From Candidatus Latescibacterota bacterium (GTDB lineage: Bacteria; Latescibacterota; UBA2968; GCA-2709665), in contig OZ242358.1 in NCBI GenBank assembly GCA_965208835.1, positions 2,368,001 through 2,432,000 on the forward strand: DNA of 64,000 nucleotides, in the 5' to 3' direction. Numbering within the stretch: the stretch's first letter is position 1; each line of letters starts with the position of its first letter. The notes under the pieces are model-generated. The model ran no database searches, was not told where the DNA came from, and saw only the letters and a list, made by a program, of their open reading frames with translations. A program made the position numbers and the translations under genes. Shown here piece by piece: positions 1-64,000 of this stretch.

Positions 1-2
1 AG

Positions 3-1235
3 GAATTCGAGACCGCCAGGCTGGCGGCAAACACGATGGAGGAATTCGGGCTTTCGCCGGAAACCGGGCTGGGGATTACTGGGGTAAAGTGTATCCTCCG
101 GGGTGCGGAGCCCGGCCCGACGGTGGCCTTGATCGGAGAGTTGGACTCGCTCGTGGTACCGGACCATCCCATGGCGGACCCCGATACCGGCGCCGCGCAT
201 GCCTGCGGCCACAACGCGCAAATGGCCGGGCTGCTGGGCGCGATGATGGGGATGGTGGACACCGGCGCAGCGAAGGCGATGGCCGGAAACGTCGTGTTTT
301 TTGCAGTGCCTGCCGAAGAATACATTGAAGTCGAGTACCGGATGGGACTCGTCAGGGAAGGAAAACTGGAGTTTCTGGGCGGGAAACCGGAGCTTGTCCG
401 GCTCGGTCATTTCGACGATATCGACGTGGCGGCGATGATCCACACGCACAGCGACCACAATATGAAGAAAGCGGCGATTTCCGAGTCGTGCAACGGGTGT
501 CTGGTGAAGATGATCCACTTCATCGGCCGGGCCGCGCACGCCGGAGGCGCGCCGCATCGGGGAATCAACGCATTGAACGCCGCGCAGATCGCGTTGGCTG
601 CGATTCATGCGCAGCGGGAGACGTTCCGTGATGGCGACGCGATCCGAGTGCACCCGATTATCACCAAGGGCGGAGATATCGTGAACGTGGTGCCGGCGGA
701 AGTCCGGATGGAGACCTACGTCAGGGCAAAGACGAACGAAGCCATGCTGGACGCCAACGAAAAGGTCGACCGCGCGATCCGCGCCGGGGCGATGGCGGTG
801 GGCGCGCGCGTGGAAATCGAAACGCTTCCGGGATACCTGCCGCTCCGGAACGATCCGGCGATGAGCGCGATATTTGAAGCGAATTCGAAGGCGTTGTTCG
901 GTGAGGACGAGGTCTGTGAGGTCTCCCACAGAACGGGGTCCACCGATATGGGGGATCTTTCCCACATCATGCCGGCGATCCATCCCTACATGGCAGGGGC
1001 GGACGGTGTGGGGCACAGCGCGGATTGGCATATTTCGGACAAGGAAATGGGATATCTTGCGCCCGCGAAATCACTGGCGCTGATGGCGGTGGACCTGCTC
1101 CACGGCGACGGCGGGGCGGCAACCGATCTGCTCAGTGACTATAAACCGGCGATGACGAAAGACGAATACCTCGCGTTTCAGCGGGCGCTTTTCAAGACAG
1201 AGATCTACGACGGGGCGCACGAGGGTCGTGACTAG
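3..1235 (+). CDS. M20 family amidohydrolase/peptidase (5' truncated by window edge)
   Basis: Motifs GELDSL, HACGHNAQ, PAEE, GRAAHAG, GSTDMGD. The frame is open from position 3 (EFETARLAANTM...), so the true start lies upstream. Confidence 0.92.
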   Translation, partial: EFETARLAANTMEEFGLSPETGLGITGVKCILRGAEPGPTVALIGELDSLVVPDHPMADPDTGAAHACGHNAQMAGLLGAMMGMVDTGAAKAMAGNVVFFAVPAEEYIEVEYRMGLVREGKLEFLGGKPELVRLGHFDDIDVAAMIHTHSDHNMKKAAISESCNGCLVKMIHFIGRAAHAGGAPHRGINALNAAQIALAAIHAQRETFRDGDAIRVHPIITKGGDIVNVVPAEVRMETYVRAKTNEAMLDANEKVDRAIRAGAMAVGARVEIETLPGYLPLRNDPAMSAIFEANSKALFGEDEVCEVSHRTGSTDMGDLSHIMPAIHPYMAGADGVGHSADWHISDKEMGYLAPAKSLALMAVDLLHGDGGAATDLLSDYKPAMTKDEYLAFQRALFKTEIYDGAHEGRD

Positions 1236-1300
1236 CGCGTCCGAAACCGTAGACAGGCGGCGGCGAGTCTGAGAATACCGCGCTGCCGTGCGAATTGCAG

Positions 1301-1321
1301 GGGCGTCCCTTGTGGGCGCCC
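1301..1321. repeat. REP-like imperfect palindrome GGGCGTCCCTTGTGGGCGCCC, copy 1
   Basis: Identical 21-mer at 9758-9778. Intergenic and preceded by GCAG (GTAG-like). Confidence 0.7.
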
Positions 1322-1365
1322 GTTTTAATACTGAAGAGGCATGGATCCGGTTAAGGAGAATGAAG

Positions 1366-2994
1366 ATGTCACATCCGAACGAAGATAACATAGGCTGGAA
1401 TGCGGTCAGCAGTACGGGCGCGGTTGCCGCGGGGGGCGCGGGCGCCGTGGCCGCGGGGATCGAAATTCTGGAACGGGGCGGGAACGCGGCCGATGCGGCG
1501 GCGGGGACCATCCTCGCGCTGAACGTGACCGACCACGGCGCGTGTTCGATCGGCGGCGAGGTGCCGGTGATCATCTACGATGCCGGCAACCGGGAGGTCA
1601 AAACGCTTTCCGGTCAGGGACGGGCGCCGCTCTCGCAGGAAGCGATCGCCTGGTACATGGAAAACGGCATTCCGGACAAGGACATCAAGATGGCGCCGGT
1701 CCCGTCGGTCGTGGATCTGTGCACGACGCTGCTCATCCGGTACGGCACGCAGTCCTTCGAAGCGATCGTATCCCCCACGCTGGCAATCCTGGATGAAGGC
1801 GAGGAATCCTGGCATCCCCGGCTTGCCGACACGCTGCGCAGGCTGGTTGAGGCCGAACAGGCGGCGCGTGGAAGCCGCGAGGAGAAGGTGGCGGCCGCGA
1901 GCGACCGTTTCTACGGACGAAACGGGGCCCGCCAGGACGTCGCCGACGCGCTGGAAGCGGACTACGTGGAAAAGGGCGGCTTTCTTCGTAAATCGGACCT
2001 GGCGGCCCACCGGACGCTGATCGAAGATCCCGTCGCGGTCAACTACCGGGGATACGACGTGTATAAATGCGGTCCGTGGACGCAGGGCCCGTACCTCTGC
2101 CAGGCGCTGCGCCTTCTGGAGGGCTTCGACCTGAAATCCATGGGCCACCTTTCCGCGGATTACGTGCACGTGGCCGTGGAAGCGATCAAGTTGGCCATGG
2201 CCGATAGAGACGCCTACTACGCCGATCCGAATTTCGTGGACGTGCCGATGTCCGAGCTTCTGTCGGACGCTTATACGGAAATCCGCCGGCCCCTGATCGA
2301 TATGGAGAAAGCCTCGCTTGAAGCCAGTCCCGGCGATCCTTACGGAATGAAGGCGCTGCGCGGCGACGGCGTGTTCGAACCGGGTATCGGCGGTACGACG
2401 ACGTGCGTGGTCGCCGACCGGTGGGGAAACGTCGTTTCGGCAACGCCGAGCGCGAACGTATATCGTGGGGAAACACCACTTGGCGGGCGGACCGGAGTGT
2501 CGTACGGAAACCGCCTGCGAAGCCTGAACACGACGCCGGGCCATCCCAACTGCATCCAGCCGGGAAAGCGCCCCCGGATCACGCTGACGCCGACGCTTGT
2601 CTTTAAGGACAGCAAGCCGATTCTGGCGATCAGCGTCGCGGGCGGCGACCTTCAGGACCAGGCGACGCTGAACCTGCTCCTGGATTTCATCGAGTTCGAT
2701 ATGGCCCCAAAAGACGCCGTCACCGCGCCGCGCTTCGCCACGGCGCACCACGAGGACTCGTTCGATCCGAATCCCAATCGTCCCGCGACGTTCAAACAGG
2801 TCGGTTCGCTGAACATTAGCGACCGCGTGAGCCGGGACGTACGCTCCGAACTCGCGGCTCGCGGTCATCGCGTCACGACAAGCGACGGGCCGATCGCGAC
2901 CCCCGTTATGCTCTACGTGGACCCGAAGGACGGACGTTTCCACGCCGCCGGCGACCCCGCCGCGGGCCGCCACGCGGCGGGGCTGGAGGGATAA
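1366..2994 (+). CDS. ggt: gamma-glutamyltransferase family protein
   Basis: GGNAADAA, CGPWTQG, nucleophile region GGTTTCVVADRWGN, PGKRPRITLTP, GGDLQDQ. RBS AAGGAG at 1353-1358 supports ATG 1366 rather than 1288. Confidence 0.9.
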   Translation: MSHPNEDNIGWNAVSSTGAVAAGGAGAVAAGIEILERGGNAADAAAGTILALNVTDHGACSIGGEVPVIIYDAGNREVKTLSGQGRAPLSQEAIAWYMENGIPDKDIKMAPVPSVVDLCTTLLIRYGTQSFEAIVSPTLAILDEGEESWHPRLADTLRRLVEAEQAARGSREEKVAAASDRFYGRNGARQDVADALEADYVEKGGFLRKSDLAAHRTLIEDPVAVNYRGYDVYKCGPWTQGPYLCQALRLLEGFDLKSMGHLSADYVHVAVEAIKLAMADRDAYYADPNFVDVPMSELLSDAYTEIRRPLIDMEKASLEASPGDPYGMKALRGDGVFEPGIGGTTTCVVADRWGNVVSATPSANVYRGETPLGGRTGVSYGNRLRSLNTTPGHPNCIQPGKRPRITLTPTLVFKDSKPILAISVAGGDLQDQATLNLLLDFIEFDMAPKDAVTAPRFATAHHEDSFDPNPNRPATFKQVGSLNISDRVSRDVRSELAARGHRVTTSDGPIATPVMLYVDPKDGRFHAAGDPAAGRHAAGLEG

Positions 2995-3069
2995 TCAGAG
3001 AGAAAACCCGTCAATTCGCGAAAGACGAGCGATAAACGTACGCTTCCGCGACAAGACTTACTGAAAAAC

Positions 3070-3112
3070 GAAAAGGGCCCTGCCGACAACGACGTCAGCA
3101 GGGCTTTTTTTG
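3070..3112. terminator. bidirectional intrinsic terminator
   Basis: AAAA-GGGCCCTGCCGAC...GTCAGCAGGGC-TTTTTTT, downstream of the GGT gene. Confidence 0.8.
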
Positions 3113-3203
3113 TGTCAGGTTAGTTGTTCAGGGATAGGCGGCAACCCACGGCCGGGGGTCTACATACCGGTATCGCCGGGAATCCCGGTTGTTTGAACGG
3201 AAA

Positions 3204-3287
3204 ATCACGATAATATCACGATTTGTACCTTAAATTCACCACAACGTTATTTTATAATGGATATTATCACGATAATTCCATATTATA
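3204..3287 (+). promoter_or_regulatory. AT-rich promoter region with ATCACGAT repeats
   Basis: ATCACGAT at 3204, 3215 (11-bp period) and 3266. TATAAT at 3253-3258. Near-palindrome ATGGATATTATC-AC-GATAATTCCAT. Confidence 0.6.
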
Positions 3288-3473
3288 TGCGAGCAAGGTA
3301 GACCGGAGACCGTCTCAACCGGAAGATCACTCTGTATACGCATCGTCGCAGACGATTCAGGAATGCAGGGTCCCGGGACGTAGCTGCCGGCAGCCGCGTT
3401 TAAGTCGATGGCAGCGTGTTCTGTGATGGAAAATTACCGGCTTTCTGATCAAAACCTTCGGCGGAACGAACAC

Positions 3474-3593
3474 GACAGCAACGGGATCGCCACCGGGGAG
3501 GGCAAGCTCACGCTCAACGGCGGCACCATCAGGCAGGCCGTGACGGACGTGGCCGAGGACCTGAGCCACGATCCCGTGACCCCCAAAGTTGAT
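3474..3593 (+). pseudogene. gene fragment homologous to an Ig-like repeat of the 14254-17067 surface protein
   Basis: DSNGIATGEGKLTLNGGTIRQAVTDVAEDLSH vs DSDGIAIGEDKLTLNGGAIKQAVTDVAADLSH (15850-15981); about 13 mismatches in ~108 nt. Confidence 0.8.
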
Positions 3594-3615
3594 CAGCCAC
3601 ATGAAGGGGTTTCAC

Positions 3616-6600
3616 ATGCGTAGAAGCAGATTCCACCACATTCAGTGTGTGGTCGTGGCCATATGCGTGGCAGTTGCTGTCAGTCCTGACGCAGCACATG
3701 GCCAATCCATCCCATCCAGTTCGTTTGTCACCACCTGGCGCACGACAGCGAACAACCAGTCCATAACCATTCCCGCAAGCGGCACGTACACCATCGACTG
3801 GGGCGACGGGACCGTGGGAGAGGACATTAGCGGCAGGCAGACCCACAGGTATGATGCCGCCGGTACCTACACGGTGCGCATATCCGACGGCATCACCAGA
3901 TTCCACCTCTCCGGCCGCGCGGTAGCGCCCAAGCTGGTCTCCATCGACCAGTGGGGGACGGCCGAGTGGACGTCGATGCGCGAGGCATTCCAGGGCGCAT
4001 CCAACATGGTATACAACGCCACCGACGCCCCCGACCTCTCGCGCGTCACGGACGCCAGCTACATGTTCTACAAGGCGACCTCCTTCAACGGCGACATTTC
4101 CTCCTGGGACGTCTCGTCAGTCACTCATATGTCGCACATGTTCTGGGGCGCCACCTCCTTCAACCAGCCCCTGGACGCCTGGGACGTCTCGTCAGTCACC
4201 GACATGTACGCCATGTTCTCCCGCGCCACATCCTTCAACCAGCCTCTTGACTCCTGGAACATGTCGTCGGCGACCCGGATAGCGCGCATGTTCTCCACCG
4301 CCACCTCCTTCAACCAGCCCCTGAACTCCTGGGACGTGTCGTCCGTGACCAACATGTTCTCCATGTTCTCCAACGCCCACTCCTTCAACCAGCCTCTTGA
4401 CTCCTGGGACGTGTCGTCTGTGAAGACAATGAACGGCATGTTCAACCGCGCCTACGCCTTCAACCAGCCTTTGGACTCCTGGGACGTGTCGTCGGTGACC
4501 TACATGTACGAAATGTTCCGCCACGCCTACGCCTTCAATCAGCCCCTGAACTCCTGGGACGTGTCGTCTCCGACCACAATGCACGGCATGTTCGAGGAAG
4601 CCCGCTCCTTCAACCAGCCCCTGGACTCCTGGGACGTGTCGTCTGTGACCGGCATGAATTACATGTTCCGCGGCGCCACCTCCTTCAACCAACCCCTGGA
4701 CTCCTGGGACGTGTCGTCTGTGACCGACATGAGCAGCATGTTCGCCGGCGCCACCTCCTTCGACGGCGACGTCTCCGACTGGAACGTGTCGTCTGTGACC
4801 TCCATGGCCGGCATGTTCTACGGCGCCACCTCCTTCAACCAGCCCCTGAACTCCTGGGACGTCTCGTCTGTGACCAACATGTACAGCATATTCGCCGGCG
4901 CCACCGCCTTCAACCAGCCCCTGGACTCCTGGGACGTCTCGTCCGTGACCAGCATGGTGGACATGTTCTACGGCGCCACCGCCTTCAACCAGCCCCTGGA
5001 CTCCTGGGACGTCTCGTCCGTGACCAGCATGGTGGACATGTTTTACGGCGCCACCGCCTTTGAGCAGAACCTGGGAAACTGGCACATCGTGCTGGATGAC
5101 ACGTCAATCGACTATAGCGATACAACGGGAACCGTCGGGCGCATATCAGCGCAGAACGCCTTCCTTGACCGGCAGAACCCCGTCTACGGGATAGGCCCGG
5201 GCGGCGACTCCGGCTCCTTCGAGATGAATCGCTCCAAGCTCGTGCTGAAGGAGGTTCCCACAAAGGACTCGTACACGGTGACCATCACCGCGACCTCCAC
5301 GGGAGACTTTGGCACCGGCAACTCCCGGACGTTTACCATAGACGTGTCGGGCCTGCCCAACTACTTGTCCGGGTCGGCCTTTGTCACAACGTGGAAGACC
5401 ACGGCGCCCGGCCAGTCCATTAGCATTCCAGCAAGCGGCACGTACACCATCGACTGGGGCGACGGGACCGTGGAAGTGGACGTGAGTGGCCGGCAGACCC
5501 ACAAGTATGATTCCGCCGGTACCTACACGGTGCGCATATCCGACGGCATCACCCGATTCCACCTCGCCAACCGTGGAGTCGCACACAGGCTGGTCTCCAT
5601 CGACCAGTGGGGGACGGCCCGGTGGACGTCGATGCACGAGGCGTTCCAGGGCGCGTCGAACATGGGGTACAATGCGACGGACGCCCCCGACCTCTCGCGC
5701 GTCACCGACGCCAGCTACATGTTCAACAAGGCCACCTCCTTCAACGGCGACCTGTCCTCCTGGAACGTCTCCTCGGTGACCAACATGTACGGAATGTTCT
5801 GGGACACCGTCGCCTTCAACCAACCCCTGGACTCCTGGGACGTGTCGTCTGTGACCACCATGCACAACATGTTCTTCAGAAACCCCGTCTTCAACCAGCC
5901 CCTGAACTCCTGGAACACGTCGTCCGTGACCGACATGGACGGCATGTTCTCTCACGCCCGTTCCTTCAACCAGCCCCTGGACTCCTGGGACGTCTCGTCC
6001 GTGACCGACATGACCGGCATGTTCGCCTTCACCCCATTCAACCAGCCCCTGGACTCCTGGGACGTGTCGTCTGTGACCGACATGCACGCCATGTTCTCTC
6101 ACGCCACCGCCTTCAACCAGCCCCTGAACTCCTGGAACACGTCGTCTGTGACCGACATGAACCGCATGTTCCAGGACGCCGCCGCCTTCAACCAGCCCCT
6201 GAACTCCTGGGACGTGTCGTCTGTGACCAAAATGTTCTGGATGTTCCGCAACGCCTCCTCCTTCAACGGCGCCCTGGACTCCTGGGACGTGTCGTCTGTG
6301 ACCGACATGAACAACATGTTCCGCAACGCCTCCTCCTTCAACCAGCCTCTCGACTCCTGGAAACCCTCGTCTGTGACCTCCATGGCCAGCATGTTCTCCG
6401 GCGCCTCCTCCTTCAATGGCGCCGTGGACTCCTGGGACGTGTCGTCTGTGACCGACATGGTGTGGATGTTCGCCGGCGCCTCCTCCTTCAACCAGCCCCT
6501 GAACTCCTGGGACGTGTCGTCCGTGACCAACATGTTCGACATGTTCTACGACGCCACCTCCTTCAACCAACCCCTGGACTCCTGGGACGTGTCGTCTGCC

Positions 6601-9600
6601 ACCTCCATGAACAACATGTTCGACGACGCATCGGCCTTTGAGCAGAACCTCGGAAGCTGGTACATCGTGCTGGATGACACGTCAATCGACTATAGCGATA
6701 CGCTGGGAATCGTCGGACGCCTATCCGCGCAGAATGCCTTCCTTGACGGGCAGAACCCCGTCTACGGGATCGGCACGGGCGGCGACTCCGATTCCTTCGA
6801 GCTGAATCACTCCAACCTCGTGATGAAGGAGGTCCCCACCAGGGATACGTATACGGTGACCATCACTGCGACTTCCTCGGGAGGCTTCGGTACGGGCAAC
6901 TCCCGGACTTTCACCATAGACGTGAGCGACTCTACCGGAACGGCCCCTTTCACCGATCCAATGTGGTCGACGACGTTGACGGTCGAAGCCCGGAACGGCT
7001 ATCGGGGCTACTCGAGGATCGCCAGTCCCGATCTGGGCGCGGTGTCCGACTACAGGTTCCAGTACGGGTCGGGTGCCTACGAGGCGCAGATCGTCGTCGC
7101 GTATGCCGACGGCGTGGTCTTCCAGGTTCGCAGCCGAGGGGAATCGCTCTCGGACTTGACCCTGGAGTGGGCGGGTGAGACCCTCCCGTTGAGCGCCGCC
7201 GCCCGTAACGGCGACCGGTTTACCTGGGGCCAGACCTGGCTGGATGCCAACGCGGCGTCGCTGAATGCGTCCACGTACGCGACGACCCTGCCCGACAGCG
7301 GGACGGGCGCCGTCTGTCTGCGCACCACGGTGCAGACCTGTCCGAGCACGACGATCACGCAGCCGGCGATCGGTCCGACGATCAGCGTGTCCGATACCAG
7401 CGCGACGGAAGGGTCCGCGCCGCCGCTGACCGCGACGTTCGAGAACGCGCCCGCCGAGCACGACGGGTCGAGCGCGTTCACGCTCGAGCTCGCCTTCAGC
7501 ACGGAGGTGTTCGACGGCAACGAGGACTTCAACAAGAACCGGGCGGTCCGGGACGCCCTCCGGGTGACCGGCGGCACGGTCAGGGGCAGTCGCCGGGCGA
7601 ACCCCGCGGAGTACGACCGGTGGATCGTCCGCATTAAGCCGTCGGGTCCTGACGACGTGACGGTGACGTTGCCGGCAACGACCGGCGGCTGCGACGCCGC
7701 CGTGGCGATCTGCACACCGGACGGCCGGGCTCTGTCGAATGCGCCGAACGTCACGATTCAGGGCCCGCCGGGCCTGTCGGTGGCGGACGCGGAGGTCGAA
7801 GAAGGGCCCGACGCGGCATTGGCGTTTATGGTGACGCTCGACCGGGCGGTCTCGGGGCCTGTGACCGTGGCCTGGGCCACGAGCGACGGCACGGCGATTG
7901 CGGGCACAGACTACACCGCGGAGAGCGGGACGCTCACCTTCGCCGCGGGCGAGACAGAGAAGACGGTGTCGGTGGCGGTGCTGGACGATGCGCATGACGA
8001 GGAGAGCGAGACGATGGCGCTCACGCTCTCGACCCCGTCGGGAGCGTACTTGGCCGATGCCACGGCCACAGGGACGATTAATAACTCCGATCCGCTGCAG
8101 CGTGCGTGGCTGTCGCGGTTTGGACGGACGGTGGGCGCGCACGTCACGGACGCGGTGGGCGAGCGGCTGTGGAGCACGCCCGGACAGGGCCCCCATCTGA
8201 CGGTAGGCGGTTACCGGCTGCCCCTGGGGTGGCAGACCGCAGAGTCGGCTGAGGATGGCCGAGAAGCCCTCGCCCCCGGTGGGGGAGAGCAGGGTGAGGG
8301 TGAGCCGCCCGGTTCGACTGATGAGGACCCGGGTGCATCAACCTCCAAGCCGTTAGGGTTCCTAGCCGAAGTGGCCCGGGTCCTGGGGATTGCGCCCGGC
8401 GCGGGCGTGGCCGCCACGGATTCCCGCTGGCTCATCGGCCCCGGCCCGGACCCCCGGCCGGGACGGAGTCGGGTGTTCGATTTCGGCCAGATCTTCGATC
8501 TGCGTCAGGTCCTCCTGGGCAGTTCTTTCCGGCTCGACCTGAACGGGACCGGGGCCGGCACTGCGATGCCACTCCTGACGGCCTGGGGCCGGTTCGACGG
8601 CACCGCGTTCGACGGCCATGACGGCGGCCTGGCGATCGACGGGGACGTGTTCACGGGCACCGTGGGCGTTGACGGCGAATGGGATCGGCTGCAAGTCGGC
8701 GTGGCGGCAGCCCACAGCCGGGGTGACGGCGGGTACACCATGCCGGGGACCGGGATGCGCGGGACGGGCGACCTCGAAACCGCCCTGACCAGTCTGCATC
8801 CCTACCTGCGCTATGCCGTCACCGAGCGGCTGGACGTCTGGGGCATGGCGGGCTACGGCCGGGGTGACTCAAAGTGGGCCGTGCCCGAAGGGACCCTGGA
8901 GGCGGACACGGATTTCGTCATGGGTGCGTTCGGGGGTCGGGGCATTCTGCTGGCCGCCCGGGATGCCGGAGACTTGCAACTGGCCACGCGCACGGATGCC
9001 ATGTTGACGCGCACGAGTACGGATGCGGTTGCCGGGCTGGCTGAGACGGATGCCGACGCGCACCGAATGCGGGTGGTCCTGGAAGGCAGCCGGGGGGTGA
9101 CGTGGGCCGGCGGGCACCGCCTGACGCCGGCGGTGGAACTGGGCCTGCGGCATGATTCGGGGGACGCCGATACCGGCTTCGGCCTGGAAGTGGGGGGCCG
9201 GGTGCAATACGCAATCACGACCCTGGGCTTGACCCTCGAGGGCGCTGTGCGCGGCCTCCTGGCGCACGAAGATGAGGACTATCAGGAATGGGGGGCGAGC
9301 GGGATGGTGCGCCTGGCCCCGGGGGCCAACGGCAAGGGCCTGGCGCTGACCCTGGCGCCGACCTGGGGTGCGGCACGGAGCGGCATCGACGGCCTGTGGT
9401 CGCGGCAGACTACGCAGGGCCTGGCGCCGCAGAAGACACGGGGCAAGGCTGGCCGACTGACTACGGACGTGGGCTACGGGATGCCCGCGCCGTTCGGCAC
9501 GGGCATCCTGACGCCGTATGTGGGCACCGTTCTGGCGGAAGGCCGGACCCGTACCTATCGGGCCGGGACGCGGCTACGAGTGGACACCCGTCGGGCCGCG

Positions 9601-9696
9601 GGCCTGACCCTGAATCTCGAGGGCCGGCGCCAGGCGCCCACAGGCCGACAGCCGGTCAACCAGGACCTCCGCCTCCAGGCCACCTGGACCTTCTGA
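3616..9696 (+). CDS. giant surface protein: signal peptide, 2x [PKD-like + BspA/DUF285 repeats + cadherin-like], Calx-beta, C-terminal autotransporter-like beta-barrel
   Basis: YTIDWGDG twice; 25-aa FNQPLDSWDVSSVTxMxxMF repeats; LSVADAEVEEG...TSDGTAIAGTDY; AWLSRFGRTVG; ends in WTF. ATG 3616 follows AAGGGG. Confidence 0.88.
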   Translation: MRRSRFHHIQCVVVAICVAVAVSPDAAHGQSIPSSSFVTTWRTTANNQSITIPASGTYTIDWGDGTVGEDISGRQTHRYDAAGTYTVRISDGITRFHLSGRAVAPKLVSIDQWGTAEWTSMREAFQGASNMVYNATDAPDLSRVTDASYMFYKATSFNGDISSWDVSSVTHMSHMFWGATSFNQPLDAWDVSSVTDMYAMFSRATSFNQPLDSWNMSSATRIARMFSTATSFNQPLNSWDVSSVTNMFSMFSNAHSFNQPLDSWDVSSVKTMNGMFNRAYAFNQPLDSWDVSSVTYMYEMFRHAYAFNQPLNSWDVSSPTTMHGMFEEARSFNQPLDSWDVSSVTGMNYMFRGATSFNQPLDSWDVSSVTDMSSMFAGATSFDGDVSDWNVSSVTSMAGMFYGATSFNQPLNSWDVSSVTNMYSIFAGATAFNQPLDSWDVSSVTSMVDMFYGATAFNQPLDSWDVSSVTSMVDMFYGATAFEQNLGNWHIVLDDTSIDYSDTTGTVGRISAQNAFLDRQNPVYGIGPGGDSGSFEMNRSKLVLKEVPTKDSYTVTITATSTGDFGTGNSRTFTIDVSGLPNYLSGSAFVTTWKTTAPGQSISIPASGTYTIDWGDGTVEVDVSGRQTHKYDSAGTYTVRISDGITRFHLANRGVAHRLVSIDQWGTARWTSMHEAFQGASNMGYNATDAPDLSRVTDASYMFNKATSFNGDLSSWNVSSVTNMYGMFWDTVAFNQPLDSWDVSSVTTMHNMFFRNPVFNQPLNSWNTSSVTDMDGMFSHARSFNQPLDSWDVSSVTDMTGMFAFTPFNQPLDSWDVSSVTDMHAMFSHATAFNQPLNSWNTSSVTDMNRMFQDAAAFNQPLNSWDVSSVTKMFWMFRNASSFNGALDSWDVSSVTDMNNMFRNASSFNQPLDSWKPSSVTSMASMFSGASSFNGAVDSWDVSSVTDMVWMFAGASSFNQPLNSWDVSSVTNMFDMFYDATSFNQPLDSWDVSSATSMNNMFDDASAFEQNLGSWYIVLDDTSIDYSDTLGIVGRLSAQNAFLDGQNPVYGIGTGGDSDSFELNHSNLVMKEVPTRDTYTVTITATSSGGFGTGNSRTFTIDVSDSTGTAPFTDPMWSTTLTVEARNGYRGYSRIASPDLGAVSDYRFQYGSGAYEAQIVVAYADGVVFQVRSRGESLSDLTLEWAGETLPLSAAARNGDRFTWGQTWLDANAASLNASTYATTLPDSGTGAVCLRTTVQTCPSTTITQPAIGPTISVSDTSATEGSAPPLTATFENAPAEHDGSSAFTLELAFSTEVFDGNEDFNKNRAVRDALRVTGGTVRGSRRANPAEYDRWIVRIKPSGPDDVTVTLPATTGGCDAAVAICTPDGRALSNAPNVTIQGPPGLSVADAEVEEGPDAALAFMVTLDRAVSGPVTVAWATSDGTAIAGTDYTAESGTLTFAAGETEKTVSVAVLDDAHDEESETMALTLSTPSGAYLADATATGTINNSDPLQRAWLSRFGRTVGAHVTDAVGERLWSTPGQGPHLTVGGYRLPLGWQTAESAEDGREALAPGGGEQGEGEPPGSTDEDPGASTSKPLGFLAEVARVLGIAPGAGVAATDSRWLIGPGPDPRPGRSRVFDFGQIFDLRQVLLGSSFRLDLNGTGAGTAMPLLTAWGRFDGTAFDGHDGGLAIDGDVFTGTVGVDGEWDRLQVGVAAAHSRGDGGYTMPGTGMRGTGDLETALTSLHPYLRYAVTERLDVWGMAGYGRGDSKWAVPEGTLEADTDFVMGAFGGRGILLAARDAGDLQLATRTDAMLTRTSTDAVAGLAETDADAHRMRVVLEGSRGVTWAGGHRLTPAVELGLRHDSGDADTGFGLEVGGRVQYAITTLGLTLEGAVRGLLAHEDEDYQEWGASGMVRLAPGANGKGLALTLAPTWGAARSGIDGLWSRQTTQGLAPQKTRGKAGRLTTDVGYGMPAPFGTGILTPYVGTVLAEGRTRTYRAGTRLRVDTRRAAGLTLNLEGRRQAPTGRQPVNQDLRLQATWTF
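4075..5085 (+). repeat. intragenic 75-nt tandem repeats, DUF285 block 1 (14 units)
   Basis: Recurrent ttcaaccagcccctggactcctgggacgtgtcgtctgtgacc with a 75-nt period. Confidence 0.9.
5730..6660 (+). repeat. intragenic 75-nt tandem repeats, DUF285 block 2 (13 units)
   Basis: Same unit as block 1. The flanking PKD and cadherin-like DNA is also duplicated. Confidence 0.9.
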
Positions 9697-9757
9697 CCTC
9701 GTCTGTCCGCAAAATCGGGGTAACTCCACTCTTCAACCCGCCACATTGGCGGTGCAC

Positions 9758-9778
9758 GGGCGTCCCTTGTGGGCGCCC
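9758..9778. repeat. REP-like palindrome, copy 2
   Basis: Identical to 1301-1321; lies between convergent genes. Confidence 0.7.
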
Positions 9779-9788
9779 GCCTCTCTGT

Positions 9789-12200
9789 TTACGTTTCTGT
9801 GGACGCTTTTTCCTGAACTTCCGGCTTGCCGATGCGATAGCCGACCCCGTGTTCCGTGAAGATGTACCGAGGTTCGTCGGCATCGTCTCCCAACTTCCGC
9901 CGGAGCCGCTTGACCAGCGTACGGACCCTGCGCAGGTCCACGCCGCGTCGCCTGCCCCAGATTCGACGCAGCAGCGCATCGTGCGTCACCACCCGACCGG
10001 GGTTTACACAGAGTTCATACAGCAACTCGTACTCATGTGCGGTCAATTCCACGCGGCGTCCGCCCACGGTCACGCTCCGCTCCTCGAAATTGACGGTGAG
10101 GTCCTGCAATACGCATGGCTCCTCAATGTCCTTACGCAACGGACCGGGTTCCTTGCGCAGCGCCGCCTTGATGCGTACGACGAGTTCGGTGGGAGAAAAA
10201 GGCTTCACGATATAGTCCGACGCGCCCAGCGCGAACGCCCGCTCGATGTTCTCTTCCTGGCCGTATCCGGAGAGAAAGATGACCGGGATCCTGTCGATCT
10301 CCAGGATATCCTTCATCAGTTCGAATCCGTCCGTGCCGGGCAGTACGAGGTCGAGGAGGACCAGGCGAGGCTCGCGCGACTCGATCAGTTTCGCCACTTC
10401 GCCGGGATCGCCCGTTACAATCGCTGCGTACCCCGCTTGTGTAAGGATTTCACGCACGGACCTCAAGGTCTGCGGGTCGTCATCCACCGCGAGGATTGCG
10501 CCGTTGTGACTTTCGCTATCGCGCGCGGGCTCACCGGGACGCGCAGGGGCGCGGGCCGCGGATGCCGGAGTTTCCTCGGCAACCGGTACCGTGAAGGTGA
10601 CCTTCGTGCCAAGGCCCGGTCCGTCGCTCTCGGCCCACACTCTTCCACCGTGGGCCTCCACGATCCCCTTGCAGATGGCAAGCCCCAACCCGGTGCCCTG
10701 GGCGACCCTCTCATCGCTGTTGCTGTCGATTCGTGAAAACTTCCTGAAGAGTTGCGGCAGGAGGTCCGCGGTCAGACCCTTACCTTCGTCGATAACTGAG
10801 ATATGAACCTGGAAATCTTCACGCAACGCGGCCAGCCGGATCGGCGATGACGCGTCGGAGTACCTGGCGGCATTGAAGAGGAGATTGTCCAGAACCTGGA
10901 CGATGCGGCGCCTGTCAACCATAACCCAGGGCAGGTCCGGCGAAAGGTTGATTTCTACAGCGCGCGCGTCGCCGCCCCGCAGGAAGGTATTCCTTGCCTC
11001 ATCGACGATTTCCCCCACGTCGGCCGGCTCCGGCGTGATCGCGAGCGAACCCGTCTCGATTCTGGCCACGTCGAGCAGGTCGCTGATCTGGTCCCGCATG
11101 CGATCCGCCTGCTGGTCGATGATCCGGTAGAATTGACGTGCTTCGGCAGGATCGAGTATCGACGCATCGTCAAGCAAGGCGGCGGTCGAGCCCTTGATGG
11201 ACGTCAACGGAACCCGAAGTTCGTGGCTGACCATGCCCAGGAACTCGGCGCGAAGCCGCTCCAGGTCCTCCAGGGGCGTCATGTCCTGGATGGTCACGAC
11301 AACCGACTCGATATCGCCGTTCCCGGAACGGATGGGCGTGGCATTGACCAGCGTCGTCACGGACCGTCCGTCGGGAACCTGGAGGATGATCTCCTCCGCA
11401 CGCACAGTTTCTCCTGATCCCAGTAACTCGGCCACTTGAACCTCTTCCAGGGAAACCACTCGACCGTCGGCGCGCCGGAACGTAATCACTTCGAGCAGCT
11501 GCTCCTCCGGATGGCCCGGCGTGAGCAGGGCGCCCACGAGCCGTCTCGCCTCGCGGTTGAACGTCAGCGGCGCACCGGACTTGGCGTCGAAGACCACGAC
11601 CCCGACGGGTGAGGTGTCGATCAGAGTCTCCAGGTCGAGCCTTGCCTTCTGCTCGTCCCGGTGCCGGCGTGCATTGGCGATGACCGGCGCCGCCTGCGAG
11701 GCAAACATCGCCAGGGTTTCTTCGTCCGCCGCCGTGAACGTATCGTTGCCTCCCTTCTCGCAGAGACTGAACGTCCCCACGCTCTGGCCGCGGTAGCGGA
11801 TGGGCGTCGCCAACGCCGCGGGGGCGGGACTCAGAGGTATTTGAGGGCGGAACTCGGGCAGACCTTGAGACCGGAGGTAGCTGTGGAGATTCCGAAGCCG
11901 CAGCGGCTCCCTTATATGGGTGAAGTGTTCAAAAAGCTTGTGCCTCTCCGGCCTCAACCACAATCGCCTGGACTGATTGGGCGATAATCCGGACGTCTTG
12001 CAGTCCTGCACCCGCCCCTCATCGTCAAGCAGTACCATCAGGCCGTATCTCGCACCGGTCAGCGATCGGGCGCTGTCCAGTACCTCCTGCAATACGGCGT
12101 CGAACTCCAGACTCTCATTGATGCGAAGGCTGGCCTCGCTCAACTTCGACAGGCGGTCGCGGAGGTCCGCTATCTGTTGATCACGTTCGTCGATCTGCAT
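9789..12200 (-). CDS. cytoplasmic hybrid sensor kinase/response regulator: GAF-PAS-HisKA-HATPase-REC-OmpR winged helix
   Basis: VSHELRVPLTSIKG, NLLFNAARYS, DEGKG, GTGLGLAIC, VDDD...LLDLVLPG...VKPF, LTAHEYELL...RKLGDD...GVGYRI. No transmembrane segment. Confidence 0.93.
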   Translation of the reverse strand: MQIDERDQQIADLRDRLSKLSEASLRINESLEFDAVLQEVLDSARSLTGARYGLMVLLDDEGRVQDCKTSGLSPNQSRRLWLRPERHKLFEHFTHIREPLRLRNLHSYLRSQGLPEFRPQIPLSPAPAALATPIRYRGQSVGTFSLCEKGGNDTFTAADEETLAMFASQAAPVIANARRHRDEQKARLDLETLIDTSPVGVVVFDAKSGAPLTFNREARRLVGALLTPGHPEEQLLEVITFRRADGRVVSLEEVQVAELLGSGETVRAEEIILQVPDGRSVTTLVNATPIRSGNGDIESVVVTIQDMTPLEDLERLRAEFLGMVSHELRVPLTSIKGSTAALLDDASILDPAEARQFYRIIDQQADRMRDQISDLLDVARIETGSLAITPEPADVGEIVDEARNTFLRGGDARAVEINLSPDLPWVMVDRRRIVQVLDNLLFNAARYSDASSPIRLAALREDFQVHISVIDEGKGLTADLLPQLFRKFSRIDSNSDERVAQGTGLGLAICKGIVEAHGGRVWAESDGPGLGTKVTFTVPVAEETPASAARAPARPGEPARDSESHNGAILAVDDDPQTLRSVREILTQAGYAAIVTGDPGEVAKLIESREPRLVLLDLVLPGTDGFELMKDILEIDRIPVIFLSGYGQEENIERAFALGASDYIVKPFSPTELVVRIKAALRKEPGPLRKDIEEPCVLQDLTVNFEERSVTVGGRRVELTAHEYELLYELCVNPGRVVTHDALLRRIWGRRRGVDLRRVRTLVKRLRRKLGDDADEPRYIFTEHGVGYRIGKPEVQEKASTET

Positions 12201-12300
12201 CTCCTTCTAACCTCGATATGTCGGTGTTTGCACCCTCGTCAGGTTTTTCCCGGTGCTGCGAGCGGGGTGCATTTCAGAGTTGCGAATCAGCCTCAATCGA

Positions 12301-12482
12301 AAAAAACAGTCACGCGGCGACGCGATAAAACCCTCCGAAACAGGGCGTTCTCGACGTATAGAAGGACGTTTCTTCCTTCACGTCCAGTGACCTGGTGTAT
12401 CCTGGCAATCAGCCGTCTAATCGCCTTTATTTACAATCATATATTCGAATTTACGTACCCGAAGACTTACGAATCAAGGTCA
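12301..12482 (+). repeat. ~185-bp dispersed non-coding element, copy A
   Basis: About 80% identical by eye to 55957-56138 over the core. Shared blocks CCTGGTGTATCCTGG, TAATCGCCTTT, CATATATTCGA, CGAAGAC.TACGAATC. Confidence 0.8.
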
Positions 12483-12645
12483 GTTGCAGGCCAATGGAGC
12501 GAAAGACCATTGCAACAGGTAAATTCACGGTGTGTTTTCGAACGTCACGCGACGTGCGGTAAGTTCACTCGATTGGTGACAATATAGGTCAGGATGTTTC
12601 CTGAATCCAGCGCATTTTCGGAGCGGCGCGTCAATTCACCGGATG

Positions 12646-13881
12646 TCACGTTTCGACGTCCGGGTCCTCCATGTCTCCGAGACGATATCCTTCCCCAGGC
12701 TGATTGAGTATGTAAGTGGGATTGTTCGCGTCGTCTCCCAACTTGCGGCGGATTTTCTTTACCGTTGTTCGCAACCGCCGCGTGTCAGTGGAATCCAGCG
12801 TGTCCCAGACCCGCCGCAGCAGATCCCCACTGGTCTTCAGCCGCCCCGCGTAGGACGACAGCTCCACCATCAGACGGTACTCGAGCCTGGTCAGATGGAT
12901 CTGCCTTCCCGCGATCGTCACTTTACGCCTGTTGTAGTCAATTCTCAAATCTCCCAGAACGAACGGATCTTCCGGTACGGGGTTTTCCCGCTCCTTCCGG
13001 CGACGCAGCGCTGCCCTGATCCTGGCCGATAGTTCGGCGGGCGCAAAGGGTTTGACCACGTAGTCGGCTGCACCGGCATCGAGTGCGCGGGCGATCGCTT
13101 CCTCGTGCGCGTACGCAGAAAGGAAGATGACCGGAAGATCGGGATCGGTAATAACGTCGGTCATCACGTCAACCCCGTCGGTTCCCGTCAGGACCAGATC
13201 CAGCAGCACGAGGGCCGGTCGGTGTTTCTCCAGTAGTCCGGGTATTTCGTGCGGATTGCCGGTCACGCGGGCGTGATATCCTTCTCCGGTCAGGAAGTCT
13301 TTGACTCTTCGCAGTGTCTGAGTGTCATCGTCCACGACCAGGATGGACTGCGGCTCCCGCCCCCTCGTACGCCTTTCCGCGTCGACTGCAAGATCGCTGC
13401 GCCGCCGCACCAGATCCTCCAGGGGTGCCAGATCCTGCAGCGTCACCACAAGCCACTCGACCCCGCCGTCGCCTGTAAGAATCGGTCTGGCGTTCATCAA
13501 TGCAGTCACCCGTCGGCCACCGCGGATCCGGACCTCGACGTCCGCCGCCCGGATCGTCTCGCCCGCGCTCGCCGCCCGGGCAACGGGATGCTCCTCGAGC
13601 GAGAGCATTCGCCCGTCGCCTCGTCGAACGGAGACCGTCTCCAGGAAATGACCCATCGACTGCCCTGGCGTCAACAGGTCGCCGGCGAGCCTGCTCGCCT
13701 CCGGGTTGACGGTCGACAGCGTTCCCGTTACGACGTCGATAGTGACGATGCCAACCGGCAACGTGTCTATCAGTGCGCTCAGGTCGAGGCTCTCGTTGTT
13801 CCGCACGCTCGCTTGGCTCGACGTCTCAGGCTGCACCCCAAGAGTCGGGTCTATGCCTTCAGTCCGTTCCCCGGACCCCAT
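12646..13881 (-). CDS. PAS-REC-OmpR winged-helix regulator (kinase-less paralog of 9789-12200)
   Basis: PAS (LIDTLPVG...LQDLAPLEDL) joined by a short linker to ILVVDDD...LLDLVLTG...VKPF and LTRLEYRL...RKLGDD...GEGYRL. RBS GGAGAG precedes ATG 13881. Confidence 0.88.
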   Translation of the reverse strand: MGSGERTEGIDPTLGVQPETSSQASVRNNESLDLSALIDTLPVGIVTIDVVTGTLSTVNPEASRLAGDLLTPGQSMGHFLETVSVRRGDGRMLSLEEHPVARAASAGETIRAADVEVRIRGGRRVTALMNARPILTGDGGVEWLVVTLQDLAPLEDLVRRRSDLAVDAERRTRGREPQSILVVDDDTQTLRRVKDFLTGEGYHARVTGNPHEIPGLLEKHRPALVLLDLVLTGTDGVDVMTDVITDPDLPVIFLSAYAHEEAIARALDAGAADYVVKPFAPAELSARIRAALRRRKERENPVPEDPFVLGDLRIDYNRRKVTIAGRQIHLTRLEYRLMVELSSYAGRLKTSGDLLRRVWDTLDSTDTRRLRTTVKKIRRKLGDDANNPTYILNQPGEGYRLGDMEDPDVET

Positions 13882-14000
13882 GGTCTCTCCATGATCAACT
13901 GATTGAACTCCGTGACGTTCCGGAATGTGTTTGACGAAAACTTCACCTCGAAGGTTTACAGACCCTGTGGCGAGGAGGTTTTTGTTGCACGACCAAATAA

Positions 14001-14070
14001 TCACAATAAAATCACAAGAAATCTTTCCAGAAGTCACTATTTAGTCACATTAGTATTGTATATTAGTCAA
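14001..14070. promoter_or_regulatory. 11-bp-phased TCAC direct-repeat operator in a divergent promoter
   Basis: TCAC at 14001, 14012, 14034, 14045 and TCAA at 14067, all in exact 11-bp register. Confidence 0.7.
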
Positions 14071-14253
14071 CATAGGCGGCCAACAGATGTCCGTCAAGGC
14101 AAATTGAGGTCAAAAGCCCTTGAAATATCATAATATAACCGTACCCGTAACTGCTCTGGGCAGGCCTGGTGCGTAACGGAAGCGCTGTGGATATGCGAGA
14201 CGATCGCGGAGCCAGGCGGAATGGACACGGCCGAAACAAGAAGGGAGAGATAT

Positions 14254-17067
14254 ATGCATAGAAGAAGCCTCCGACTCGCCGTACGGATCGCATTGATCTC
14301 CATCGTTGTCGGACTGAACGTCTTTCAGGGCCCGTCCGAGGTCTTCGCCGACCACGAGATCGCTACCATGACGGCGATGAACGTGATCTCCGTACCTCCT
14401 GATTCCGCCTTCTTCAGAGTTTTCTTTTCGAATGACCCCAATGGGGAGACCTACGGGCTGGGAGAGATCATTGAAATCGAGGCCACCTTCAACAGGGGCA
14501 TGCTGGTCACCGGCAGCGGCGAGGTCAAGATGGACCTCACCGTCGGCGACTCGACGCGGACCGCCACGTACCATCGCGGATCCGGCACGAGAAAGCTGGT
14601 GTTCCGTTACGAAGTGATCGCGACGGACGCGGACACCGACGGGATCAGCGCACCCGCGACAGCCTGGAGGGGAAGCGGCACGGTGAAGACCTCTGTTTCC
14701 AACTTTGCGGCGGTGTTCACCCCCATAGGGCTCGACACCCAGTCCGGTCACAGGGTGAACGGCAGCCTCGGGCCCTGGGTCACCAACGTGGAAATCGCCT
14801 CCACCCCTGCCTCCGGCACCACCTACCGGCATGGAGAAGAGGTCGAGATCGACGTGACGTACACCGCTCCCGTGCGGGTCGACAGCGTCGACCAACCCTG
14901 GTTACCCTATTTCTGGAACAGGGCGTCGGATGGCACGGAACAGCAGAATCTTGCCTGGTACCGGAGCGGAAGCGGTACAAACACGCTGCGTCTCTCCTTT
15001 ACGGTGAGATCCGAATTCAAGGACACCGACGGGGTCCGGATCGCGAGTGCTGCCCCTGACAGCCCAGGCCAGAGAAGGGAAAGAATCGTCTGGGCGTTGA
15101 ACCACGACGGCGTGAGGGCGCCCTGGAGAATGTCAGGGCTCGATGCGGATGCCGACCACCAGATGAACGGGGAGCCGTACATCAAGGGGGTTGCCATCAC
15201 CTCGAGCCCGGCATACGGCGCCACCTACCGGCGCACGGAGGCGATCCGGATCACGTTCACCTTCGACCAGAACGTCCGGGTAGAGGGCACCGTAACCAAG
15301 AACTTGAAGTTCACCTATGGCGACGGCGAGTCCACCAGCCCGCATGCCCAATACGCCTCCGGCAACCGCACCAGGGCATTGGTCTTCAAACACACCGTCG
15401 TGGAAGGGGATGAAGACACGGACGGTCTCACCGTCCTGGCGGGCAATGACGGCGGGTGGGGGGGGAGCGGCAAGATCTGGTCGTCGCGCCCGGCGGGTTC
15501 CCTGGAGACTTCCGCGCAAGCCGATCTGACCCACGGCGAAATCGCGAACGCCGACAGCCACAAGGTGGACGGAGGGCTGACCCTGCCCGCTCCCGGCATC
15601 TCGTCGGTCGTGCTGGTTACGGATCCGGGGGACGACTCCACGTATGTCGCCGGCGACTGGATTGGCGCCAAGGTGACCTTCGACGAAAGCGTGTCCGTCA
15701 CGGGCACTCCGCAGCTCGGGTTGGCAATCGGGACAACGGAGAAGACCGCCCGGTTCGGGCAGGGCTCGTTCGAGGGAAGTGTGAGCCCCGGCGACAGGAC
15801 CGCCGGCCCCGAGGTGGTCTTCGGCTACCAGGTGCAGGCGGGCGACGTCGACAGTGACGGCATCGCCATCGGGGAGGACAAGCTCACGCTAAACGGGGGC
15901 GCCATCAAGCAGGCCGTGACGGACGTGGCCGCGGACCTGAGCCACGAACCCATGGCCACCGATACCGGCCACAAGGTGGATGCCGTGGCCCCGGTCCTGT
16001 CATCCATCGCCATCAGCTCCCGTGCGGGCGGCGACAGGCTCTACGCCGTTGGCGACAGCATCGAGGTGACGATGACCTTCAGCGAGGAGGTGACGGTTTC
16101 CGGCGCTCCGCAACTGGATCTGGACCTCGGCGGTGAGGCGAGAACGGCCACCTACGACTTCACTGGAGACTCGTCCGCGGTCTTTGCCTACGTCGTTCAG
16201 GAGGGTGACGCCGACACGGACGGCATCGCCATCGACGCCGACACCCTCAGTCTCGGCGACGACGACGCCATCACGGACCTTGTCGGCAATTCAGCTGAGC
16301 TGGCCTTCTCGGCCGTAGCCGCCGACAGCGCCCACAGGGTCGACGGGGTGTCTCCGACGCTCAGCTCCGCGGAGGTCTACCACACCGGCAGCAAGGTCAA
16401 CCTGTTTTTCAGCGAGCACGTCACCGTTCCCCGGATTCTCTACACGATCAGGAGTATCGTCAACGTAAATCTCGGTCAGTTCTTCATAGCGGTCCTGACG
16501 GTCGAGGTGGACGGCGACCAGGTGAGGCCCAGTTCCGCCTCTCTTCACGGTCTCTCGTTGCAGCTGAACCTCCCCGCCTCGAGTCGGGTGACCGAGAGCC
16601 AGCGGGTCAAAGTGTCCTACGACAACATCTTCGCCCGCGATGCGGTGGGGCTCTTCATCGACAGGGTCGGCAACCCGTTGGCCAACTTCGACGCCACCAG
16701 TGTACCGAACAATTCCAACCAGGCGGACGCGGACGAACCGGACGTAGGAGAACTTGCATTGAGCCGGGACGAAATCAGGATCACCGAAGGAGAAACAAGA
16801 GGGTATACGTTGGCCCTGGCGTCCCAGCCTTCCGACAGTGTGACCGTTGTCGTCAGCAGCTCCTCGAGCAAGCTGTCCACCAATCGCGACAGCCTCACCT
16901 TCACCACGGGTAACTGGTCTACGGCGCAGAGGGTGAGGCTCACTGCCAGCCAGGACGACGACGACCTGAACTATTGGGTGGCCGTGACCAACACGGGTAG
17001 CGGGGGAGGGTACGACGGCGCGAAGCGGTGGGTGCTTGTGGTCATCGACGACGACGACGGCGAATAG
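14254..17067 (+). CDS. secreted surface protein with ~5 Ig-like repeats, a SwmB-like domain and a Calx-beta-like C-terminus
   Basis: Signal-like N-terminus; repeats TYxxGExIxxxxTF...GSGTxxLxFxYxVxxxDxDxDGI...HxVxG; PTLSSAEV...VKVSY...GNPLANF; ITEGETRGYTLALASQP. RBS AAGGGAG. Confidence 0.8.
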   Translation: MHRRSLRLAVRIALISIVVGLNVFQGPSEVFADHEIATMTAMNVISVPPDSAFFRVFFSNDPNGETYGLGEIIEIEATFNRGMLVTGSGEVKMDLTVGDSTRTATYHRGSGTRKLVFRYEVIATDADTDGISAPATAWRGSGTVKTSVSNFAAVFTPIGLDTQSGHRVNGSLGPWVTNVEIASTPASGTTYRHGEEVEIDVTYTAPVRVDSVDQPWLPYFWNRASDGTEQQNLAWYRSGSGTNTLRLSFTVRSEFKDTDGVRIASAAPDSPGQRRERIVWALNHDGVRAPWRMSGLDADADHQMNGEPYIKGVAITSSPAYGATYRRTEAIRITFTFDQNVRVEGTVTKNLKFTYGDGESTSPHAQYASGNRTRALVFKHTVVEGDEDTDGLTVLAGNDGGWGGSGKIWSSRPAGSLETSAQADLTHGEIANADSHKVDGGLTLPAPGISSVVLVTDPGDDSTYVAGDWIGAKVTFDESVSVTGTPQLGLAIGTTEKTARFGQGSFEGSVSPGDRTAGPEVVFGYQVQAGDVDSDGIAIGEDKLTLNGGAIKQAVTDVAADLSHEPMATDTGHKVDAVAPVLSSIAISSRAGGDRLYAVGDSIEVTMTFSEEVTVSGAPQLDLDLGGEARTATYDFTGDSSAVFAYVVQEGDADTDGIAIDADTLSLGDDDAITDLVGNSAELAFSAVAADSAHRVDGVSPTLSSAEVYHTGSKVNLFFSEHVTVPRILYTIRSIVNVNLGQFFIAVLTVEVDGDQVRPSSASLHGLSLQLNLPASSRVTESQRVKVSYDNIFARDAVGLFIDRVGNPLANFDATSVPNNSNQADADEPDVGELALSRDEIRITEGETRGYTLALASQPSDSVTVVVSSSSSKLSTNRDSLTFTTGNWSTAQRVRLTASQDDDDLNYWVAVTNTGSGGGYDGAKRWVLVVIDDDDGE

Positions 17068-17076
17068 GGGAGAGGC

Positions 17077-18345
17077 GTGACCAATCACTGGTGCAGGATG
17101 AAAGCATTGATATTGTTCCTTATCTCGATGTATCCGGCCTCTTTGCGGGCAGACGCGGCCTCTCCGCCGGATACGTGGAACCTGGTTCAAAACAGTCTGA
17201 ATTTCAACGTTCGGACCATCATCTATCCGGCGGAAGGGAATGAGGATCCCATTCCCGTGACGCCCTATCTCACCCTTGAATTGTACCGGTGCAACTCCTA
17301 CAAGCTAACCGTTGGGGTACGGGCGGCAGCGGGGTACAGGTTTCCCCATTTCCTGCCGGACCCGCCGGTTCACGAACCGGCTCCCGAATCGAGAGCGATC
17401 GCAGCGTTCGGCTACTATACGCTGCAATCCGATACCCTTCGTTTCAACGCTCATTATCTGAGCCTGTTCGAAGACGGCGAAGATCTGGAAGACGTCGTAA
17501 AGCAGTCCGATAGCGAGATGGCGCTGGAGGAATACAGGCTCATCATTGCCTTCGTAAACACGATTTTTCTTGACTTCTTCAATGACCTCTACGCAAACCC
17601 GACCCGCGGCAGGCTGGTCTTCATGCTGCCCGGCGACAGCGATTTTGCCGACCCTTCCGTGGATTCTGGCGAGGAAATCGTCTGGGAACTGGTGCCGCAG
17701 GGCGGTCCCTCGTCCATTTCCCGGTCGTCGGTACAGGCCACCGTAAAGGGCGACGGGACGGAGGGCCTGACGGTGGAATTCGCCCGTTCGGTATCGGGGC
17801 GGCCCCCGCAGTACGCCTGGTGTGCGGTCACCGACGGCGACGGCCGCGTGGCGCTCGACGTCGTCACGCTGCACGGTTCGGGAGTCACCGGCTACTACAG
17901 CGCTCGCGCCCGCAATGAAGCCGGCGGGATCGTGGGCCGATGGCACAGCATTCCTCTCAACGAGGACCACCGCCAGATCCTGGAACTGACGCTGGGGGGC
18001 GCCGCCCGCGTTCTGGCCAGCCACGCGCTCTATTCAGCCAGGATTGCACCGCCTGAGAACACACAACCTGAAGCCTGGTTGGCGCCCAATTTTCCCAACC
18101 CGTTCAACAGCAGCACGCTTATCGCATACCGTCTGGCGGAAGCGGGTCCGGTGCGTCTGGAGGTCTTCAATTCCCTGGGCCAGCACCTGAACACGCTGGT
18201 GGACGATCACCAGGCCGCGGGCAGGTACGTGGTCCGGTGGCATGCGCGCGACGGGCGCGGAAATGACATGGCCGCGGGTGTTTACCTGGTGCGCCTGTTC
18301 CATCCGGGAGGCGTGGACGCCCGGCGCATGCTGTATCTCAAGTAA
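17077..18345 (+). CDS. secreted protein with C-terminal FlgD-Ig/T9SS type A-like sorting domain
   Basis: C-terminal NFPNPFNSST...VFNSLGQ...LVD...AAGVYLVRL...MLYLK; signal-like N-terminus. Start may be ATG 17098. Confidence 0.8.
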   Translation: MTNHWCRMKALILFLISMYPASLRADAASPPDTWNLVQNSLNFNVRTIIYPAEGNEDPIPVTPYLTLELYRCNSYKLTVGVRAAAGYRFPHFLPDPPVHEPAPESRAIAAFGYYTLQSDTLRFNAHYLSLFEDGEDLEDVVKQSDSEMALEEYRLIIAFVNTIFLDFFNDLYANPTRGRLVFMLPGDSDFADPSVDSGEEIVWELVPQGGPSSISRSSVQATVKGDGTEGLTVEFARSVSGRPPQYAWCAVTDGDGRVALDVVTLHGSGVTGYYSARARNEAGGIVGRWHSIPLNEDHRQILELTLGGAARVLASHALYSARIAPPENTQPEAWLAPNFPNPFNSSTLIAYRLAEAGPVRLEVFNSLGQHLNTLVDDHQAAGRYVVRWHARDGRGNDMAAGVYLVRLFHPGGVDARRMLYLK

Positions 18346-18421
18346 CGCGACTGAATTGGTTTCCCGGACGGGCTTGAAACACGCCGTTGGACAAACAGAA
18401 TCAGGGATAGGAGGAGATTCA

Positions 18422-19180
18422 ATGAAATACGCACTGTTTCATTCGATTGTCGCGATGGTCGTCCTGGCAACCGCTGTCGCGGCGGAAGAGGATCGTTTTG
18501 AAGGACAGGTCGTCAATCCGCGGTCCCATCCGGTGAAAAGGGTGCAGGTGGAGGTTTACAGGCTCGATGATCCGCGCCAGCGGTTGACCGCGCTGACGGA
18601 CGAAAGCGGGGGTTTCTCGCTGCCGCTGCGAGACCTTGTTCCGCCGAGACCGAATGCGCTGCTGCAGAATCATCCGAATCCGTTCAATCCTTCCACCCTG
18701 ATACCCTTTGAGATCGAGAAACGCGGGCACGTGCGTCTGGACGTTTATAACATTCTGGGACAGCGCTTGATCACGCTGGTCGACGAAGAACGCCCGGCCG
18801 GACTCCACAGGGTGCAGTGGGACGGCACCGACAGACTCGGCAGGGGCGTGAGCGCGGGGGTCTACATCTACCGGCTCAGCACGGGAAACTGGCACGATGC
18901 GCGGAAGCTGATGCTGCTGGACGGCGCGTCGGGACGCGCGGGCGGTAACGCGGCGGGACTCGTGGAAGAAGCAGGGGCTCACACGCTGGGTGTGAAGATT
19001 ACGGGCGAGGAGATCCTGCCGGCGACCTTTACCTGGGGTCGGGGCTCCGGGCCCCTGGTGGTGGAAGTGAAAGGAATTGAAGACCTCATTCCGCCCGAGG
19101 TCGTGGACTCAAAGACCGGGGCCAATCCCTTCTCCGGAATCAGCCTCGCCTCGATAGCTCAAATTGTGTCCGGACGCTGA
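18422..19180 (+). CDS. secreted protein with carboxypeptidase-regulatory-like domain and internal FlgD-Ig domain, possibly C-truncated
   Basis: RBS AGGAGGAG; signal peptide; TDESGGFSL; QNHPNPFNPST...SAGVYIYRL. Confidence 0.75.
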   Translation: MKYALFHSIVAMVVLATAVAAEEDRFEGQVVNPRSHPVKRVQVEVYRLDDPRQRLTALTDESGGFSLPLRDLVPPRPNALLQNHPNPFNPSTLIPFEIEKRGHVRLDVYNILGQRLITLVDEERPAGLHRVQWDGTDRLGRGVSAGVYIYRLSTGNWHDARKLMLLDGASGRAGGNAAGLVEEAGAHTLGVKITGEEILPATFTWGRGSGPLVVEVKGIEDLIPPEVVDSKTGANPFSGISLASIAQIVSGR

Positions 19181-19236
19181 GAGCGACCATCGAACAGGGC
19201 CGGGATCCTCTGATGAGGCGCGGCCCTTCGGAAAAC

Positions 19237-19278
19237 GAAAACGCCCTGCTGATCGATTTTCAGCAGGGCGTTTCTTGT
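19237..19278. terminator. bidirectional intrinsic terminator between ORF 18422 and tRNA-Glu
   Basis: AAAACGCCCTGCTGA-tcgattt-TCAGCAGGGCGTTT. Confidence 0.85.
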
Positions 19279-19291
19279 TTGTTTTTTTATA

Positions 19292-19367
19292 TGGTGACCC
19301 CGAGGGGAGTCGAACCCCCGTTTCCAGGGTGAGAACCTGGTGTCCTAGGCCACTGAACGACGGGGTC
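19292..19367 (-). tRNA. tRNA-Glu (CTC)
   Basis: Cloverleaf GACCCCG...CCAGG-TTCTCAC-CCTGG...GGTTCGACTCC...CGGGGTC-A-CCA, 76 nt. Confidence 0.97.
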
Positions 19368-19386
19368 ACCCAGTCAAAGCGGGCGA

Positions 19387-19415
19387 AATCTACCCAAATT
19401 GGCCGTTTTTGTCAA
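19387..19415 (-). promoter_or_regulatory. sigma70-type promoter of tRNA-Glu
   Basis: TTGACA-17nt-TAGATT on the minus strand. Confidence 0.7.
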
Positions 19416-19569
19416 GGGATTACGGTCTTTCGCGGCGTCGCTTCGATGTATTTTTCGAACCGGTTCCTTTTGTGCTTTTTGTGGCCAATTTAACCGTAGT
19501 CTTCGTGCGAATTTTTACCGGGAGCAGTTAATATTTGACATCGATTGTGCCTGCTACGGTGGAGAGAAA

Positions 19570-19666
19570 CTTGCCCAAACACGGACGCTGAGCTTGTCGA
19601 AGCGCCCGCGTTTCGGCACGCTTTTTCCTTCGCCGACCCTTCGACAAGCTCAGGGAGCGGCCCAGG
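19570..19666 (+). repeat. inverted-pair TGAGCTTGTCGAA element, copy 1 (uninterrupted)
   Basis: CGCTGAGCTTGTCGAAGCG (19586-19604)...CCCTTCGACAAGCTCAGGG (19637-19655). Homologous to 26110-26270 and to the reverse complement of 47218-47355. Confidence 0.85.
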
Positions 19667-19722
19667 TTGGCCGGTTAGTGTTGTGGAAAAAGGTAAACTA
19701 TCGGGTGCTCCCCGTAGTAATG

Positions 19723-20094
19723 TCAGTCTCTCGGCGGCACGGCGCAGAGGAAGCCGAGGGGTTCGTCGCCGGTATTTTCGAACTGATGCTGCTCGTTCGG
19801 AGGAATGTAGACGATGTCGCCGGGGCCGATTTCGAAGACTTCCCAGCCCATCAGCAGACGGGCGGTGCCTCTGAGGACGTAGACGCCGTGGTCGTGGTCG
19901 TGACGGTCGAACGAGGTCTGCCCGCCGGGCGAGACTTCGTAGTACCGCATGCCGAAGTTCACGGCCCCGTCCCGCTTGCCGATGACGACCTGTTTGCTGC
20001 CGCCCACCGCGCCGCCCCTTTCGTAGGTCTCGACTTCGACGCCTTCCCAGGCGTAGTTGCCATGCTCGCCGGTAAACCGATGTATAACGCCCAT
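19723..20094 (-). CDS. cupin domain protein
   Basis: FGMRYYEVSPGG...HDHDHGVYVLRG...GDIVYIPPNEQHQFEN; RBS-like GAAGGG. Confidence 0.88.
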   Translation of the reverse strand: MGVIHRFTGEHGNYAWEGVEVETYERGGAVGGSKQVVIGKRDGAVNFGMRYYEVSPGGQTSFDRHDHDHGVYVLRGTARLLMGWEVFEIGPGDIVYIPPNEQHQFENTGDEPLGFLCAVPPRD

Positions 20095-20126
20095 GGAAAC
20101 CCTTCAGAGTACGGCGTCCCCTGCGT

Positions 20127-21212
20127 TTACATGAAGTTCCTGACGCCGCTGCCGTGGAGCTCGGAGATACGGGCGGCGGTCTCCTCGTCGAAGCCCACCT
20201 GGACCAGTTCCTGAATACGTTTGTTGTGCATGGTACTGTAGAGGTCGCGCACCAGGGAACGGCCCTTCTCGATCTGATCGGGCGAGGACCCGCCGCCTGC
20301 GAGGGTCATCATCGCATTCAGCACGAAGGGGCTGGCGCCGGAAACCTGCTGCAGGAAGGCGGTGCGTTTTTCGGCTGCCTGGGCGAGCCGGGTGATGACC
20401 TCGGGTCGCTGCTGGATGTGATATCCGATGTGAGAGAGACCGTAGCCAACGTGGCGGCCCTCATCCTGCCGGGCGAGTTTGAAGACCCGGGCCGTGACGG
20501 GGTCCGGCGACACCTCCTCCAGGAATCTGAGAAGCTCCATGAACGTACCTTCGCCCAGCACGTGGAGGAGGAACGACGCGTCCGTGAAGTCTTCCTGGGC
20601 GAGTAGGCTTTGAAGAGACCATTCCGTGGCCGAGGAGACGTACTGCAGCCCGCCGCCGTTGGCCAGCGCTCGCTTGGTGAAGACTTCCACGTGCCTGGCC
20701 TCATCCATCACCTGGCTGGAGAGAAACAGGATGACTTCGGAAAAACACGGGTCGATGCGGCCGATGAACTTGGCGGGCAGGTACAGGGCCAGGTATTCGT
20801 TCTGGATCATGAACGTGCAGACCTGGCAGACCGCGCGTTCCAGGTCTTCCTCGAGCTCGGGCAGGTCGCGCCAAGGGATATCCGTCGTCGCGTTCCATTG
20901 GCCCTGTTTGGCCTGTTCGACCAGGTCGGCGATGTTCTCGGCCCAGACCTCGGTCTTCTGAACGATGCCGAAGTCGAAGTCGGGGGTCTTGGGGTCCACG
21001 ACCGAGCCCCGCTGCGCCAGGCCGTGGTTGGGCGGCGCCAGTTCCGGAACCGCGCCCGGCCTGCCGACAAGACAGTCGGGAAGGAAGATGCCACGCTCGT
21101 CGCGCGGCGGTACCCTGATGCCCCAGTCGGGTTCGCCCCAGGAGGTTGTATCGGGGATATTCCGGTCCACGTATCGCCACTCCTCTTTTTGTCCGCCGTG
21201 TCGTCCCGTCAC
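20127..21212 (-). CDS. ferritin-like di-iron domain protein
   Basis: QNEY, DEARH, LGEGTF, DEGRH di-iron motifs. Start uncertain. Confidence 0.82.
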   Translation of the reverse strand: MTGRHGGQKEEWRYVDRNIPDTTSWGEPDWGIRVPPRDERGIFLPDCLVGRPGAVPELAPPNHGLAQRGSVVDPKTPDFDFGIVQKTEVWAENIADLVEQAKQGQWNATTDIPWRDLPELEEDLERAVCQVCTFMIQNEYLALYLPAKFIGRIDPCFSEVILFLSSQVMDEARHVEVFTKRALANGGGLQYVSSATEWSLQSLLAQEDFTDASFLLHVLGEGTFMELLRFLEEVSPDPVTARVFKLARQDEGRHVGYGLSHIGYHIQQRPEVITRLAQAAEKRTAFLQQVSGASPFVLNAMMTLAGGGSSPDQIEKGRSLVRDLYSTMHNKRIQELVQVGFDEETAARISELHGSGVRNFM

Positions 21213-22379
21213 TTATTCCCTGCCGTTGAGGACCATTTTGACAAAGTCGCCGAAGTCGGTTGTGTCGAATGTCCTGAAGGAGGTCAGCATCGACGGCGTC
21301 CATTCATCGTGCCAGATCCACGCCGTCCACCCGATATTCCGGGTCTCGCAGAAATCAACGAGGGGCCGGGCATATTCCTGCCTGATTCTCCCCGGATCTT
21401 CCGAATGACCGTAGCCCCATTCACCCAGGAAGACCGCGTCGGTTTTATCCAGGTCGAAGAGAACGTCCTTCCACGCTTCGCCCTTCCACGGGTAAGGATG
21501 CGTTTCGTACACGACGTTAGGCCGGTCCACCGGGTCGTCCAGGGCGCCGCTGAGGTCGTACCCCCAGTCGGTGCCCGAAACGAGGACGAGCGCCCGGGGG
21601 GCCACGTCGTGGATGACGTCCACAAGCGATTCGGCGACCGGGCGCCACTCATTCCAGGTGATGAAGGCGGGTTCGTTGAACGTCCCGTAGATGACGTGCG
21701 GCAGGTCGCTGTATCTTCGGACGATCGCGTCCAGCGCCTCGATCGCCAGCGACAGGTCGGGGTTGTAAGGATTTCCACGCCAGGGGTGTACGTACCCCCA
21801 ATCGGGGTTCTCCGTCTGCCCGGTGAGCGGGTTCCCGTGCGCGTGCCAGCCAAGAAAGACGTAGACGCCGCGACGCCGTCCCCAGTCGACGATCGGATCC
21901 ACGAACGCGGGCAGGTAGTCTGGGTACCGATCCCAGAGGTCCGGATGAATGGGGACCCGGATGACGTCCACATTCCATTCGTCCGCCAGGAATTCGAGCG
22001 CGTCCATTCCGCGGCGGGTCGAGGCGTGCAGGAAGAACGGATCGATCACGGCCACGCCGCGCAGCACAACGTCCACGTTCTGACCGTATACGTCCGCAAA
22101 CGCCAGAAAGTCGGCGAAATCGACGCTGCCGCTCCCGTCGAGGTCGTATTCTTTCCTGGACGAACCGTAGGCTTTCGCAAACAGAAGAAAGTCCGAAAGG
22201 TCCACCTGTCCGCCACCGTCGAAGTCCGCGTCGGCGGCGGTCGCGCTGACGATTCTGTGTCCGTCGACCCGTAGTCTCGACAGGTTCTCCGCGGCGCCTG
22301 ACGCGGTTGCAGAAAGCGACAGGGCCAGGATCAGAAAGGAAAAGACCAGGTTGCTGGATCTCCGGACTTTCATGGGCAT
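21213..22379 (-). CDS. secreted glycoside hydrolase family 5 with inserted dockerin/EF-hand pair
   Basis: Signal peptide; LRVDG...VLRGV, IRVP, FNEP (acid/base), HPY, GEWG (nucleophile), WTAWIW; two DxDGxGxVDxxDF loops. Confidence 0.88.
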   Translation of the reverse strand: MPMKVRRSSNLVFSFLILALSLSATASGAAENLSRLRVDGHRIVSATAADADFDGGGQVDLSDFLLFAKAYGSSRKEYDLDGSGSVDFADFLAFADVYGQNVDVVLRGVAVIDPFFLHASTRRGMDALEFLADEWNVDVIRVPIHPDLWDRYPDYLPAFVDPIVDWGRRRGVYVFLGWHAHGNPLTGQTENPDWGYVHPWRGNPYNPDLSLAIEALDAIVRRYSDLPHVIYGTFNEPAFITWNEWRPVAESLVDVIHDVAPRALVLVSGTDWGYDLSGALDDPVDRPNVVYETHPYPWKGEAWKDVLFDLDKTDAVFLGEWGYGHSEDPGRIRQEYARPLVDFCETRNIGWTAWIWHDEWTPSMLTSFRTFDTTDFGDFVKMVLNGRE

Positions 22380-22424
22380 TAAGGGATCGTTCGCGAGATG
22401 AATGGGTCACACCTTCGCCGATAC

Positions 22425-22460
22425 TGTCATCCAGAGGAGGCATGTGCGCTCAGAATGACG
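22425..22460. repeat. short GTCAT-type palindromic repeat (internally deleted)
   Basis: TGTCATCCAGAGGAGG identical to 29358-29373, closed by CTCAGAATGAC. Confidence 0.6.
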
Positions 22461-22605
22461 GCCGGGCCCATTGTCAGGCCGGCGACATCCTTTCAGCGAA
22501 AGATAGGAACAAAGCCCACGTCGAGCAAGGCTGATTGGTAAATTGCGCCGCTGATGCGCCGGGAGACGCGTCTCCGTGACGTAGCGGTCGAGTTATGGAA
22601 TTATC

Positions 22606-22634
22606 TTGTAAGCCCCGCCGGTTGGCGTTATATT
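22606..22634 (+). promoter_or_regulatory. putative promoter of the ABC operon
   Basis: TTGTAA-17nt-TATATT. Confidence 0.55.
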
Positions 22635-22711
22635 TGAGACTTTTGGGCGGATCTGCACGGGCCCCCGCGAACGCGGGTAATCGGGACGTTGATTATGCCG
22701 GAGAGGGTTTG

Positions 22712-23698
22712 ATGTTGAAATACATCGCGTGGCGAATTCTGATGATGATTCCCACGCTATTCGCCATATCGATCGTGTCATTCCTGATCATCCAGCTTCC
22801 TCCGGGAGATTTCCTCACGTCGTACCTGGCGCAGCTCACCTCGATGGGCGAGACGGTAAGCGAAGAGGTCATCGAGGCGCTCCGGGCGCGCTACGGGCTG
22901 GGCAGTCCGGTCTACGTTCAGTACTGGACCTGGATGACGGGCATCATCACGCAGGGCGATTTCGGGATGTCCCTGCTGTGGGGCAGGCCGGTGAGCGAAC
23001 TGCTGTGGGAGCGGGTCAGCCTCACGGTGATGGTGAGCGCGAGTTCGGTGCTCTTCATCTGGGTGGTTGCGATACCCATCGGCATCTATTCTGCCGTCCG
23101 GCAATATTCCATCGGCGACTACATCTTCACGTTTCTGGGGTTCCTTGGGCTTGCCACGCCGCCGTTCATGCTGGCCCTGATCGCGCTGTGGATCGTCTTC
23201 GTGTCCACCGGCAGCGTCCTGGTGGGTCTTTTTTCCCCGGAATACATCGACGCGTCCTGGTCGTTCGGCAAGGCATTGGACCTGCTCGCGCACCTGTGGA
23301 TTCCAATGGTGATCCTCGGTACCGCGGGAACGGCCGGGACGATCCGCGTGATCCGCGCCCAGATGCTGGATGAATTGCACAAACCCTATGTCGTCACCGC
23401 CAGGGCGAAAGGCGTGTCGGAACTCAAGCTTCTCTTCAAGTATCCCGTGAGGATCGCCCTGAATCCCTTCTTCAGCACCCTGGGCTGGCTGTTGCCCCGG
23501 CTGATCGCGGGAGAGATCCTGGTGTCCATCGTGTTGAATCTGCCCACTACCGGGCCGCTTCTTCTCGGCGCGCTCACCAATCAGGATATGTACCTCGCCG
23601 GGAGCTTTATGCTGATCCTGAGCACGTTGACGGTCATCGGGACGCTGATTTCGGATATTTTGCTCGCCTGGGTGGACCCGAGAATTCGCTATTCGTAG
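22712..23698 (+). CDS. Opp/Dpp-type ABC permease (OppB-like)
   Basis: YIAWRILMMIPTL...LPPGD, GDFGMS, TARAKG (EAA loop), DPRIR. RBS GGAGAGG. Confidence 0.93.
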   Translation: MLKYIAWRILMMIPTLFAISIVSFLIIQLPPGDFLTSYLAQLTSMGETVSEEVIEALRARYGLGSPVYVQYWTWMTGIITQGDFGMSLLWGRPVSELLWERVSLTVMVSASSVLFIWVVAIPIGIYSAVRQYSIGDYIFTFLGFLGLATPPFMLALIALWIVFVSTGSVLVGLFSPEYIDASWSFGKALDLLAHLWIPMVILGTAGTAGTIRVIRAQMLDELHKPYVVTARAKGVSELKLLFKYPVRIALNPFFSTLGWLLPRLIAGEILVSIVLNLPTTGPLLLGALTNQDMYLAGSFMLILSTLTVIGTLISDILLAWVDPRIRYS

Positions 23699-23777
23699 AT
23701 CTCCGGGTACGCCGGAAAATCTCAAGGAGTCGCCAGTAATTACAACCAGACCGCACAATAAGAGGCTCTCCAGGCGA

Positions 23778-24974
23778 TTGCCGCCTGTGGCGCAGTCGTT
23801 GAAGGATGCCTTACGGAAGCTGAAGGCGAACGGGATCCCCGGGTTGCCCGGGCGTTCGCGGCCCGGGTCCGCCGACGAAGGAACCGGAGCGCAAGTGCTG
23901 GTGGCTTCCCAGTGGCGGCTGATGTGGTGGAAGTTCCGGAAACACCAGCTGGCGAAGATCGCGGGCGCGGTCCTGATTCTCTTCTATCTCGTGGCGGGAT
24001 TCTGCGAGTTCGTGGCGCCGCACGATCCGCACAGCCTGAATACGAAATACATCCACGCGCCCCCTCAAAAGGTCCGATTCTTCGACGCAGAGGGGGCGTT
24101 TCATTTCCGGCCCTTCGTGTACCGGCATGTCCAGCAGCGGGACCCGGTCACGCTCCGCCTCTCCTATCACGAAGACCACTTCCAGCGATTCCCCATACGG
24201 TTCTTTGTCAAGGGTGATCCCTATGCGCTGTGGGGGTGGGTCCGCATGGAACGCCACCTGATCGGTCTCGACAACGGGGAACGCCTGTTCTTGCTGGGTG
24301 CGGATCGCATGGGCCGGGACCTGCTTTCGCGAATCGCCTACGGGGCGCGGATATCGTTGTCGATCGGCCTCATCGGCATCGCCATCAGCTTCGTGCTGGG
24401 ATTGATCATGGGGGGCATCTCCGGCTATTTCGGCGGGAGAATCGACGACGTGATCCAGCGGCTGATCGAGTTCATCATGGGAATCCCCGGCCTGCCGCTC
24501 TGGATGACGCTCAGTGCGGCGCTGCCGCCCGACTGGCCGATCATCCGCGTCTACTTCGGCATCACGATCATTCTCGCTTTCGTGGGCTGGACCGGCCTCG
24601 CCCGGGTCGTCCGCGGGCGGTTTCTGGCGTTGAGGGAAGAGGACTTCGTGATGGCGGCGCGCCTGGGCGGCGCCCGGGAGAGCCGGATTATCGCCAAGCA
24701 CATGGTGCCTTCTTTTCTAAGTTATATCATCGCCGCGCTCACGCTGGCGGTGCCGCAGATGATTCTGGGCGAGACGGCGCTGAGCTTCATCGGGCTGGGG
24801 TTGCGTTCGCCGGCGATCAGCTGGGGTGTGCTGTTACAGGACGCGATGAACATACGGGCGGTGGCGCATTTCCCCTGGCTGCTGCTGCCGGGCGGGTTCG
24901 TGATCGTCGCCGTGCTCGCGTTCAACTTTCTAGGAGACGGGCTGAGAGACGCGGCCGATCCGTATTCACGGTAG
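23778..24974 (+). CDS. Opp/Dpp-type ABC permease (OppC-like)
   Basis: LGADRMGRDLLSR, FVMAARLGG, SWGVLL, GDGLRDAADP. Confidence 0.93.
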   Translation: MPPVAQSLKDALRKLKANGIPGLPGRSRPGSADEGTGAQVLVASQWRLMWWKFRKHQLAKIAGAVLILFYLVAGFCEFVAPHDPHSLNTKYIHAPPQKVRFFDAEGAFHFRPFVYRHVQQRDPVTLRLSYHEDHFQRFPIRFFVKGDPYALWGWVRMERHLIGLDNGERLFLLGADRMGRDLLSRIAYGARISLSIGLIGIAISFVLGLIMGGISGYFGGRIDDVIQRLIEFIMGIPGLPLWMTLSAALPPDWPIIRVYFGITIILAFVGWTGLARVVRGRFLALREEDFVMAARLGGARESRIIAKHMVPSFLSYIIAALTLAVPQMILGETALSFIGLGLRSPAISWGVLLQDAMNIRAVAHFPWLLLPGGFVIVAVLAFNFLGDGLRDAADPYSR

Positions 24975-24983
24975 AAGGGAACC

Positions 24984-25985
24984 ATGGATCCATCGATTTT
25001 GCTTGAAGTCCGCCGTCTGCGCGCTCATTTCTTCTCCGACGAGGGTACGGTGCGGGCCGTCGACGGGGTGGATTTCCGGATCATGAAGGGAGAGACGCTG
25101 GGCGTGGTGGGAGAAAGCGGCTGCGGCAAGAGCGTGACGGCCCAATCCATTCTCCAGATCCTGCCCAGGAACGGACGGATCGTCTCGGGGGAGGTGCTGC
25201 TGCAGGCCAACGGGAAAGTCGTCGACCTGGCGAGGCTGAAGCCGAACGGCAGGGCGATTCGGAATATCCGCGGCAAGGAGATCGCCATGATGTTCCAGGA
25301 GCCCATGACCTGCCTGAGTCCGGTCCATACCATCGGGAATCAGATCGAAGAGGCCATCCGGCTTCATCGGAGCGCGGACCGGAAGGAAGCGCGCGAGATC
25401 GCCGTCGACATGCTGCACAAATGCGGTATCCCCGAACCGGAACGGAGGGTGGACGCCTACCCCCACCAGTTGAGCGGGGGCATGCGGCAGCGCGCGATGA
25501 TCGCGATGAGTCTGTCCTGTCGGCCCCGCCTGCTGATCGCGGACGAGCCGACAACGGCGCTGGACGTGACCACGCAGGCGCAGATCCTGGACCTGCTGAA
25601 GGCGTTGCAGGAGGAGATCCATACCTCCATCATGATGATTACGCACAACCTTGGAGTCGTGGCGGAACTGGCGGACCACGCGATGGTGATGTACCTGGGC
25701 AAAGTCGTCGAGTTTGCGCGTTGCGAGACCATATTCAACGATCCGAAACATCCGTATACCCGCGCCCTGCTGAAATCCATTCCACGATTGGGACGCAAGG
25801 CGAAGGAAGGACTGCTGTCAATCGAAGGATCGGTGCCGAATCCGTACGAACTGCCCAAAGGCTGCATGTTTCATCCGCGGTGTCCGGACCGGATAGAAGG
25901 CGTGTGCGACCGGTACGAGCCGGAGCTGACGAAAATCGGTTCCGAACACGGCGTGAGTTGTTTCCTGTATTCCGATCCGAACTGA
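24984..25985 (+). CDS. Opp/Dpp ABC ATPase (OppD-like)
   Basis: GESGCGKS, LSGGMRQR, IADEPTTALD, C-terminal GCMFHPRC. Confidence 0.95.
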   Translation: MDPSILLEVRRLRAHFFSDEGTVRAVDGVDFRIMKGETLGVVGESGCGKSVTAQSILQILPRNGRIVSGEVLLQANGKVVDLARLKPNGRAIRNIRGKEIAMMFQEPMTCLSPVHTIGNQIEEAIRLHRSADRKEAREIAVDMLHKCGIPEPERRVDAYPHQLSGGMRQRAMIAMSLSCRPRLLIADEPTTALDVTTQAQILDLLKALQEEIHTSIMMITHNLGVVAELADHAMVMYLGKVVEFARCETIFNDPKHPYTRALLKSIPRLGRKAKEGLLSIEGSVPNPYELPKGCMFHPRCPDRIEGVCDRYEPELTKIGSEHGVSCFLYSDPN

Positions 25986-26109
25986 CATGGATGGACACGA
26001 TAAACAGGATGACTGGCAATCGGCCTGGCGCACACGACATTTGCCTGATGAAAGCGATGTATCCCTGGATGAGAAACCACGCGACGTCATTGAGGCCCCC
26101 GTTGCCATC

Positions 26110-26270
26110 GCTTGCCGAAACGTGGTCATTGCCTGTGCTGAGCTTGTCGAAGCAAGCTTGTCGAAATGCCCGTGTTTCGCGATGAATCCCGATCGTACCG
26201 CGAGCCCTTCGCCGACCCTTCGACACCCTTCGACAGGCTCAGGGCAAGTGCTCAGGGAGCAGCTCAGGGC
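26110..26270 (+). repeat. inverted-pair element, copy 2, with two nested 23-nt insertions, inside the ABC operon
   Basis: Insertions at 26132-26154 and 26226-26248 relative to empty arms at 47317-47335 (reverse complement) and 19637-19655. Confidence 0.85.
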
Positions 26271-26375
26271 TGGGGCGCATTGCTGGCCTTGCGACTCAGT
26301 CACAGAATCCCGTCAAGCTGTTTTAGGGATAGAATATCGCTGCCCGTATCCACCCGTGCGCCATGAAAGTTGACC

Positions 26376-27404
26376 ATGTCCGATAGCAATTCCGTACTCC
26401 TGGACGTGAAGAACCTGCGGAAGTACTTCCCCATTACCGAAGGGTTTCTGAAACGCGTGGTGGGTCAGGTGAAGGCTGTGGACGGCGTCAGTTTTGCGGT
26501 GAAGAGACAGGAAACGCTGGGCCTGATCGGCGAGAGCGGGTGCGGCAAGACAACGGTCGGCAGGAGCATACTCAGGGCGATCGAGCCCACGGAAGGCGAG
26601 GTGCTCTTTGAGGATGGGGGAACGATGGTCGACGTCTGCCGGCTGTCGCGGAGGGAGCTGAGGACGTTCCGCAGACATATGCAGATGGTTTTTCAGGATC
26701 CGTATTCTTCGCTCAATCCCCGCATGACCGTCTTCGACATCGTGGCGGAGCCGCTGGTGGTGAACCGGATCGCACGCGGCGCCGAGCTGGAGGACCGCGT
26801 GGCGGAACTGCTCAGGGTCGTCGGGCTGGATCCGCAGTTCATGCGCCGCTATCCCCACGCGTTCAGCGGCGGCCAGCGTCAGCGGATCGGCGTCGCCAGG
26901 GCACTGGCGTTGAACCCCAGGCTGATCATCGGCGATGAACCCGTTTCGGCGCTGGACGTCTCGGTTCAGGCGCAGGTGTTGAATCTGCTTCAGGAACTGC
27001 AGGACCGGATGGGGCTCACGTATCTGTTCATTTCGCACGATCTGGCGGTGGTGGAGCACATCAGCGACCGGATCGCCATTATGTACGTCGGACAGATCGT
27101 GGAACTGGCGGACGAGGAGACGTTGTTTGCGACGCCGAAACATCCCTACACCGAAGCGCTGCTTTCGGCCGTCCCGAAGCCCGATCCGGCGTACAAGAAG
27201 CGGAAGATTCTGCTGCAGGGCGAAGTGGCCGATCCGGCCAATCCTCCGTCGGGATGCTATTTCCATCCGCGCTGCCCGTACGTGGAGGACGTGTGCCGGG
27301 AGGAGTCGCCCGAGCTCGTCGACGTCGCGCCGGCGGATTCAGACCCGCATTTCGTCCGCTGCCATTTCAGCGATACGTTAAACCTGGTCGGCATCGAAGC
27401 ATGA
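26376..27404 (+). CDS. Opp/Dpp ABC ATPase (OppF-like)
   Basis: [32 protein letters not shown]. Confidence 0.95.
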
Positions 27405-29332
27405 AAGTCTTCCGTAAAACAGCCTGCCGCACCGCGGGCATCCTCGCGAGTCCGGTCATTCTGCTCGCCTGGTTGTGTTCGCCCGCCGACGCTGAAGTGC
27501 AGGCATCTCTTAGGACGCTGAACGAAGCGCCGATGCTCAGAGAGCGCGTCCGGAACGGCCAGCTTCCCGCGTTGCGGGAGCGGTTGCCGGAGGCGCCGGC
27601 GGTGGTGCGGCCGGTGGAACGGATCGGCAAGTACGGCGGGACGTGGAGGCGGGTGCACATGGGCATGCCGGACCGGGCCGGATGGATGCGGCTGACCTAC
27701 GATCCTCTCCTGCGCTGGTCAAAGGATTACGCCAGGGTAGAGCCCAATCTCGCCCACGCCTGGGAGGTTTCGGAAGACGGCCGGGAATTCACGTTCCACC
27801 TGCGGAAGGGGATTCGCTGGTCCGACGGCGCGCCGTTCACGGCCAACGACTACATGTTCTGGTACGAAGACGTCATTCTGAACGACGATCTGAATCCCGT
27901 CAAGCCGAGCTGGCTCACAATCGCCGGCGAACTGGGCGTTGTCGAGCGGGTGGACGACCATACCATCCGGTTTCGTTTCGTGAAACCCAACGGCGTGATC
28001 CTGCAGTGGTTGGCCTCCTGGACGGACATCGTCGCCGGTCCGCCGCCGAAGCACTATCTCAAGCAGTTCCACCCCAGGTACGTTTCGAAGGAGAAACTGG
28101 ACGCCGTCGTGATCGAGGAAGGGTACGACACCTGGATGGCGCTGTACGATACCAAGAGCACCGCATTTCTGAATCCGGAACGGCCCGTGCTGTGCGCCTG
28201 GCAGGCGAGGACCGGAGCGGATGCGGCCATCTTCATCGCGGAGCGCAACCCGTTTTACTGGAAGGTGGACCCGGCGGGCAACCAGCTTCCGTACATCGAC
28301 AGGGTGGAGATGACGCTTGTGCAGAGCGCGGAGACGGTGACGCTCAAGGCCATCGCGGGCGAGATCGACATGCAGAGCCGGCGGGTCGAATTCATGAACT
28401 ACCCGCTACTGATGGAACACCGGGAGAGCGGTGGATACCGCGTCCTGCGCTGGAAGCCGGCGACCACGGGTCAGGGCACCGTGTATCTGAATCAGAACTA
28501 CACCCACCAGGACCCGGTGATGGGCGCCCTGCTCAGGAATCGCCGATTCAGACGGGCGCTGTCGCTCGGCATCGACCGGCGACAGATCATCGATCTGTTC
28601 TATATGGGAGTGACCGAGCCGAGACAGGTCGTCCCGTACACGGACGAACTGCACGGTGTGCCCAGTACCGATACACTGTACACCGTATATGATCCGGACC
28701 GGGCGAATCGTCTACTCGATGGTATCGGGCTGGACAGGCGGGACGGCGCGGGATACCGATTGCGTCCCGACGGTAAACGTCTGAAGTTCACCATCGCCGG
28801 ATTCACGCCGGGGACCGCCTACGTGGACGTGGCCGAACTGCTGGCCTCCCAGTGGACCGTGCTGGGCATCCAGTCCACGGTCAAACCCGAAGACGTGGCG
28901 CTGTGGGTGACGCGCGCCACGGCCGGCGAACACCACGTCTCCGTCTACGCTGCGTCGGGCGGGTTTCGGCCGCTGATGGATCCCGTGTGGTTCTTCCCGT
29001 CGGCGTCCACGGCGTACTGGGCGCCGCTCCACGGACTCTGGTACAGCAGCGGGGGAAGGGCGGGTGAAAAACCCACCGGGGACATCGCCCGCATCGTGGA
29101 GATCTACGAGCAGGCGATGACCACGATGGACGAAAACGAGCAGGTGGCGCTCGTGAAGCAGGCCGTGAGGATGCACTCGGAAAACCTCTGGCGAATCGGC
29201 GTGTGCGGCGGGTTCGACCAGGTGTTCGTTGTCAAAAACGATTTCCGCAACGTTCCCGAAACCGGTCTGGGCGACAACCCGCTGCTCACGCCGGGCTACA
29301 CCCATACCGAACAGTATTTCTTCGATCGATAA
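27401..29332 (+). CDS. ABC substrate-binding protein, family 5
   Basis: ATG overlaps the upstream TGA; EAPML...[32 protein letters not shown]. Confidence 0.92.
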
Positions 29333-29357
29333 AAGCCCTGCACGCGTTGGCGATAAC

Positions 29358-30275
29358 TGTCATCCAGAGGAGGCCCCCCGGGCCGACGAGGGATCTACTG
29401 CAGCATCGATTCATCAGTGCGCGACTTGCACATGTCGATACCCAATAGGCAGCACAACCCCTCCTTCTAGCACACCCCTCCTTGATCGCATTCGATTTCA
29501 CGACTGACATCTCCACGTGACGTACGTAAGGGTGGGGCAGACATTCCTGTCTGCCCACGTCAGGGTTCTTCTGTGATAATGCAGATAGACATCGTAGGGG
29601 CAGGTTTCAAACCTGCCCCTGCAAATTGGATTGTCGAGCCAGCTTTGGGTCTCGTAGGCAACACTCTGTCTCATATGCATTCGATTTCCAACTCAGAGGA
29701 CTTGCCCTGTTTGTGCTGAGCTTGTCGAAGCAAGCCTGCCTGCATTGAGCTTGTCGAAATGTCGAATGGTGACCCCCGGGCCGCCGAAGGATCTACTGCA
29801 GCATCGGAGCATCCCCGCGCGCCTTGCCCGTGGCGACACCCGAGAGGCAGCATGTCCGGCTCCTGAAGCTTCAGATACTATCTGAGTGTCTGTCATTCGC
29901 CCCACCCGCCAGCCAGCACACCCCCTCCCTTTTTCCGTTCGGTTCCCCAATGATTCCCTGATCGACCTCGCGAGAGTCGTGACGTGAAGGTGGGGCGGAC
30001 ATTCCTGTCTGCCCACGTCAAGGTTCTTCTGTCGAAATGCTGAAAGACAGCGTAGGGGCAGGTTTCAAACCTGCCCCTACAGGTTGGATTGTCGAGCCAG
30101 CTTTGGGTCTTGTAGGCAATACTCTGTTTCATATGCATCGGATTTCCAACTGCCATCCAGAGGACTTGCCCTGAGCTTGTCGAAGGGTGCCCCATGGGCC
30201 GACGAAGGATCTCCTGCCGCATGGGAGCATCCTCGCACGCCTTTCACGTGTCGATTCCCGAGAGGCAGCACAACC
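29358..30275. repeat. ~2.3 tandem copies of a ~420-460-bp mosaic of REP-like palindromes (BIME-like)
   Basis: GGTGGGGCRGACATTCCTGTCTGCCCAC at 29531 and 29989; GTAGGGGCAGGTTTCAAACCTGCCCCT at 29594 and 30052; GGGCCGMCGARGGATCT three times. Confidence 0.88.
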
Positions 30276-30985
30276 GCGTTTTCTGAGTCGCTGGTTCTAC
30301 GAGGAATCCCTGATTGCTGCTCCGGAAAACGCGGTGTGTTTCGAATCTCAGTTGCGAATCCGTGCCTCATTGAGCAAGAAAACACAGGAATTCATCAAAA
30401 AATCATCATTATCGACCAACATTTCAGTGATAATCCAACAAAAATGTTTTACTTTACCGTCCGCGCTGACGCAATTTGCAACACATTCGCTGACCATAGC
30501 GTCGTTGAATCGTCCTCGAGCGCTATCGTCCGAAGATTTGAGGCTGAATGTCGTCCCGGGATACCACGGCGCTGGGAAGCACAGAGCCACCGCTGCGGTT
30601 CAATATACAACCATCAACGCCTGTTTTCAGCCCGGCGTCCCCGTCAGGCAAACCTGACTCACCGGCAATGCTCGATAGTTCTTCCCGTCGAGAAGCCGTC
30701 TTCCTCGCTTTTCTCCTACTCTACGAATTCTATCCATCCGTGACGCGAGCCGGTAGGCGCACACGTCTGCACGTGATCGGATCAATCCGTGTGCGGCGCC
30801 GGTGTGAGTTCCCATCGGCAACCTCCGCCCGCGGCAACGCTGTCCGGGAAACGCTATCACACAGAAAATCAACCGGGAAATGCCGATGTGGATTCCGCGT
30901 GCTTCCCAATCGGAATCGGGCGGTCGCATTTCGGAGCGCACCCATTCGTGTCATCGTGCAGGTAAACGAGTCATAGGAGGCAGGT

Positions 30986-33900
30986 ATGTTGCGGAGCTTG
31001 GTTGTAACCGTATCCACGGCATTCGCGCTGGTCGGTTCGACGTGGACTGGAGACGTCGGCTTTATAAGACCGCATTCCGTTTCTGCGCAGGGTGTGTCTC
31101 ATTTGGCGGTCATTCCTGAATACGTTGAGGACCTTTCCAGCCACCCGCGTTTATTGCTGGACACCAGGATCGAGACTCCTGCGCGGAACAACAGCGTACT
31201 GACCCTTCCTGAGAAGAAGGTGGGGGAAACGATGCAACTTCAACTCTTTGCGCCGGATCTGGCGGGCCAGCAGATGTTGGGTATGGGGGTTGAACTCGCG
31301 TTGCGGGGCAAGACGTTTAGCAGCTATGTCGACGACCTGTCCTATACCGGTCCTTTTCCGCTACAGCTAGAAGCGGAGGATTCGAACCTTGTCGTAGCGT
31401 CTCTGACTGCGGTGACGGTCGCAGCCAGCGGATATCTGGGGCAGATAGACCTGGAAGCGCGGGGCGAACTGACGTCGTCGGACGCGCTGACGGTGCGGTC
31501 GGCTGAGATGGCAGGCGCAGACGGGAATGTGGAGAATCTGGACGTGTCGCAAGCGGTACTGACCTTTAGGCAGGCGCCGGCGTGTCCTGGGGATTTTGAC
31601 GGGAACGGGATGGTTAACCTGGTCGATTTTCTGGCTTTTGCACGCGGCTTCGGCACGCGTTCCGGGGATGCCAATTACGATGCGCAATTAGATATGGACG
31701 GTAGCGGCGCGGTCGATCTATCGGATTTTCTGGCCTTTGCAGGCGTATTCGGCACGACGTGCGCCGTACAGGTGTCCCCTCCCGTGACCATTCCTGATGC
31801 CAACCTGCGCGCGGTGATCGAGGACAGCCTCGGGAAAGCGAGCGGTGCACCCATCACGCGTGAAGAGATGGCGACGTTGACGCGGCTCGACGCGCCGAAC
31901 ACGGGCGTTCGAGACCTGACCGGGCTCGAGCATGCGACCAACCTGACAAGGCTGGATCTTGGCACCGTGTGGCGATCCGGCGAGGGCTGGGTCAATACCA
32001 ATAGAATATCCGACTTCACGCCCCTGTCTGGCTTGACCGGACTGCGCAGGTTGGATCTTTCCGCCAATAGCATGACGGATCTGTCTGCTCTAACTGGCTT
32101 GTCCAATCTGACAAGGTTGAATCTTGCCCAAAACAGCATCTCGAACGTTTCTGCGTTGTTTTCCCTGTCAAACCTGTGGTTTCTGAATCTCTCCGAAAAC
32201 CAGTTGAGCGGATCGATCCCCGTGGAACTGGGTCGCTTGTCCAACCTGCAATGGCTGTTGCTCAACGAAAACCAGTTGAGCGGGCCGATCCCCGCGGAAC
32301 TTGGACGCCTGTCCAGTCTACGCCATCTGTTCCTCTCAGAAAATCAGCTGAGCGGGGCTATCCCCGTGGAATTGGGCAACCTGACCAACCTGGAACGGCT
32401 GTGGCTGCAAGGGAACGATTTGAGCGGGGGCATCCCTGCGGCGCTGGGCAATGTGTCCAACCTGAAATGGCTGTACCTCTCCAACAACCAGCTGACCGGG
32501 GGGGTTCCTGCGGCACTGGGCAATCTCTCCATTCTGGAAGCGCTGACCCTCTCGGGCAACGGCGGTCTTTCGGGCGCTCTGCCCGGAACATTTACACGCC
32601 TGGATAGCCTGAGCCTTCTGCATCTTGACGGCACGGGACTGTGCGCGCCAACGGATGCGGCGTTCCAGACGTGGCTGCATGGCATCGAGAACAAAAGAGG
32701 CATCGTGAACTGCGGCAGTGGGGGCAATACATTGGTGACCATTCCTGATGCCAACCTGCGCTCGGTGATCGAGGACAGCCTTGGGAAAGCAAGCGGTGCA
32801 CCGATCACGCGTGAAGAAATGGCGACGTTGACGCGGCTCGACGCGCCGAACTCGGGCGTTCGCAACCTGACCGGGCTCGAGCATGCGATCAACCTGAGAA
32901 GGTTGTACCTTAACGGCAACCAACTGAGTGGGTCGATCCCTGTAGCACTGGGTAATCTATCCAACTTGGAACGGCTGTACCTCCACGGCAACCAACTGAG
33001 TGGGTCGATCCCTGCAGCTCTGGGTAATCTGTCCAACTTGGAACGGCTGTACCTCAACGGCAACCAACTGAGTGGGTCGATCCCGGTAGCACTGAGGCAC
33101 CTGTCCAAATTGGTATTACTGGTGCTTGCCGATAATCAGCTGAGCGGTTCGATACCATTGGAACTGGCACGCATGTCCAACCTGGAATGGCTAATACTCC
33201 ATAACAACCAACTGGTCGGGCCGATTCCCATCGAACTGGGCAGCCTGTCCAGGCTGCGGGTTGTTTTTCTCTCGGGAAACCAATTGAGGGGGGCTATTCC
33301 TTCGGAATTAGGCATGCTATCCAACCTGGAACGACTTTACCTCCATAGCAATAAGTTGATTGGCGAGATCCCGGCGGCACTGGGTGATCTGTCCAACTTG
33401 AAATCGTTGAACCTCGCCGACAACGCTTTGACTGGGTCAGTCCCCGCAGCTCTGAGCAATCTTTCCAGCCTTGAAGCGCTGACCCTTTCCGGCAACGCTG
33501 ATCTATCGGGTCCTCTGCCCGGATCATTTGCACGTCTGGACAGCCTGAGCCATCTGCAACTTGACGGAACGGGTTTGTGTGCGCCGACGGACGCGACGTT
33601 CCAGACATGGCTGACGGGGCTTGAACGTAAGATCGGCGTTGTGAACTGCACCAATGGGGGTGGGAGCGGTGGTTCGGTCGCGGGCGATCGTGCGGCGCTG
33701 GAGGCGCTGTACAGAACCACCAACGGTTCTGGCTGGACAAACGGGGCAAATTGGCTCAGCAGCAGGCCGCTTGGCGAATGGCACGGGGTCACCACGGATG
33801 CCGAAGGACGTGTGACGGGGCTGCGTCTCGCCGAGAACAGACTTAGCGGGTTCATCCCTGCGGCACTGGGTAACCTGTCCAACTTGGGTGAACTGGATCT

Positions 33901-36391
33901 CCTCCGTAACCAGTTGACGGGCCGTATTCCTGCGGAACTGGGCAATCTCACGAACCTGAGGGAATTGAATTTTCACGGTAACCAATTGACGGGCGGCATC
34001 CCCGCGACTCTGGGCAGCATCCCTGGCCTGCAACGGCTACAACTAGGCTACACCCAGTTAACGGGCTCCATACCTGCGCAACTGGGCAGCCTGTCGAACC
34101 TGGAGTCGCTGGATCTTTCCCACACCCTGTTAACGGGTCGTATCCCTGCGGAGTTGGGCAATCTCACGAACCTGAAACGGCTGGATCTTCGCGGCTCGCA
34201 GTTAACGAACGAGATCCCGTCATCGTTGGGCAATCTGAGCAGTCTCCAATACCTTTATCTCTACGACAACCAGTTGACGGGCAGTATCCCTTCGGAGTTG
34301 GGCAACCTCAGCGACCTCCGATACCTGGAACTCCAGGGTAATCGGTTAAGGGGCGTGATCCCGTCGTCGCTGGGCAATCTGCGAAATCTGCGATGGCTAC
34401 GTCTAAACGGCAACCAGCTAACCGGCGCGATTCCGTCGTCACTGGGCAATCTGAGCAACCTGCAAGAGCTGCGTCTCAACGGCAATCAATTAACGGGCAG
34501 CATACCTTCGGAGTTGGGTAGGCTCACCAACCTGGAAGGGCTGTATTTGAGTGACAACGCCGGTCTTTCGGGCTCGCTGCACGCTTCGTTCACCGGTCTT
34601 CGCAACCTGAGTGAACTGAGCCTGTCCGGCACGCGGTTGTGCGCGCCGACGGACGCAGCGTTTCAGGCGTGGATGCAAGGCATTGCGAACAGACAGGGCG
34701 TAGTGAACTGCATGGACCCCGTCGCCGAGGACCGGGCGGTTTTGGTGGCGCTGTACAACGCCACGAACGGTCCCGGCTGGACGAACAGGACGAACTGGCT
34801 TAGCGACAGGCCGCTGAGCGAATGGCACGGCGTAACAACCGACACCAACGGACGAGTAACTGCGCTGGAGCTTAATCGTAACGGTTTATCGGGTGTGCTT
34901 CCATCATCTTTGGGCAACCTGTCCAAACTGCAAGAGTTATCCTTCTTCAGGAATCAGTTGAGCGGCGCGATTCCAGTGGAATTGGACAACCTGACCAACT
35001 TGAGCTTTCTGGAGCTCTCCTTTAACCAGCTATCGGGGCCGATTCCATCGTGGGTCGGCAACCTTACCAACCTGCGATTGCTAAGGCTTAGCGGCAACGA
35101 TCTATCGGGACCGATTCCGTCTTCTCTTAGCAACCTCACGGACTTAGGCTATCTGTCAGTTTTCGGTAACCGGTTATCGGGACCGATTCCGTCGTGGTTG
35201 GGCAACCTCACCAACCTAACAGGGCTGTATATTGGCAACAACGGTTTATCGGGTCCAATTCCCTCTTCTCTGGGCAACCTCACCAAGTTGACGGGTCTGG
35301 GGCTCGATGGTCTCGGGTTATCGGGTTCACTTCCCTCATGGCTGGCCAGCCTCACCAATCTGAGGGAGTTAATCCTGAGGGATAACGCGTTTTCGGGTGA
35401 GCTTCCGTCGTGGTTGGGCAACCTCACCAAACTATACAGGCTGCATCTTTCTGATAACGCGTTTTCGAGTGAGCTTCCGCCATCTATGACCAACCTCACT
35501 AACTTGGAAGTTTTGTGGCTGCATAACACACGGTTGTGCGCGCCCACGGACGCCGCGTTCCAGACGTGGCTAGAGGGCATCGAGGACAAGCTCGGCGTGG
35601 TCAACTGCGCTATGTCCAAAATGTACTGGACAGACTATACTACGGACAAGATCCAGCGCTCCAACCTCGATGGTTCCAACGTTGAGGATATTGTCATCTT
35701 AACAAAGAGATTGCGTGGTGGTCCAACGGGCATCGCGCTGGACGTGGATAGCGGCAAGATATATTGGGCGGACTATGGGACGGACAAGATTCAGCGCTCC
35801 AACCTCGATGGTTCGAATGTTGAAGACCTCGTCACGGGATTGAGTCATTCACAAGATATCGCGCTGGACACGGGTAGACGCAAGATGTACTGGACGGACT
35901 TCGGGACGGGCAAGATTCAGCGTTCCAACCTCGATGGTTCGAATGTTGAAGACCTCGTCACGGGATTACGAGGTCCATTCGGCATCGCGCTGGACGAGGA
36001 TAACGGTAAAATGTATTGGACGGACCGGAATGCTGACAAGATTCAGCGTGCCAACCTGGATGGGTCGAATGTTGAAGACCTCGTTATAACGGGATTGAGC
36101 GATCCAGTGGGCATTGCGCTGGATCTGAGTAGCGGCAAGTTGTACTGGGGGGACGATGGTGTTGGCGCCGAGAAGCTGAAGATTCAGCGTTCCAACCTAG
36201 ACGGTTCGAATGTTGAAGACCTCGTTACCACAGGATTGAGTGATCCATTTGACATTGCGCTGGATGTGGGTAACGGCAAAATGTACTGGACGAACGGTAG
36301 CAAGATCCGGCGCGCGAACCTGGACGGTTCCAACGTTGAAGATCTCGTCACGGGATTGGGTAATTCACACGGACTCGCACTTGATATTTAA
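30986..36391 (+). CDS. secreted eukaryote-like protein: cohesin-like + dockerin/EF-hand + four capped plant-type LRR blocks + YWTD (LDL-receptor class B) propeller
   Basis: RBS AGGAGG; [16 protein letters not shown]...[13 protein letters not shown]; 24-aa LxxLxLxxNQLSGxIPxxLGNL; [12 protein letters not shown] four times; KMYWTD...[13 protein letters not shown] six times. Confidence 0.92.
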
Positions 36392-36440
36392 AGGCATATC
36401 GCCAGCAGTGCCAATGACAGTACGTGGGTCGCTTTGTCCA

Positions 36441-36563
36441 GCGCGTCTGACCACGAATGATCGGAATTGCAGACCTGCTTGGTCACCGGATGGCGCAGTG
36501 CTCGCATTCATGTCCTATCGTGACGGCAACGATGAGATCTACATGATGAATGCCAACAGGTAG
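36441..36563 (+). pseudogene. TolB-like/PD40 propeller fragment
   Basis: RLTTNDRNCRPAWSPDGAVLAFMSYRDGNDEIYMMNAN, a single isolated blade with no convincing start. Confidence 0.7.
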
Positions 36564-36679
36564 GTAGAGGTGGAGAGTATCCGCGCACGTTTGCCGCGAC
36601 GGAATAGTCTCGCCAATAATGGCACACAGGGGGGATCGGACCTGTCTATGAGGTTCGTTTTGTCAGCAAGGAGGCAGCT

Positions 36680-37489
36680 ATGGGGCATCGTCTGTTTTCA
36701 TTCGTATGTGTGGTATTTGTGTTAGCCGTCCCGGCGATTGCCGGGGACCTGACTCGTGGATTGACCATCACCGGCGGCGGGAACGCACTTGCACGGCTCA
36801 AGCTCGAGCGGGTGCAGGATGCCGCTTCTGACGACGGTGTTCTAACGTTGCGCGTATCGGTAGGGCAGACGAGAGACGTGAAGGGATACGGATTATCGCT
36901 GGCGTACGATCCTGGCAAATACGCGTTCGTGGAAGCCAGGGAATTGGACGGGAATCTGCTGAAACCGGGCGGCGGCCAGGAGACGCTGTTTCTGGCGTCG
37001 GACCGGATGTCGGGCAGGTTGGATATCGGCGCGGTGAAGGTCGACGGCGATGGCGTCAGCGGTGATGGGGAACTCGTTGAGCTCGTCTTTCAGGCCAGCG
37101 AGACGCCCGCGGCGTCTGATTTTCAGGTATCGTAGAGTGTGCTGATCGGCGTGGACGGGTCCGTCGATATGCTGACGCACGTGGAGATTGGCGATCTGAC
37201 GCCGTTGCCGGACCGGTTCGGTCTGGAACAGAATGCGCCGAACCCGTTCAACCCCGCCACGGCGATCCGGTATCAGCTTGCGGAGACTGGGGATGTGCGG
37301 CTGGCGATATACAGCGTGCTGGGGCAGGAGGTGCAGGTGCTGGTGAACGAACGGAAAGAGGCCGGCTCGTTCACGGTCACGTGGGACGGGACGGACGCGC
37401 AGGGGCATCGGGTAGCCAGTGGCATCTATCTGTATCGTCTGCAGGCGGGCGGTTTCACTGCGGCCAGACGAATGTTGTTGCTGAAATAG
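36680..37489 (+). pseudogene. signal peptide + cohesin-like + FlgD-Ig/T9SS-like CTD protein split by an in-frame TAG (37133-37135)
   Basis: ORFs 36680-37135 and 37139-37489 share a frame: ...FQVS*SVLIG...; VKGYGLSLAYDP...VSGDGELVELVF; QNAPNPFNPAT...MLLLK. RBS AAGGAGG. Confidence 0.8.
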
Positions 37490-37695
37490 ATTGGACGGAT
37501 ATTCGCAATCGCTGCGGATATCGTTGAGGTGAAGTTATGCGTTTCGCCATCAAACGGGAGGCCCTCAGGCTACGGGGAGCGAGGCCCGTTGCAATATCCT
37601 GATGGGTCCGATACCGAAAGCTCGAATACAAGCTAATTCAAAGCGTTAGAGGTTCACAGGTCAATCAGGTAGCGTCATATGGCGAATTCAATGGA

Positions 37696-37887
37696 TTACT
37701 CCTGGGATACGATCGGCTGCGCGACCTTGGAGCCTTGCCATTCACGTGACAATCTCACTTGCTCCGAATACTTCGTATTGAACGACTCCAAATAGGCAAT
37801 GTATCTACGCGAATTATGACCACATGCTTCAGTCATGGCCTTCCGGCTTTCTCGGATGCTTTCGATCAGTTCATGATATGTATCCAT
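37696..37887 (-). CDS. small protein, putative antitoxin partner of the PIN protein
   Basis: 63 aa; starts 2 nt after the PIN gene stop; ELIESIRESRKAM pattern. Confidence 0.6.
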   Translation of the reverse strand: MDTYHELIESIRESRKAMTEACGHNSRRYIAYLESFNTKYSEQVRLSREWQGSKVAQPIVSQE

Positions 37888-37889
37888 GA

Positions 37890-38357
37890 CTATTCATCTC
37901 CCATGAGTTCCAGAGGAGTTATCAACAATGGCACATAGAGCCCTAAGAGAGTGTTGATCCTGCGAATGTGCCCCATCTTGTTGGCATTGGCAAGGTGTTC
38001 GCAGTTCCAGGTCAGGAGAAAATCAAATTTGTGAAATGAGGCCAAATGTAATGCATCTCCAAGCGGATTGCGAGGCATAACTTTGCGTTCAATATACACT
38101 TCTACAATTCTGCCTGTTTCATCGTCAGGCGCGATTGCAGGCAGCGACATCGCCAGGTTGAGAGCTTGTTTTCGATGTGGCAGATTTCCGGTGTCCAATT
38201 CAGCCAGAACAGCCGTACTGGTTGCTAACAGGTAACGGTGCCGGTGACTGTCCCACCACTGGCGTGTCCAATCATGCATAGCAACTGCTGCGGGGCTGGT
38301 ACGCCGCTCGAAATAGAAGCTGAAAACCGATGTTTCAATATAGACCGTTTGAGCCAC
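37890..38357 (-). CDS. PIN-domain (VapC-like) protein
   Basis: VYIETSVFS, VLAEL, DALHLAS...DFLLTWNCEHLAN; RBS GGAGGG; lower GC than flanks. Confidence 0.88.
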   Translation of the reverse strand: MAQTVYIETSVFSFYFERRTSPAAVAMHDWTRQWWDSHRHRYLLATSTAVLAELDTGNLPHRKQALNLAMSLPAIAPDDETGRIVEVYIERKVMPRNPLGDALHLASFHKFDFLLTWNCEHLANANKMGHIRRINTLLGLYVPLLITPLELMGDE

Positions 38358-38723
38358 AGGTCAAATATCCCTCCAGTTCACTCAGTATTATCCAGGCCCG
38401 GTCTGTTCCTACATTATCGACGATTTGTATGGCATTGACAAATGGAGTTTATGTTGCTCGCTCACACGCCAATCAGTAAGAACAACAATCCCAGAGGAGG
38501 CAACCGAACCTGCTGAACGTCCGATCCTGCCATCGGATTGGGGAAGTCTCGCTGAACCGGTCTCCAGGGCTGGCGACACGACGGTGTCTTCGAAATTCAG
38601 GAAATGTGCGAGCGTACGGATCGGCATGGCTGGATCGAATCATCTGGCGAACCACGTAGAAATGATCGGGCGACGTTCCATGAACGAAATCGTCCAAGAT
38701 CCATCACCATTGGAGATTGCTGC

Positions 38724-41477
38724 ATGTTTTCGAAACGCACATCGCTGTTGATCGCCTCGTTAACGACGTTTGTTCTCGCAGGTCTGTCGTCGCTCTCCTT
38801 CGGCCAGCAGCTACGCCTGGATACGCAGATCGAAACTCCGCCGCAGAATAACAGCGCGCTGGAGTTGCCGGAAATGCAGGCGGGTGAGACCATCCAGTTT
38901 CAGCTATTCGTGCCAGGAGCAGCGGGGCGTCAGATCCAAGGATACTCGGTCGAACTGGCGCTGCGCGGCAAGACGTTCGGCAGCTATATCGACAACGTAT
39001 CCGGCGTCGATTGGAACAGTAATGCTCTTCTATCCCGGGTTTCGGCAACCGGCAATCCGACGCTGTCGATGCTGTCCATTTCTGCCGTGAGTATCCCCGA
39101 CGGCGGGTATCTGGGTCAGGTGAACCTGAGGGTGAGCAGGGCGCTCACCTCGTCGGACGTTTTTGCGGTTCAGTCGGCGTCGACTGCCGGCGCGGGAGGC
39201 GTTCAGAATCTGGACGTGACGCAGGCGGTACTGGCCTTTAGGCAGGCGCCAGCATGTCCAGGCGATTTCAACGGCGACGGGATGGTGAACCTGGCAGATT
39301 TCCTGGCCTTTGCAGGCGGATTCGGCGCCAGGTCAGGAGATGCCAACTACGATTCCGGCCTGGATATGGACGGCAGCGGCGCGATCGATCTGTCCGATTT
39401 CCTGGCCTTTGCGGGGGTATTCGGCACGACATGTCCCGTCCACGTGTCCCCTCCGGTGTCCATCCCGGACGCGAACCTGCGTCGCGCTATTGAGAACAGC
39501 CTTGGGAAGGCGAGGGGCGCCGAGATCACACGTGCCGAGATGGCGACGTTTACGAGGCTTGTGGCGGAGAGTTTGGAAATCAGCGATTTGACCGGGCTTG
39601 AGTTTGCAACCAACCTTCAAGAGTTAAACCTTAGATTCAACGACATTTCAGACGCGTCAACCTTGTCTGGGTTGACCAAGCTCACAGTGTTGGATCTATA
39701 CGCCAACAGACTTAAGGAAACGTCGCGACTGGCCGGACTGATCGACCTGAAGAGGCTTGAGCTTGGCTACAATGCCGCTGGCCCAAACACACCTCTGGAT
39801 GTCCGAGCGTTAACCGGATTGACGAATCTGAGGTACTTGGGTCTGTGGGGCAACTACCTCGTTGACTTGTCACCACTGTCAAGCTTGACCAATCTTAACG
39901 AACTGCGGCTTAGTTCCAACAGAATCGTAGATGTGTCTCCACTGGCTGCCTTGAAAGATCTCAGACTGCTGTCGCTATTTTTCAATCGGATTTCAGATGT
40001 ATCTGCGTTATCAGGACTAACCAACCTGGAGGTGCTCGAATTCAGCAACAATCGATTAGAGGATGTTACTGCACTCACCGGAATGACCAAACTGAAATTA
40101 GCGTATCTTGATGGCAATAATATCAATGACGTATCACCTTTAAGCGGCTTGATCAACTTGACGAATCTCTCTCTTGGTCGCAACAACATCAGGGACGTTT
40201 CAACCTTGAGTGGCTTGATCAGCCTGACGGGGCTGGATCTCTCATCGAATAGCATCACAGACGCCTCCTCTCTTGCAGGCCTTGTCAGTTTGTCCAAACT
40301 GGATCTTCAATACAACAGAATCCGTGACCTGGCGTCGCTGGTGACGAACGCGGGATTAGATTCGGGAGATGAAGTCGACGTGAGAGGCAATCCATTGAGC
40401 GCTACTTCCATCAACGTGCACGTCCCCGCGCTCGAGGCACGGGGAGTCAGCATTTCGTTCGATGAGACGATTGTCTTCACCGAGCCGCAAATATACAACG
40501 ACAACGTATTTGTCCTGCCCGTTACGGAAAACCTCGCCGCGGGCAATCTCCCGTTGGACGAATACGCGACGCGCTTCTACACCTACTTCAGCGATGCATT
40601 CGATTTCCTGGTTTTCTTTCCGAGTCTGACATGGCCACAACTCGATGCCGATGCGTTCAAGGGCGCATTCTATGCCGGCGTCGGGAACAATGTGGAGGGA
40701 ATCGGAAAAGGGGTTTTCTTCAACGCTGCATGGGGTTCGGCACGGAAGCTGCAGGGCGGGCTTTTTTTCGCGTTTCTTTCCGCCCCGGATTGGGAACATT
40801 CCCGGCTGGTACGGGGCCCCATGCTGCACGAGTTGATGCACCGCTGGGCGAACTTCATCGTAGAGCCCGCAGTACCTCACTGGGATTTCACGAGCGCCGA
40901 CGGCATCCTCGGTGGATTTGACATTGCCAACCTCGTCGATCGTGGCGCCGGACGTTACAGCGCCCTTGGCGCTTATACAGGAGGATGGGCACTGAACCTC
41001 AAACCCTACAGCCCGATTGAGCTGTACCTGGCCGGACTCATACCGCCGGAACAGGTGCCCGACCTCTGGGTCGCCGAGGACGGCGAAATTGTGAATCACG
41101 GGCGTGGCGATGCCCCTGACGAATTCACGGCAAGTCGTGTCAAAACGTATTCCATCGAGCATATCGTCGCCGAGCACGGGCCGCGTGTGCCCGACCATAC
41201 GCAGTCCCAGAAGGCATATCGCGCGGCGGTCATTCTACTGGTGAGCGATGACTATCCGGCAGTCCGAAAAAGCCTGGAGGCGCTGAGCAGCGATGCGACC
41301 CTGTTCAGCCACGCGGGACACGACCAAATTGACGAGTGGTACAATTTCTATGAGGCGACGGGGGGCAGGGCGACGATCGCGATGGACGGGCTGTCGCGGT
41401 TCAAGGGCACAGGCGCGTCAAAACGACCCGCGGTGCGTTCATTCGGAACACCGCCGCCGCCCCATCTGGATCATTAG
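38724..41477 (+). CDS. secreted cohesin-like + dockerin/EF-hand + internalin-type LRR + HEXXH metallopeptidase-like domain
   Basis: Signal peptide MFSKRTSLL...; N-terminus paralogous to ORF 30986; 22-aa LxxNxIxDVSxLSGLTNL repeats; MLHELMHRW; YSPIELYLAG. Confidence 0.87.
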   Translation: MFSKRTSLLIASLTTFVLAGLSSLSFGQQLRLDTQIETPPQNNSALELPEMQAGETIQFQLFVPGAAGRQIQGYSVELALRGKTFGSYIDNVSGVDWNSNALLSRVSATGNPTLSMLSISAVSIPDGGYLGQVNLRVSRALTSSDVFAVQSASTAGAGGVQNLDVTQAVLAFRQAPACPGDFNGDGMVNLADFLAFAGGFGARSGDANYDSGLDMDGSGAIDLSDFLAFAGVFGTTCPVHVSPPVSIPDANLRRAIENSLGKARGAEITRAEMATFTRLVAESLEISDLTGLEFATNLQELNLRFNDISDASTLSGLTKLTVLDLYANRLKETSRLAGLIDLKRLELGYNAAGPNTPLDVRALTGLTNLRYLGLWGNYLVDLSPLSSLTNLNELRLSSNRIVDVSPLAALKDLRLLSLFFNRISDVSALSGLTNLEVLEFSNNRLEDVTALTGMTKLKLAYLDGNNINDVSPLSGLINLTNLSLGRNNIRDVSTLSGLISLTGLDLSSNSITDASSLAGLVSLSKLDLQYNRIRDLASLVTNAGLDSGDEVDVRGNPLSATSINVHVPALEARGVSISFDETIVFTEPQIYNDNVFVLPVTENLAAGNLPLDEYATRFYTYFSDAFDFLVFFPSLTWPQLDADAFKGAFYAGVGNNVEGIGKGVFFNAAWGSARKLQGGLFFAFLSAPDWEHSRLVRGPMLHELMHRWANFIVEPAVPHWDFTSADGILGGFDIANLVDRGAGRYSALGAYTGGWALNLKPYSPIELYLAGLIPPEQVPDLWVAEDGEIVNHGRGDAPDEFTASRVKTYSIEHIVAEHGPRVPDHTQSQKAYRAAVILLVSDDYPAVRKSLEALSSDATLFSHAGHDQIDEWYNFYEATGGRATIAMDGLSRFKGTGASKRPAVRSFGTPPPPHLDH

Positions 41478-41556
41478 CGGTAAGGTGGGAGATGCCCGGA
41501 TTTCGCTAATCTGTAATGAGTTGTGCTTAGTCGCACTCGAGTTCCGCACGCCCAAT

Positions 41557-41594
41557 ACACCCAGGCCCTCGAAATCCCCGGGGCCTGGGTGTTT
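41557..41594 (+). terminator. putative terminator
   Basis: ACACCCAGGCCC...GGGCCTGGGTGT-TT. Confidence 0.6.
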
Positions 41595-41745
41595 AATCCT
41601 ACGGGGATGCACCGAAGAACCGGCATCTTGACCGAATGCGCCTGCCGTATTATCTTGGTCGCAGGCCGTCCGCGTGAATGGGACACTCAGTTTCCGGTGG
41701 TTGGCAATTGCGCCCGTTCGTCGATGTTTTAGGCCTGGTGGACAC

Positions 41746-41787
41746 AAAAACAGGGAAGTTGAGAAATGCTCCCAACTTCCCGTTGTT
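41746..41787 (-). terminator. tRNA-Arg terminator
   Basis: GGGAAGTTG...CAACTTCCC hairpin with an A-run on its left (T-run on the minus strand). Confidence 0.75.
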
Positions 41788-41790
41788 ATA

Positions 41791-41867
41791 TGGTGCGGAT
41801 GCCAGGATTCGAACCCGGAACCGCCTGGTCCGTAGCCAGGTGCTCTATCCAGTTGAGCTACATCCGC
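41791..41867 (-). tRNA. tRNA-Arg (ACG)
   Basis: GCGGATG-TAGCTCAACTGGATAGAGC-A-CCTGG-CTACGGA-CCAGG...GGTTCGAATCC...CATCCGC-A-CCA, 77 nt. Confidence 0.97.
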
Positions 41868-41915
41868 ACCGTTTCGATCGTCCGAAACGCCATTTTACTG
41901 GAATTGCAGGCACTT

Positions 41916-41944
41916 AAATTAACCAAAACCCACGGCCGTGTCAA
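41916..41944 (-). promoter_or_regulatory. sigma70-type promoter of tRNA-Arg
   Basis: TTGACA-17nt-TAATTT on the minus strand. Confidence 0.65.
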
Positions 41945-42048
41945 GGAATCCCGGCGGTAACGGATGCTCCGAACGGGTTGCGAAATCGCAGGATTCGACG
42001 GGTTCGGACCTCAATCTTGAATGAATAAACATCCTGAAGGAGGGTACG

Positions 42049-44133
42049 GTGAGTGAATCTGAATACCCTGTTTATGTAGCCGAGGAATTCTGGGGACAGG
42101 TAAAGCGGGATGCATCGGGGCTGGGCCTGCCGGCGGACGTGTCGGACCCCGCGGACGAAGCGGCCGCGTGGCGGGCGTGGCACGGCTATCTGGCCGGCAG
42201 GGCAGAGCCCACGTGGCACTTCGACTCGAAGCGGTTCGGCGATACCATCCGTACCCACTGGCCGGGGCTGGCTCGCGTGTGGGTCGAACAGTCGGATCTG
42301 CTGATCGAAGGGAAGATGATTTATGGCGAAGATACGGTGGACTACGTGCCGGGGGTCGGTCTGGACTGGAACGCGAACCCGCACAGGACCACATCCTGGG
42401 TAGGGTTGCACTACCTGTTTTTCGTTAGGTGGCCCATCCGTGCGGCGATGCTGACCGGGGACGGAAGATACGTCGGGGTGGTTTCCGACTGTCTTCGAAG
42501 CTATATCGATCAGATGGACGATATCCGCGACGATGCAGAGGTGGTCGGACGAGGCGCAGAGGGGGGCGGGCTCTACACGGTGTGGAATACGCTTGCCGTG
42601 GGGTTGAAGCTGAAAGCCCTGGGCGAAGCGCTTTACGGGTTGCGCGCCCATCCGGACTGGACGGTGGAAGACTGCCGGGCCGCTTCCGTCATGATCTGGC
42701 GCCATGCACGCCATCTGTACGGACAGGTGGCGTCCCAGTCTGCGGTGGAATGGCAGCAGCAGTTGAACTTCATTTCCTCGGGCAGCGGCGGCCTGGGCGG
42801 CGTGGGCGCGCTGCTGCCGGAGTGGGAGTCCGCGGAAGAATGGCTCGAAACTGCCAGACAGATCCAGGAAGTGCTGCTTCTGAACCAGGTGTATCCGGAC
42901 GGATTTCAGAAGGAAATATGCACACAGTACCACAAAACCGTCATTCGTTCGTTCGCCACGCTGCAGATGATCCTTGCCCGACGGGGGCTGCCCAGCTTTT
43001 ACGATACGGAACCGTTCCGGGCGCGTTTTCTGGCGATGCACCGTTTCCTCGCCGAAATCCTCACGCCGGACGGGTTCACGCCGGCCATCAATTCAGCGGT
43101 GTACGCGCAGGACTGGCCGGCGTTCCTGGCCGCAGGCAACTCCTTCTTCAAGGACCCGGTCCTCCAGTGGCACATCGACCGCGGGTACCATCCGGATCTC
43201 GTGCCGGTCCAGAAGGGCGGGCCGGGTTGGGGCAACACGATACTGAACGACCTGTGCGTGCCAAGACCCGAGGGGGTATCGGTCCAGGCGCCCGCCCCGG
43301 ATTCCCGCCAGTTCCCCGATTCGGGTGTCGCGGTGCTTCGCGACGGCTGGGATGGGGACGCGAACGTTCTGGTGCTGGACTTCGGACATCCCGAAGGCGG
43401 GCACGCCTACGGTGCGCAGGCTTCGTTTTCGGCCTGGGTAAAGGGTCGCCCCGCGGCGCTCTCTCCCGGGTCTCCGTTCGCATACAGCGATCCGGACTAC
43501 CGGCCCTGGTATCACAGCACGCGGGGGCAGAATACGGTCTGGATCGACGGGGACGACCAGGATTTCTGGCGCCCTGGCGAAAAGCGGCGGATCTGGGGCA
43601 GGATGCTCGAGTGGCGGGATACGCAAGAAGAGACCTTGATACGCGTCTCGCACGAGGGATACCTGCGCTCGAAGGGCGTGCGGCACGAACGGACGGTACT
43701 GTTGAAAAAGGGAAGGTATTTCCTGATTTACGACCTGCTGGATGCCGCGGAGAGCGAGGACTCGCGAACGCTGCGGTGGACGCTGCGCTGCCCCGATGAA
43801 CTGCGCGAGGCGGACAATCGCGCGGTCGTCAGCAAGGGTACTCCCGGCATCAGGCTGGCGCCCGCGTGGCCCGAATCGATCCGAAGCGTGGAAGTCGGCT
43901 GGGGCCCCAGCATGGTCCCGCTGAGCTATCAGCCGGACATGTCGGCGCAGAGGGCGCCGGTCTGCCATGCCAGGCTTGTGCAGGACGTCGCCGCCGGCGG
44001 GCAGGCCCGCTTTCTCGTGCTGATGGCGTCGGGGGACTGCCCGGACGGATCGGTCAATGGCGACGTGGTCGACGGCGGGGTGGTGGCAACCATAACCGCC
44101 TGGGGCGAAACGGACCCCGTCCTGTTGAAATAG
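42049..44133 (+). CDS. heparinase II/III family (alginate-lyase-like) protein
   Basis: QVYPDGFQKEICTQYH, FPDSGVAVLRDGW, GGHAY, HSTRGQNTVWIDG, SHEGY. RBS AGGAGG. Confidence 0.82.
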   Translation: MSESEYPVYVAEEFWGQVKRDASGLGLPADVSDPADEAAAWRAWHGYLAGRAEPTWHFDSKRFGDTIRTHWPGLARVWVEQSDLLIEGKMIYGEDTVDYVPGVGLDWNANPHRTTSWVGLHYLFFVRWPIRAAMLTGDGRYVGVVSDCLRSYIDQMDDIRDDAEVVGRGAEGGGLYTVWNTLAVGLKLKALGEALYGLRAHPDWTVEDCRAASVMIWRHARHLYGQVASQSAVEWQQQLNFISSGSGGLGGVGALLPEWESAEEWLETARQIQEVLLLNQVYPDGFQKEICTQYHKTVIRSFATLQMILARRGLPSFYDTEPFRARFLAMHRFLAEILTPDGFTPAINSAVYAQDWPAFLAAGNSFFKDPVLQWHIDRGYHPDLVPVQKGGPGWGNTILNDLCVPRPEGVSVQAPAPDSRQFPDSGVAVLRDGWDGDANVLVLDFGHPEGGHAYGAQASFSAWVKGRPAALSPGSPFAYSDPDYRPWYHSTRGQNTVWIDGDDQDFWRPGEKRRIWGRMLEWRDTQEETLIRVSHEGYLRSKGVRHERTVLLKKGRYFLIYDLLDAAESEDSRTLRWTLRCPDELREADNRAVVSKGTPGIRLAPAWPESIRSVEVGWGPSMVPLSYQPDMSAQRAPVCHARLVQDVAAGGQARFLVLMASGDCPDGSVNGDVVDGGVVATITAWGETDPVLLK

Positions 44134-44156
44134 CGGAGGAATCCGGAGGCAAGGCC

Positions 44157-45845
44157 GTGGCGACGCAGGCTGGGAAATTCAAGGTTCGAGTGGAACGCAA
44201 CGTGGAAGCGAAGATGCGGGACGGCGTGGTTCTTCGCGCCGACGTGGCGCGGCCCGACGCGGAGGGGAAGTTCCCGGCGCTCGTTCAGCGTACGCCGTAC
44301 GGTAAGGCCGCCAATACGCAACTGGCGGAGGCGGGGTACGTCGTCGTTTCCCAGGACATGCGCGGTCGCTACGCTTCGGACGGCGTTTTTACACCCAAGT
44401 TCATGCCGGGGTACCGGGACGCGGCGGACGGCTTCGATACCGTCGAGTGGGCGGCCTGCCTGCCGTACGCAAACGGAAGAGTCGGGGTGTACGGGATCTC
44501 CTATCCTTCCTGGGCATCATGGGAGCTCGCGTCAGCCAGGCCGCCGCACCTGGTTGCCATGTTCAACGGCGGGTACGCCACGCGGCTGACGGACTGGGAG
44601 CTGGGCGGCGTGCTGCGCACCGGACGCGTGCAGCAGTGGCTTTTCCGGACGCTCGGCCCGGACCTGCGACGCCGCAAGGGTCTGCCCCCGCCGCACACAC
44701 CGGCCGAGGCGGGGGAGTCGGCCGGCAAGGATAGAGAGAAGCCCCTGTGGTTCTTGCCGCTGAAGGACATGCCCGACGAGTACGCCTGCGGCTGCCGGGA
44801 GATCTGGCATTACTGGCTGGACCACCATCACGAGGATATTTTCGATTTTCAGAAGCGGCACGGGGAAGTCGACGTGCCGGTCCTGCACATCACGGGCTGG
44901 CACGACCGGCTGGTCCTGACGGTCGATCACTTCGCGGGTATGCGGGCCAACGGCCGCACGCCGGCCGCCCGAAAGGCGCAGCGGCTGGTTGTAGGCCCCT
45001 GGTCCCACGGATCGCAGTGTCCCCGGCGGGTCGGCGAAATGGACTTCGGGAAGTCGGCGGCCGTCGACTTCAACGCATTGATAATCCGCTGGTTCGATTA
45101 CTGGCTTAAGGGCAAGTCCAACGGAATGATGCGGACGGCGCCCGTCCGGTATTTCGTGATGGGAGAGAACCGGTGGCGCACCGCGCCGGCGTGGCCGGTA
45201 CCCGGGGCGAAGCCCGCGTCGTTTCACATGGTCTCCGACGGCGGCGCAAACACGGCCTCGGGAGACGGGCGGCTTGTGAGAAGACGTCCGCGAGAGCCGG
45301 GCAGCGACCGGTACGATTACGACCCCCGCGACCCGGTGATGTCGTTGTTCTACGAGAGTTGCCAGGATGCGCCGTACGATCAGCGCCGGCTGGACGGCCG
45401 GCGGGACGTGCTTGTGTACACGACAGGCCGCCTGCGGTCCGGCGTCCGCCTGGTCGGCCGGCCGGAAGTGGTGCTGCATGCGGCCTCCAGCGCCAGGGAC
45501 ACGGACTTTATCGTCAAGTTGATGGACGTCCATCCGGACGGATACGTACATCAGGTCAGCTATGGAATCGTGCGGGCGAGATTCCGGAACGGGTTTGACA
45601 ATCCGCAGCCGCTGACGCCAGGGCAAATCTTTCGATACCGGATCCCGATGCTCCCCACGGCCGTACTGTTCCGTCCCGGCCACCGGATCAGGCTGGACGT
45701 GACGAGTTCGGATTTTCCGAATTTCGACCGGAATCACAACACGGGAGGAGACGATTACGGGGAAGCCGCGTTCGTGACGGCGCGACAGGAAATATACCAC
45801 GGTCCGGTTCATCCTTCCCGGGTGGTTCTGCCTCTCGTCGGTTGA
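44157..45845 (+). CDS. CocE/NonD family serine hydrolase
   Basis: MRDGVVLRAD, QRTPYGK, QDMRGRYASDG, GISY nucleophile, GPWSHG, SSDFPNFDRN. GTG follows GGAGG. Confidence 0.92.
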   Translation: MATQAGKFKVRVERNVEAKMRDGVVLRADVARPDAEGKFPALVQRTPYGKAANTQLAEAGYVVVSQDMRGRYASDGVFTPKFMPGYRDAADGFDTVEWAACLPYANGRVGVYGISYPSWASWELASARPPHLVAMFNGGYATRLTDWELGGVLRTGRVQQWLFRTLGPDLRRRKGLPPPHTPAEAGESAGKDREKPLWFLPLKDMPDEYACGCREIWHYWLDHHHEDIFDFQKRHGEVDVPVLHITGWHDRLVLTVDHFAGMRANGRTPAARKAQRLVVGPWSHGSQCPRRVGEMDFGKSAAVDFNALIIRWFDYWLKGKSNGMMRTAPVRYFVMGENRWRTAPAWPVPGAKPASFHMVSDGGANTASGDGRLVRRRPREPGSDRYDYDPRDPVMSLFYESCQDAPYDQRRLDGRRDVLVYTTGRLRSGVRLVGRPEVVLHAASSARDTDFIVKLMDVHPDGYVHQVSYGIVRARFRNGFDNPQPLTPGQIFRYRIPMLPTAVLFRPGHRIRLDVTSSDFPNFDRNHNTGGDDYGEAAFVTARQEIYHGPVHPSRVVLPLVG

Positions 45846-45857
45846 CGGTCCGTGGGC

Positions 45858-45886
45858 TTGACACCATCCGGCGGCCGGCGTATTTT
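45858..45886 (+). promoter_or_regulatory. putative promoter
   Basis: TTGACA-17nt-TATTTT upstream of ORF 45978. Confidence 0.6.
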
Positions 45887-45977
45887 GCAATCGCATGTAA
45901 ACCGGTTGTAACGCAATCGTGCGACGTCAGTTACGAGCCGCCCGACCGCGTCCAATTCACCAGGAACAGACAGAACG

Positions 45978-47222
45978 ATGGACGATCTTTCAACCAACCG
46001 GCCGATAACGGCGCGCAGGGAGATGGTTTTGCGGGTGGGCCAGAGCGAAGGCGACCTGCGGGGTAGCGACGACAGGGTGTTGCAGGCCGGCGCGGACTAT
46101 CTTCGCCGGCTGGGAGGCGGAATCCTGCAGATTCTCCCCGGTGAGTACACAATGCGCAACGCGCTCTATCTGCATCCCAGACTTACGGTCCGCGGCGAGG
46201 GCGAAGCGACGGTGCTGAAGAAGGCGCCGGGTTTCAAGACCGATCTGATTCGGGATTCGGACTGGTACGAGTCGCGCGTCGCCGTCCGGGACGCGGACGG
46301 ATTCGGCGCCGGATGTGGGGTGATGCTCCGGGCGTTTCGCGGCGGAGACGGCCGGATGGAAGTCGTCAAAGACACCGTAACAGCGGTGGAAGGCAACCTG
46401 GTTTCGCTGAGCAGGCGGATCTACAAGAACATGTGGCTGGAAGAACGCGCGACCCTGGCCACGGTATTTCCGATCCTCACCGCGGAGGAAGGCGTGCACG
46501 ACGTCCGGGTCGAGGACATCGTGCTCGACGGAAACCGCGAGGAAAACGAGGAGATAAACGGGAACTATTCCGGCGCGGTGTTCGTGCAGCGCTGCCACCG
46601 GTACCGGTTCTCCAATGTAACCGCGCGGAACTACAATGGAGACGGATTCAGCTTTCAGGTCTGCGATGACTTCGTCTTTGAGAATTGCGTGTCGCAGCAG
46701 AACGCCAATCTGGGGTTTCACCCCGGAAGCGGTTCGCAGCGGCCGGTGTTCCGGGACTGCCGGTCAACCGGCAACAGCCAGGGCATCTTCTTCTGCTGGG
46801 GGGTGACGGACGGGCTCGCGGAGCGCTGCATCTGCTCGGACAATCTCGACTTCGGCATTTCCATCGGACACAGAGATACCGACAACCGGATCCGTGACTG
46901 CATCATCGAGCGGAATCACAAGGTGGGCGTGCTATTTCGCGAGCCCCAGTCGGAGTTCCGAGGCGCTCACCGGAACGTCCTGGTCTCCTGCCGGATTCGG
47001 GACAACGGATTTGCGGCCGACGGTACAGGCGTGGACGTTCTGGGAGAGACGCACCAGGTCGAGATTCGCAACTGCCGGATTGAAGACACGGGCGAGGGCA
47101 GACAGAGAATCGGTATACGCATCGACCGGCGGGCGAGGGATATCGTGGTGGAAGGGAATCGGTTCCGGAATCTGGAAGAAAATGTCAGATCGGAAGGCGT
47201 CAGGGAGGCTGCTGCGACCTGA
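45978..47222 (+). CDS. right-handed parallel beta-helix (pectin-lyase-like) protein
   Basis: LQAGADY...ILPGEY...RGEGEATVL, VLDGNR, repeated NC/DC...N..G.. rungs. Confidence 0.82.
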   Translation: MDDLSTNRPITARREMVLRVGQSEGDLRGSDDRVLQAGADYLRRLGGGILQILPGEYTMRNALYLHPRLTVRGEGEATVLKKAPGFKTDLIRDSDWYESRVAVRDADGFGAGCGVMLRAFRGGDGRMEVVKDTVTAVEGNLVSLSRRIYKNMWLEERATLATVFPILTAEEGVHDVRVEDIVLDGNREENEEINGNYSGAVFVQRCHRYRFSNVTARNYNGDGFSFQVCDDFVFENCVSQQNANLGFHPGSGSQRPVFRDCRSTGNSQGIFFCWGVTDGLAERCICSDNLDFGISIGHRDTDNRIRDCIIERNHKVGVLFREPQSEFRGAHRNVLVSCRIRDNGFAADGTGVDVLGETHQVEIRNCRIEDTGEGRQRIGIRIDRRARDIVVEGNRFRNLEENVRSEGVREAAAT

Positions 47223-47355
47223 GCCGCTCCCTGAGCCGCTGTCCTGAGCCTGTCGAAGGGTTGTCGAAGGGTCGGCGCAGGGCGTAAACGAGCGCAGACA
47301 GGCCGAGTAACACGGGCATTTCGACAAGCTCAATGACCACGTTTCGACAGGCAAT
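47218..47355 (-). repeat. inverted-pair element, copy 3, with one nested insertion
   Basis: Reverse complement matches 26110-26270; nested unit at 47238-47260; overlaps the stop codon of ORF 45978. Confidence 0.85.
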
Positions 47356-47483
47356 TTCGAAAGGCGGGCTTTCACCACTAGACAATCCATCGTGCGGCAG
47401 TGGAGTTGATTGGCGATTAATGCACCTATCCGTAACAACCCTTTATAAGGCAAAATGGATCATCGAAATTCAGGGAGCGAACC

Positions 47484-47717
47484 ATGGCAGAACCATTGAG
47501 TGAAGCCGAAATGAAAGAAAAGGCGATCCGGTACCTGAAAACACAATACGGCGAGGATACGGTGCGGATGGACATTAGAAATAACGGCGTGGAAGACGGC
47601 AGCGGCGTGCTGCACGTGGACTGCACCGTGAGCGTGGGCGGATCGCAGTCGGACTGGACGAAGTGGTTTACGTTCAGGCAGGGCGAGGTGATGAGCATGC
47701 GCTGGCAGATGCGGTAG
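47484..47717 (+). CDS. small hypothetical protein (77 aa)
   Basis: RBS AGGGAG, host-like codon usage, fills the intergenic gap. Confidence 0.7.
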   Translation: MAEPLSEAEMKEKAIRYLKTQYGEDTVRMDIRNNGVEDGSGVLHVDCTVSVGGSQSDWTKWFTFRQGEVMSMRWQMR

Positions 47718-47817
47718 CGCGCATCCGGGGGTTGTTCCGGCGTCCGCTTCCGCGGCTGTCGGATGCGTGGACCGCGGGCGCGCCCGTGCCTGGAAGCCCG
47801 AATGGGGAGGACCATAC

Positions 47818-48669
47818 GTGCCGCCAGGGAATCGCGTGGTTCGCATTGGGATGTTGAAGGCGATGCCCGCAAAATGGGACGTTGAGGCAAACTGGGCCGT
47901 GTTCGAGCAGCAGTTCGCACGGCATCGCGATTTCGGACTGGATGTCTTCGTCACGCCCGAGTGTTTCCTCGACGGGTACGCCGTGACAGAAGCGGATTGG
48001 ACCGTCCCCAAGTTTCGAAGTGTGGCTCAGACCGTGGGGGAGAGTCAATACCTCCGAAGGGTACTGGATCTGGCCAGGCGCTCAAAAACGCATGTCGCGT
48101 TCGGATTTACTGAAGCGAAGCACGGTCGCTTCTACAACGCGGCGTTGCTGGCCGGCCGCAACGGCGAGATTCTGGGCACCTATTACAAGACGCATCTGCA
48201 GAACCAGGACAGGCGTTTCGCAGCGGGACAGGATCTTCCGGTTTTCGAGCTGGACTTCGGGACTGTGGGCCTGGCCATCTGTGCCGACCGGCGGTGGCCG
48301 GAGGCCGTACGCGTACTCCGTTTGAAGGGCGCAGAGGTCTGTCTTATGCCAACGTACGGGATGTCGCACCTGGATAATGAATGGTGGATGCGCACTCGGT
48401 CCTACGAGAACCAGATGTTCGTCTGCTTCGCGCATCCCGCCGTGGCGTTCATCGCCGGGCCGACGGGTCAGCTAGATGCGAAACTCCAGTCGAGCGTGCC
48501 AGATGTACTGGTCCACGAGATCGACCTTTCGGCGGCGACCGGCGGGAACCATCTGAAAGACCGGAGGCCGGAGCTGTACGGTGTTCTGTCGGACGCGACC
48601 CATCCATCCCGCCAGGCGCCGTTTGAGCCGTCCACAGCCGAAGGCGTATGGAGGGAACGACATGACTGA
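47818..48669 (+). CDS. carbon-nitrogen hydrolase (nitrilase family)
   Basis: E-K-C triad: TPECFLDGY, YYKTHL, AICADRRWPE; DRRPELY. GTG follows GGAGG. Confidence 0.9.
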   Translation: MPPGNRVVRIGMLKAMPAKWDVEANWAVFEQQFARHRDFGLDVFVTPECFLDGYAVTEADWTVPKFRSVAQTVGESQYLRRVLDLARRSKTHVAFGFTEAKHGRFYNAALLAGRNGEILGTYYKTHLQNQDRRFAAGQDLPVFELDFGTVGLAICADRRWPEAVRVLRLKGAEVCLMPTYGMSHLDNEWWMRTRSYENQMFVCFAHPAVAFIAGPTGQLDAKLQSSVPDVLVHEIDLSAATGGNHLKDRRPELYGVLSDATHPSRQAPFEPSTAEGVWRERHD

Positions 48670-49681
48670 GGGCAGGTTGGGCGTCGCGATCATCGGCTGC
48701 GGGAATATGGGGAGCACCCACGCGCGGTTGCTTTCCGGCTTTGACGACGTGTCACTGCGCGTGCTGGTGGATACCGACGAGGACGCGGCCAGGTCGCTGG
48801 GCGCCGAGGTCCGTGCCGCGGGAGTAAGCACGGAGTTCCGGCGGGCGCTGGACGATCCGGCCGTCGACATCGTATTCATCTGCACGCACCACCATCTCCA
48901 CGCGCCCATGTGTGTGGCGGCGGCGGAAGCCGGCAAGGATATCTTCTGTGAGAAGCCGCTGGCGATTCGCGCTGAGGACTGCACGTCGATCGCGAATGCC
49001 GTGCGTGCGGCCGGCGTCAAATTTCTGACAGGCTTTCAGGCGCGGTTCTCTCCGTTCTTCCTGAAGTTGAAGGAGGTCGCGCCCCGTCCGTGGTTGACGA
49101 TCGGACAGTATATCGACCCCAGATGGGGAGAGCAGAGCTGGGCCAATGATCCGGTTGCCGGCGGCGGCAACGTACTCAGCCAGGGGTGTCACTGCTTCGA
49201 CGCGGTCCGGTTCCTGAATCCGTCCGAAGTCGTATCCATCTACGCGGCGGGCGGAAACTATCACCATCCCGCGCTGCCCATCACCGATGCGGTTGCGTGT
49301 ACATTGCGGTTTGAAGACGGTGCGGTTGCCAATGTCGCGATCGGGGACGTGGGCAAACCGGCGTTGATGGGAAAAGCGGCCTATCAGGTCTTCGCCGGCG
49401 AAACGACGGCCAGCCTTTTCAACTATCACTGGAACCCCGAGATTCGATTGTGGGGTGCCCAACCCGACCGGCTGACCGTCGACGATATTCCGGGATGCGA
49501 CGATACGGACTTCGCACATGGGTATACCCAGCAGATGCGCGCGGTCGTGGACTGGTCGCTGAGGGACGTCGACCCCTCGAGTGCGGCGAAATTGGACGAC
49601 GGCGTCAGGGCGACAACGCTCGCGCTGCAGGCCGTCGAAGCAATTCGTACGGGTGAGGTGCAGGAATTGAACTGGCGATAG
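48662..49681 (+). CDS. Gfo/Idh/MocA oxidoreductase
   Basis: IIGCGNMG, CEKP, GFQARF, GGGNVLSQGCH. Confidence 0.92.
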   Translation: MTEGRLGVAIIGCGNMGSTHARLLSGFDDVSLRVLVDTDEDAARSLGAEVRAAGVSTEFRRALDDPAVDIVFICTHHHLHAPMCVAAAEAGKDIFCEKPLAIRAEDCTSIANAVRAAGVKFLTGFQARFSPFFLKLKEVAPRPWLTIGQYIDPRWGEQSWANDPVAGGGNVLSQGCHCFDAVRFLNPSEVVSIYAAGGNYHHPALPITDAVACTLRFEDGAVANVAIGDVGKPALMGKAAYQVFAGETTASLFNYHWNPEIRLWGAQPDRLTVDDIPGCDDTDFAHGYTQQMRAVVDWSLRDVDPSSAAKLDDGVRATTLALQAVEAIRTGEVQELNWR

Positions 49682-49946
49682 ACGCCTGCCGGAGAGTGAG
49701 CCTTGATTCGTGAGATTTCGTGGACGTTAACGGGACATCTCCCCCGGCCCCTCAGAAGCGGGTAGACGGAAGACGGTAGAGGGGAGAGATTGCCCGCCTT
49801 GTGAGGATTCTTTTTGTGCCGAAGGCAAGGAGGGAGAACAATCCGGGCACGGATTTCTTCTCCCGTCTTACCTCTACCGTCTCCCCGCATTCAGGCTCTT
49901 TGTGGCCAATTTGACTGTTGTCTTTTTTTAGAAATGAGGTAAAGGA

Positions 49947-51002
49947 ATGAGCTACGGTGTCGGATTGTTGGGAAACCGGGCCCATCAGATGAGCTATGGC
50001 CCGATCCTGGAAGCGCGGCAGGATTGTCGGATTGTAGCGGCTGCGGAACACAGGGCTGACAAGGCCGGGCCTCTCGAGGAGCGTTTCGGCGTCGCTTGCA
50101 GCGCGGACTACGACGCGGTGCTGGAAGATCCTGCCGTGCACATCGTTTCCATTGCTACCGACTTTTATTTAAAACGACCCCTGATTGCCAGGGCGGTTGC
50201 GTGCGGAAAGCACGTTCTGGTGGACAAACCGATCTCACGCACCGTTCGGGAAGCCAGGGAGATTGCACACTCGGTCGAGGGCACGGGGACCAGGGTCGTG
50301 TTGGCCTACCCCATCCGTTGCCAGCCCGGGCTTGCGGCCCTCGCCCGGGGAATCCGTTCCGGGGCCTATGCGAATATAACGTCCTACACGCATCTATTCG
50401 TTCGGCAGTTCGAGGACAGCGACCTGATGCAGTGCGTGAGCTACCCCACGCCTGTGAACGTGAACGGCGGCGGCGAACTGATGAATCTGGGCAGTCACGC
50501 GGTGGACTACTTGCAGCACCTGTTTGGTATGCCCCGGCGCATCTTCAGCAGCATGCGGAATGCCTATTGGGACGAATACCAGGCATTCGGGACGGAGGAT
50601 ATGGCGACGGTCGTGTGCGAGTACGGCGAATTCGTGGCGACGCTGGTGACCGGCCGGAACAAGCTCGACGAGGAGGGGCCGCCGGCAAACGCGGTGGATG
50701 TGACCGCACAGGGCCACTGGATACACGCGGAGCCCGATACATTGCTGGTGAATGGCGTGTCCATGGAATTGACGCCGGCGCCGGTGGAGTATTCGGATGC
50801 GTGCGTGCAGGAGCTGATCGACTGTATCGAAGAGGGCCGGGACCCGGTCATGGGCGTGGCAGACGGTCTGGCGGTTGCGGAGATGACGACGGCGGCCTAC
50901 CAGTCGGCACAGACGGGCGAGTTCGTGCCGTTGCCCCTCGAAGACGAGTACCATCCGATGATCGATCCCGACGAACAGGTGGTCGAGGGATTTCTGGACT
51001 GA
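49947..51002 (+). CDS. Gfo/Idh/MocA oxidoreductase
   Basis: GKHVLVDKP, GGGELMNLGSHAVD, TEDMA. Confidence 0.88.
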   Translation: MSYGVGLLGNRAHQMSYGPILEARQDCRIVAAAEHRADKAGPLEERFGVACSADYDAVLEDPAVHIVSIATDFYLKRPLIARAVACGKHVLVDKPISRTVREAREIAHSVEGTGTRVVLAYPIRCQPGLAALARGIRSGAYANITSYTHLFVRQFEDSDLMQCVSYPTPVNVNGGGELMNLGSHAVDYLQHLFGMPRRIFSSMRNAYWDEYQAFGTEDMATVVCEYGEFVATLVTGRNKLDEEGPPANAVDVTAQGHWIHAEPDTLLVNGVSMELTPAPVEYSDACVQELIDCIEEGRDPVMGVADGLAVAEMTTAAYQSAQTGEFVPLPLEDEYHPMIDPDEQVVEGFLD

Positions 51003-51092
51003 CTGTTCCGGGAAGGTCAACTTGGAATGGGTGCGTCAGAGGGACGCCGAAGATGAATATGATCGGCCCGGGAGGAAAGCTTCCGGGCCGTT

Positions 51093-52415
51093 TCAGTCCA
51101 TCAGGCGGGCATTGTACTGGCGGGGGCCGGGCCGATAACCGGAGTAGGCGCCCGGATCAAACGGCGCGGGCGTATAGATGTAGACTGAGTCCGACCAGGG
51201 GTTGTACACCAGCAGGTCCTCGCGATCGTCGCCGCAGAGGTTGGCGGGTACGGCGTGATACCAGCCCATTTTCTCGGGACCGGCCGGCGGCGGCAGATCC
51301 GGAAGAATCACCGCGGGATCGCCGTTGCCGTGGAAGAGCATCCCGCCGTTATACAGCATTGCGGGCGCGTCGAATCCGTTCCAGAAGACCGTTTCCATAC
51401 CGGTTTCGTTCGGCGAACGGTTGAGTCGGAATCTACGGACGATCCTGCCGCCGTTATCCGCCAGCAGAACGTCGGGGTGGTGTCCGAGATAGCGAATAGC
51501 CATTTGAGGCGCGGGTTCGTCCGGCAGGAAGGTGGCCACCCTGACTTCCTGCCCGTGCGGGACCTTGTCCTCCCCAAGCGCCAGAACGACACCACCGTCC
51601 GCATCCAGAACGTGACCGCCGCCGGAGCAGATGGCGCGCACGCGTCCGTCGTCCCACGGCTGGATGCATACGGAGTCCATATTCGGCGCGAGCTGACGCT
51701 CCCAGCGCGGTGCGCCGTCGGGGTCCAGGATAAAATAGCCTCCCAGGATCTCGTCCCGACCGTCGCCGTTCAGGTCGCCCACGGCCGGTATGTACGCGGA
51801 ACAGCGGCTGTATTCGTTCCACGGGATGATGTATTCCCAGAGCAGGTTCAGGCGATGGTCGAACGCCAGGACCCGTTCGCCCAGCTTGACCACGATATCC
51901 TGGGGAACGGCCGTGCCTCTGAGGTTGGCAATGAACAGGCGCTGATGAAACCAGTTGGCGCCCCAGCCGCGGCAGGCCTTCAGAATCTCCGGCCGGGATT
52001 CCTGCTTCAGCGCACCGGTTGCGCCCTCGCGTATCTGGATTGTAACATCCCCTAGGGACTCTCTGGCCGTGGCGCCGTCCGGGCGATGGAAGAAGCAGAT
52101 CACCTCGCTATTGCCGTCCGCGTCCACGTCGTGGATGGACACGGAAGCGGGCCGGAGGGGCTGGGCGCCACCTCTGCCGTGCCGCCAGAGAATCTCCCCG
52201 TCGAGGGTAAAGGCGCCAAGAAAGCAGGGCTTGAGTTCACTTGCCGCATCGCAGCGGTAGACCAGCAGATCGGGACGGCCGTCTCCCGTCAGGTCTCCCA
52301 GCCGGATATCCCCGCCGAAGCGCAGGTTCCGACCCTCGAATCCGGCGTCCGTCAGGAGCGCGCCTGGAATCCGGACTCGCCGGTGAAGAATGGCCGGGGC
52401 GGCGTCGAGCATCAT
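51093..52415 (-). CDS. FG-GAP/rhamnogalacturonan-lyase-11-like beta-propeller protein
   Basis: GDLTGDGRPD, DVDADGNSEV, GDLNGDGRDEI, NLCGDDRED; HGQ motif. Confidence 0.72.
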   Translation of the reverse strand: MMLDAAPAILHRRVRIPGALLTDAGFEGRNLRFGGDIRLGDLTGDGRPDLLVYRCDAASELKPCFLGAFTLDGEILWRHGRGGAQPLRPASVSIHDVDADGNSEVICFFHRPDGATARESLGDVTIQIREGATGALKQESRPEILKACRGWGANWFHQRLFIANLRGTAVPQDIVVKLGERVLAFDHRLNLLWEYIIPWNEYSRCSAYIPAVGDLNGDGRDEILGGYFILDPDGAPRWERQLAPNMDSVCIQPWDDGRVRAICSGGGHVLDADGGVVLALGEDKVPHGQEVRVATFLPDEPAPQMAIRYLGHHPDVLLADNGGRIVRRFRLNRSPNETGMETVFWNGFDAPAMLYNGGMLFHGNGDPAVILPDLPPPAGPEKMGWYHAVPANLCGDDREDLLVYNPWSDSVYIYTPAPFDPGAYSGYRPGPRQYNARLMD

Positions 52416-52489
52416 CCGGGTCCCGGGCTATCGGCCGAACGAAGGACAGGCATGTTAGCTGTTTCCGGGTGTTTTTGTGCGGGGCCGGA

Positions 52490-52795
52490 CTAATCCTGCC
52501 GGCTGGCTTCGTGCTTGCGCCGAAGCCTGAGCACGCGCTCGAATTTTTCCGACAGGCTCTCTCCCGGGCGGGAAAACCGGAGCATGGTTTCGTGAGCCAT
52601 GACCATCATGGTGCCAAGTTCCGGGTCGGGATACCGGCAGAAGCTGTGCTTGACTTCCTCTCCGGTAACGCAGCAGTGAGTTTCAAGCGGGAATTCGAAA
52701 TCGCCGTCGAGCAGACTGCCCGATTTGGATCCGACTTCCGACTCGTTATCGGCTGGAAGCTTGTAGTCGGTATAGAACTGATTCTTGTCTGACAT
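52490..52795 (-). CDS. hypothetical protein (101 aa)
   Basis: RBS AGGAG before MSDKNQFY; TTGACA...TATATA-like promoter at about 52905-52932. Confidence 0.65.
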   Translation of the reverse strand: MSDKNQFYTDYKLPADNESEVGSKSGSLLDGDFEFPLETHCCVTGEEVKHSFCRYPDPELGTMMVMAHETMLRFSRPGESLSEKFERVLRLRRKHEASRQD

Positions 52796-53279
52796 TGGAT
52801 CTGGACTCCTTGAGGATGGTTGCCTGGTTGCCGGCGGGTCTTCCTTAACCCGAAAAGGCGTCCTGAACAACGATGGTTCCGGCGCGCGAACGACAGCGGG
52901 GAAATATATACCGGTGGACCGCTGATTGTCAACAGAAACAGACGAAAACGGGGGAGGCGTGCCCGGGAGCCGCAGGTGCCGCCGCGCATTGGATGTGTCC
53001 GCAGCGAGTTGCGTTCAACCGGTCAAACCGGTGCGTTGCGCGGGATTCGCTGAGTTTGCGAAAGTGCATTGGGCTTGATTTCAGGGACCGGAATTGCTTA
53101 TTTTTCTGTCGACTTCCTCACGGGTCGGCCGTGACTCCTGCGCCCGTCGGGGCGAAGTGGATTTACCGATCCGCGATGGCGTCGGCGGGCGGGGCGTGAC
53201 GGAGCGGTTGTCAAACCGTCAATAAGGAGGCGCGGCCGGCGCCACGGACGTACAGAGGCGCATTTGCGCTGGAGGGTGA

Positions 53280-54800
53280 ATGGATATCGATCTGCTGCTC
53301 ACATGGTTCCAGACAGCTTTGCTTATACTATACAGTGTGACGCTCGGCCTGCTGTTGATCTTCAGTCTTCACCGGCACGTGATGGTGCGGCTGTATTTCA
53401 AGAATCGGCGCAAGCGTCCGGTCCCGATTGGCCGATTCGACGAATTGCCGCTGGTGACGGTGCAGCTGCCCATCTACAACGAACTGTACGTGGTTGAACG
53501 GCTGATCCGGGCGGTGGCGGACATGAATTACCCGCGAGATCGTCTGGAAATCCAGGTCCTGGACGATTCGACGGACGAAACGACGGAAGTGGCAAAGCGT
53601 TGCGTGGCGGAGTTGCGGGAGGCGGGGCACGACATCGTCTACCTGCATCGCACCGAACGAACGGGATATAAAGCAGGCGCTCTCGCCGAAGGTCTGCGGG
53701 TCGCCAGGGGCGAATACGTGGCGCTGTTCGACGCCGATTTTCTGCCCCCCGGTGAGTTCCTCAAGAAGACGATTCACTATTTCACCGATGAGGGCGTAGG
53801 ACTCGTGCAGGCCAGGTGGGAGCACCTCAACCGCGATTATTCACTGCTCACGCAGGTGCAGGCGATATTCCTCGATGGGCATTTTATGATGGAACACGGC
53901 GCCCGCAGCAGAGCCGGCCTGTTTTTCAATTTCAACGGCACCGCAGGCATCTGGAGAAGGCAGTGTATCGACGACGCGGGAGGATGGGAGAACGATACGC
54001 TGACGGAAGACCTGGATCTGAGCTATCGGGCTCAGTTGGCGGGCTGGCGCTTTCTGTTTCTGGACGACCTGGCTGCGCCGGCAGAACTGCCGGTGGAAAT
54101 GAACGCGTGGAAAACCCAGCAGTTCCGCTGGTCCAAGGGCTCTGCGCAGACGGCGCGCAAACTCGTCGGACGCGTTCTGCGTGCGAGCCTGCCGTGGCGG
54201 GTGAAGCTCGAAGCGCTGATCCATCTGAACGGCAATTTCGCCTATTTGCTGATGGCATTGCTGGCGGCGCTGATCTTCCCCGCGGTACTCGCCCGCCTGG
54301 ATCTGGGGTGGTTCCGGGTGGTGTTCGTCGACATTCCGCTGTTTGTTTCCGCGACAGGGGCGGTCTCCCGGTTCTATATCTATTCACAGAAGGAACTCTA
54401 TCCTGACTGGAGGCGCCGCATCAAATATATGCCCTGCGTACTCGCCGCGGGTATGGGGATCTCGTTCAACAACGCCCGGGCCGTACTCGAGGCGCTGGCA
54501 GGCCACCAGACGGAGTTTCGGCGCACGCCCAAATACCAGGTCGTGGACCGCGGGGATACCTGGCGTGGCAAGCGGTACGCGGTACACAAGAACGTGCTTT
54601 CTCTCCTTGAACTCGCCGTTGGGTTGTATTTTCTGTGGGTGATCGGCTTTGCGATCAACCACTCGATCTATTTCCCGGTCCCGTTTCTCGCGCTTTTCGG
54701 CTTGGGTTTCTTTTACGTGGGGTGGATGTCAATATTCCAGGGGCGTTTTCAACGGCTGCGTGCGGCGCTCTCCAGAACCGAAGCGCCCGCGGCGGATTGA
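53280..54800 (+). CDS. GT2 cellulose-synthase-like glycosyltransferase
   Basis: QLPIYNE, LDDSTD, KAGAL, FDADF, TEDLD, QQFRW (QxxRW); N- and C-terminal TM helices. Confidence 0.93.
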   Translation: MDIDLLLTWFQTALLILYSVTLGLLLIFSLHRHVMVRLYFKNRRKRPVPIGRFDELPLVTVQLPIYNELYVVERLIRAVADMNYPRDRLEIQVLDDSTDETTEVAKRCVAELREAGHDIVYLHRTERTGYKAGALAEGLRVARGEYVALFDADFLPPGEFLKKTIHYFTDEGVGLVQARWEHLNRDYSLLTQVQAIFLDGHFMMEHGARSRAGLFFNFNGTAGIWRRQCIDDAGGWENDTLTEDLDLSYRAQLAGWRFLFLDDLAAPAELPVEMNAWKTQQFRWSKGSAQTARKLVGRVLRASLPWRVKLEALIHLNGNFAYLLMALLAALIFPAVLARLDLGWFRVVFVDIPLFVSATGAVSRFYIYSQKELYPDWRRRIKYMPCVLAAGMGISFNNARAVLEALAGHQTEFRRTPKYQVVDRGDTWRGKRYAVHKNVLSLLELAVGLYFLWVIGFAINHSIYFPVPFLALFGLGFFYVGWMSIFQGRFQRLRAALSRTEAPAAD

Positions 54801-55050
54801 GCCCTCCCGATCATCAACGAATTCCGGGCCCGGCGAGGTAGCTGTCGCCGGGCCATTGTCTTTGCCGTCGCGGGATCGAATAGCGAGGCGACGCAGCGGG
54901 ACGGCTGCCGAGCGCCCCGGCTTCGGTCGAGCCGCCTTGCCCTTTCGACCCGCCACGCTTCTCTTATGGGGCTTTGTTCTTGTTTATCCATCGGGTTACA
55001 CTATATTTATTGACAGCCGGCGGTCCGTTGACCATGCGGGATTCCTATTT

Positions 55051-55944
55051 ATGGCGCATATCGGACGTTTTTTCGCGAATCGCTATACCCTCGCGTACGG
55101 TGCGGCACTGGCCGTTCATCTGCTGTTCTTTGTCTTCTACGTGCCCCTCTTGAGCCTTGTACCTCAATCGCGTATCGATCCGCCTGCCCACGAGTCGAGT
55201 CCGATGTTCTTCGAGTTCGTCGATTTGCCCCACACCGCGCCGGACGAACAGCCGCCGGAAGCGACAACCTTGCGGTCCGACCGTTCCTCCCGGGCCAGGG
55301 ACCGGCACGAACCGGAACTGCCGGAATCCCACCTGCCCTACATCGACGGTCTCGTGCAGTCCCCGTCGCAGCCCCGAACCGGGATCGGCCGGGAGGGCGA
55401 AAGGGGTAAGCGGGGCGAGGCCGATGCCGACATGGAAGTCGACCGGAGTCTGCGCGCCGATGCCAAAGACGAGGCGGTCTCCACGGATTCCGCGCCGCTC
55501 TTGAAGCAAAGGAACGCGTGGTCACCCGAACCATCGAAGAGCGCATTGTTCGGACGTCCGGACGAGCCCGGCGTCATACCGATGAAAAATTTGCAGAGTC
55601 ACGCCCTCGAGCAGGGGGGGCTGCAGCTCAGTACGTATGACTGGGAGTTTGCGCCGTATCTGGCCTATCTCAAACGCCACATCGGAGACCATATTCATCC
55701 GCCGGCTGCATTTACGCAGTTGGGACTGATCCAGGGCAAAACGCGGCTGAGATTCAGGATTATGCCTGACGGCAGCCTCGTGAAACTGGAAGTTGTCGGC
55801 TTCGAAGGCAGCCCGTACCTTCGGGATACCAGCACTCGCGCGGTAGAGCTGTCGGCCGATTTCCGACCTCTGCCGGCGCATTTTCCGGACGACTATCTGG
55901 AAATTTCCGCCCTGTTTCACTATCTGATACTCGATTCCCGTTAA
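55051..55944 (+). CDS. TonB/TolA C-terminal domain protein
   Basis: N-terminal anchor ALAVHLLFF, Pro/charged linker, FAPYL...RFRIMPDGSL...FRPLP; upstream of exbB/exbD. Confidence 0.82.
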   Translation: MAHIGRFFANRYTLAYGAALAVHLLFFVFYVPLLSLVPQSRIDPPAHESSPMFFEFVDLPHTAPDEQPPEATTLRSDRSSRARDRHEPELPESHLPYIDGLVQSPSQPRTGIGREGERGKRGEADADMEVDRSLRADAKDEAVSTDSAPLLKQRNAWSPEPSKSALFGRPDEPGVIPMKNLQSHALEQGGLQLSTYDWEFAPYLAYLKRHIGDHIHPPAAFTQLGLIQGKTRLRFRIMPDGSLVKLEVVGFEGSPYLRDTSTRAVELSADFRPLPAHFPDDYLEISALFHYLILDSR

Positions 55945-55956
55945 CCTCATTTCCGC

Positions 55957-56138
55957 AAAAGCCGCAACGCGGCACCGCGACGAAACCCTTCGAAACGGGC
56001 CGAATTGGTCGTCATGAAGGACATTTTTTCAGTTGACGTCCAGCAACCTGGTGTATCCTGGTAATCAGCAGTTTAATCGCCTTTTTCAACTTACATATAT
56101 TCGATTTAACGTCCACGAAGACATACGAATCCTGGTTA
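55957..56138 (+). repeat. ~185-bp dispersed non-coding element, copy B
   Basis: Homologous to 12301-12482; fills the tonB-exbB intergenic gap. Confidence 0.8.
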
Positions 56139-56154
56139 ACACCGGAGCTGCCGT

Positions 56155-56781
56155 ATGGGATGGGAGCTGTTCGAGCAGGGGGGTCTGATGATGTATCCCC
56201 TTTCTCTGTGTTCGATCCTCACCCTGGCCATCACGCTGGAACGGGCGTTCAGTCTGCGCCGCCATCGGATCATTCGAGGAGAGATCGTCAGCGTGATCGA
56301 GAACATAAAGGGTCCCGAGGACATCGGGCTTGCGGTCTCGGTCTGCAACCAGTACGAAGGACCGTTCGCCCAGGTTGTCCGCATAGGTCTGGAGAGCCGC
56401 TACCTGCCCCCTGAAGAAATAAGAGAGAGCATTGTCGATCAGGGCCGACAGGAAATGGGAAAGCTGCAGAAGGGAATCGTTGTTCTGGAGACCGTGGCCA
56501 GCGTTTCTCCGCTTCTGGGGCTGCTGGGTACGGTGCTGGGGATGATCAAGGTCTTTCGGGAGATTTCGGAAGTCGGCGTCGGACAGGGCAACCTGCTCGC
56601 GGGAGGTATCGCGGAGGCGATCCTGACAACCGGAGCCGGGCTGTTTATCGCGATACCGTCCCTGGTTTTCTTCAATTATTTCAGCAGCAAGGCGGAGAGT
56701 CTGGTCCTGGAGATCGAGAAGTATTCCAACGCGCTTCTGAAGAAGCTTCGGGGCTTCCAGGATAAGGGACCGGAAGGATAA
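56155..56781 (+). CDS. exbB: MotA/TolQ/ExbB proton channel
   Basis: GGLMMYPL, SPLLGLLGTVLGMI, GIAEAILTTGAGL. Confidence 0.93.
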   Translation: MGWELFEQGGLMMYPLSLCSILTLAITLERAFSLRRHRIIRGEIVSVIENIKGPEDIGLAVSVCNQYEGPFAQVVRIGLESRYLPPEEIRESIVDQGRQEMGKLQKGIVVLETVASVSPLLGLLGTVLGMIKVFREISEVGVGQGNLLAGGIAEAILTTGAGLFIAIPSLVFFNYFSSKAESLVLEIEKYSNALLKKLRGFQDKGPEG

Positions 56782-56792
56782 AGGACGGCGGC

Positions 56793-57206
56793 ATGCAGTT
56801 TTATCAGAAACCCAAACGTCGGCCGTACATCAATATCACGTCGCTGATCGACGTTCTTTTCCTGCTGCTTACGTTTTTTCTCGTGACGACGTCTTTCATC
56901 GAGCAATCCGCATTGAAGGTGGAACTACCGTCCATGGAAAACGCGGACCGTGTCCAACAGCCGAAACGCTTTGTGCTGGATGTGGCTCCGGACGGCGGGA
57001 TCCAATACGACGGCCAGCCGGTCGAACGCGCCGCGCTGGGCGTCCGGTTGCAGACGGCTTCGGACGAGATCAACGCCTCCGGCGGCCTTGTGTTGCGCGC
57101 CGACCGTAACCTCCCCCACGGCGATGTGATGGGCGTTCTGGATATTATACGGGGAGCGGGGATCACGCGTTTCGTAATCGCGACGGCCACTACCGGTCCC
57201 GGTTGA
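56793..57206 (+). CDS. exbD: biopolymer transporter ExbD/TolR
   Basis: INITSLIDVLFLLLTFFLV, LRADRNL. Confidence 0.93.
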   Translation: MQFYQKPKRRPYINITSLIDVLFLLLTFFLVTTSFIEQSALKVELPSMENADRVQQPKRFVLDVAPDGGIQYDGQPVERAALGVRLQTASDEINASGGLVLRADRNLPHGDVMGVLDIIRGAGITRFVIATATTGPG

Positions 57207-57396
57207 AGACAGTTCAGTCAGAAAGAACGCAAACCTGCCTGATTTCCTCTTGAAGTGTGTCTTGAGGGTTCGGAAACACGGTCATAATCCAATGTATCGG
57301 CTAGCGGCTGGAGTGACCGAATACAACTGTGCCGATTGCGTGACGGTGTGCCGTCGTTCGTGCGTCAAATTGTGTGCTGCTGTATGTAGTCGACTA

Positions 57397-57557
57397 CTGG
57401 TGTCCTGTCCCGGAAATTCCTCACCATTCGACCGCCGATTCATCCTGTCTCGCTACGTTCCCCTCGCTCGCCGACCTTACACAGGTCAGTGGCGCCTCGC
57501 GAGCCAGGCGACTCGACTGTTGGATTCAGGCAACTTATTTCCGGGACAGAACACTAG
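57397..57557. mobile_element. MITE-like element, copy 1 (161 bp)
   Basis: Terminal inverted repeats CTGGTGTCCTGTCCCGGAAAT / ATTTCCGGGACAGAACACTAG; homolog at 63004-63207. Confidence 0.8.
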
Positions 57558-57584
57558 CGCGGACTGGGTTCCGCAGGGGGATGC

Positions 57585-58892
57585 ATGTTCCGATTTCAAC
57601 GATGGTGCGTCGTTGGCGTTATTGCGGCTTTAACAGGGTGCGGAGAGGGTGAAAGAGGTCCGGCACGCCGCGGCGAGCAGCGCCGCGGCGCGGCGGTGCC
57701 TGTAAGGGTCGAACCCGTGAATCGTCGAGATATTTCGAGTTCAATTCTGGCCAATACAACGCTGGAGGCGTTTCAGTGGGTCGAGGTGCGTTCCAGGGCG
57801 TCCGGCCAGGTTGTGGAGATCCTCAAAGAAGAGGGTGACCGGATAAACGTGGGCACGTTGCTGGCGCGTCTGGATTCCGAGGAGCCGGCGCTTCAGGTCA
57901 AACGAATGGAGGTTGCCTACCAGGAGGCGCGCCGCGCCTTCGATCGAGACGAAAAGCTGTATAAACGGGAACTCCTGAGCAAGGAAAGGCACGAGAGTTC
58001 GAAAGGGCAGATGGACCGGGCGCAAACCGAGCTGGAACAGGCGCGCTTGAACCTGAGCTATACTTCGATCGTCTCGCCCCTGGCAGGCACGGTGACCATT
58101 CGAAGTGTGGAGGTTGGCAACATGGTTACCGCGAATCAGGCGGTATTCTCGGTGGCCGACTTCGACCCACTTCTGGCGCGCATCCGGATTCCGGAAAAGA
58201 ACATGGGCAAAGTGGCGATCGGTCAGGGCGCCAGGGTCTCGGTGGAATCCGCTCCGGGCCGGCTGTTCCGCGGCGTCGTGAAAATGATCAGTCCCGTTGT
58301 GGATCCGGAAAGTGGAACCATCAAGGTCACCATCCGGATTCCGGGCCGCGGAAACGGCATCCTCCGGCCCGGTATGTTTGCATCTGTACATATCATCACC
58401 GAGGTGCATCGGAATACACTGGTGATTCCCAAGAAAGCGCTCGTTCACGAGGGCGAAGTAAATCAGGTGTTCGTATACGAACGGGACGGCGATAAGAGTG
58501 GGGGAACGGCGGTCCGCAGGAAGGTGGAAATGGGGTTTTCCGACAACGAGTACTTGGAGATCCTGAATGGCCTTACTGAGGGCGAGCAAGTCATCACCGT
58601 CGGTCACGAAGGCCTTCGTCCGGGTACGGCCGTGCGTCTGGTCGGCGAAGGGGTTCCGGCAACGACCGCGGCCGGGGCGCGGAAGGGAGGCGGCCGCCCT
58701 GACGGCGATGATAATCAGATGAAAGCGATGAAGGAACGGATGTTCGCCCGGTTTCCCGATCTGAAGAAGGCATACGACGCACGTGTCAAGGGAGACCCGG
58801 ATCTCGCGACAAGCGGCGAAAAATGGCGTGCGTTCATGGGTGAAATGCGGCGGAAGGGCGTCCTGCCGTCCAGAGGCGGGAGACCGCAATGA
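57585..58892 (+). CDS. RND periplasmic adaptor (MFP), probable lipoprotein
   Basis: LTGC lipobox, EEGDRI..G.LLARLD, SPLAGTV, LRPGMFA. Confidence 0.92.
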   Translation: MFRFQRWCVVGVIAALTGCGEGERGPARRGEQRRGAAVPVRVEPVNRRDISSSILANTTLEAFQWVEVRSRASGQVVEILKEEGDRINVGTLLARLDSEEPALQVKRMEVAYQEARRAFDRDEKLYKRELLSKERHESSKGQMDRAQTELEQARLNLSYTSIVSPLAGTVTIRSVEVGNMVTANQAVFSVADFDPLLARIRIPEKNMGKVAIGQGARVSVESAPGRLFRGVVKMISPVVDPESGTIKVTIRIPGRGNGILRPGMFASVHIITEVHRNTLVIPKKALVHEGEVNQVFVYERDGDKSGGTAVRRKVEMGFSDNEYLEILNGLTEGEQVITVGHEGLRPGTAVRLVGEGVPATTAAGARKGGGRPDGDDNQMKAMKERMFARFPDLKKAYDARVKGDPDLATSGEKWRAFMGEMRRKGVLPSRGGRPQ

Positions 58893-61800
58893 AGCTGATC
58901 GCATTCTCGACGCGCCGTCGGGTGACGGTTACGATGTTTGTCGTCGCCGCCGTGATTTTCGGTCTGGTTGCGTTCCGTCGGCTTTCGATCAATCTGCTGC
59001 CTGATATAACGTATCCCACGCTGACCGTTCGTACCGAATACGAGGGTACGTCCCCGTCGGAGATGGAACGTCTGGTGACGGAGCCGGTGGAGGGTGCCGT
59101 AGGGGTGGTGACGAATGTCGTCCGGGTGAGTTCCACGTCCCGACCGGGAGTTTCCGAGGTGGTCGTGGAGTTTTCCTGGGGAACGGACATGGACTTCGCA
59201 TCACTGGACATCAGGGAAAAACTGGACCGGTTGCAACTCCCGCAGGGGGCGGAAAAACCGGTCCTGCTGCGTTTCGATCCATCGCTGGATCCGATCATGC
59301 GGATAGGGCTATATGGTCCCGAAGGTCTGGTCGCCCTTCGTTTGTTGGCCGAGGACCATATCAAACTGGACCTTGAAAGCCTGGAGGGCGTCGCGGCGGC
59401 ACGCGTAAACGGAGGGCTTGAAGAGGAAATACAGATTGAACTGGATGAACCCAGGCTCGCGTCGCTGCGCATCCCGGTTCCGCAGGTCGTCGCGCGTCTT
59501 GCACAGGAAAACGTGAACCTGACCGGCGGTCAACTGAAGGACGGCGAGGCGGAGTACGTCGTGAGGACTGTCAATGAGTTTCGTTCGGTGGAGGAGATTC
59601 GGGATATCGTTGTCGGAGAACGTCAGGACGCCGCGATTACCCTCGCCGACGTGGGCCGCGTCTTCAGGGGACACAAGGAGCGTAAGGTCGTCAACCGAAT
59701 GAACGGGCGCGAGAGCGTGGAACTGGCCGTATACAAGGAGGGCGACGCCAATACCGTGACCGTGGCTGCGCGGATAAACGGGGCGCTGGAGCGTATTGAG
59801 AAGGAGGCCGGCGCCTTGCCGGCCGGCACCCGTATCGAGGTGGTTTTCAGTCAGGCGACGTTTATCAGGGCGTCTGTCGCGGAAGTACTCAACACGGCAA
59901 TCATGGGCGGGGTTCTGGCCGTGCTGGTGCTTTATCTGTTCCTTGGCAATCCCGGAAGCACCGCGATAATCAGCCTTTCAATTCCGATCTCCGTCGTTTG
60001 CACCTTTCTGCTGATGTTCAGTTCGGATGTCAGCCTGAATATTATGTCTCTCGGCGGATTGGCGCTGGGCATCGGGATGCTGGTGGACAATTCCATTGTT
60101 GTACTCGAAAGCGTACAGCGGTACCGCGAGGAGGGACTGTCGCCGCCGGAGGCGACGGTGAAGGGAGCCGGTGAGGTCGGGAAAGCCGTGGTGGCTTCCA
60201 CCCTGACCACGATCTGCGTCTTCGTGCCCATCGTGTTTGTGGAAGGGATCGCCGGTCAGTTGTTCAGAGACCAGGCGTTGACCGTCACGTTCTCCCTGGT
60301 AGCCTCGCTGCTCGTGGCGCTCACCCTGATTCCCATGCTGGCGTCCTTTGACTTCGGTCGGAAGGTTGCGGCGCCGGGGACGGCAACCGGCCTCCCTCGT
60401 CCCGACTCCGCGTCGGGTCTGATAACGGGGTTGGGCATTATCCTTCGGGCGGGTAGGACGCTGGTTAAAGGGGTAGTCACCCTCCTGAGCCCGGTTTTCT
60501 GGATCTTCGAACGGGCATTGGGTGGCATATATCGAATCTACCCGAGAGTGATCGGCTGGGCTCTCGGACATCGCGCAGTAGTGCTCGTTGTCGCGCTGGC
60601 GCTTGCGGGTGTGTCGGGATTGCTGGCCGGTCTTCTTGGCAGCGAGTTGATTCCGGAGATGAGTCAGGGCGAGTTCAGTATCTCCGTGGCCATGCCGGTG
60701 GGTACCCCTATCGTTGCCACCGAACGGACGATTAGAGGCATGGAACGGATCATTCAGGCTCAGCCGGAGGTGGAACTGGTTTACTGTACCGTCGGTCTGA
60801 GCGGGTCATCCGATGGCTCCGCGGGAGAGGAGCGCGAGAACGTCGGACAGATTCATGTAGCGTTGAAAGAGGGCATTATACGGGCGCGGGAAGATGACGT
60901 AATGGATAGGCTGAGGCGTACGTTCCACGGGATACCCGCGGCAGAGTGCAAATTTGCCCGCCCTTCGTTTTTTTCATCGCGTACGCCTGTGGAGGTCGAG
61001 ATATCGGGATACAACCTCCGTACATTGCAGACGCTTTCGGATGAACTGGCACGCAGGCTGGAGGACGTCCCCGGTCTCGTCGACGTCAAGACCAGCGCGG
61101 AGGGCGGCAGTCCTGAGGTACAGATCCGATTCAATCGAAAGTGGGTCGCGCAGATGGGGACAAGCATCAACGAGATCGGCAGTCTCGTAAGGAACAAGAT
61201 CCAGGGGGAGGTGGCCACGGAGTTCGCCCAGGGCGAAAGGAAGGTGGACATTCGCGTACGTGCGGATGAACGACACCGGGCCACGGTGGAAGACCTCAAA
61301 CGTCTTATCGTGAGCCCGGCGGGCGCGTCGGCCCCAATCCCCCTCGCCGTTGTTGCCGACCTGTCTGTCGAAATGGGGCCTGCCGAGATTCTGAGGGCGG
61401 ATCAGGAGCGGGTCGCGGTCGTCTCCGCGAACCTCGAGGGACGCAGCCTGAGCGAGGCGGTGGCCGACATTGAAAACGTGATTCGTGACATGGTCTATCC
61501 TCCCGATTACCATGTCAAGATCGGCGGCCAGAACGAAGAGCAAAAGCGGTCGTTCGAGAGTATGCAGCTGGCCATTCTGCTGGCGGTATTCCTGGTATAC
61601 CTGGTCATGGCTTCACAGTTCGAGTCGCTGGTCCATCCATTCGTTATCATGTTCTCGATTCCCTTCGGCCTCGTCGGTGTGGTCTGGATGTTGCTGGCTA
61701 CGGGCCAGACGGTGAGCGTGGTGGTTCTGATCGGGCTAATTATGCTGGCGGGAATCGTCGTGAACAACGCGATTGTATTGATCGACTATATCAATGCGCT

Positions 61801-62155
61801 TCGCCGGGATCGTGGAATGGGGAAGCGCGAGGCCATTGAGCGCGCATGCCAGGTAAGACTGCGCCCCATTCTGATGACCACGTCCACGACTGTGCTTGGA
61901 TTGTTGCCCATGGCCCTTGGCATCTTCGATTTCAGGCCGTTCGTGGCAAACGTGGAATCTGGTCTGGACAACGTATTGTCCGGCGGGGCCTTGAATTACA
62001 TTATGGGTGCCCTGAACATCGTCTTCCCGGTGGGTCAGGGCGCGGAAATCCGCGCGCCGATGGCGATTACCGTAATTGGCGGCCTCGTAATCTCGACGCT
62101 GGTCACGCTGGTACTGATACCCACGCTCTATTCGCTTGTTGACCGCAAGAAATAG
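58889..62155 (+). CDS. RND efflux permease (AcrB/AcrD/AcrF family)
   Basis: GMLVDNSIVVLE, GIVVNNAIV, RLRPILMT, APMAITVIGG. Confidence 0.95.
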   Translation: MKLIAFSTRRRVTVTMFVVAAVIFGLVAFRRLSINLLPDITYPTLTVRTEYEGTSPSEMERLVTEPVEGAVGVVTNVVRVSSTSRPGVSEVVVEFSWGTDMDFASLDIREKLDRLQLPQGAEKPVLLRFDPSLDPIMRIGLYGPEGLVALRLLAEDHIKLDLESLEGVAAARVNGGLEEEIQIELDEPRLASLRIPVPQVVARLAQENVNLTGGQLKDGEAEYVVRTVNEFRSVEEIRDIVVGERQDAAITLADVGRVFRGHKERKVVNRMNGRESVELAVYKEGDANTVTVAARINGALERIEKEAGALPAGTRIEVVFSQATFIRASVAEVLNTAIMGGVLAVLVLYLFLGNPGSTAIISLSIPISVVCTFLLMFSSDVSLNIMSLGGLALGIGMLVDNSIVVLESVQRYREEGLSPPEATVKGAGEVGKAVVASTLTTICVFVPIVFVEGIAGQLFRDQALTVTFSLVASLLVALTLIPMLASFDFGRKVAAPGTATGLPRPDSASGLITGLGIILRAGRTLVKGVVTLLSPVFWIFERALGGIYRIYPRVIGWALGHRAVVLVVALALAGVSGLLAGLLGSELIPEMSQGEFSISVAMPVGTPIVATERTIRGMERIIQAQPEVELVYCTVGLSGSSDGSAGEERENVGQIHVALKEGIIRAREDDVMDRLRRTFHGIPAAECKFARPSFFSSRTPVEVEISGYNLRTLQTLSDELARRLEDVPGLVDVKTSAEGGSPEVQIRFNRKWVAQMGTSINEIGSLVRNKIQGEVATEFAQGERKVDIRVRADERHRATVEDLKRLIVSPAGASAPIPLAVVADLSVEMGPAEILRADQERVAVVSANLEGRSLSEAVADIENVIRDMVYPPDYHVKIGGQNEEQKRSFESMQLAILLAVFLVYLVMASQFESLVHPFVIMFSIPFGLVGVVWMLLATGQTVSVVVLIGLIMLAGIVVNNAIVLIDYINALRRDRGMGKREAIERACQVRLRPILMTTSTTVLGLLPMALGIFDFRPFVANVESGLDNVLSGGALNYIMGALNIVFPVGQGAEIRAPMAITVIGGLVISTLVTLVLIPTLYSLVDRKK

Positions 62156-62175
62156 GTGCCCTGGCAGGTGAGGAT

Positions 62176-62946
62176 ATGGAGTCGGGTGCGGAAAAGGGTC
62201 CTGAGGACGTCGCCTACGAGAACCGCGTTCGATCCAGTTCGCTGTCGGAACTGGAGGACATGTTCGCGCATGTGGACAGCGGGGAATACCCGCAGAGGGC
62301 GCGTGAATTGCTTGAGGAGATCGAACGGCGGCGGGCGGGTCTGGAGCGTCGGCCCGGCCGGCAGGCGCTGTCGAAGACGGCGCCGGCCGGCATGCCCCGG
62401 CGTCTCTGGGCAAGCTTGATCGATCTCTTCATTCACCTCCTGATTCTGGGTGCGTTATTTCTCGCAGGTTGGTCGGTGCTTCAGCTTGTATCGAGCCTCG
62501 GGAGCGACGGGTGGGCGGCCGCTACTGACTCAGCACGCCGGGGTCCGTCGCCGCTGCGGCAGTTCGGCGCCGGACTGCTTGCCGGCGATTCGTCGGCGTG
62601 GAAGAACGGAGAGAGGTGGTTGCAGGTGGGCCTGGTTACACTGTGTTTTCTGGTTTTCAGGGCGATGCTGACGGTGCCGGCGTGGGGGCGCGCCGGACGT
62701 ACGCCGGGAATGCGGGAGGTCGGCATCCGGCTTGTCCGGACGACTGGGGAACCCGTCGGGGTAACGCGGGCGCTGATACGGTTTTGGGGGCAGTACCTGC
62801 TATTCGGGCTGACGCTGGGCGTCAGCACCTTATGGTTGATCTGGGACCCGCGAAGGCAGTCGCTTCACGACAAGCTGTCGGAAACGTGCGTAGTGCGGGT
62901 GCGCCGCACGTGGGAAGAGACCGACGAAAACCGGATCTACGATTAG
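62176..62946 (+). CDS. RDD family membrane protein
   Basis: RRLWASLID, GRTPGM, RQSLHDKLSET. Confidence 0.85.
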   Translation: MESGAEKGPEDVAYENRVRSSSLSELEDMFAHVDSGEYPQRARELLEEIERRRAGLERRPGRQALSKTAPAGMPRRLWASLIDLFIHLLILGALFLAGWSVLQLVSSLGSDGWAAATDSARRGPSPLRQFGAGLLAGDSSAWKNGERWLQVGLVTLCFLVFRAMLTVPAWGRAGRTPGMREVGIRLVRTTGEPVGVTRALIRFWGQYLLFGLTLGVSTLWLIWDPRRQSLHDKLSETCVVRVRRTWEETDENRIYD

Positions 62947-62971
62947 GCGAGTACGGCCTGACGATTTCGGG

Positions 62972-63000
62972 TTGCCTTTCGTCGCCTATATTGTTATACT
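62972..63000 (+). promoter_or_regulatory. sigma70-type promoter with extended -10
   Basis: TTGCCT-17nt-TATACT, preceded by TGn. Confidence 0.7.
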
Positions 63001-63003
63001 GTC

Positions 63004-63207
63004 TTGGTGTCCTGTCCCAAGAATACCTCGCCATTCTCCCGCCGATTCATCCCGTCTCCCGGCGTTGCTTGTACTGAGCTTGTCGAAGTGCTTTCTCTCG
63101 CCGGCCATACGCCGGTCGGAGGCGCTGGTTTCTAAGCCGGTGGAAGGATGCGAGACGGGCGACTCGACGGCCGAATTCTGGCGACTTCATTCCGGGACAG
63201 AACGGTG
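63004..63207. mobile_element. MITE-like element, copy 2, with two nested insertions
   Basis: TGGTGTCCTGTCCC...TTCCGGGACAGAAC; about 43 bp longer than copy 1 because of inserts at 63068-63090 and ~63126-63148. Confidence 0.75.
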
Positions 63208-63439
63208 TCTTTTCCTCCATGGTCACCGCCCTGCTGCCGCACCTGCCTCCCGCAATGACGTCATTTCCAGGACCTATCAAACCTCAGGCATTTGTCGAAC
63301 GCTCCGGGCCCCGCGCCATCTCCGTGCGGGTACTCGTGTCTGGGGAGAATCCGCGAAACTTTTGCGCGATTCATGCTGTCTAACTCTACTGACGGTCTCA
63401 CGGGCGGGAGGACGGTTTTCGATTTGCAGGAGTCTGATT

Positions 63440-63877
63440 ATGCTTAAGCGGGTCCCGCAGGCCCTTTGCTGTCTGCTTGCGGTTGCGGTCGGACTGACGG
63501 CCGAGCCGGTTCAGGCGAAGTCCGTATTTACGTCCCGTCGGACATTCGGCGTTCTGTTTCTGGGCGGAAGCGCGTTTATGGCCAAGAAAGCCGTAGACTT
63601 CCGCCGGGACGCCAACCGGTCCTACGACGATTACAAACTCGCCCGCACTTCAGAAGAGGCGGAGCGTCTGTTCGACCGTACGGGCGATTACGATACCAAG
63701 AGCAAAATGAGCGTCGGGCTATCTGTCGTTCTGCTGGCCAGTGGGTTGCGCCTGATTCTCTCAAGCGGTGTGGACGAGGATCCCGTAAAGATACGTCAGA
63801 AAAGGAAGCTCAATGTGGACCTGACGAGCGACGTCAACAAGCGAATGGTCAAAGTCGCCGTCAAAAGGCATTTTTAG
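63440..63877 (+). CDS. hypothetical secreted/membrane protein
   Basis: RBS AGGAG; signal peptide MLKRVPQALCCLLAVAVGLTAEPVQA; two hydrophobic stretches; ends in F. Confidence 0.72.
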   Translation: MLKRVPQALCCLLAVAVGLTAEPVQAKSVFTSRRTFGVLFLGGSAFMAKKAVDFRRDANRSYDDYKLARTSEEAERLFDRTGDYDTKSKMSVGLSVVLLASGLRLILSSGVDEDPVKIRQKRKLNVDLTSDVNKRMVKVAVKRHF

Positions 63878-63947
63878 TCGTGACGGCCGTTGTCGTCTAC
63901 CAGTCGGCTGCACAGATCCGCAGTTTTTGCGCATGAAGGAGAGGTTT

Positions 63948-64000
63948 ATGGCGCGTTGGAAATTCAGCCCGATCCGACTCGGAGTGTGGGGCATGATGGC
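63948..64000 (+). CDS. start of a CDS truncated by the window edge
   Basis: RBS AAGGAGAGG then ATG (MARWKFSPIRLGVWGMM...). Confidence 0.55.
   Translation, partial: MARWKFSPIRLGVWGMM

Follow-up and report, generated by a model that had tools for sequence, protein, structure and literature searches.

A 23-nt hairpin-like unit nested within its own copies and other palindromic repeats in a Latescibacterota genome

The window analyzed here is a 64,000-nt stretch of the single 5.18-Mb contig constituting the genome of a Candidatus Latescibacterota bacterium. It contains 10 matches to the 13-nt core TGAGCYTGTCGAA, whereas shuffles give an expectation of 0.16. The core lies within a 23-nt unit that consists, in order, of a 4-nt leader (variable in sequence but constant in length), a 3-nt stem arm, the invariant TGAGCYTGTCGAA, and 3 nt complementary to the first arm. 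The units in the window and their hosts are listed below.

19582–19604, + strand: unit CGGA CGC core GCG capping a long hairpin, within a repeat of ~205 nt (19512–19715)
19637–19659, − strand: B-type unit CGCT CCC core GGG, convergent partner of 19582–19604
26123–26168, + strand: interrupted outer A-type unit, tggt CAT TG^AGCTTGTCGAA ATG
26132–26154, + strand: 23-nt unit CCTG TGC TGAGCTTGTCGAA GCA, inserted after base 2 of the outer A-type unit
26226–26248, − strand: 23-nt unit CTTG CCC TGAGCCTGTCGAA GGG, after base 5/6 of the outer B-type unit 26216–26261
29357–29400, + strand: empty host-C hairpin, catccagagga followed by ggccccccgggccgacgagggatc
29701–29769, + strand: composite in a host-C hairpin, outer CTTG CCC TG^AGCCTG^TCGAA tGG with two inner 23-mers
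29701–29709, 29733–29738, and 29762–29769, + strand: pieces of the outer unit of this composite
29710–29732, + strand: inner 23-mer at site 2, TTTG TGC core GCA
29739–29761, + strand: inner 23-mer at site 8, CCTG CAT core ATG
30165–30187, + strand: single 23-nt unit CTTG CCC core GGG in a host-C hairpin (catccagagga^...^tgcccc)
47237–47260, + strand: 24-nt insert C GCTG TCC TGAGCCTGTCGAA GGG, after base 5 of the outer B-type unit 47225–47271
47317–47339, − strand: uninterrupted A-type unit tggt CAT TGAGCTTGTCGAA ATG, convergent partner of 47225–47271
57400–57556, + strand: empty MITE copy, the reference for both MITE insertion positions
63068–63090, + strand: unit CTTG TAC core GTG at MITE position 1 (acgtTG^CC), in a MITE at ~63005–63207
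63126–63148, + strand: decayed unit TGGT TTC TAAGCCGGTGGAA GGA at MITE position 2

All copies reported in the initial annotation were found at or within 1 nt of the positions given there, but three exact cores (19589, 19640, and 47320) had been overlooked. Two further details needed revision: the insert described as 47238–47260 is present but is 24 nt long and starts at 47237, and the composite at 29701–29769 does hold three units, but its two inner units lie side by side rather than forming a three-level nest. The copy described as decayed aligned column for column with intact MITE copies reading TGGT TCC core GGA. As for the hosts, the ~205-nt repeat recurs in the genus at 73–92% identity, and the outer A-type unit at 26123–26168 forms the tip of a long hairpin (cgaaacgtgg...cccgtgtttcg). 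The terminal inverted repeats of the empty MITE let it fold into a long hairpin (z = −3.9), and the termini of this MITE (host D) are shared with a DDE_3 element at G000:4436227–4437406.

A search of the complete genome for the core, as had been proposed, yielded 145 exact copies flanked by covarying 3-bp stems, while the reversed genome gave 0 exact and 8 one-mismatch matches. Forty-four units were of the A type (CAT/ATG), and convergent (+,−) pairs 40–120 nt apart were the commonest arrangement (31 pairs). Only 36 of the 145 units lay inside an ORF of at least 900 nt, compared with 77% of random positions. Orientation showed no significant bias with replication direction (81 against 64 units). 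One unit block is located within an oligopeptide-transporter operon, between both ATPase genes.

When paralogous repeat copies were compared, the length differences between flank pairs peaked at 23 nt (219 pairs), with 96 pairs at 21 nt, 35 at 24 nt, and 11 at 22 nt. All 96 pairs at 21 nt came from one MITE position, and the insert at MITE position 2 replaces 2 nt and lengthens its host by 21 nt net, which corrects the initial account. The unit at 30165–30187 differed from paralogous empty copies by 22–24 nt. Excision of 23 nt at offset −7 recreated a full core in 18 of the 145 units, including the one at 26226 (genome position 2394229), while every other length did so in 0–3; allowing up to two mismatches, 44 units were rebuilt at 23 nt and 4–8 at 21, 22, 24, or 25 nt. 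Genome-wide counts thus bear out the initial observation that taking the insert out recovers a sequence present uninterrupted at another place. One feature of the rebuilt outer cores argues against a mobile module and blurs the exact cut points: a purine at position 6 is frequent in them and almost never occurs in free units.

The nests followed consistent rules. Of the 18 nests, 16 had an inner unit whose stem or Y base was not that of the host, and nesting was always co-oriented (18:0 inverted; binomial p = 8e-6 if the events are independent). Nested TGC/GCA units always followed base 2, and some arrays were lopsided (three left halves to a single right half, for example). No target duplication was visible, as originally noted, and the 26132 insert has unambiguous boundaries with no junction microhomology. 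Units were also inserted in hosts lacking a core, namely the host-C hairpin and both MITE positions. At least 10 host/site/insert combinations were counted overall, all of 23 nt plus or minus one. The suggested preference for palindromic repeats was borne out, above all for the centre of the unit's own core. Together, these results support the view that the 23-nt unit is a discrete indel and not a product of local slippage.

We next consider orthologous loci, where the evidence on unit movement comes from comparing assembled genomes and contigs. The sites at 26132, 26226, and 47237 are filled here and empty in congeners, so that the contrast of filled and empty orthologous sites sought by the initial annotation does exist. 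At 26132, G002 (L007) and G013 (L008) read ggtcatTG followed by AGCTTGTCGAAatg without interruption, and at the site orthologous to 26226, G013 carries an uninterrupted cccTGAGCCTGTCGAAggg. At 47237, the closest genome (G011; flanks ~96% identical) reads ctcccTGAGC/TTGTCGAAggg without the insert; since this uninterrupted state matches the family consensus, the insert represents the derived state. The possibility that nested copies are misassemblies at repeats draws on the observation that short-read contigs of related strains end at unit-bearing repeat blocks. We regard it as extremely improbable, given that the genome is one 5.18-Mb contig, that filled and empty states lie within well-aligned unique flanks, and that nests also occur in independent assemblies (G011, G009, G006, G015, and G021, and the public contigs L101, L110, L123, and L126).

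Insertion events are rare: relative to G011, only one of 29 indels of 17–60 nt in 294 kb involved a unit (the 47237 insert), while there were about a dozen MITE-sized differences. Most of the 145 units travel passively in larger repeats, the IS630-derived MITE and composite hairpins, which leaves only about a dozen independent insertions. MITE position 1 is filled in 4 of 63 MITE copies and empty in the rest, and each of positions 1 (4 copies) and 2 (9 copies) shows one stem type, so that many of the filled copies do not represent separate events. The unit at 63068–63090 is shared with G011, while the whole MITE is missing in G009 and G006.

These observations bear on the main rival explanation, in which there is no dedicated mobility and a few founding template-switch or repair events at hairpin tips were followed by ectopic gene conversion among the dispersed repeats, MITE transposition, and slippage within nests. 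Such conversion can look like repeated insertion at one site, and recurrent same-site inserts such as TGC/GCA at site 2 could have spread in this way. The pairing of one subtype with one site, the single stem type per MITE position, the high similarity of the carriers (which provides homology for conversion), the lopsided arrays that reveal slippage and deletion at work, the scarcity of unit indels relative to MITE indels, and the lack of a candidate enzyme in the profile searches run on this genome all fit this scenario. Conversely, template switching is an unlikely source of a length held to 23 nt plus or minus one over at least 10 combinations, the 26132 junctions lack microhomology, at 47237 both of the genomes compared have C in the inner core and T in the host, and the identical 23-nt grammar recurs in distant lineages. 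On balance, we consider this explanation unlikely, though it is the strongest of the competitors.

The stems covary. Among 98 distinct units, the paired fraction of cells was 76.9% (shuffles, 55.1%) and covariation scored 0.562 (shuffles, 0.194; slid controls, 0.04–0.14); for each of the two measures, 0 of 500 shuffles scored as high. The covarying 3-bp stem of the initial annotation is therefore well founded, but the unit by itself, with 3 bp closing 13 nt, does not fold stably as DNA (nearest-neighbour z between −1 and +0.7). In the same type of calculation, the complementary strand of the 41-nt A-type hairpin folds better; both results weigh against the reading favored below. On the core strand, G.T outnumbered A.C in stems (39:16, p = 0.003). 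This excess and the 18:0 co-oriented nests suggest that the unit may be recognized as folded single-stranded DNA or RNA, and we propose that UGAG/CGAA may act as a tandem sheared G.A clamp.

The core TGAGCYTGTCGAA is not specific to this genome. It occurred at 39–154 copies in all 14 congeners and, with covarying stems, in many phyla and viral contigs, where both free stem pairs were Watson-Crick in 125 of 157 cross-phylum matches (9.8 expected by chance) and 88 of 139 viral-contig matches (8.7 expected). Self-nesting is limited to a few lineages: host-C copies in G011, G009, and G006 follow the same nesting grammar as 29701–29769, and this grammar also appears in G015 and G021, where one onion is four levels deep, as well as in 4 of the 158 units from unrelated public contigs. 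In the neighboring family, one of the 12 genomes of one genus carried many copies (40) and the others 0–2, a patchy distribution as expected for something mobile and unlike that of a conserved host function.

It might nevertheless be argued that the unit is primarily a conserved functional site, for instance a protein-binding, RNA-processing, or termination element recognized by a host factor common to many bacteria, whose duplication is a by-product of selection for stronger or additional sites, as the near-invariant core over phyla, the covarying stems, the location mainly outside long ORFs, the predominance of convergent pairs, and the block between the ATPase genes would suggest. However, no Rfam family matches the unit, whole unit blocks come and go between strains with no visible consequence, and function alone leaves exact 23-nt inserts in foreign hosts unexplained. 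We therefore judge this account improbable, more so than gene conversion.

Regarding a mobilizing enzyme, the statement that the window encodes none was upheld by a Pfam scan of 35 of the 41 called ORFs, which contained no transposase, nuclease, or reverse transcriptase. The complete genome gave no match to Y1_Tnp, RVT_1, the TnpB zinc ribbon, IS110, or DDE_Tnp_1, and the suggested search for a RAYT or reverse transcriptase gene was thus negative with the Y1_Tnp and RVT_1 profiles; Y2_Tnp likewise gave no match, with a positive control that was also without signal. Y1_Tnp matches in congeners were weak and partial (8 of 14). A RAYT/IS200-type Y1 enzyme, an RVT_1 reverse transcriptase, TnpB, or IS110 of the genome itself was rejected as the mobilizer on the basis of these profile searches.

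Discreteness, site pattern, orientation, orthologous presence/absence, and stem covariation are direct observations, and we think it reasonably probable that they reflect a non-autonomous, SDR-like insertion module recognized as a single-strand hairpin. An existing unit would be copied together with 4 nt of upstream flank and placed in a new site without target duplication, always in the target's orientation; it would favor related hairpins and the middle of the core in another unit (after base 2, 5/6, or 7/8). Repeated insertion into cores would produce onion-like nests, whose direct repeats would permit slippage deletions and so account for lopsided arrays. Inserted copies would then mostly multiply passively with their carriers, the IS630-derived MITE and the composite hairpin repeats. 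The TGAGC...CGAA strand may fold into a hairpin when single-stranded, its 3-bp stem extended by U-A, two sheared G.A, and G-C pairs around a CYTGT pentaloop, and a putative trans-acting protein would read this hairpin and perform or guide the copy-in.

Among known elements, the unit comes closest to the small dispersed repeat (SDR) of cyanobacteria. Elhai and colleagues reportedly described SDRs in Nostoc punctiforme and its relatives in 2008 and are said to have suggested an RNA intermediate. SDRs (21–27 nt) and the 23-nt unit share a size class, hairpins backed by compensatory changes, occurrence inside miniature transposons and nesting in their own copies, a lack of encoded protein, and the character of a lineage-restricted burst. 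They differ in phylum and apparently in sequence, as judged without SDR sequences; in addition, the core of the unit also occurs un-nested in many phyla and viral contigs, no RVT_1 gene was found in the Latescibacterota genome that would parallel the proposed RNA intermediate, and filled and empty orthologous sites are demonstrated directly for the 23-nt unit. SDR5 is described as inserting into HIP1 and SDRs as restricted to Nostocaceae (PMC3116915, PMC5861425).

MITEs resemble the unit in being non-autonomous, dispersed, intergenic, and present or absent between relatives, but their terminal inverted repeats match a transposase-bearing parent, and the unit has neither. IS200/IS605 transposition, which depends on TnpA plus a pair of dissimilar subterminal hairpins (~100 nt in all), shares the lack of target duplication, target-fixed orientation, hairpin dependence, and asymmetric ends; in contrast, no TnpA or TnpB was found in the Latescibacterota genome, and unit orientation is not significantly biased with replication direction. 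REP sequences are reported to be species-specific, whereas the unit core is common to many phyla, and we know of no REPs that nest in their own loops. REP/REPIN elements are nevertheless similar in being short palindromes located between genes, with the hairpin foot preceded by a 4-nt 5′ leader, in their frequent convergent doublets, and in combining a lack of target duplication with strand-specific behavior as in single-strand transposition. They are mobilized by RAYTs, IS200/IS605-like Y1 transposases (PMC3116915, PMC3733652); Y1_Tnp is unmatched in this genome and only weakly and partially matched in congeners, and the unit leader is not GTAG/GTGG or CGTC. If our reading is true, this 23-nt hairpin-like module would be among the smallest mobile-looking DNA units known.

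The core of the 23-nt unit (4-nt leader, 3-nt stem, 13-nt core, and complementary 3-nt stem), TGAGCYTGTCGAA, was present in 10 copies in the window, compared with 0.16 in dinucleotide shuffles. The genome search proposed in the initial annotation returned 145 copies in the complete genome of the organism (G000; a single contig of 5.18 Mb, 97.8% complete), of which 98 have T and 47 have C as the variable base, and 79 lie on the plus and 66 on the minus strand. Other one-mismatch variants of the core numbered only 26, and in the reversed genome, used as a control, there were 8 one-mismatch and no exact matches. When the TGAGC-N4-CGAA frame was generalised, enrichment in G000 was seen solely for the centres YTGT and CTGC. 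The units formed 31 convergent pairs 40–120 nt apart and were depleted from long ORFs in an ORF-span test that is noisy at 59.5% G+C; their orientation relative to replication showed no significant bias (81 vs 64). On re-reading of the sequence, the coordinates initially assigned to the unit were all correct, with two refinements: the units at 29701–29769, described as three nested, are indeed nested but consist of one outer unit with two inner ones side by side, and the insert placed at 47238 is present but is 24 nt long and starts at 47237. Exact cores at 19589, 19640, and 47320 had been overlooked.

The flanking stems paired in 134 of the 145 G000 copies, G·T being counted as a pair, and were of several types: CCC/GGG (60 copies), CAT/ATG (44), TCC/GGA (8), TGC/GCA (7), CGC/GCG (3), CAC/GTG (3), and rarer ones. 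Hereafter, the CAT/ATG unit is called A-type and the CCC/GGG unit with a diverged outer core B-type. The claim that the 3-bp stem covaries was borne out by an alignment of 98 distinct units from the window, relatives, unrelated genomes, and viral contigs: 76.9% of the stem cells paired, compared with 55.1% after shuffling, and the covariation score was 0.562, compared with 0.194. In neither measure was any of 500 shuffles equally high, and slid controls scored 0.04–0.14.

We then asked how long the inserted segment is, locating paralogues of the 45 nt on either side of each unit in G000 and measuring the distance between the flanks. The length differences were 0 nt in 212 flank pairs and 23 nt in 219, with smaller numbers at 21 nt (96 pairs, a single position of a single MITE accounting for all of them), 24 nt (35 pairs), and 22 nt (11 pairs). 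Where the paralogue carried one more unit than the query, mirror peaks appeared between −22 and −24. At least one empty paralogue was found for 36 of the 145 units. In an excision test, every segment of 17–29 nt was removed at each offset around the core and the junction was checked for a complete core. Removal of 23 nt at offset −7, which corresponds to the unit as originally delimited, restored the full core in 18 of the 145 units, and other lengths did so in 0–3; nearby offsets gave fewer restorations because some junctions are ambiguous. When two mismatches were allowed, 23 nt restored a core-like sequence in 44 units and 21, 22, 24, or 25 nt in 4–8, the additional restorations being B-type units lodged within the diverged outer core TGAGCYCGGCGAA. 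A search for its uninterrupted form, GAGCYCGGCGAA, gave 15 matches that resemble ordinary coding sequence, so no empty B-type site was found. Both the distance peak and the excision test thus sustain the fixed 23-nt unit initially described.

Among the nests in G000, 18 were co-oriented and none was inverted. The inner unit differed from its host in the stem or the Y base in 16 of the 18, consistent with the difference in stems reported earlier, which argues against local duplication. The junctions at 26132 permit no shift, and therefore no target duplication is present there, again as first read.

Within another unit, insertion occurred at three cut points: after base 2 (TG^AGC), after base 5/6, and after base 7/8. 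The inner stem was TGC/GCA in all three cases of cutting after base 2, and TGC/GCA units were found only at this site. In G000, a purine (A or G) occupied base 6 in 8–9 of the outer cores rebuilt by excision and in only 3 of about 170 free cores. Further targets were a related hairpin repeat, host C (catccagagga^ggcccc...gacgaaggatc), whose AGAGGA...GACGAA frame is like that of the core, and two positions of host D, an IS630-derived MITE of about 160–180 nt with 63 full copies. Position 1 of the MITE was filled in four copies and position 2 in nine as well as in decayed ones; at position 2, the net gain was 21 nt with 2 nt replaced. The proposed preference for palindromic repeats therefore holds for other cores, the host-C hairpin, and the host-D MITE. 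The leader was always 4 nt long and variable in sequence (CTTG, CCTG, CTCG, CGGT, TGGT, CGCT, and others). CYTG is identical to core bases 5–8, and B-type units are preceded by CGCT and A-type units by TGGT, from which we infer that the leader may be the upstream flank of the donor, carried along with the unit. The insert at 47237 has the B-type leader CGCT within a B-type host.

The carrier repeats and the large genes of the window are as follows.
3589–9696, 30986–36391, and 38604–41477: very large ORFs with DUF285, Calx-beta, leucine-rich, and LDL-receptor class B repeats
19295–19367, minus strand: tRNA gene adjoining the composite repeat on the next line
19512–19715: composite repeat of about 205 nt with an A-type and a B-type unit, convergent; each genome of the genus has many copies at 73–92% identity
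25980–26375: repeat block of about 390 nt, replaced by 5–20 nt in the congeners G011, G009, and G006 and by an unrelated AGGATTA-rich block of 400–500 nt in G004 and G005
29350–30260: repeats of about 430 nt, each with a host-C hairpin at its start and a second perfect palindrome, aggggcaggtttcaaacctgcccct (~29598–29624 and ~30056–30080); copy number and nesting state vary among congeners
57400–57556 and 63005–63207: copies of host D, with ends tggtgtcctgtccc... / ...gggacagaacacta

The comparison of filled and empty orthologous sites suggested in the initial annotation showed that the 26132, 26226, and 47237 sites are empty in congeners. In an ABC transporter operon of the oligopeptide type, G002 and G013 hold the window's repeat block between the two ATPase genes; at the position of the 26132 insert, they read ggtcatTG|AGCTTGTCGAAatg without the additional 23 nt, and G013 also reads cccTGAGCCTGTCGAAggg where the window carries the 26226–26248 insert. 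In G011, the closest congener, the 24-nt insert at 47237 is absent between flanks of about 96% identity, and since the uninterrupted state is the family consensus, the insert is derived. The 63068 unit is common to G011, and its whole carrier MITE is absent from G009 and G006. Host-C copies in these three congeners follow the grammar seen in the window, some being empty, some holding a single unit, and some nested several times. The same nests recur in independent assemblies, which for practical purposes excludes an assembly artefact, a reading to which we give a negligible probability. Contigs of related strains from four sequencing runs, covering 19300–30500, lack the 25980–26375 block or have it replaced (by 21 letters in run X6 and 142 in run X10); they end at repeats and are uninformative on single 23-nt units. 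The runs holding close relatives of the window are labelled sponge or marine metagenomes, and none of those listed is an RNA run.

A 347-kb G011 contig was compared with the syntenic G000 region (25 blocks, 293,698 aligned columns). Only one of the 29 indels of 17–60 nt within blocks was a unit, the 47237 insert; therefore, the unit moves, or moved, rarely. About a dozen gaps between blocks were MITE-sized (~175–200 nt), lying in either genome; presence/absence differences of this size are frequent against G011 (about a dozen in 300 kb). Most of the 145 copies multiplied along with their carriers, and from the distinct combinations of host, site, and insert in the material seen, we estimate ten to twelve independent insertions. 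The activity of the unit is thus rarer than its copy number suggests.

Some host-C copies of G011, G009, and G006 carry lopsided arrays of units, for which deletion between direct repeats generated by nesting is the best explanation. Gene conversion among similar carriers combined with slippage, which would need no enzyme, accounts for these arrays and for recurrent inserts at the same site; however, it leaves unexplained why the length is fixed in unrelated hosts, why junctions lack microhomology, and why distant lineages share the same grammar, and we consider it possible but rather unlikely as a full account.

The G000 genome was searched for candidate enzymes. No match was found in G000 to Y1_Tnp (the RAYT family, Pfam PF01797), for which control genomes did match, or to RVT_1, the TnpB zinc ribbon, IS110, or DDE_Tnp_1; Y2_Tnp gave no match in G000 either, but since its control failed, this search is uninformative. 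G000 does carry four rve, two DDE_3, and one Transposase_mut genes. One DDE_3 (IS630-like) element, at G000:4436227–4437406, has termini like those of host D, which explain the MITE and not the 23-nt unit. No transposase in G000 was bracketed by units; only tandem paralogues had host-C hairpins between them, namely MacB/FtsX permeases (G000:205.9–214.2 kb) and Kelch proteins (248.3–252.2 kb).

We compared these features with known systems. REP/REPIN sequences are abundant short intergenic palindromes, often in inverted doublets, with GTAG/GTGG (or CGTC) at the 5′ foot of the palindrome and a RAYT gene in the genome, usually flanked by repeats. The unit resembles them in its 145 copies, its 31 convergent pairs, and its depletion from long ORFs, but G000 has no RAYT match and the leaders (TGGT, CTTG, CGCT, CGGT, CCTG, etc.) include none of GTAG, GTGG, and CGTC; with no RAYT gene found and no GTAG leader, the unit is not a REP/REPIN in the RAYT sense. 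MITEs end in inverted repeats that match those of an autonomous element and are accompanied by a target-site duplication; the unit has no terminal repeats and no duplication at unambiguous junctions, and was rejected as a MITE. Single-strand elements of the IS200/IS605 type have TnpA (Y1) and/or TnpB in the genome, and a derivative of these was rejected since neither was matched in G000, although insertion without duplication and in fixed orientation to the target (18:0) is a likeness. A retro-mobile element with an RNA intermediate would need a reverse transcriptase in the cell, and a search of G000 for RVT_1 gave no match. Xer/dif-like sites were dismissed on architecture, as integration would yield tandem rather than nested sites; sequence or architecture alone was also the ground for setting aside integron attC sites, transposon excision footprints, and ectopic CRISPR spacer integration. 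Rfam 15 gave no match at gathering score except two tRNAs in the window; at an E-value threshold, 11 cross-phylum loci gave only generic long-hairpin matches on both strands (miRNA families, and AaHKsRNA41 with 43 bits where the cut-off is 97), which we regard as hairpin noise.

Of the kinds described so far, the small dispersed repeats (SDRs) of Nostoc come closest. The repeats that Elhai is said to have described in 2008 (SDR1–8) are reportedly 21–27 nt long, form hairpins with compensatory changes, are nested within themselves and within miniature transposons, and are restricted to Nostocaceae. Like them, the unit is 23 nt long with a covarying hairpin (0/500 shuffles as high), forms exact nests (18/145), and lies at two positions of an IS630-derived MITE; its host lineage, however, is not Nostocaceae. 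Since the lineage differs, we do not call the unit a member of the SDRs, and it would at most be an analogue that works like them.

The core was counted in relatives and scanned for more widely. All 14 other genomes of the genus had 39–154 copies and a sister genus 17, three further genera of the family had 1–3, and in a neighbouring family one of 12 genomes (G021) had 40 copies and the others 0–2. The same nesting is seen in G021 and another relative, G015, and reaches four levels in an onion of TGAACCCTGAGCY x4 with TGTCGAAGGG x4. Scans with CTGAGCYTGTCGAAG identified at least 125 loci in a genome collection and at least 129 in a viral collection; about 2,200 matches in 596 Gb would be expected by chance. 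Among the matches listed, however, both free stem pairs were Watson-Crick in 125 of 157 genome matches (9.8 expected; 9 stem types) and in 88 of 139 viral-contig matches (8.7 expected; 13 stem types). By record title, carriers among the matches listed included Bacteroidota, Pseudomonadota (titles from the alpha-, beta-, and delta-proteobacteria, plus several gamma-class genera), Cyanobacteria, Chloroflexota, Actinomycetota, Planctomycetota, Acidobacteriota, and candidate-phyla-radiation lineages. Across phyla, the core shows base-for-base conservation. Its common cross-phylum form among the matches listed is CCGTTCG-stem-core-stem, a spacer, and an inverted partner ending CGAACGG, with a self-complementary stem in each arm. 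In a plasmid search, the proteobacterial form was found on Sphingobium replicons, up to 18 times per record, in intergenic DNA that bears no annotation, and no gene was associated with it there.

Beyond the genus and its neighbours, units are seldom nested exactly in one another: among the matches listed, this was seen for 4 of 158 units from genome contigs (L101, L110, L123, and L126) and for none of 139 from viral contigs. A cyanobacterial MAG contig (L035) holds the core in three head-to-tail copies with a 24-nt period, tandem and not nested, which accounts for the restorations at 24–29 nt in the cross-phylum excision test. Contig L127 and other cross-phylum loci have, adjoining core units, a second hairpin type with the TGAGC....CGAA frame and a different 4-nt centre (e.g., gtcattctgagcgcagcgaagaatc), and a TGG/CCA-stem variant (tggttcgacaggctcaccacgaacgg) is common as the partner arm at proteobacterial loci. 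In a search of open-access literature, no paper describing or naming the core was found, and matches to the motif or to short conceptual translations were primers and unrelated text only. A purely functional hairpin would account for the conservation of the core but leave the patchy distribution and the exact inserts unexplained, and we regard this reading as improbable.

Tandem sheared G·A pairs occur in a pyrimidine-GA-purine context. The strand reading TGAGC...CGAA would fold as a single strand, with T1-A13, G2·A12, A3·G11, and G4-C10 extending the 3-bp stem into a seven-step helix that closes a CYTGT loop; the complementary strand would have pyrimidine mismatches in place of the G·A pairs. 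The B-type outer sequence keeps the TGA...GAA frame around a different 4-bp helix, GCCG/CGGC, and stems on the core strand had 39 G·T vs 16 A·C (p = 0.003). Neither the 23-mers in nearest-neighbour folding nor the local sequence at the host-C and MITE insertion points folded better than shuffles. Because standard folding gives no credit to the G·A clamp, finding the unit unstable, and because the opposite strand of one long A-type hairpin folds better, the assignment of the core strand as the folding strand is tentative.

The unit is a real, unusual feature, accurately described at the outset, and mobility is the best available reading of it. With its fixed length, asymmetric ends, lack of duplication, co-orientation, preference for the core centre, stem covariation, and patchy phylogenetic distribution, the 23-nt unit is rather likely to be a mobile module. 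More tentatively, and with somewhat less than even confidence, we suggest a model in which a trans-acting protein would read the hairpin and a copy of it with the 4 upstream bases would be placed into exposed single-stranded hairpin tips, the copying probably taking place at the DNA level, since the search of G000 yielded no RVT_1 gene. A doubtful further step would take NNN-TGAGCYTGTCGAA-N′N′N′ as the recognition element of a putative, widely distributed single-strand nucleic-acid enzyme, which may be a host housekeeping protein or phage-delivered and which would copy the 23-nt cassette into other hairpin loops in some lineages. If this were true, the unit would be protein-less mobile DNA that crosses phyla at about one-tenth the size of a MITE, by a mechanism unlike any described transposition pathway.

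The kind to which the unit belongs is known but poorly understood; to our knowledge, the only earlier proposal of such tiny mobile DNA, made in 2008, concerns the SDRs of cyanobacteria. The genus studied here is a cleaner system, with one dominant unit, exact 23-nt gains at orthologous loci, and a simple in-core site grammar, and relatives with and without a burst are available (G021 vs its 11 congeners), which makes phylogenetic profiling for the responsible enzyme feasible. A reader of the hairpin is probably widespread. In practice, the units seed spurious ORFs, break short-read assemblies, and remodel intergenic regions within operons, and if new sites can receive copies of a 23-nt cassette, mobile DNA would have a lower size limit far below that of MITEs.
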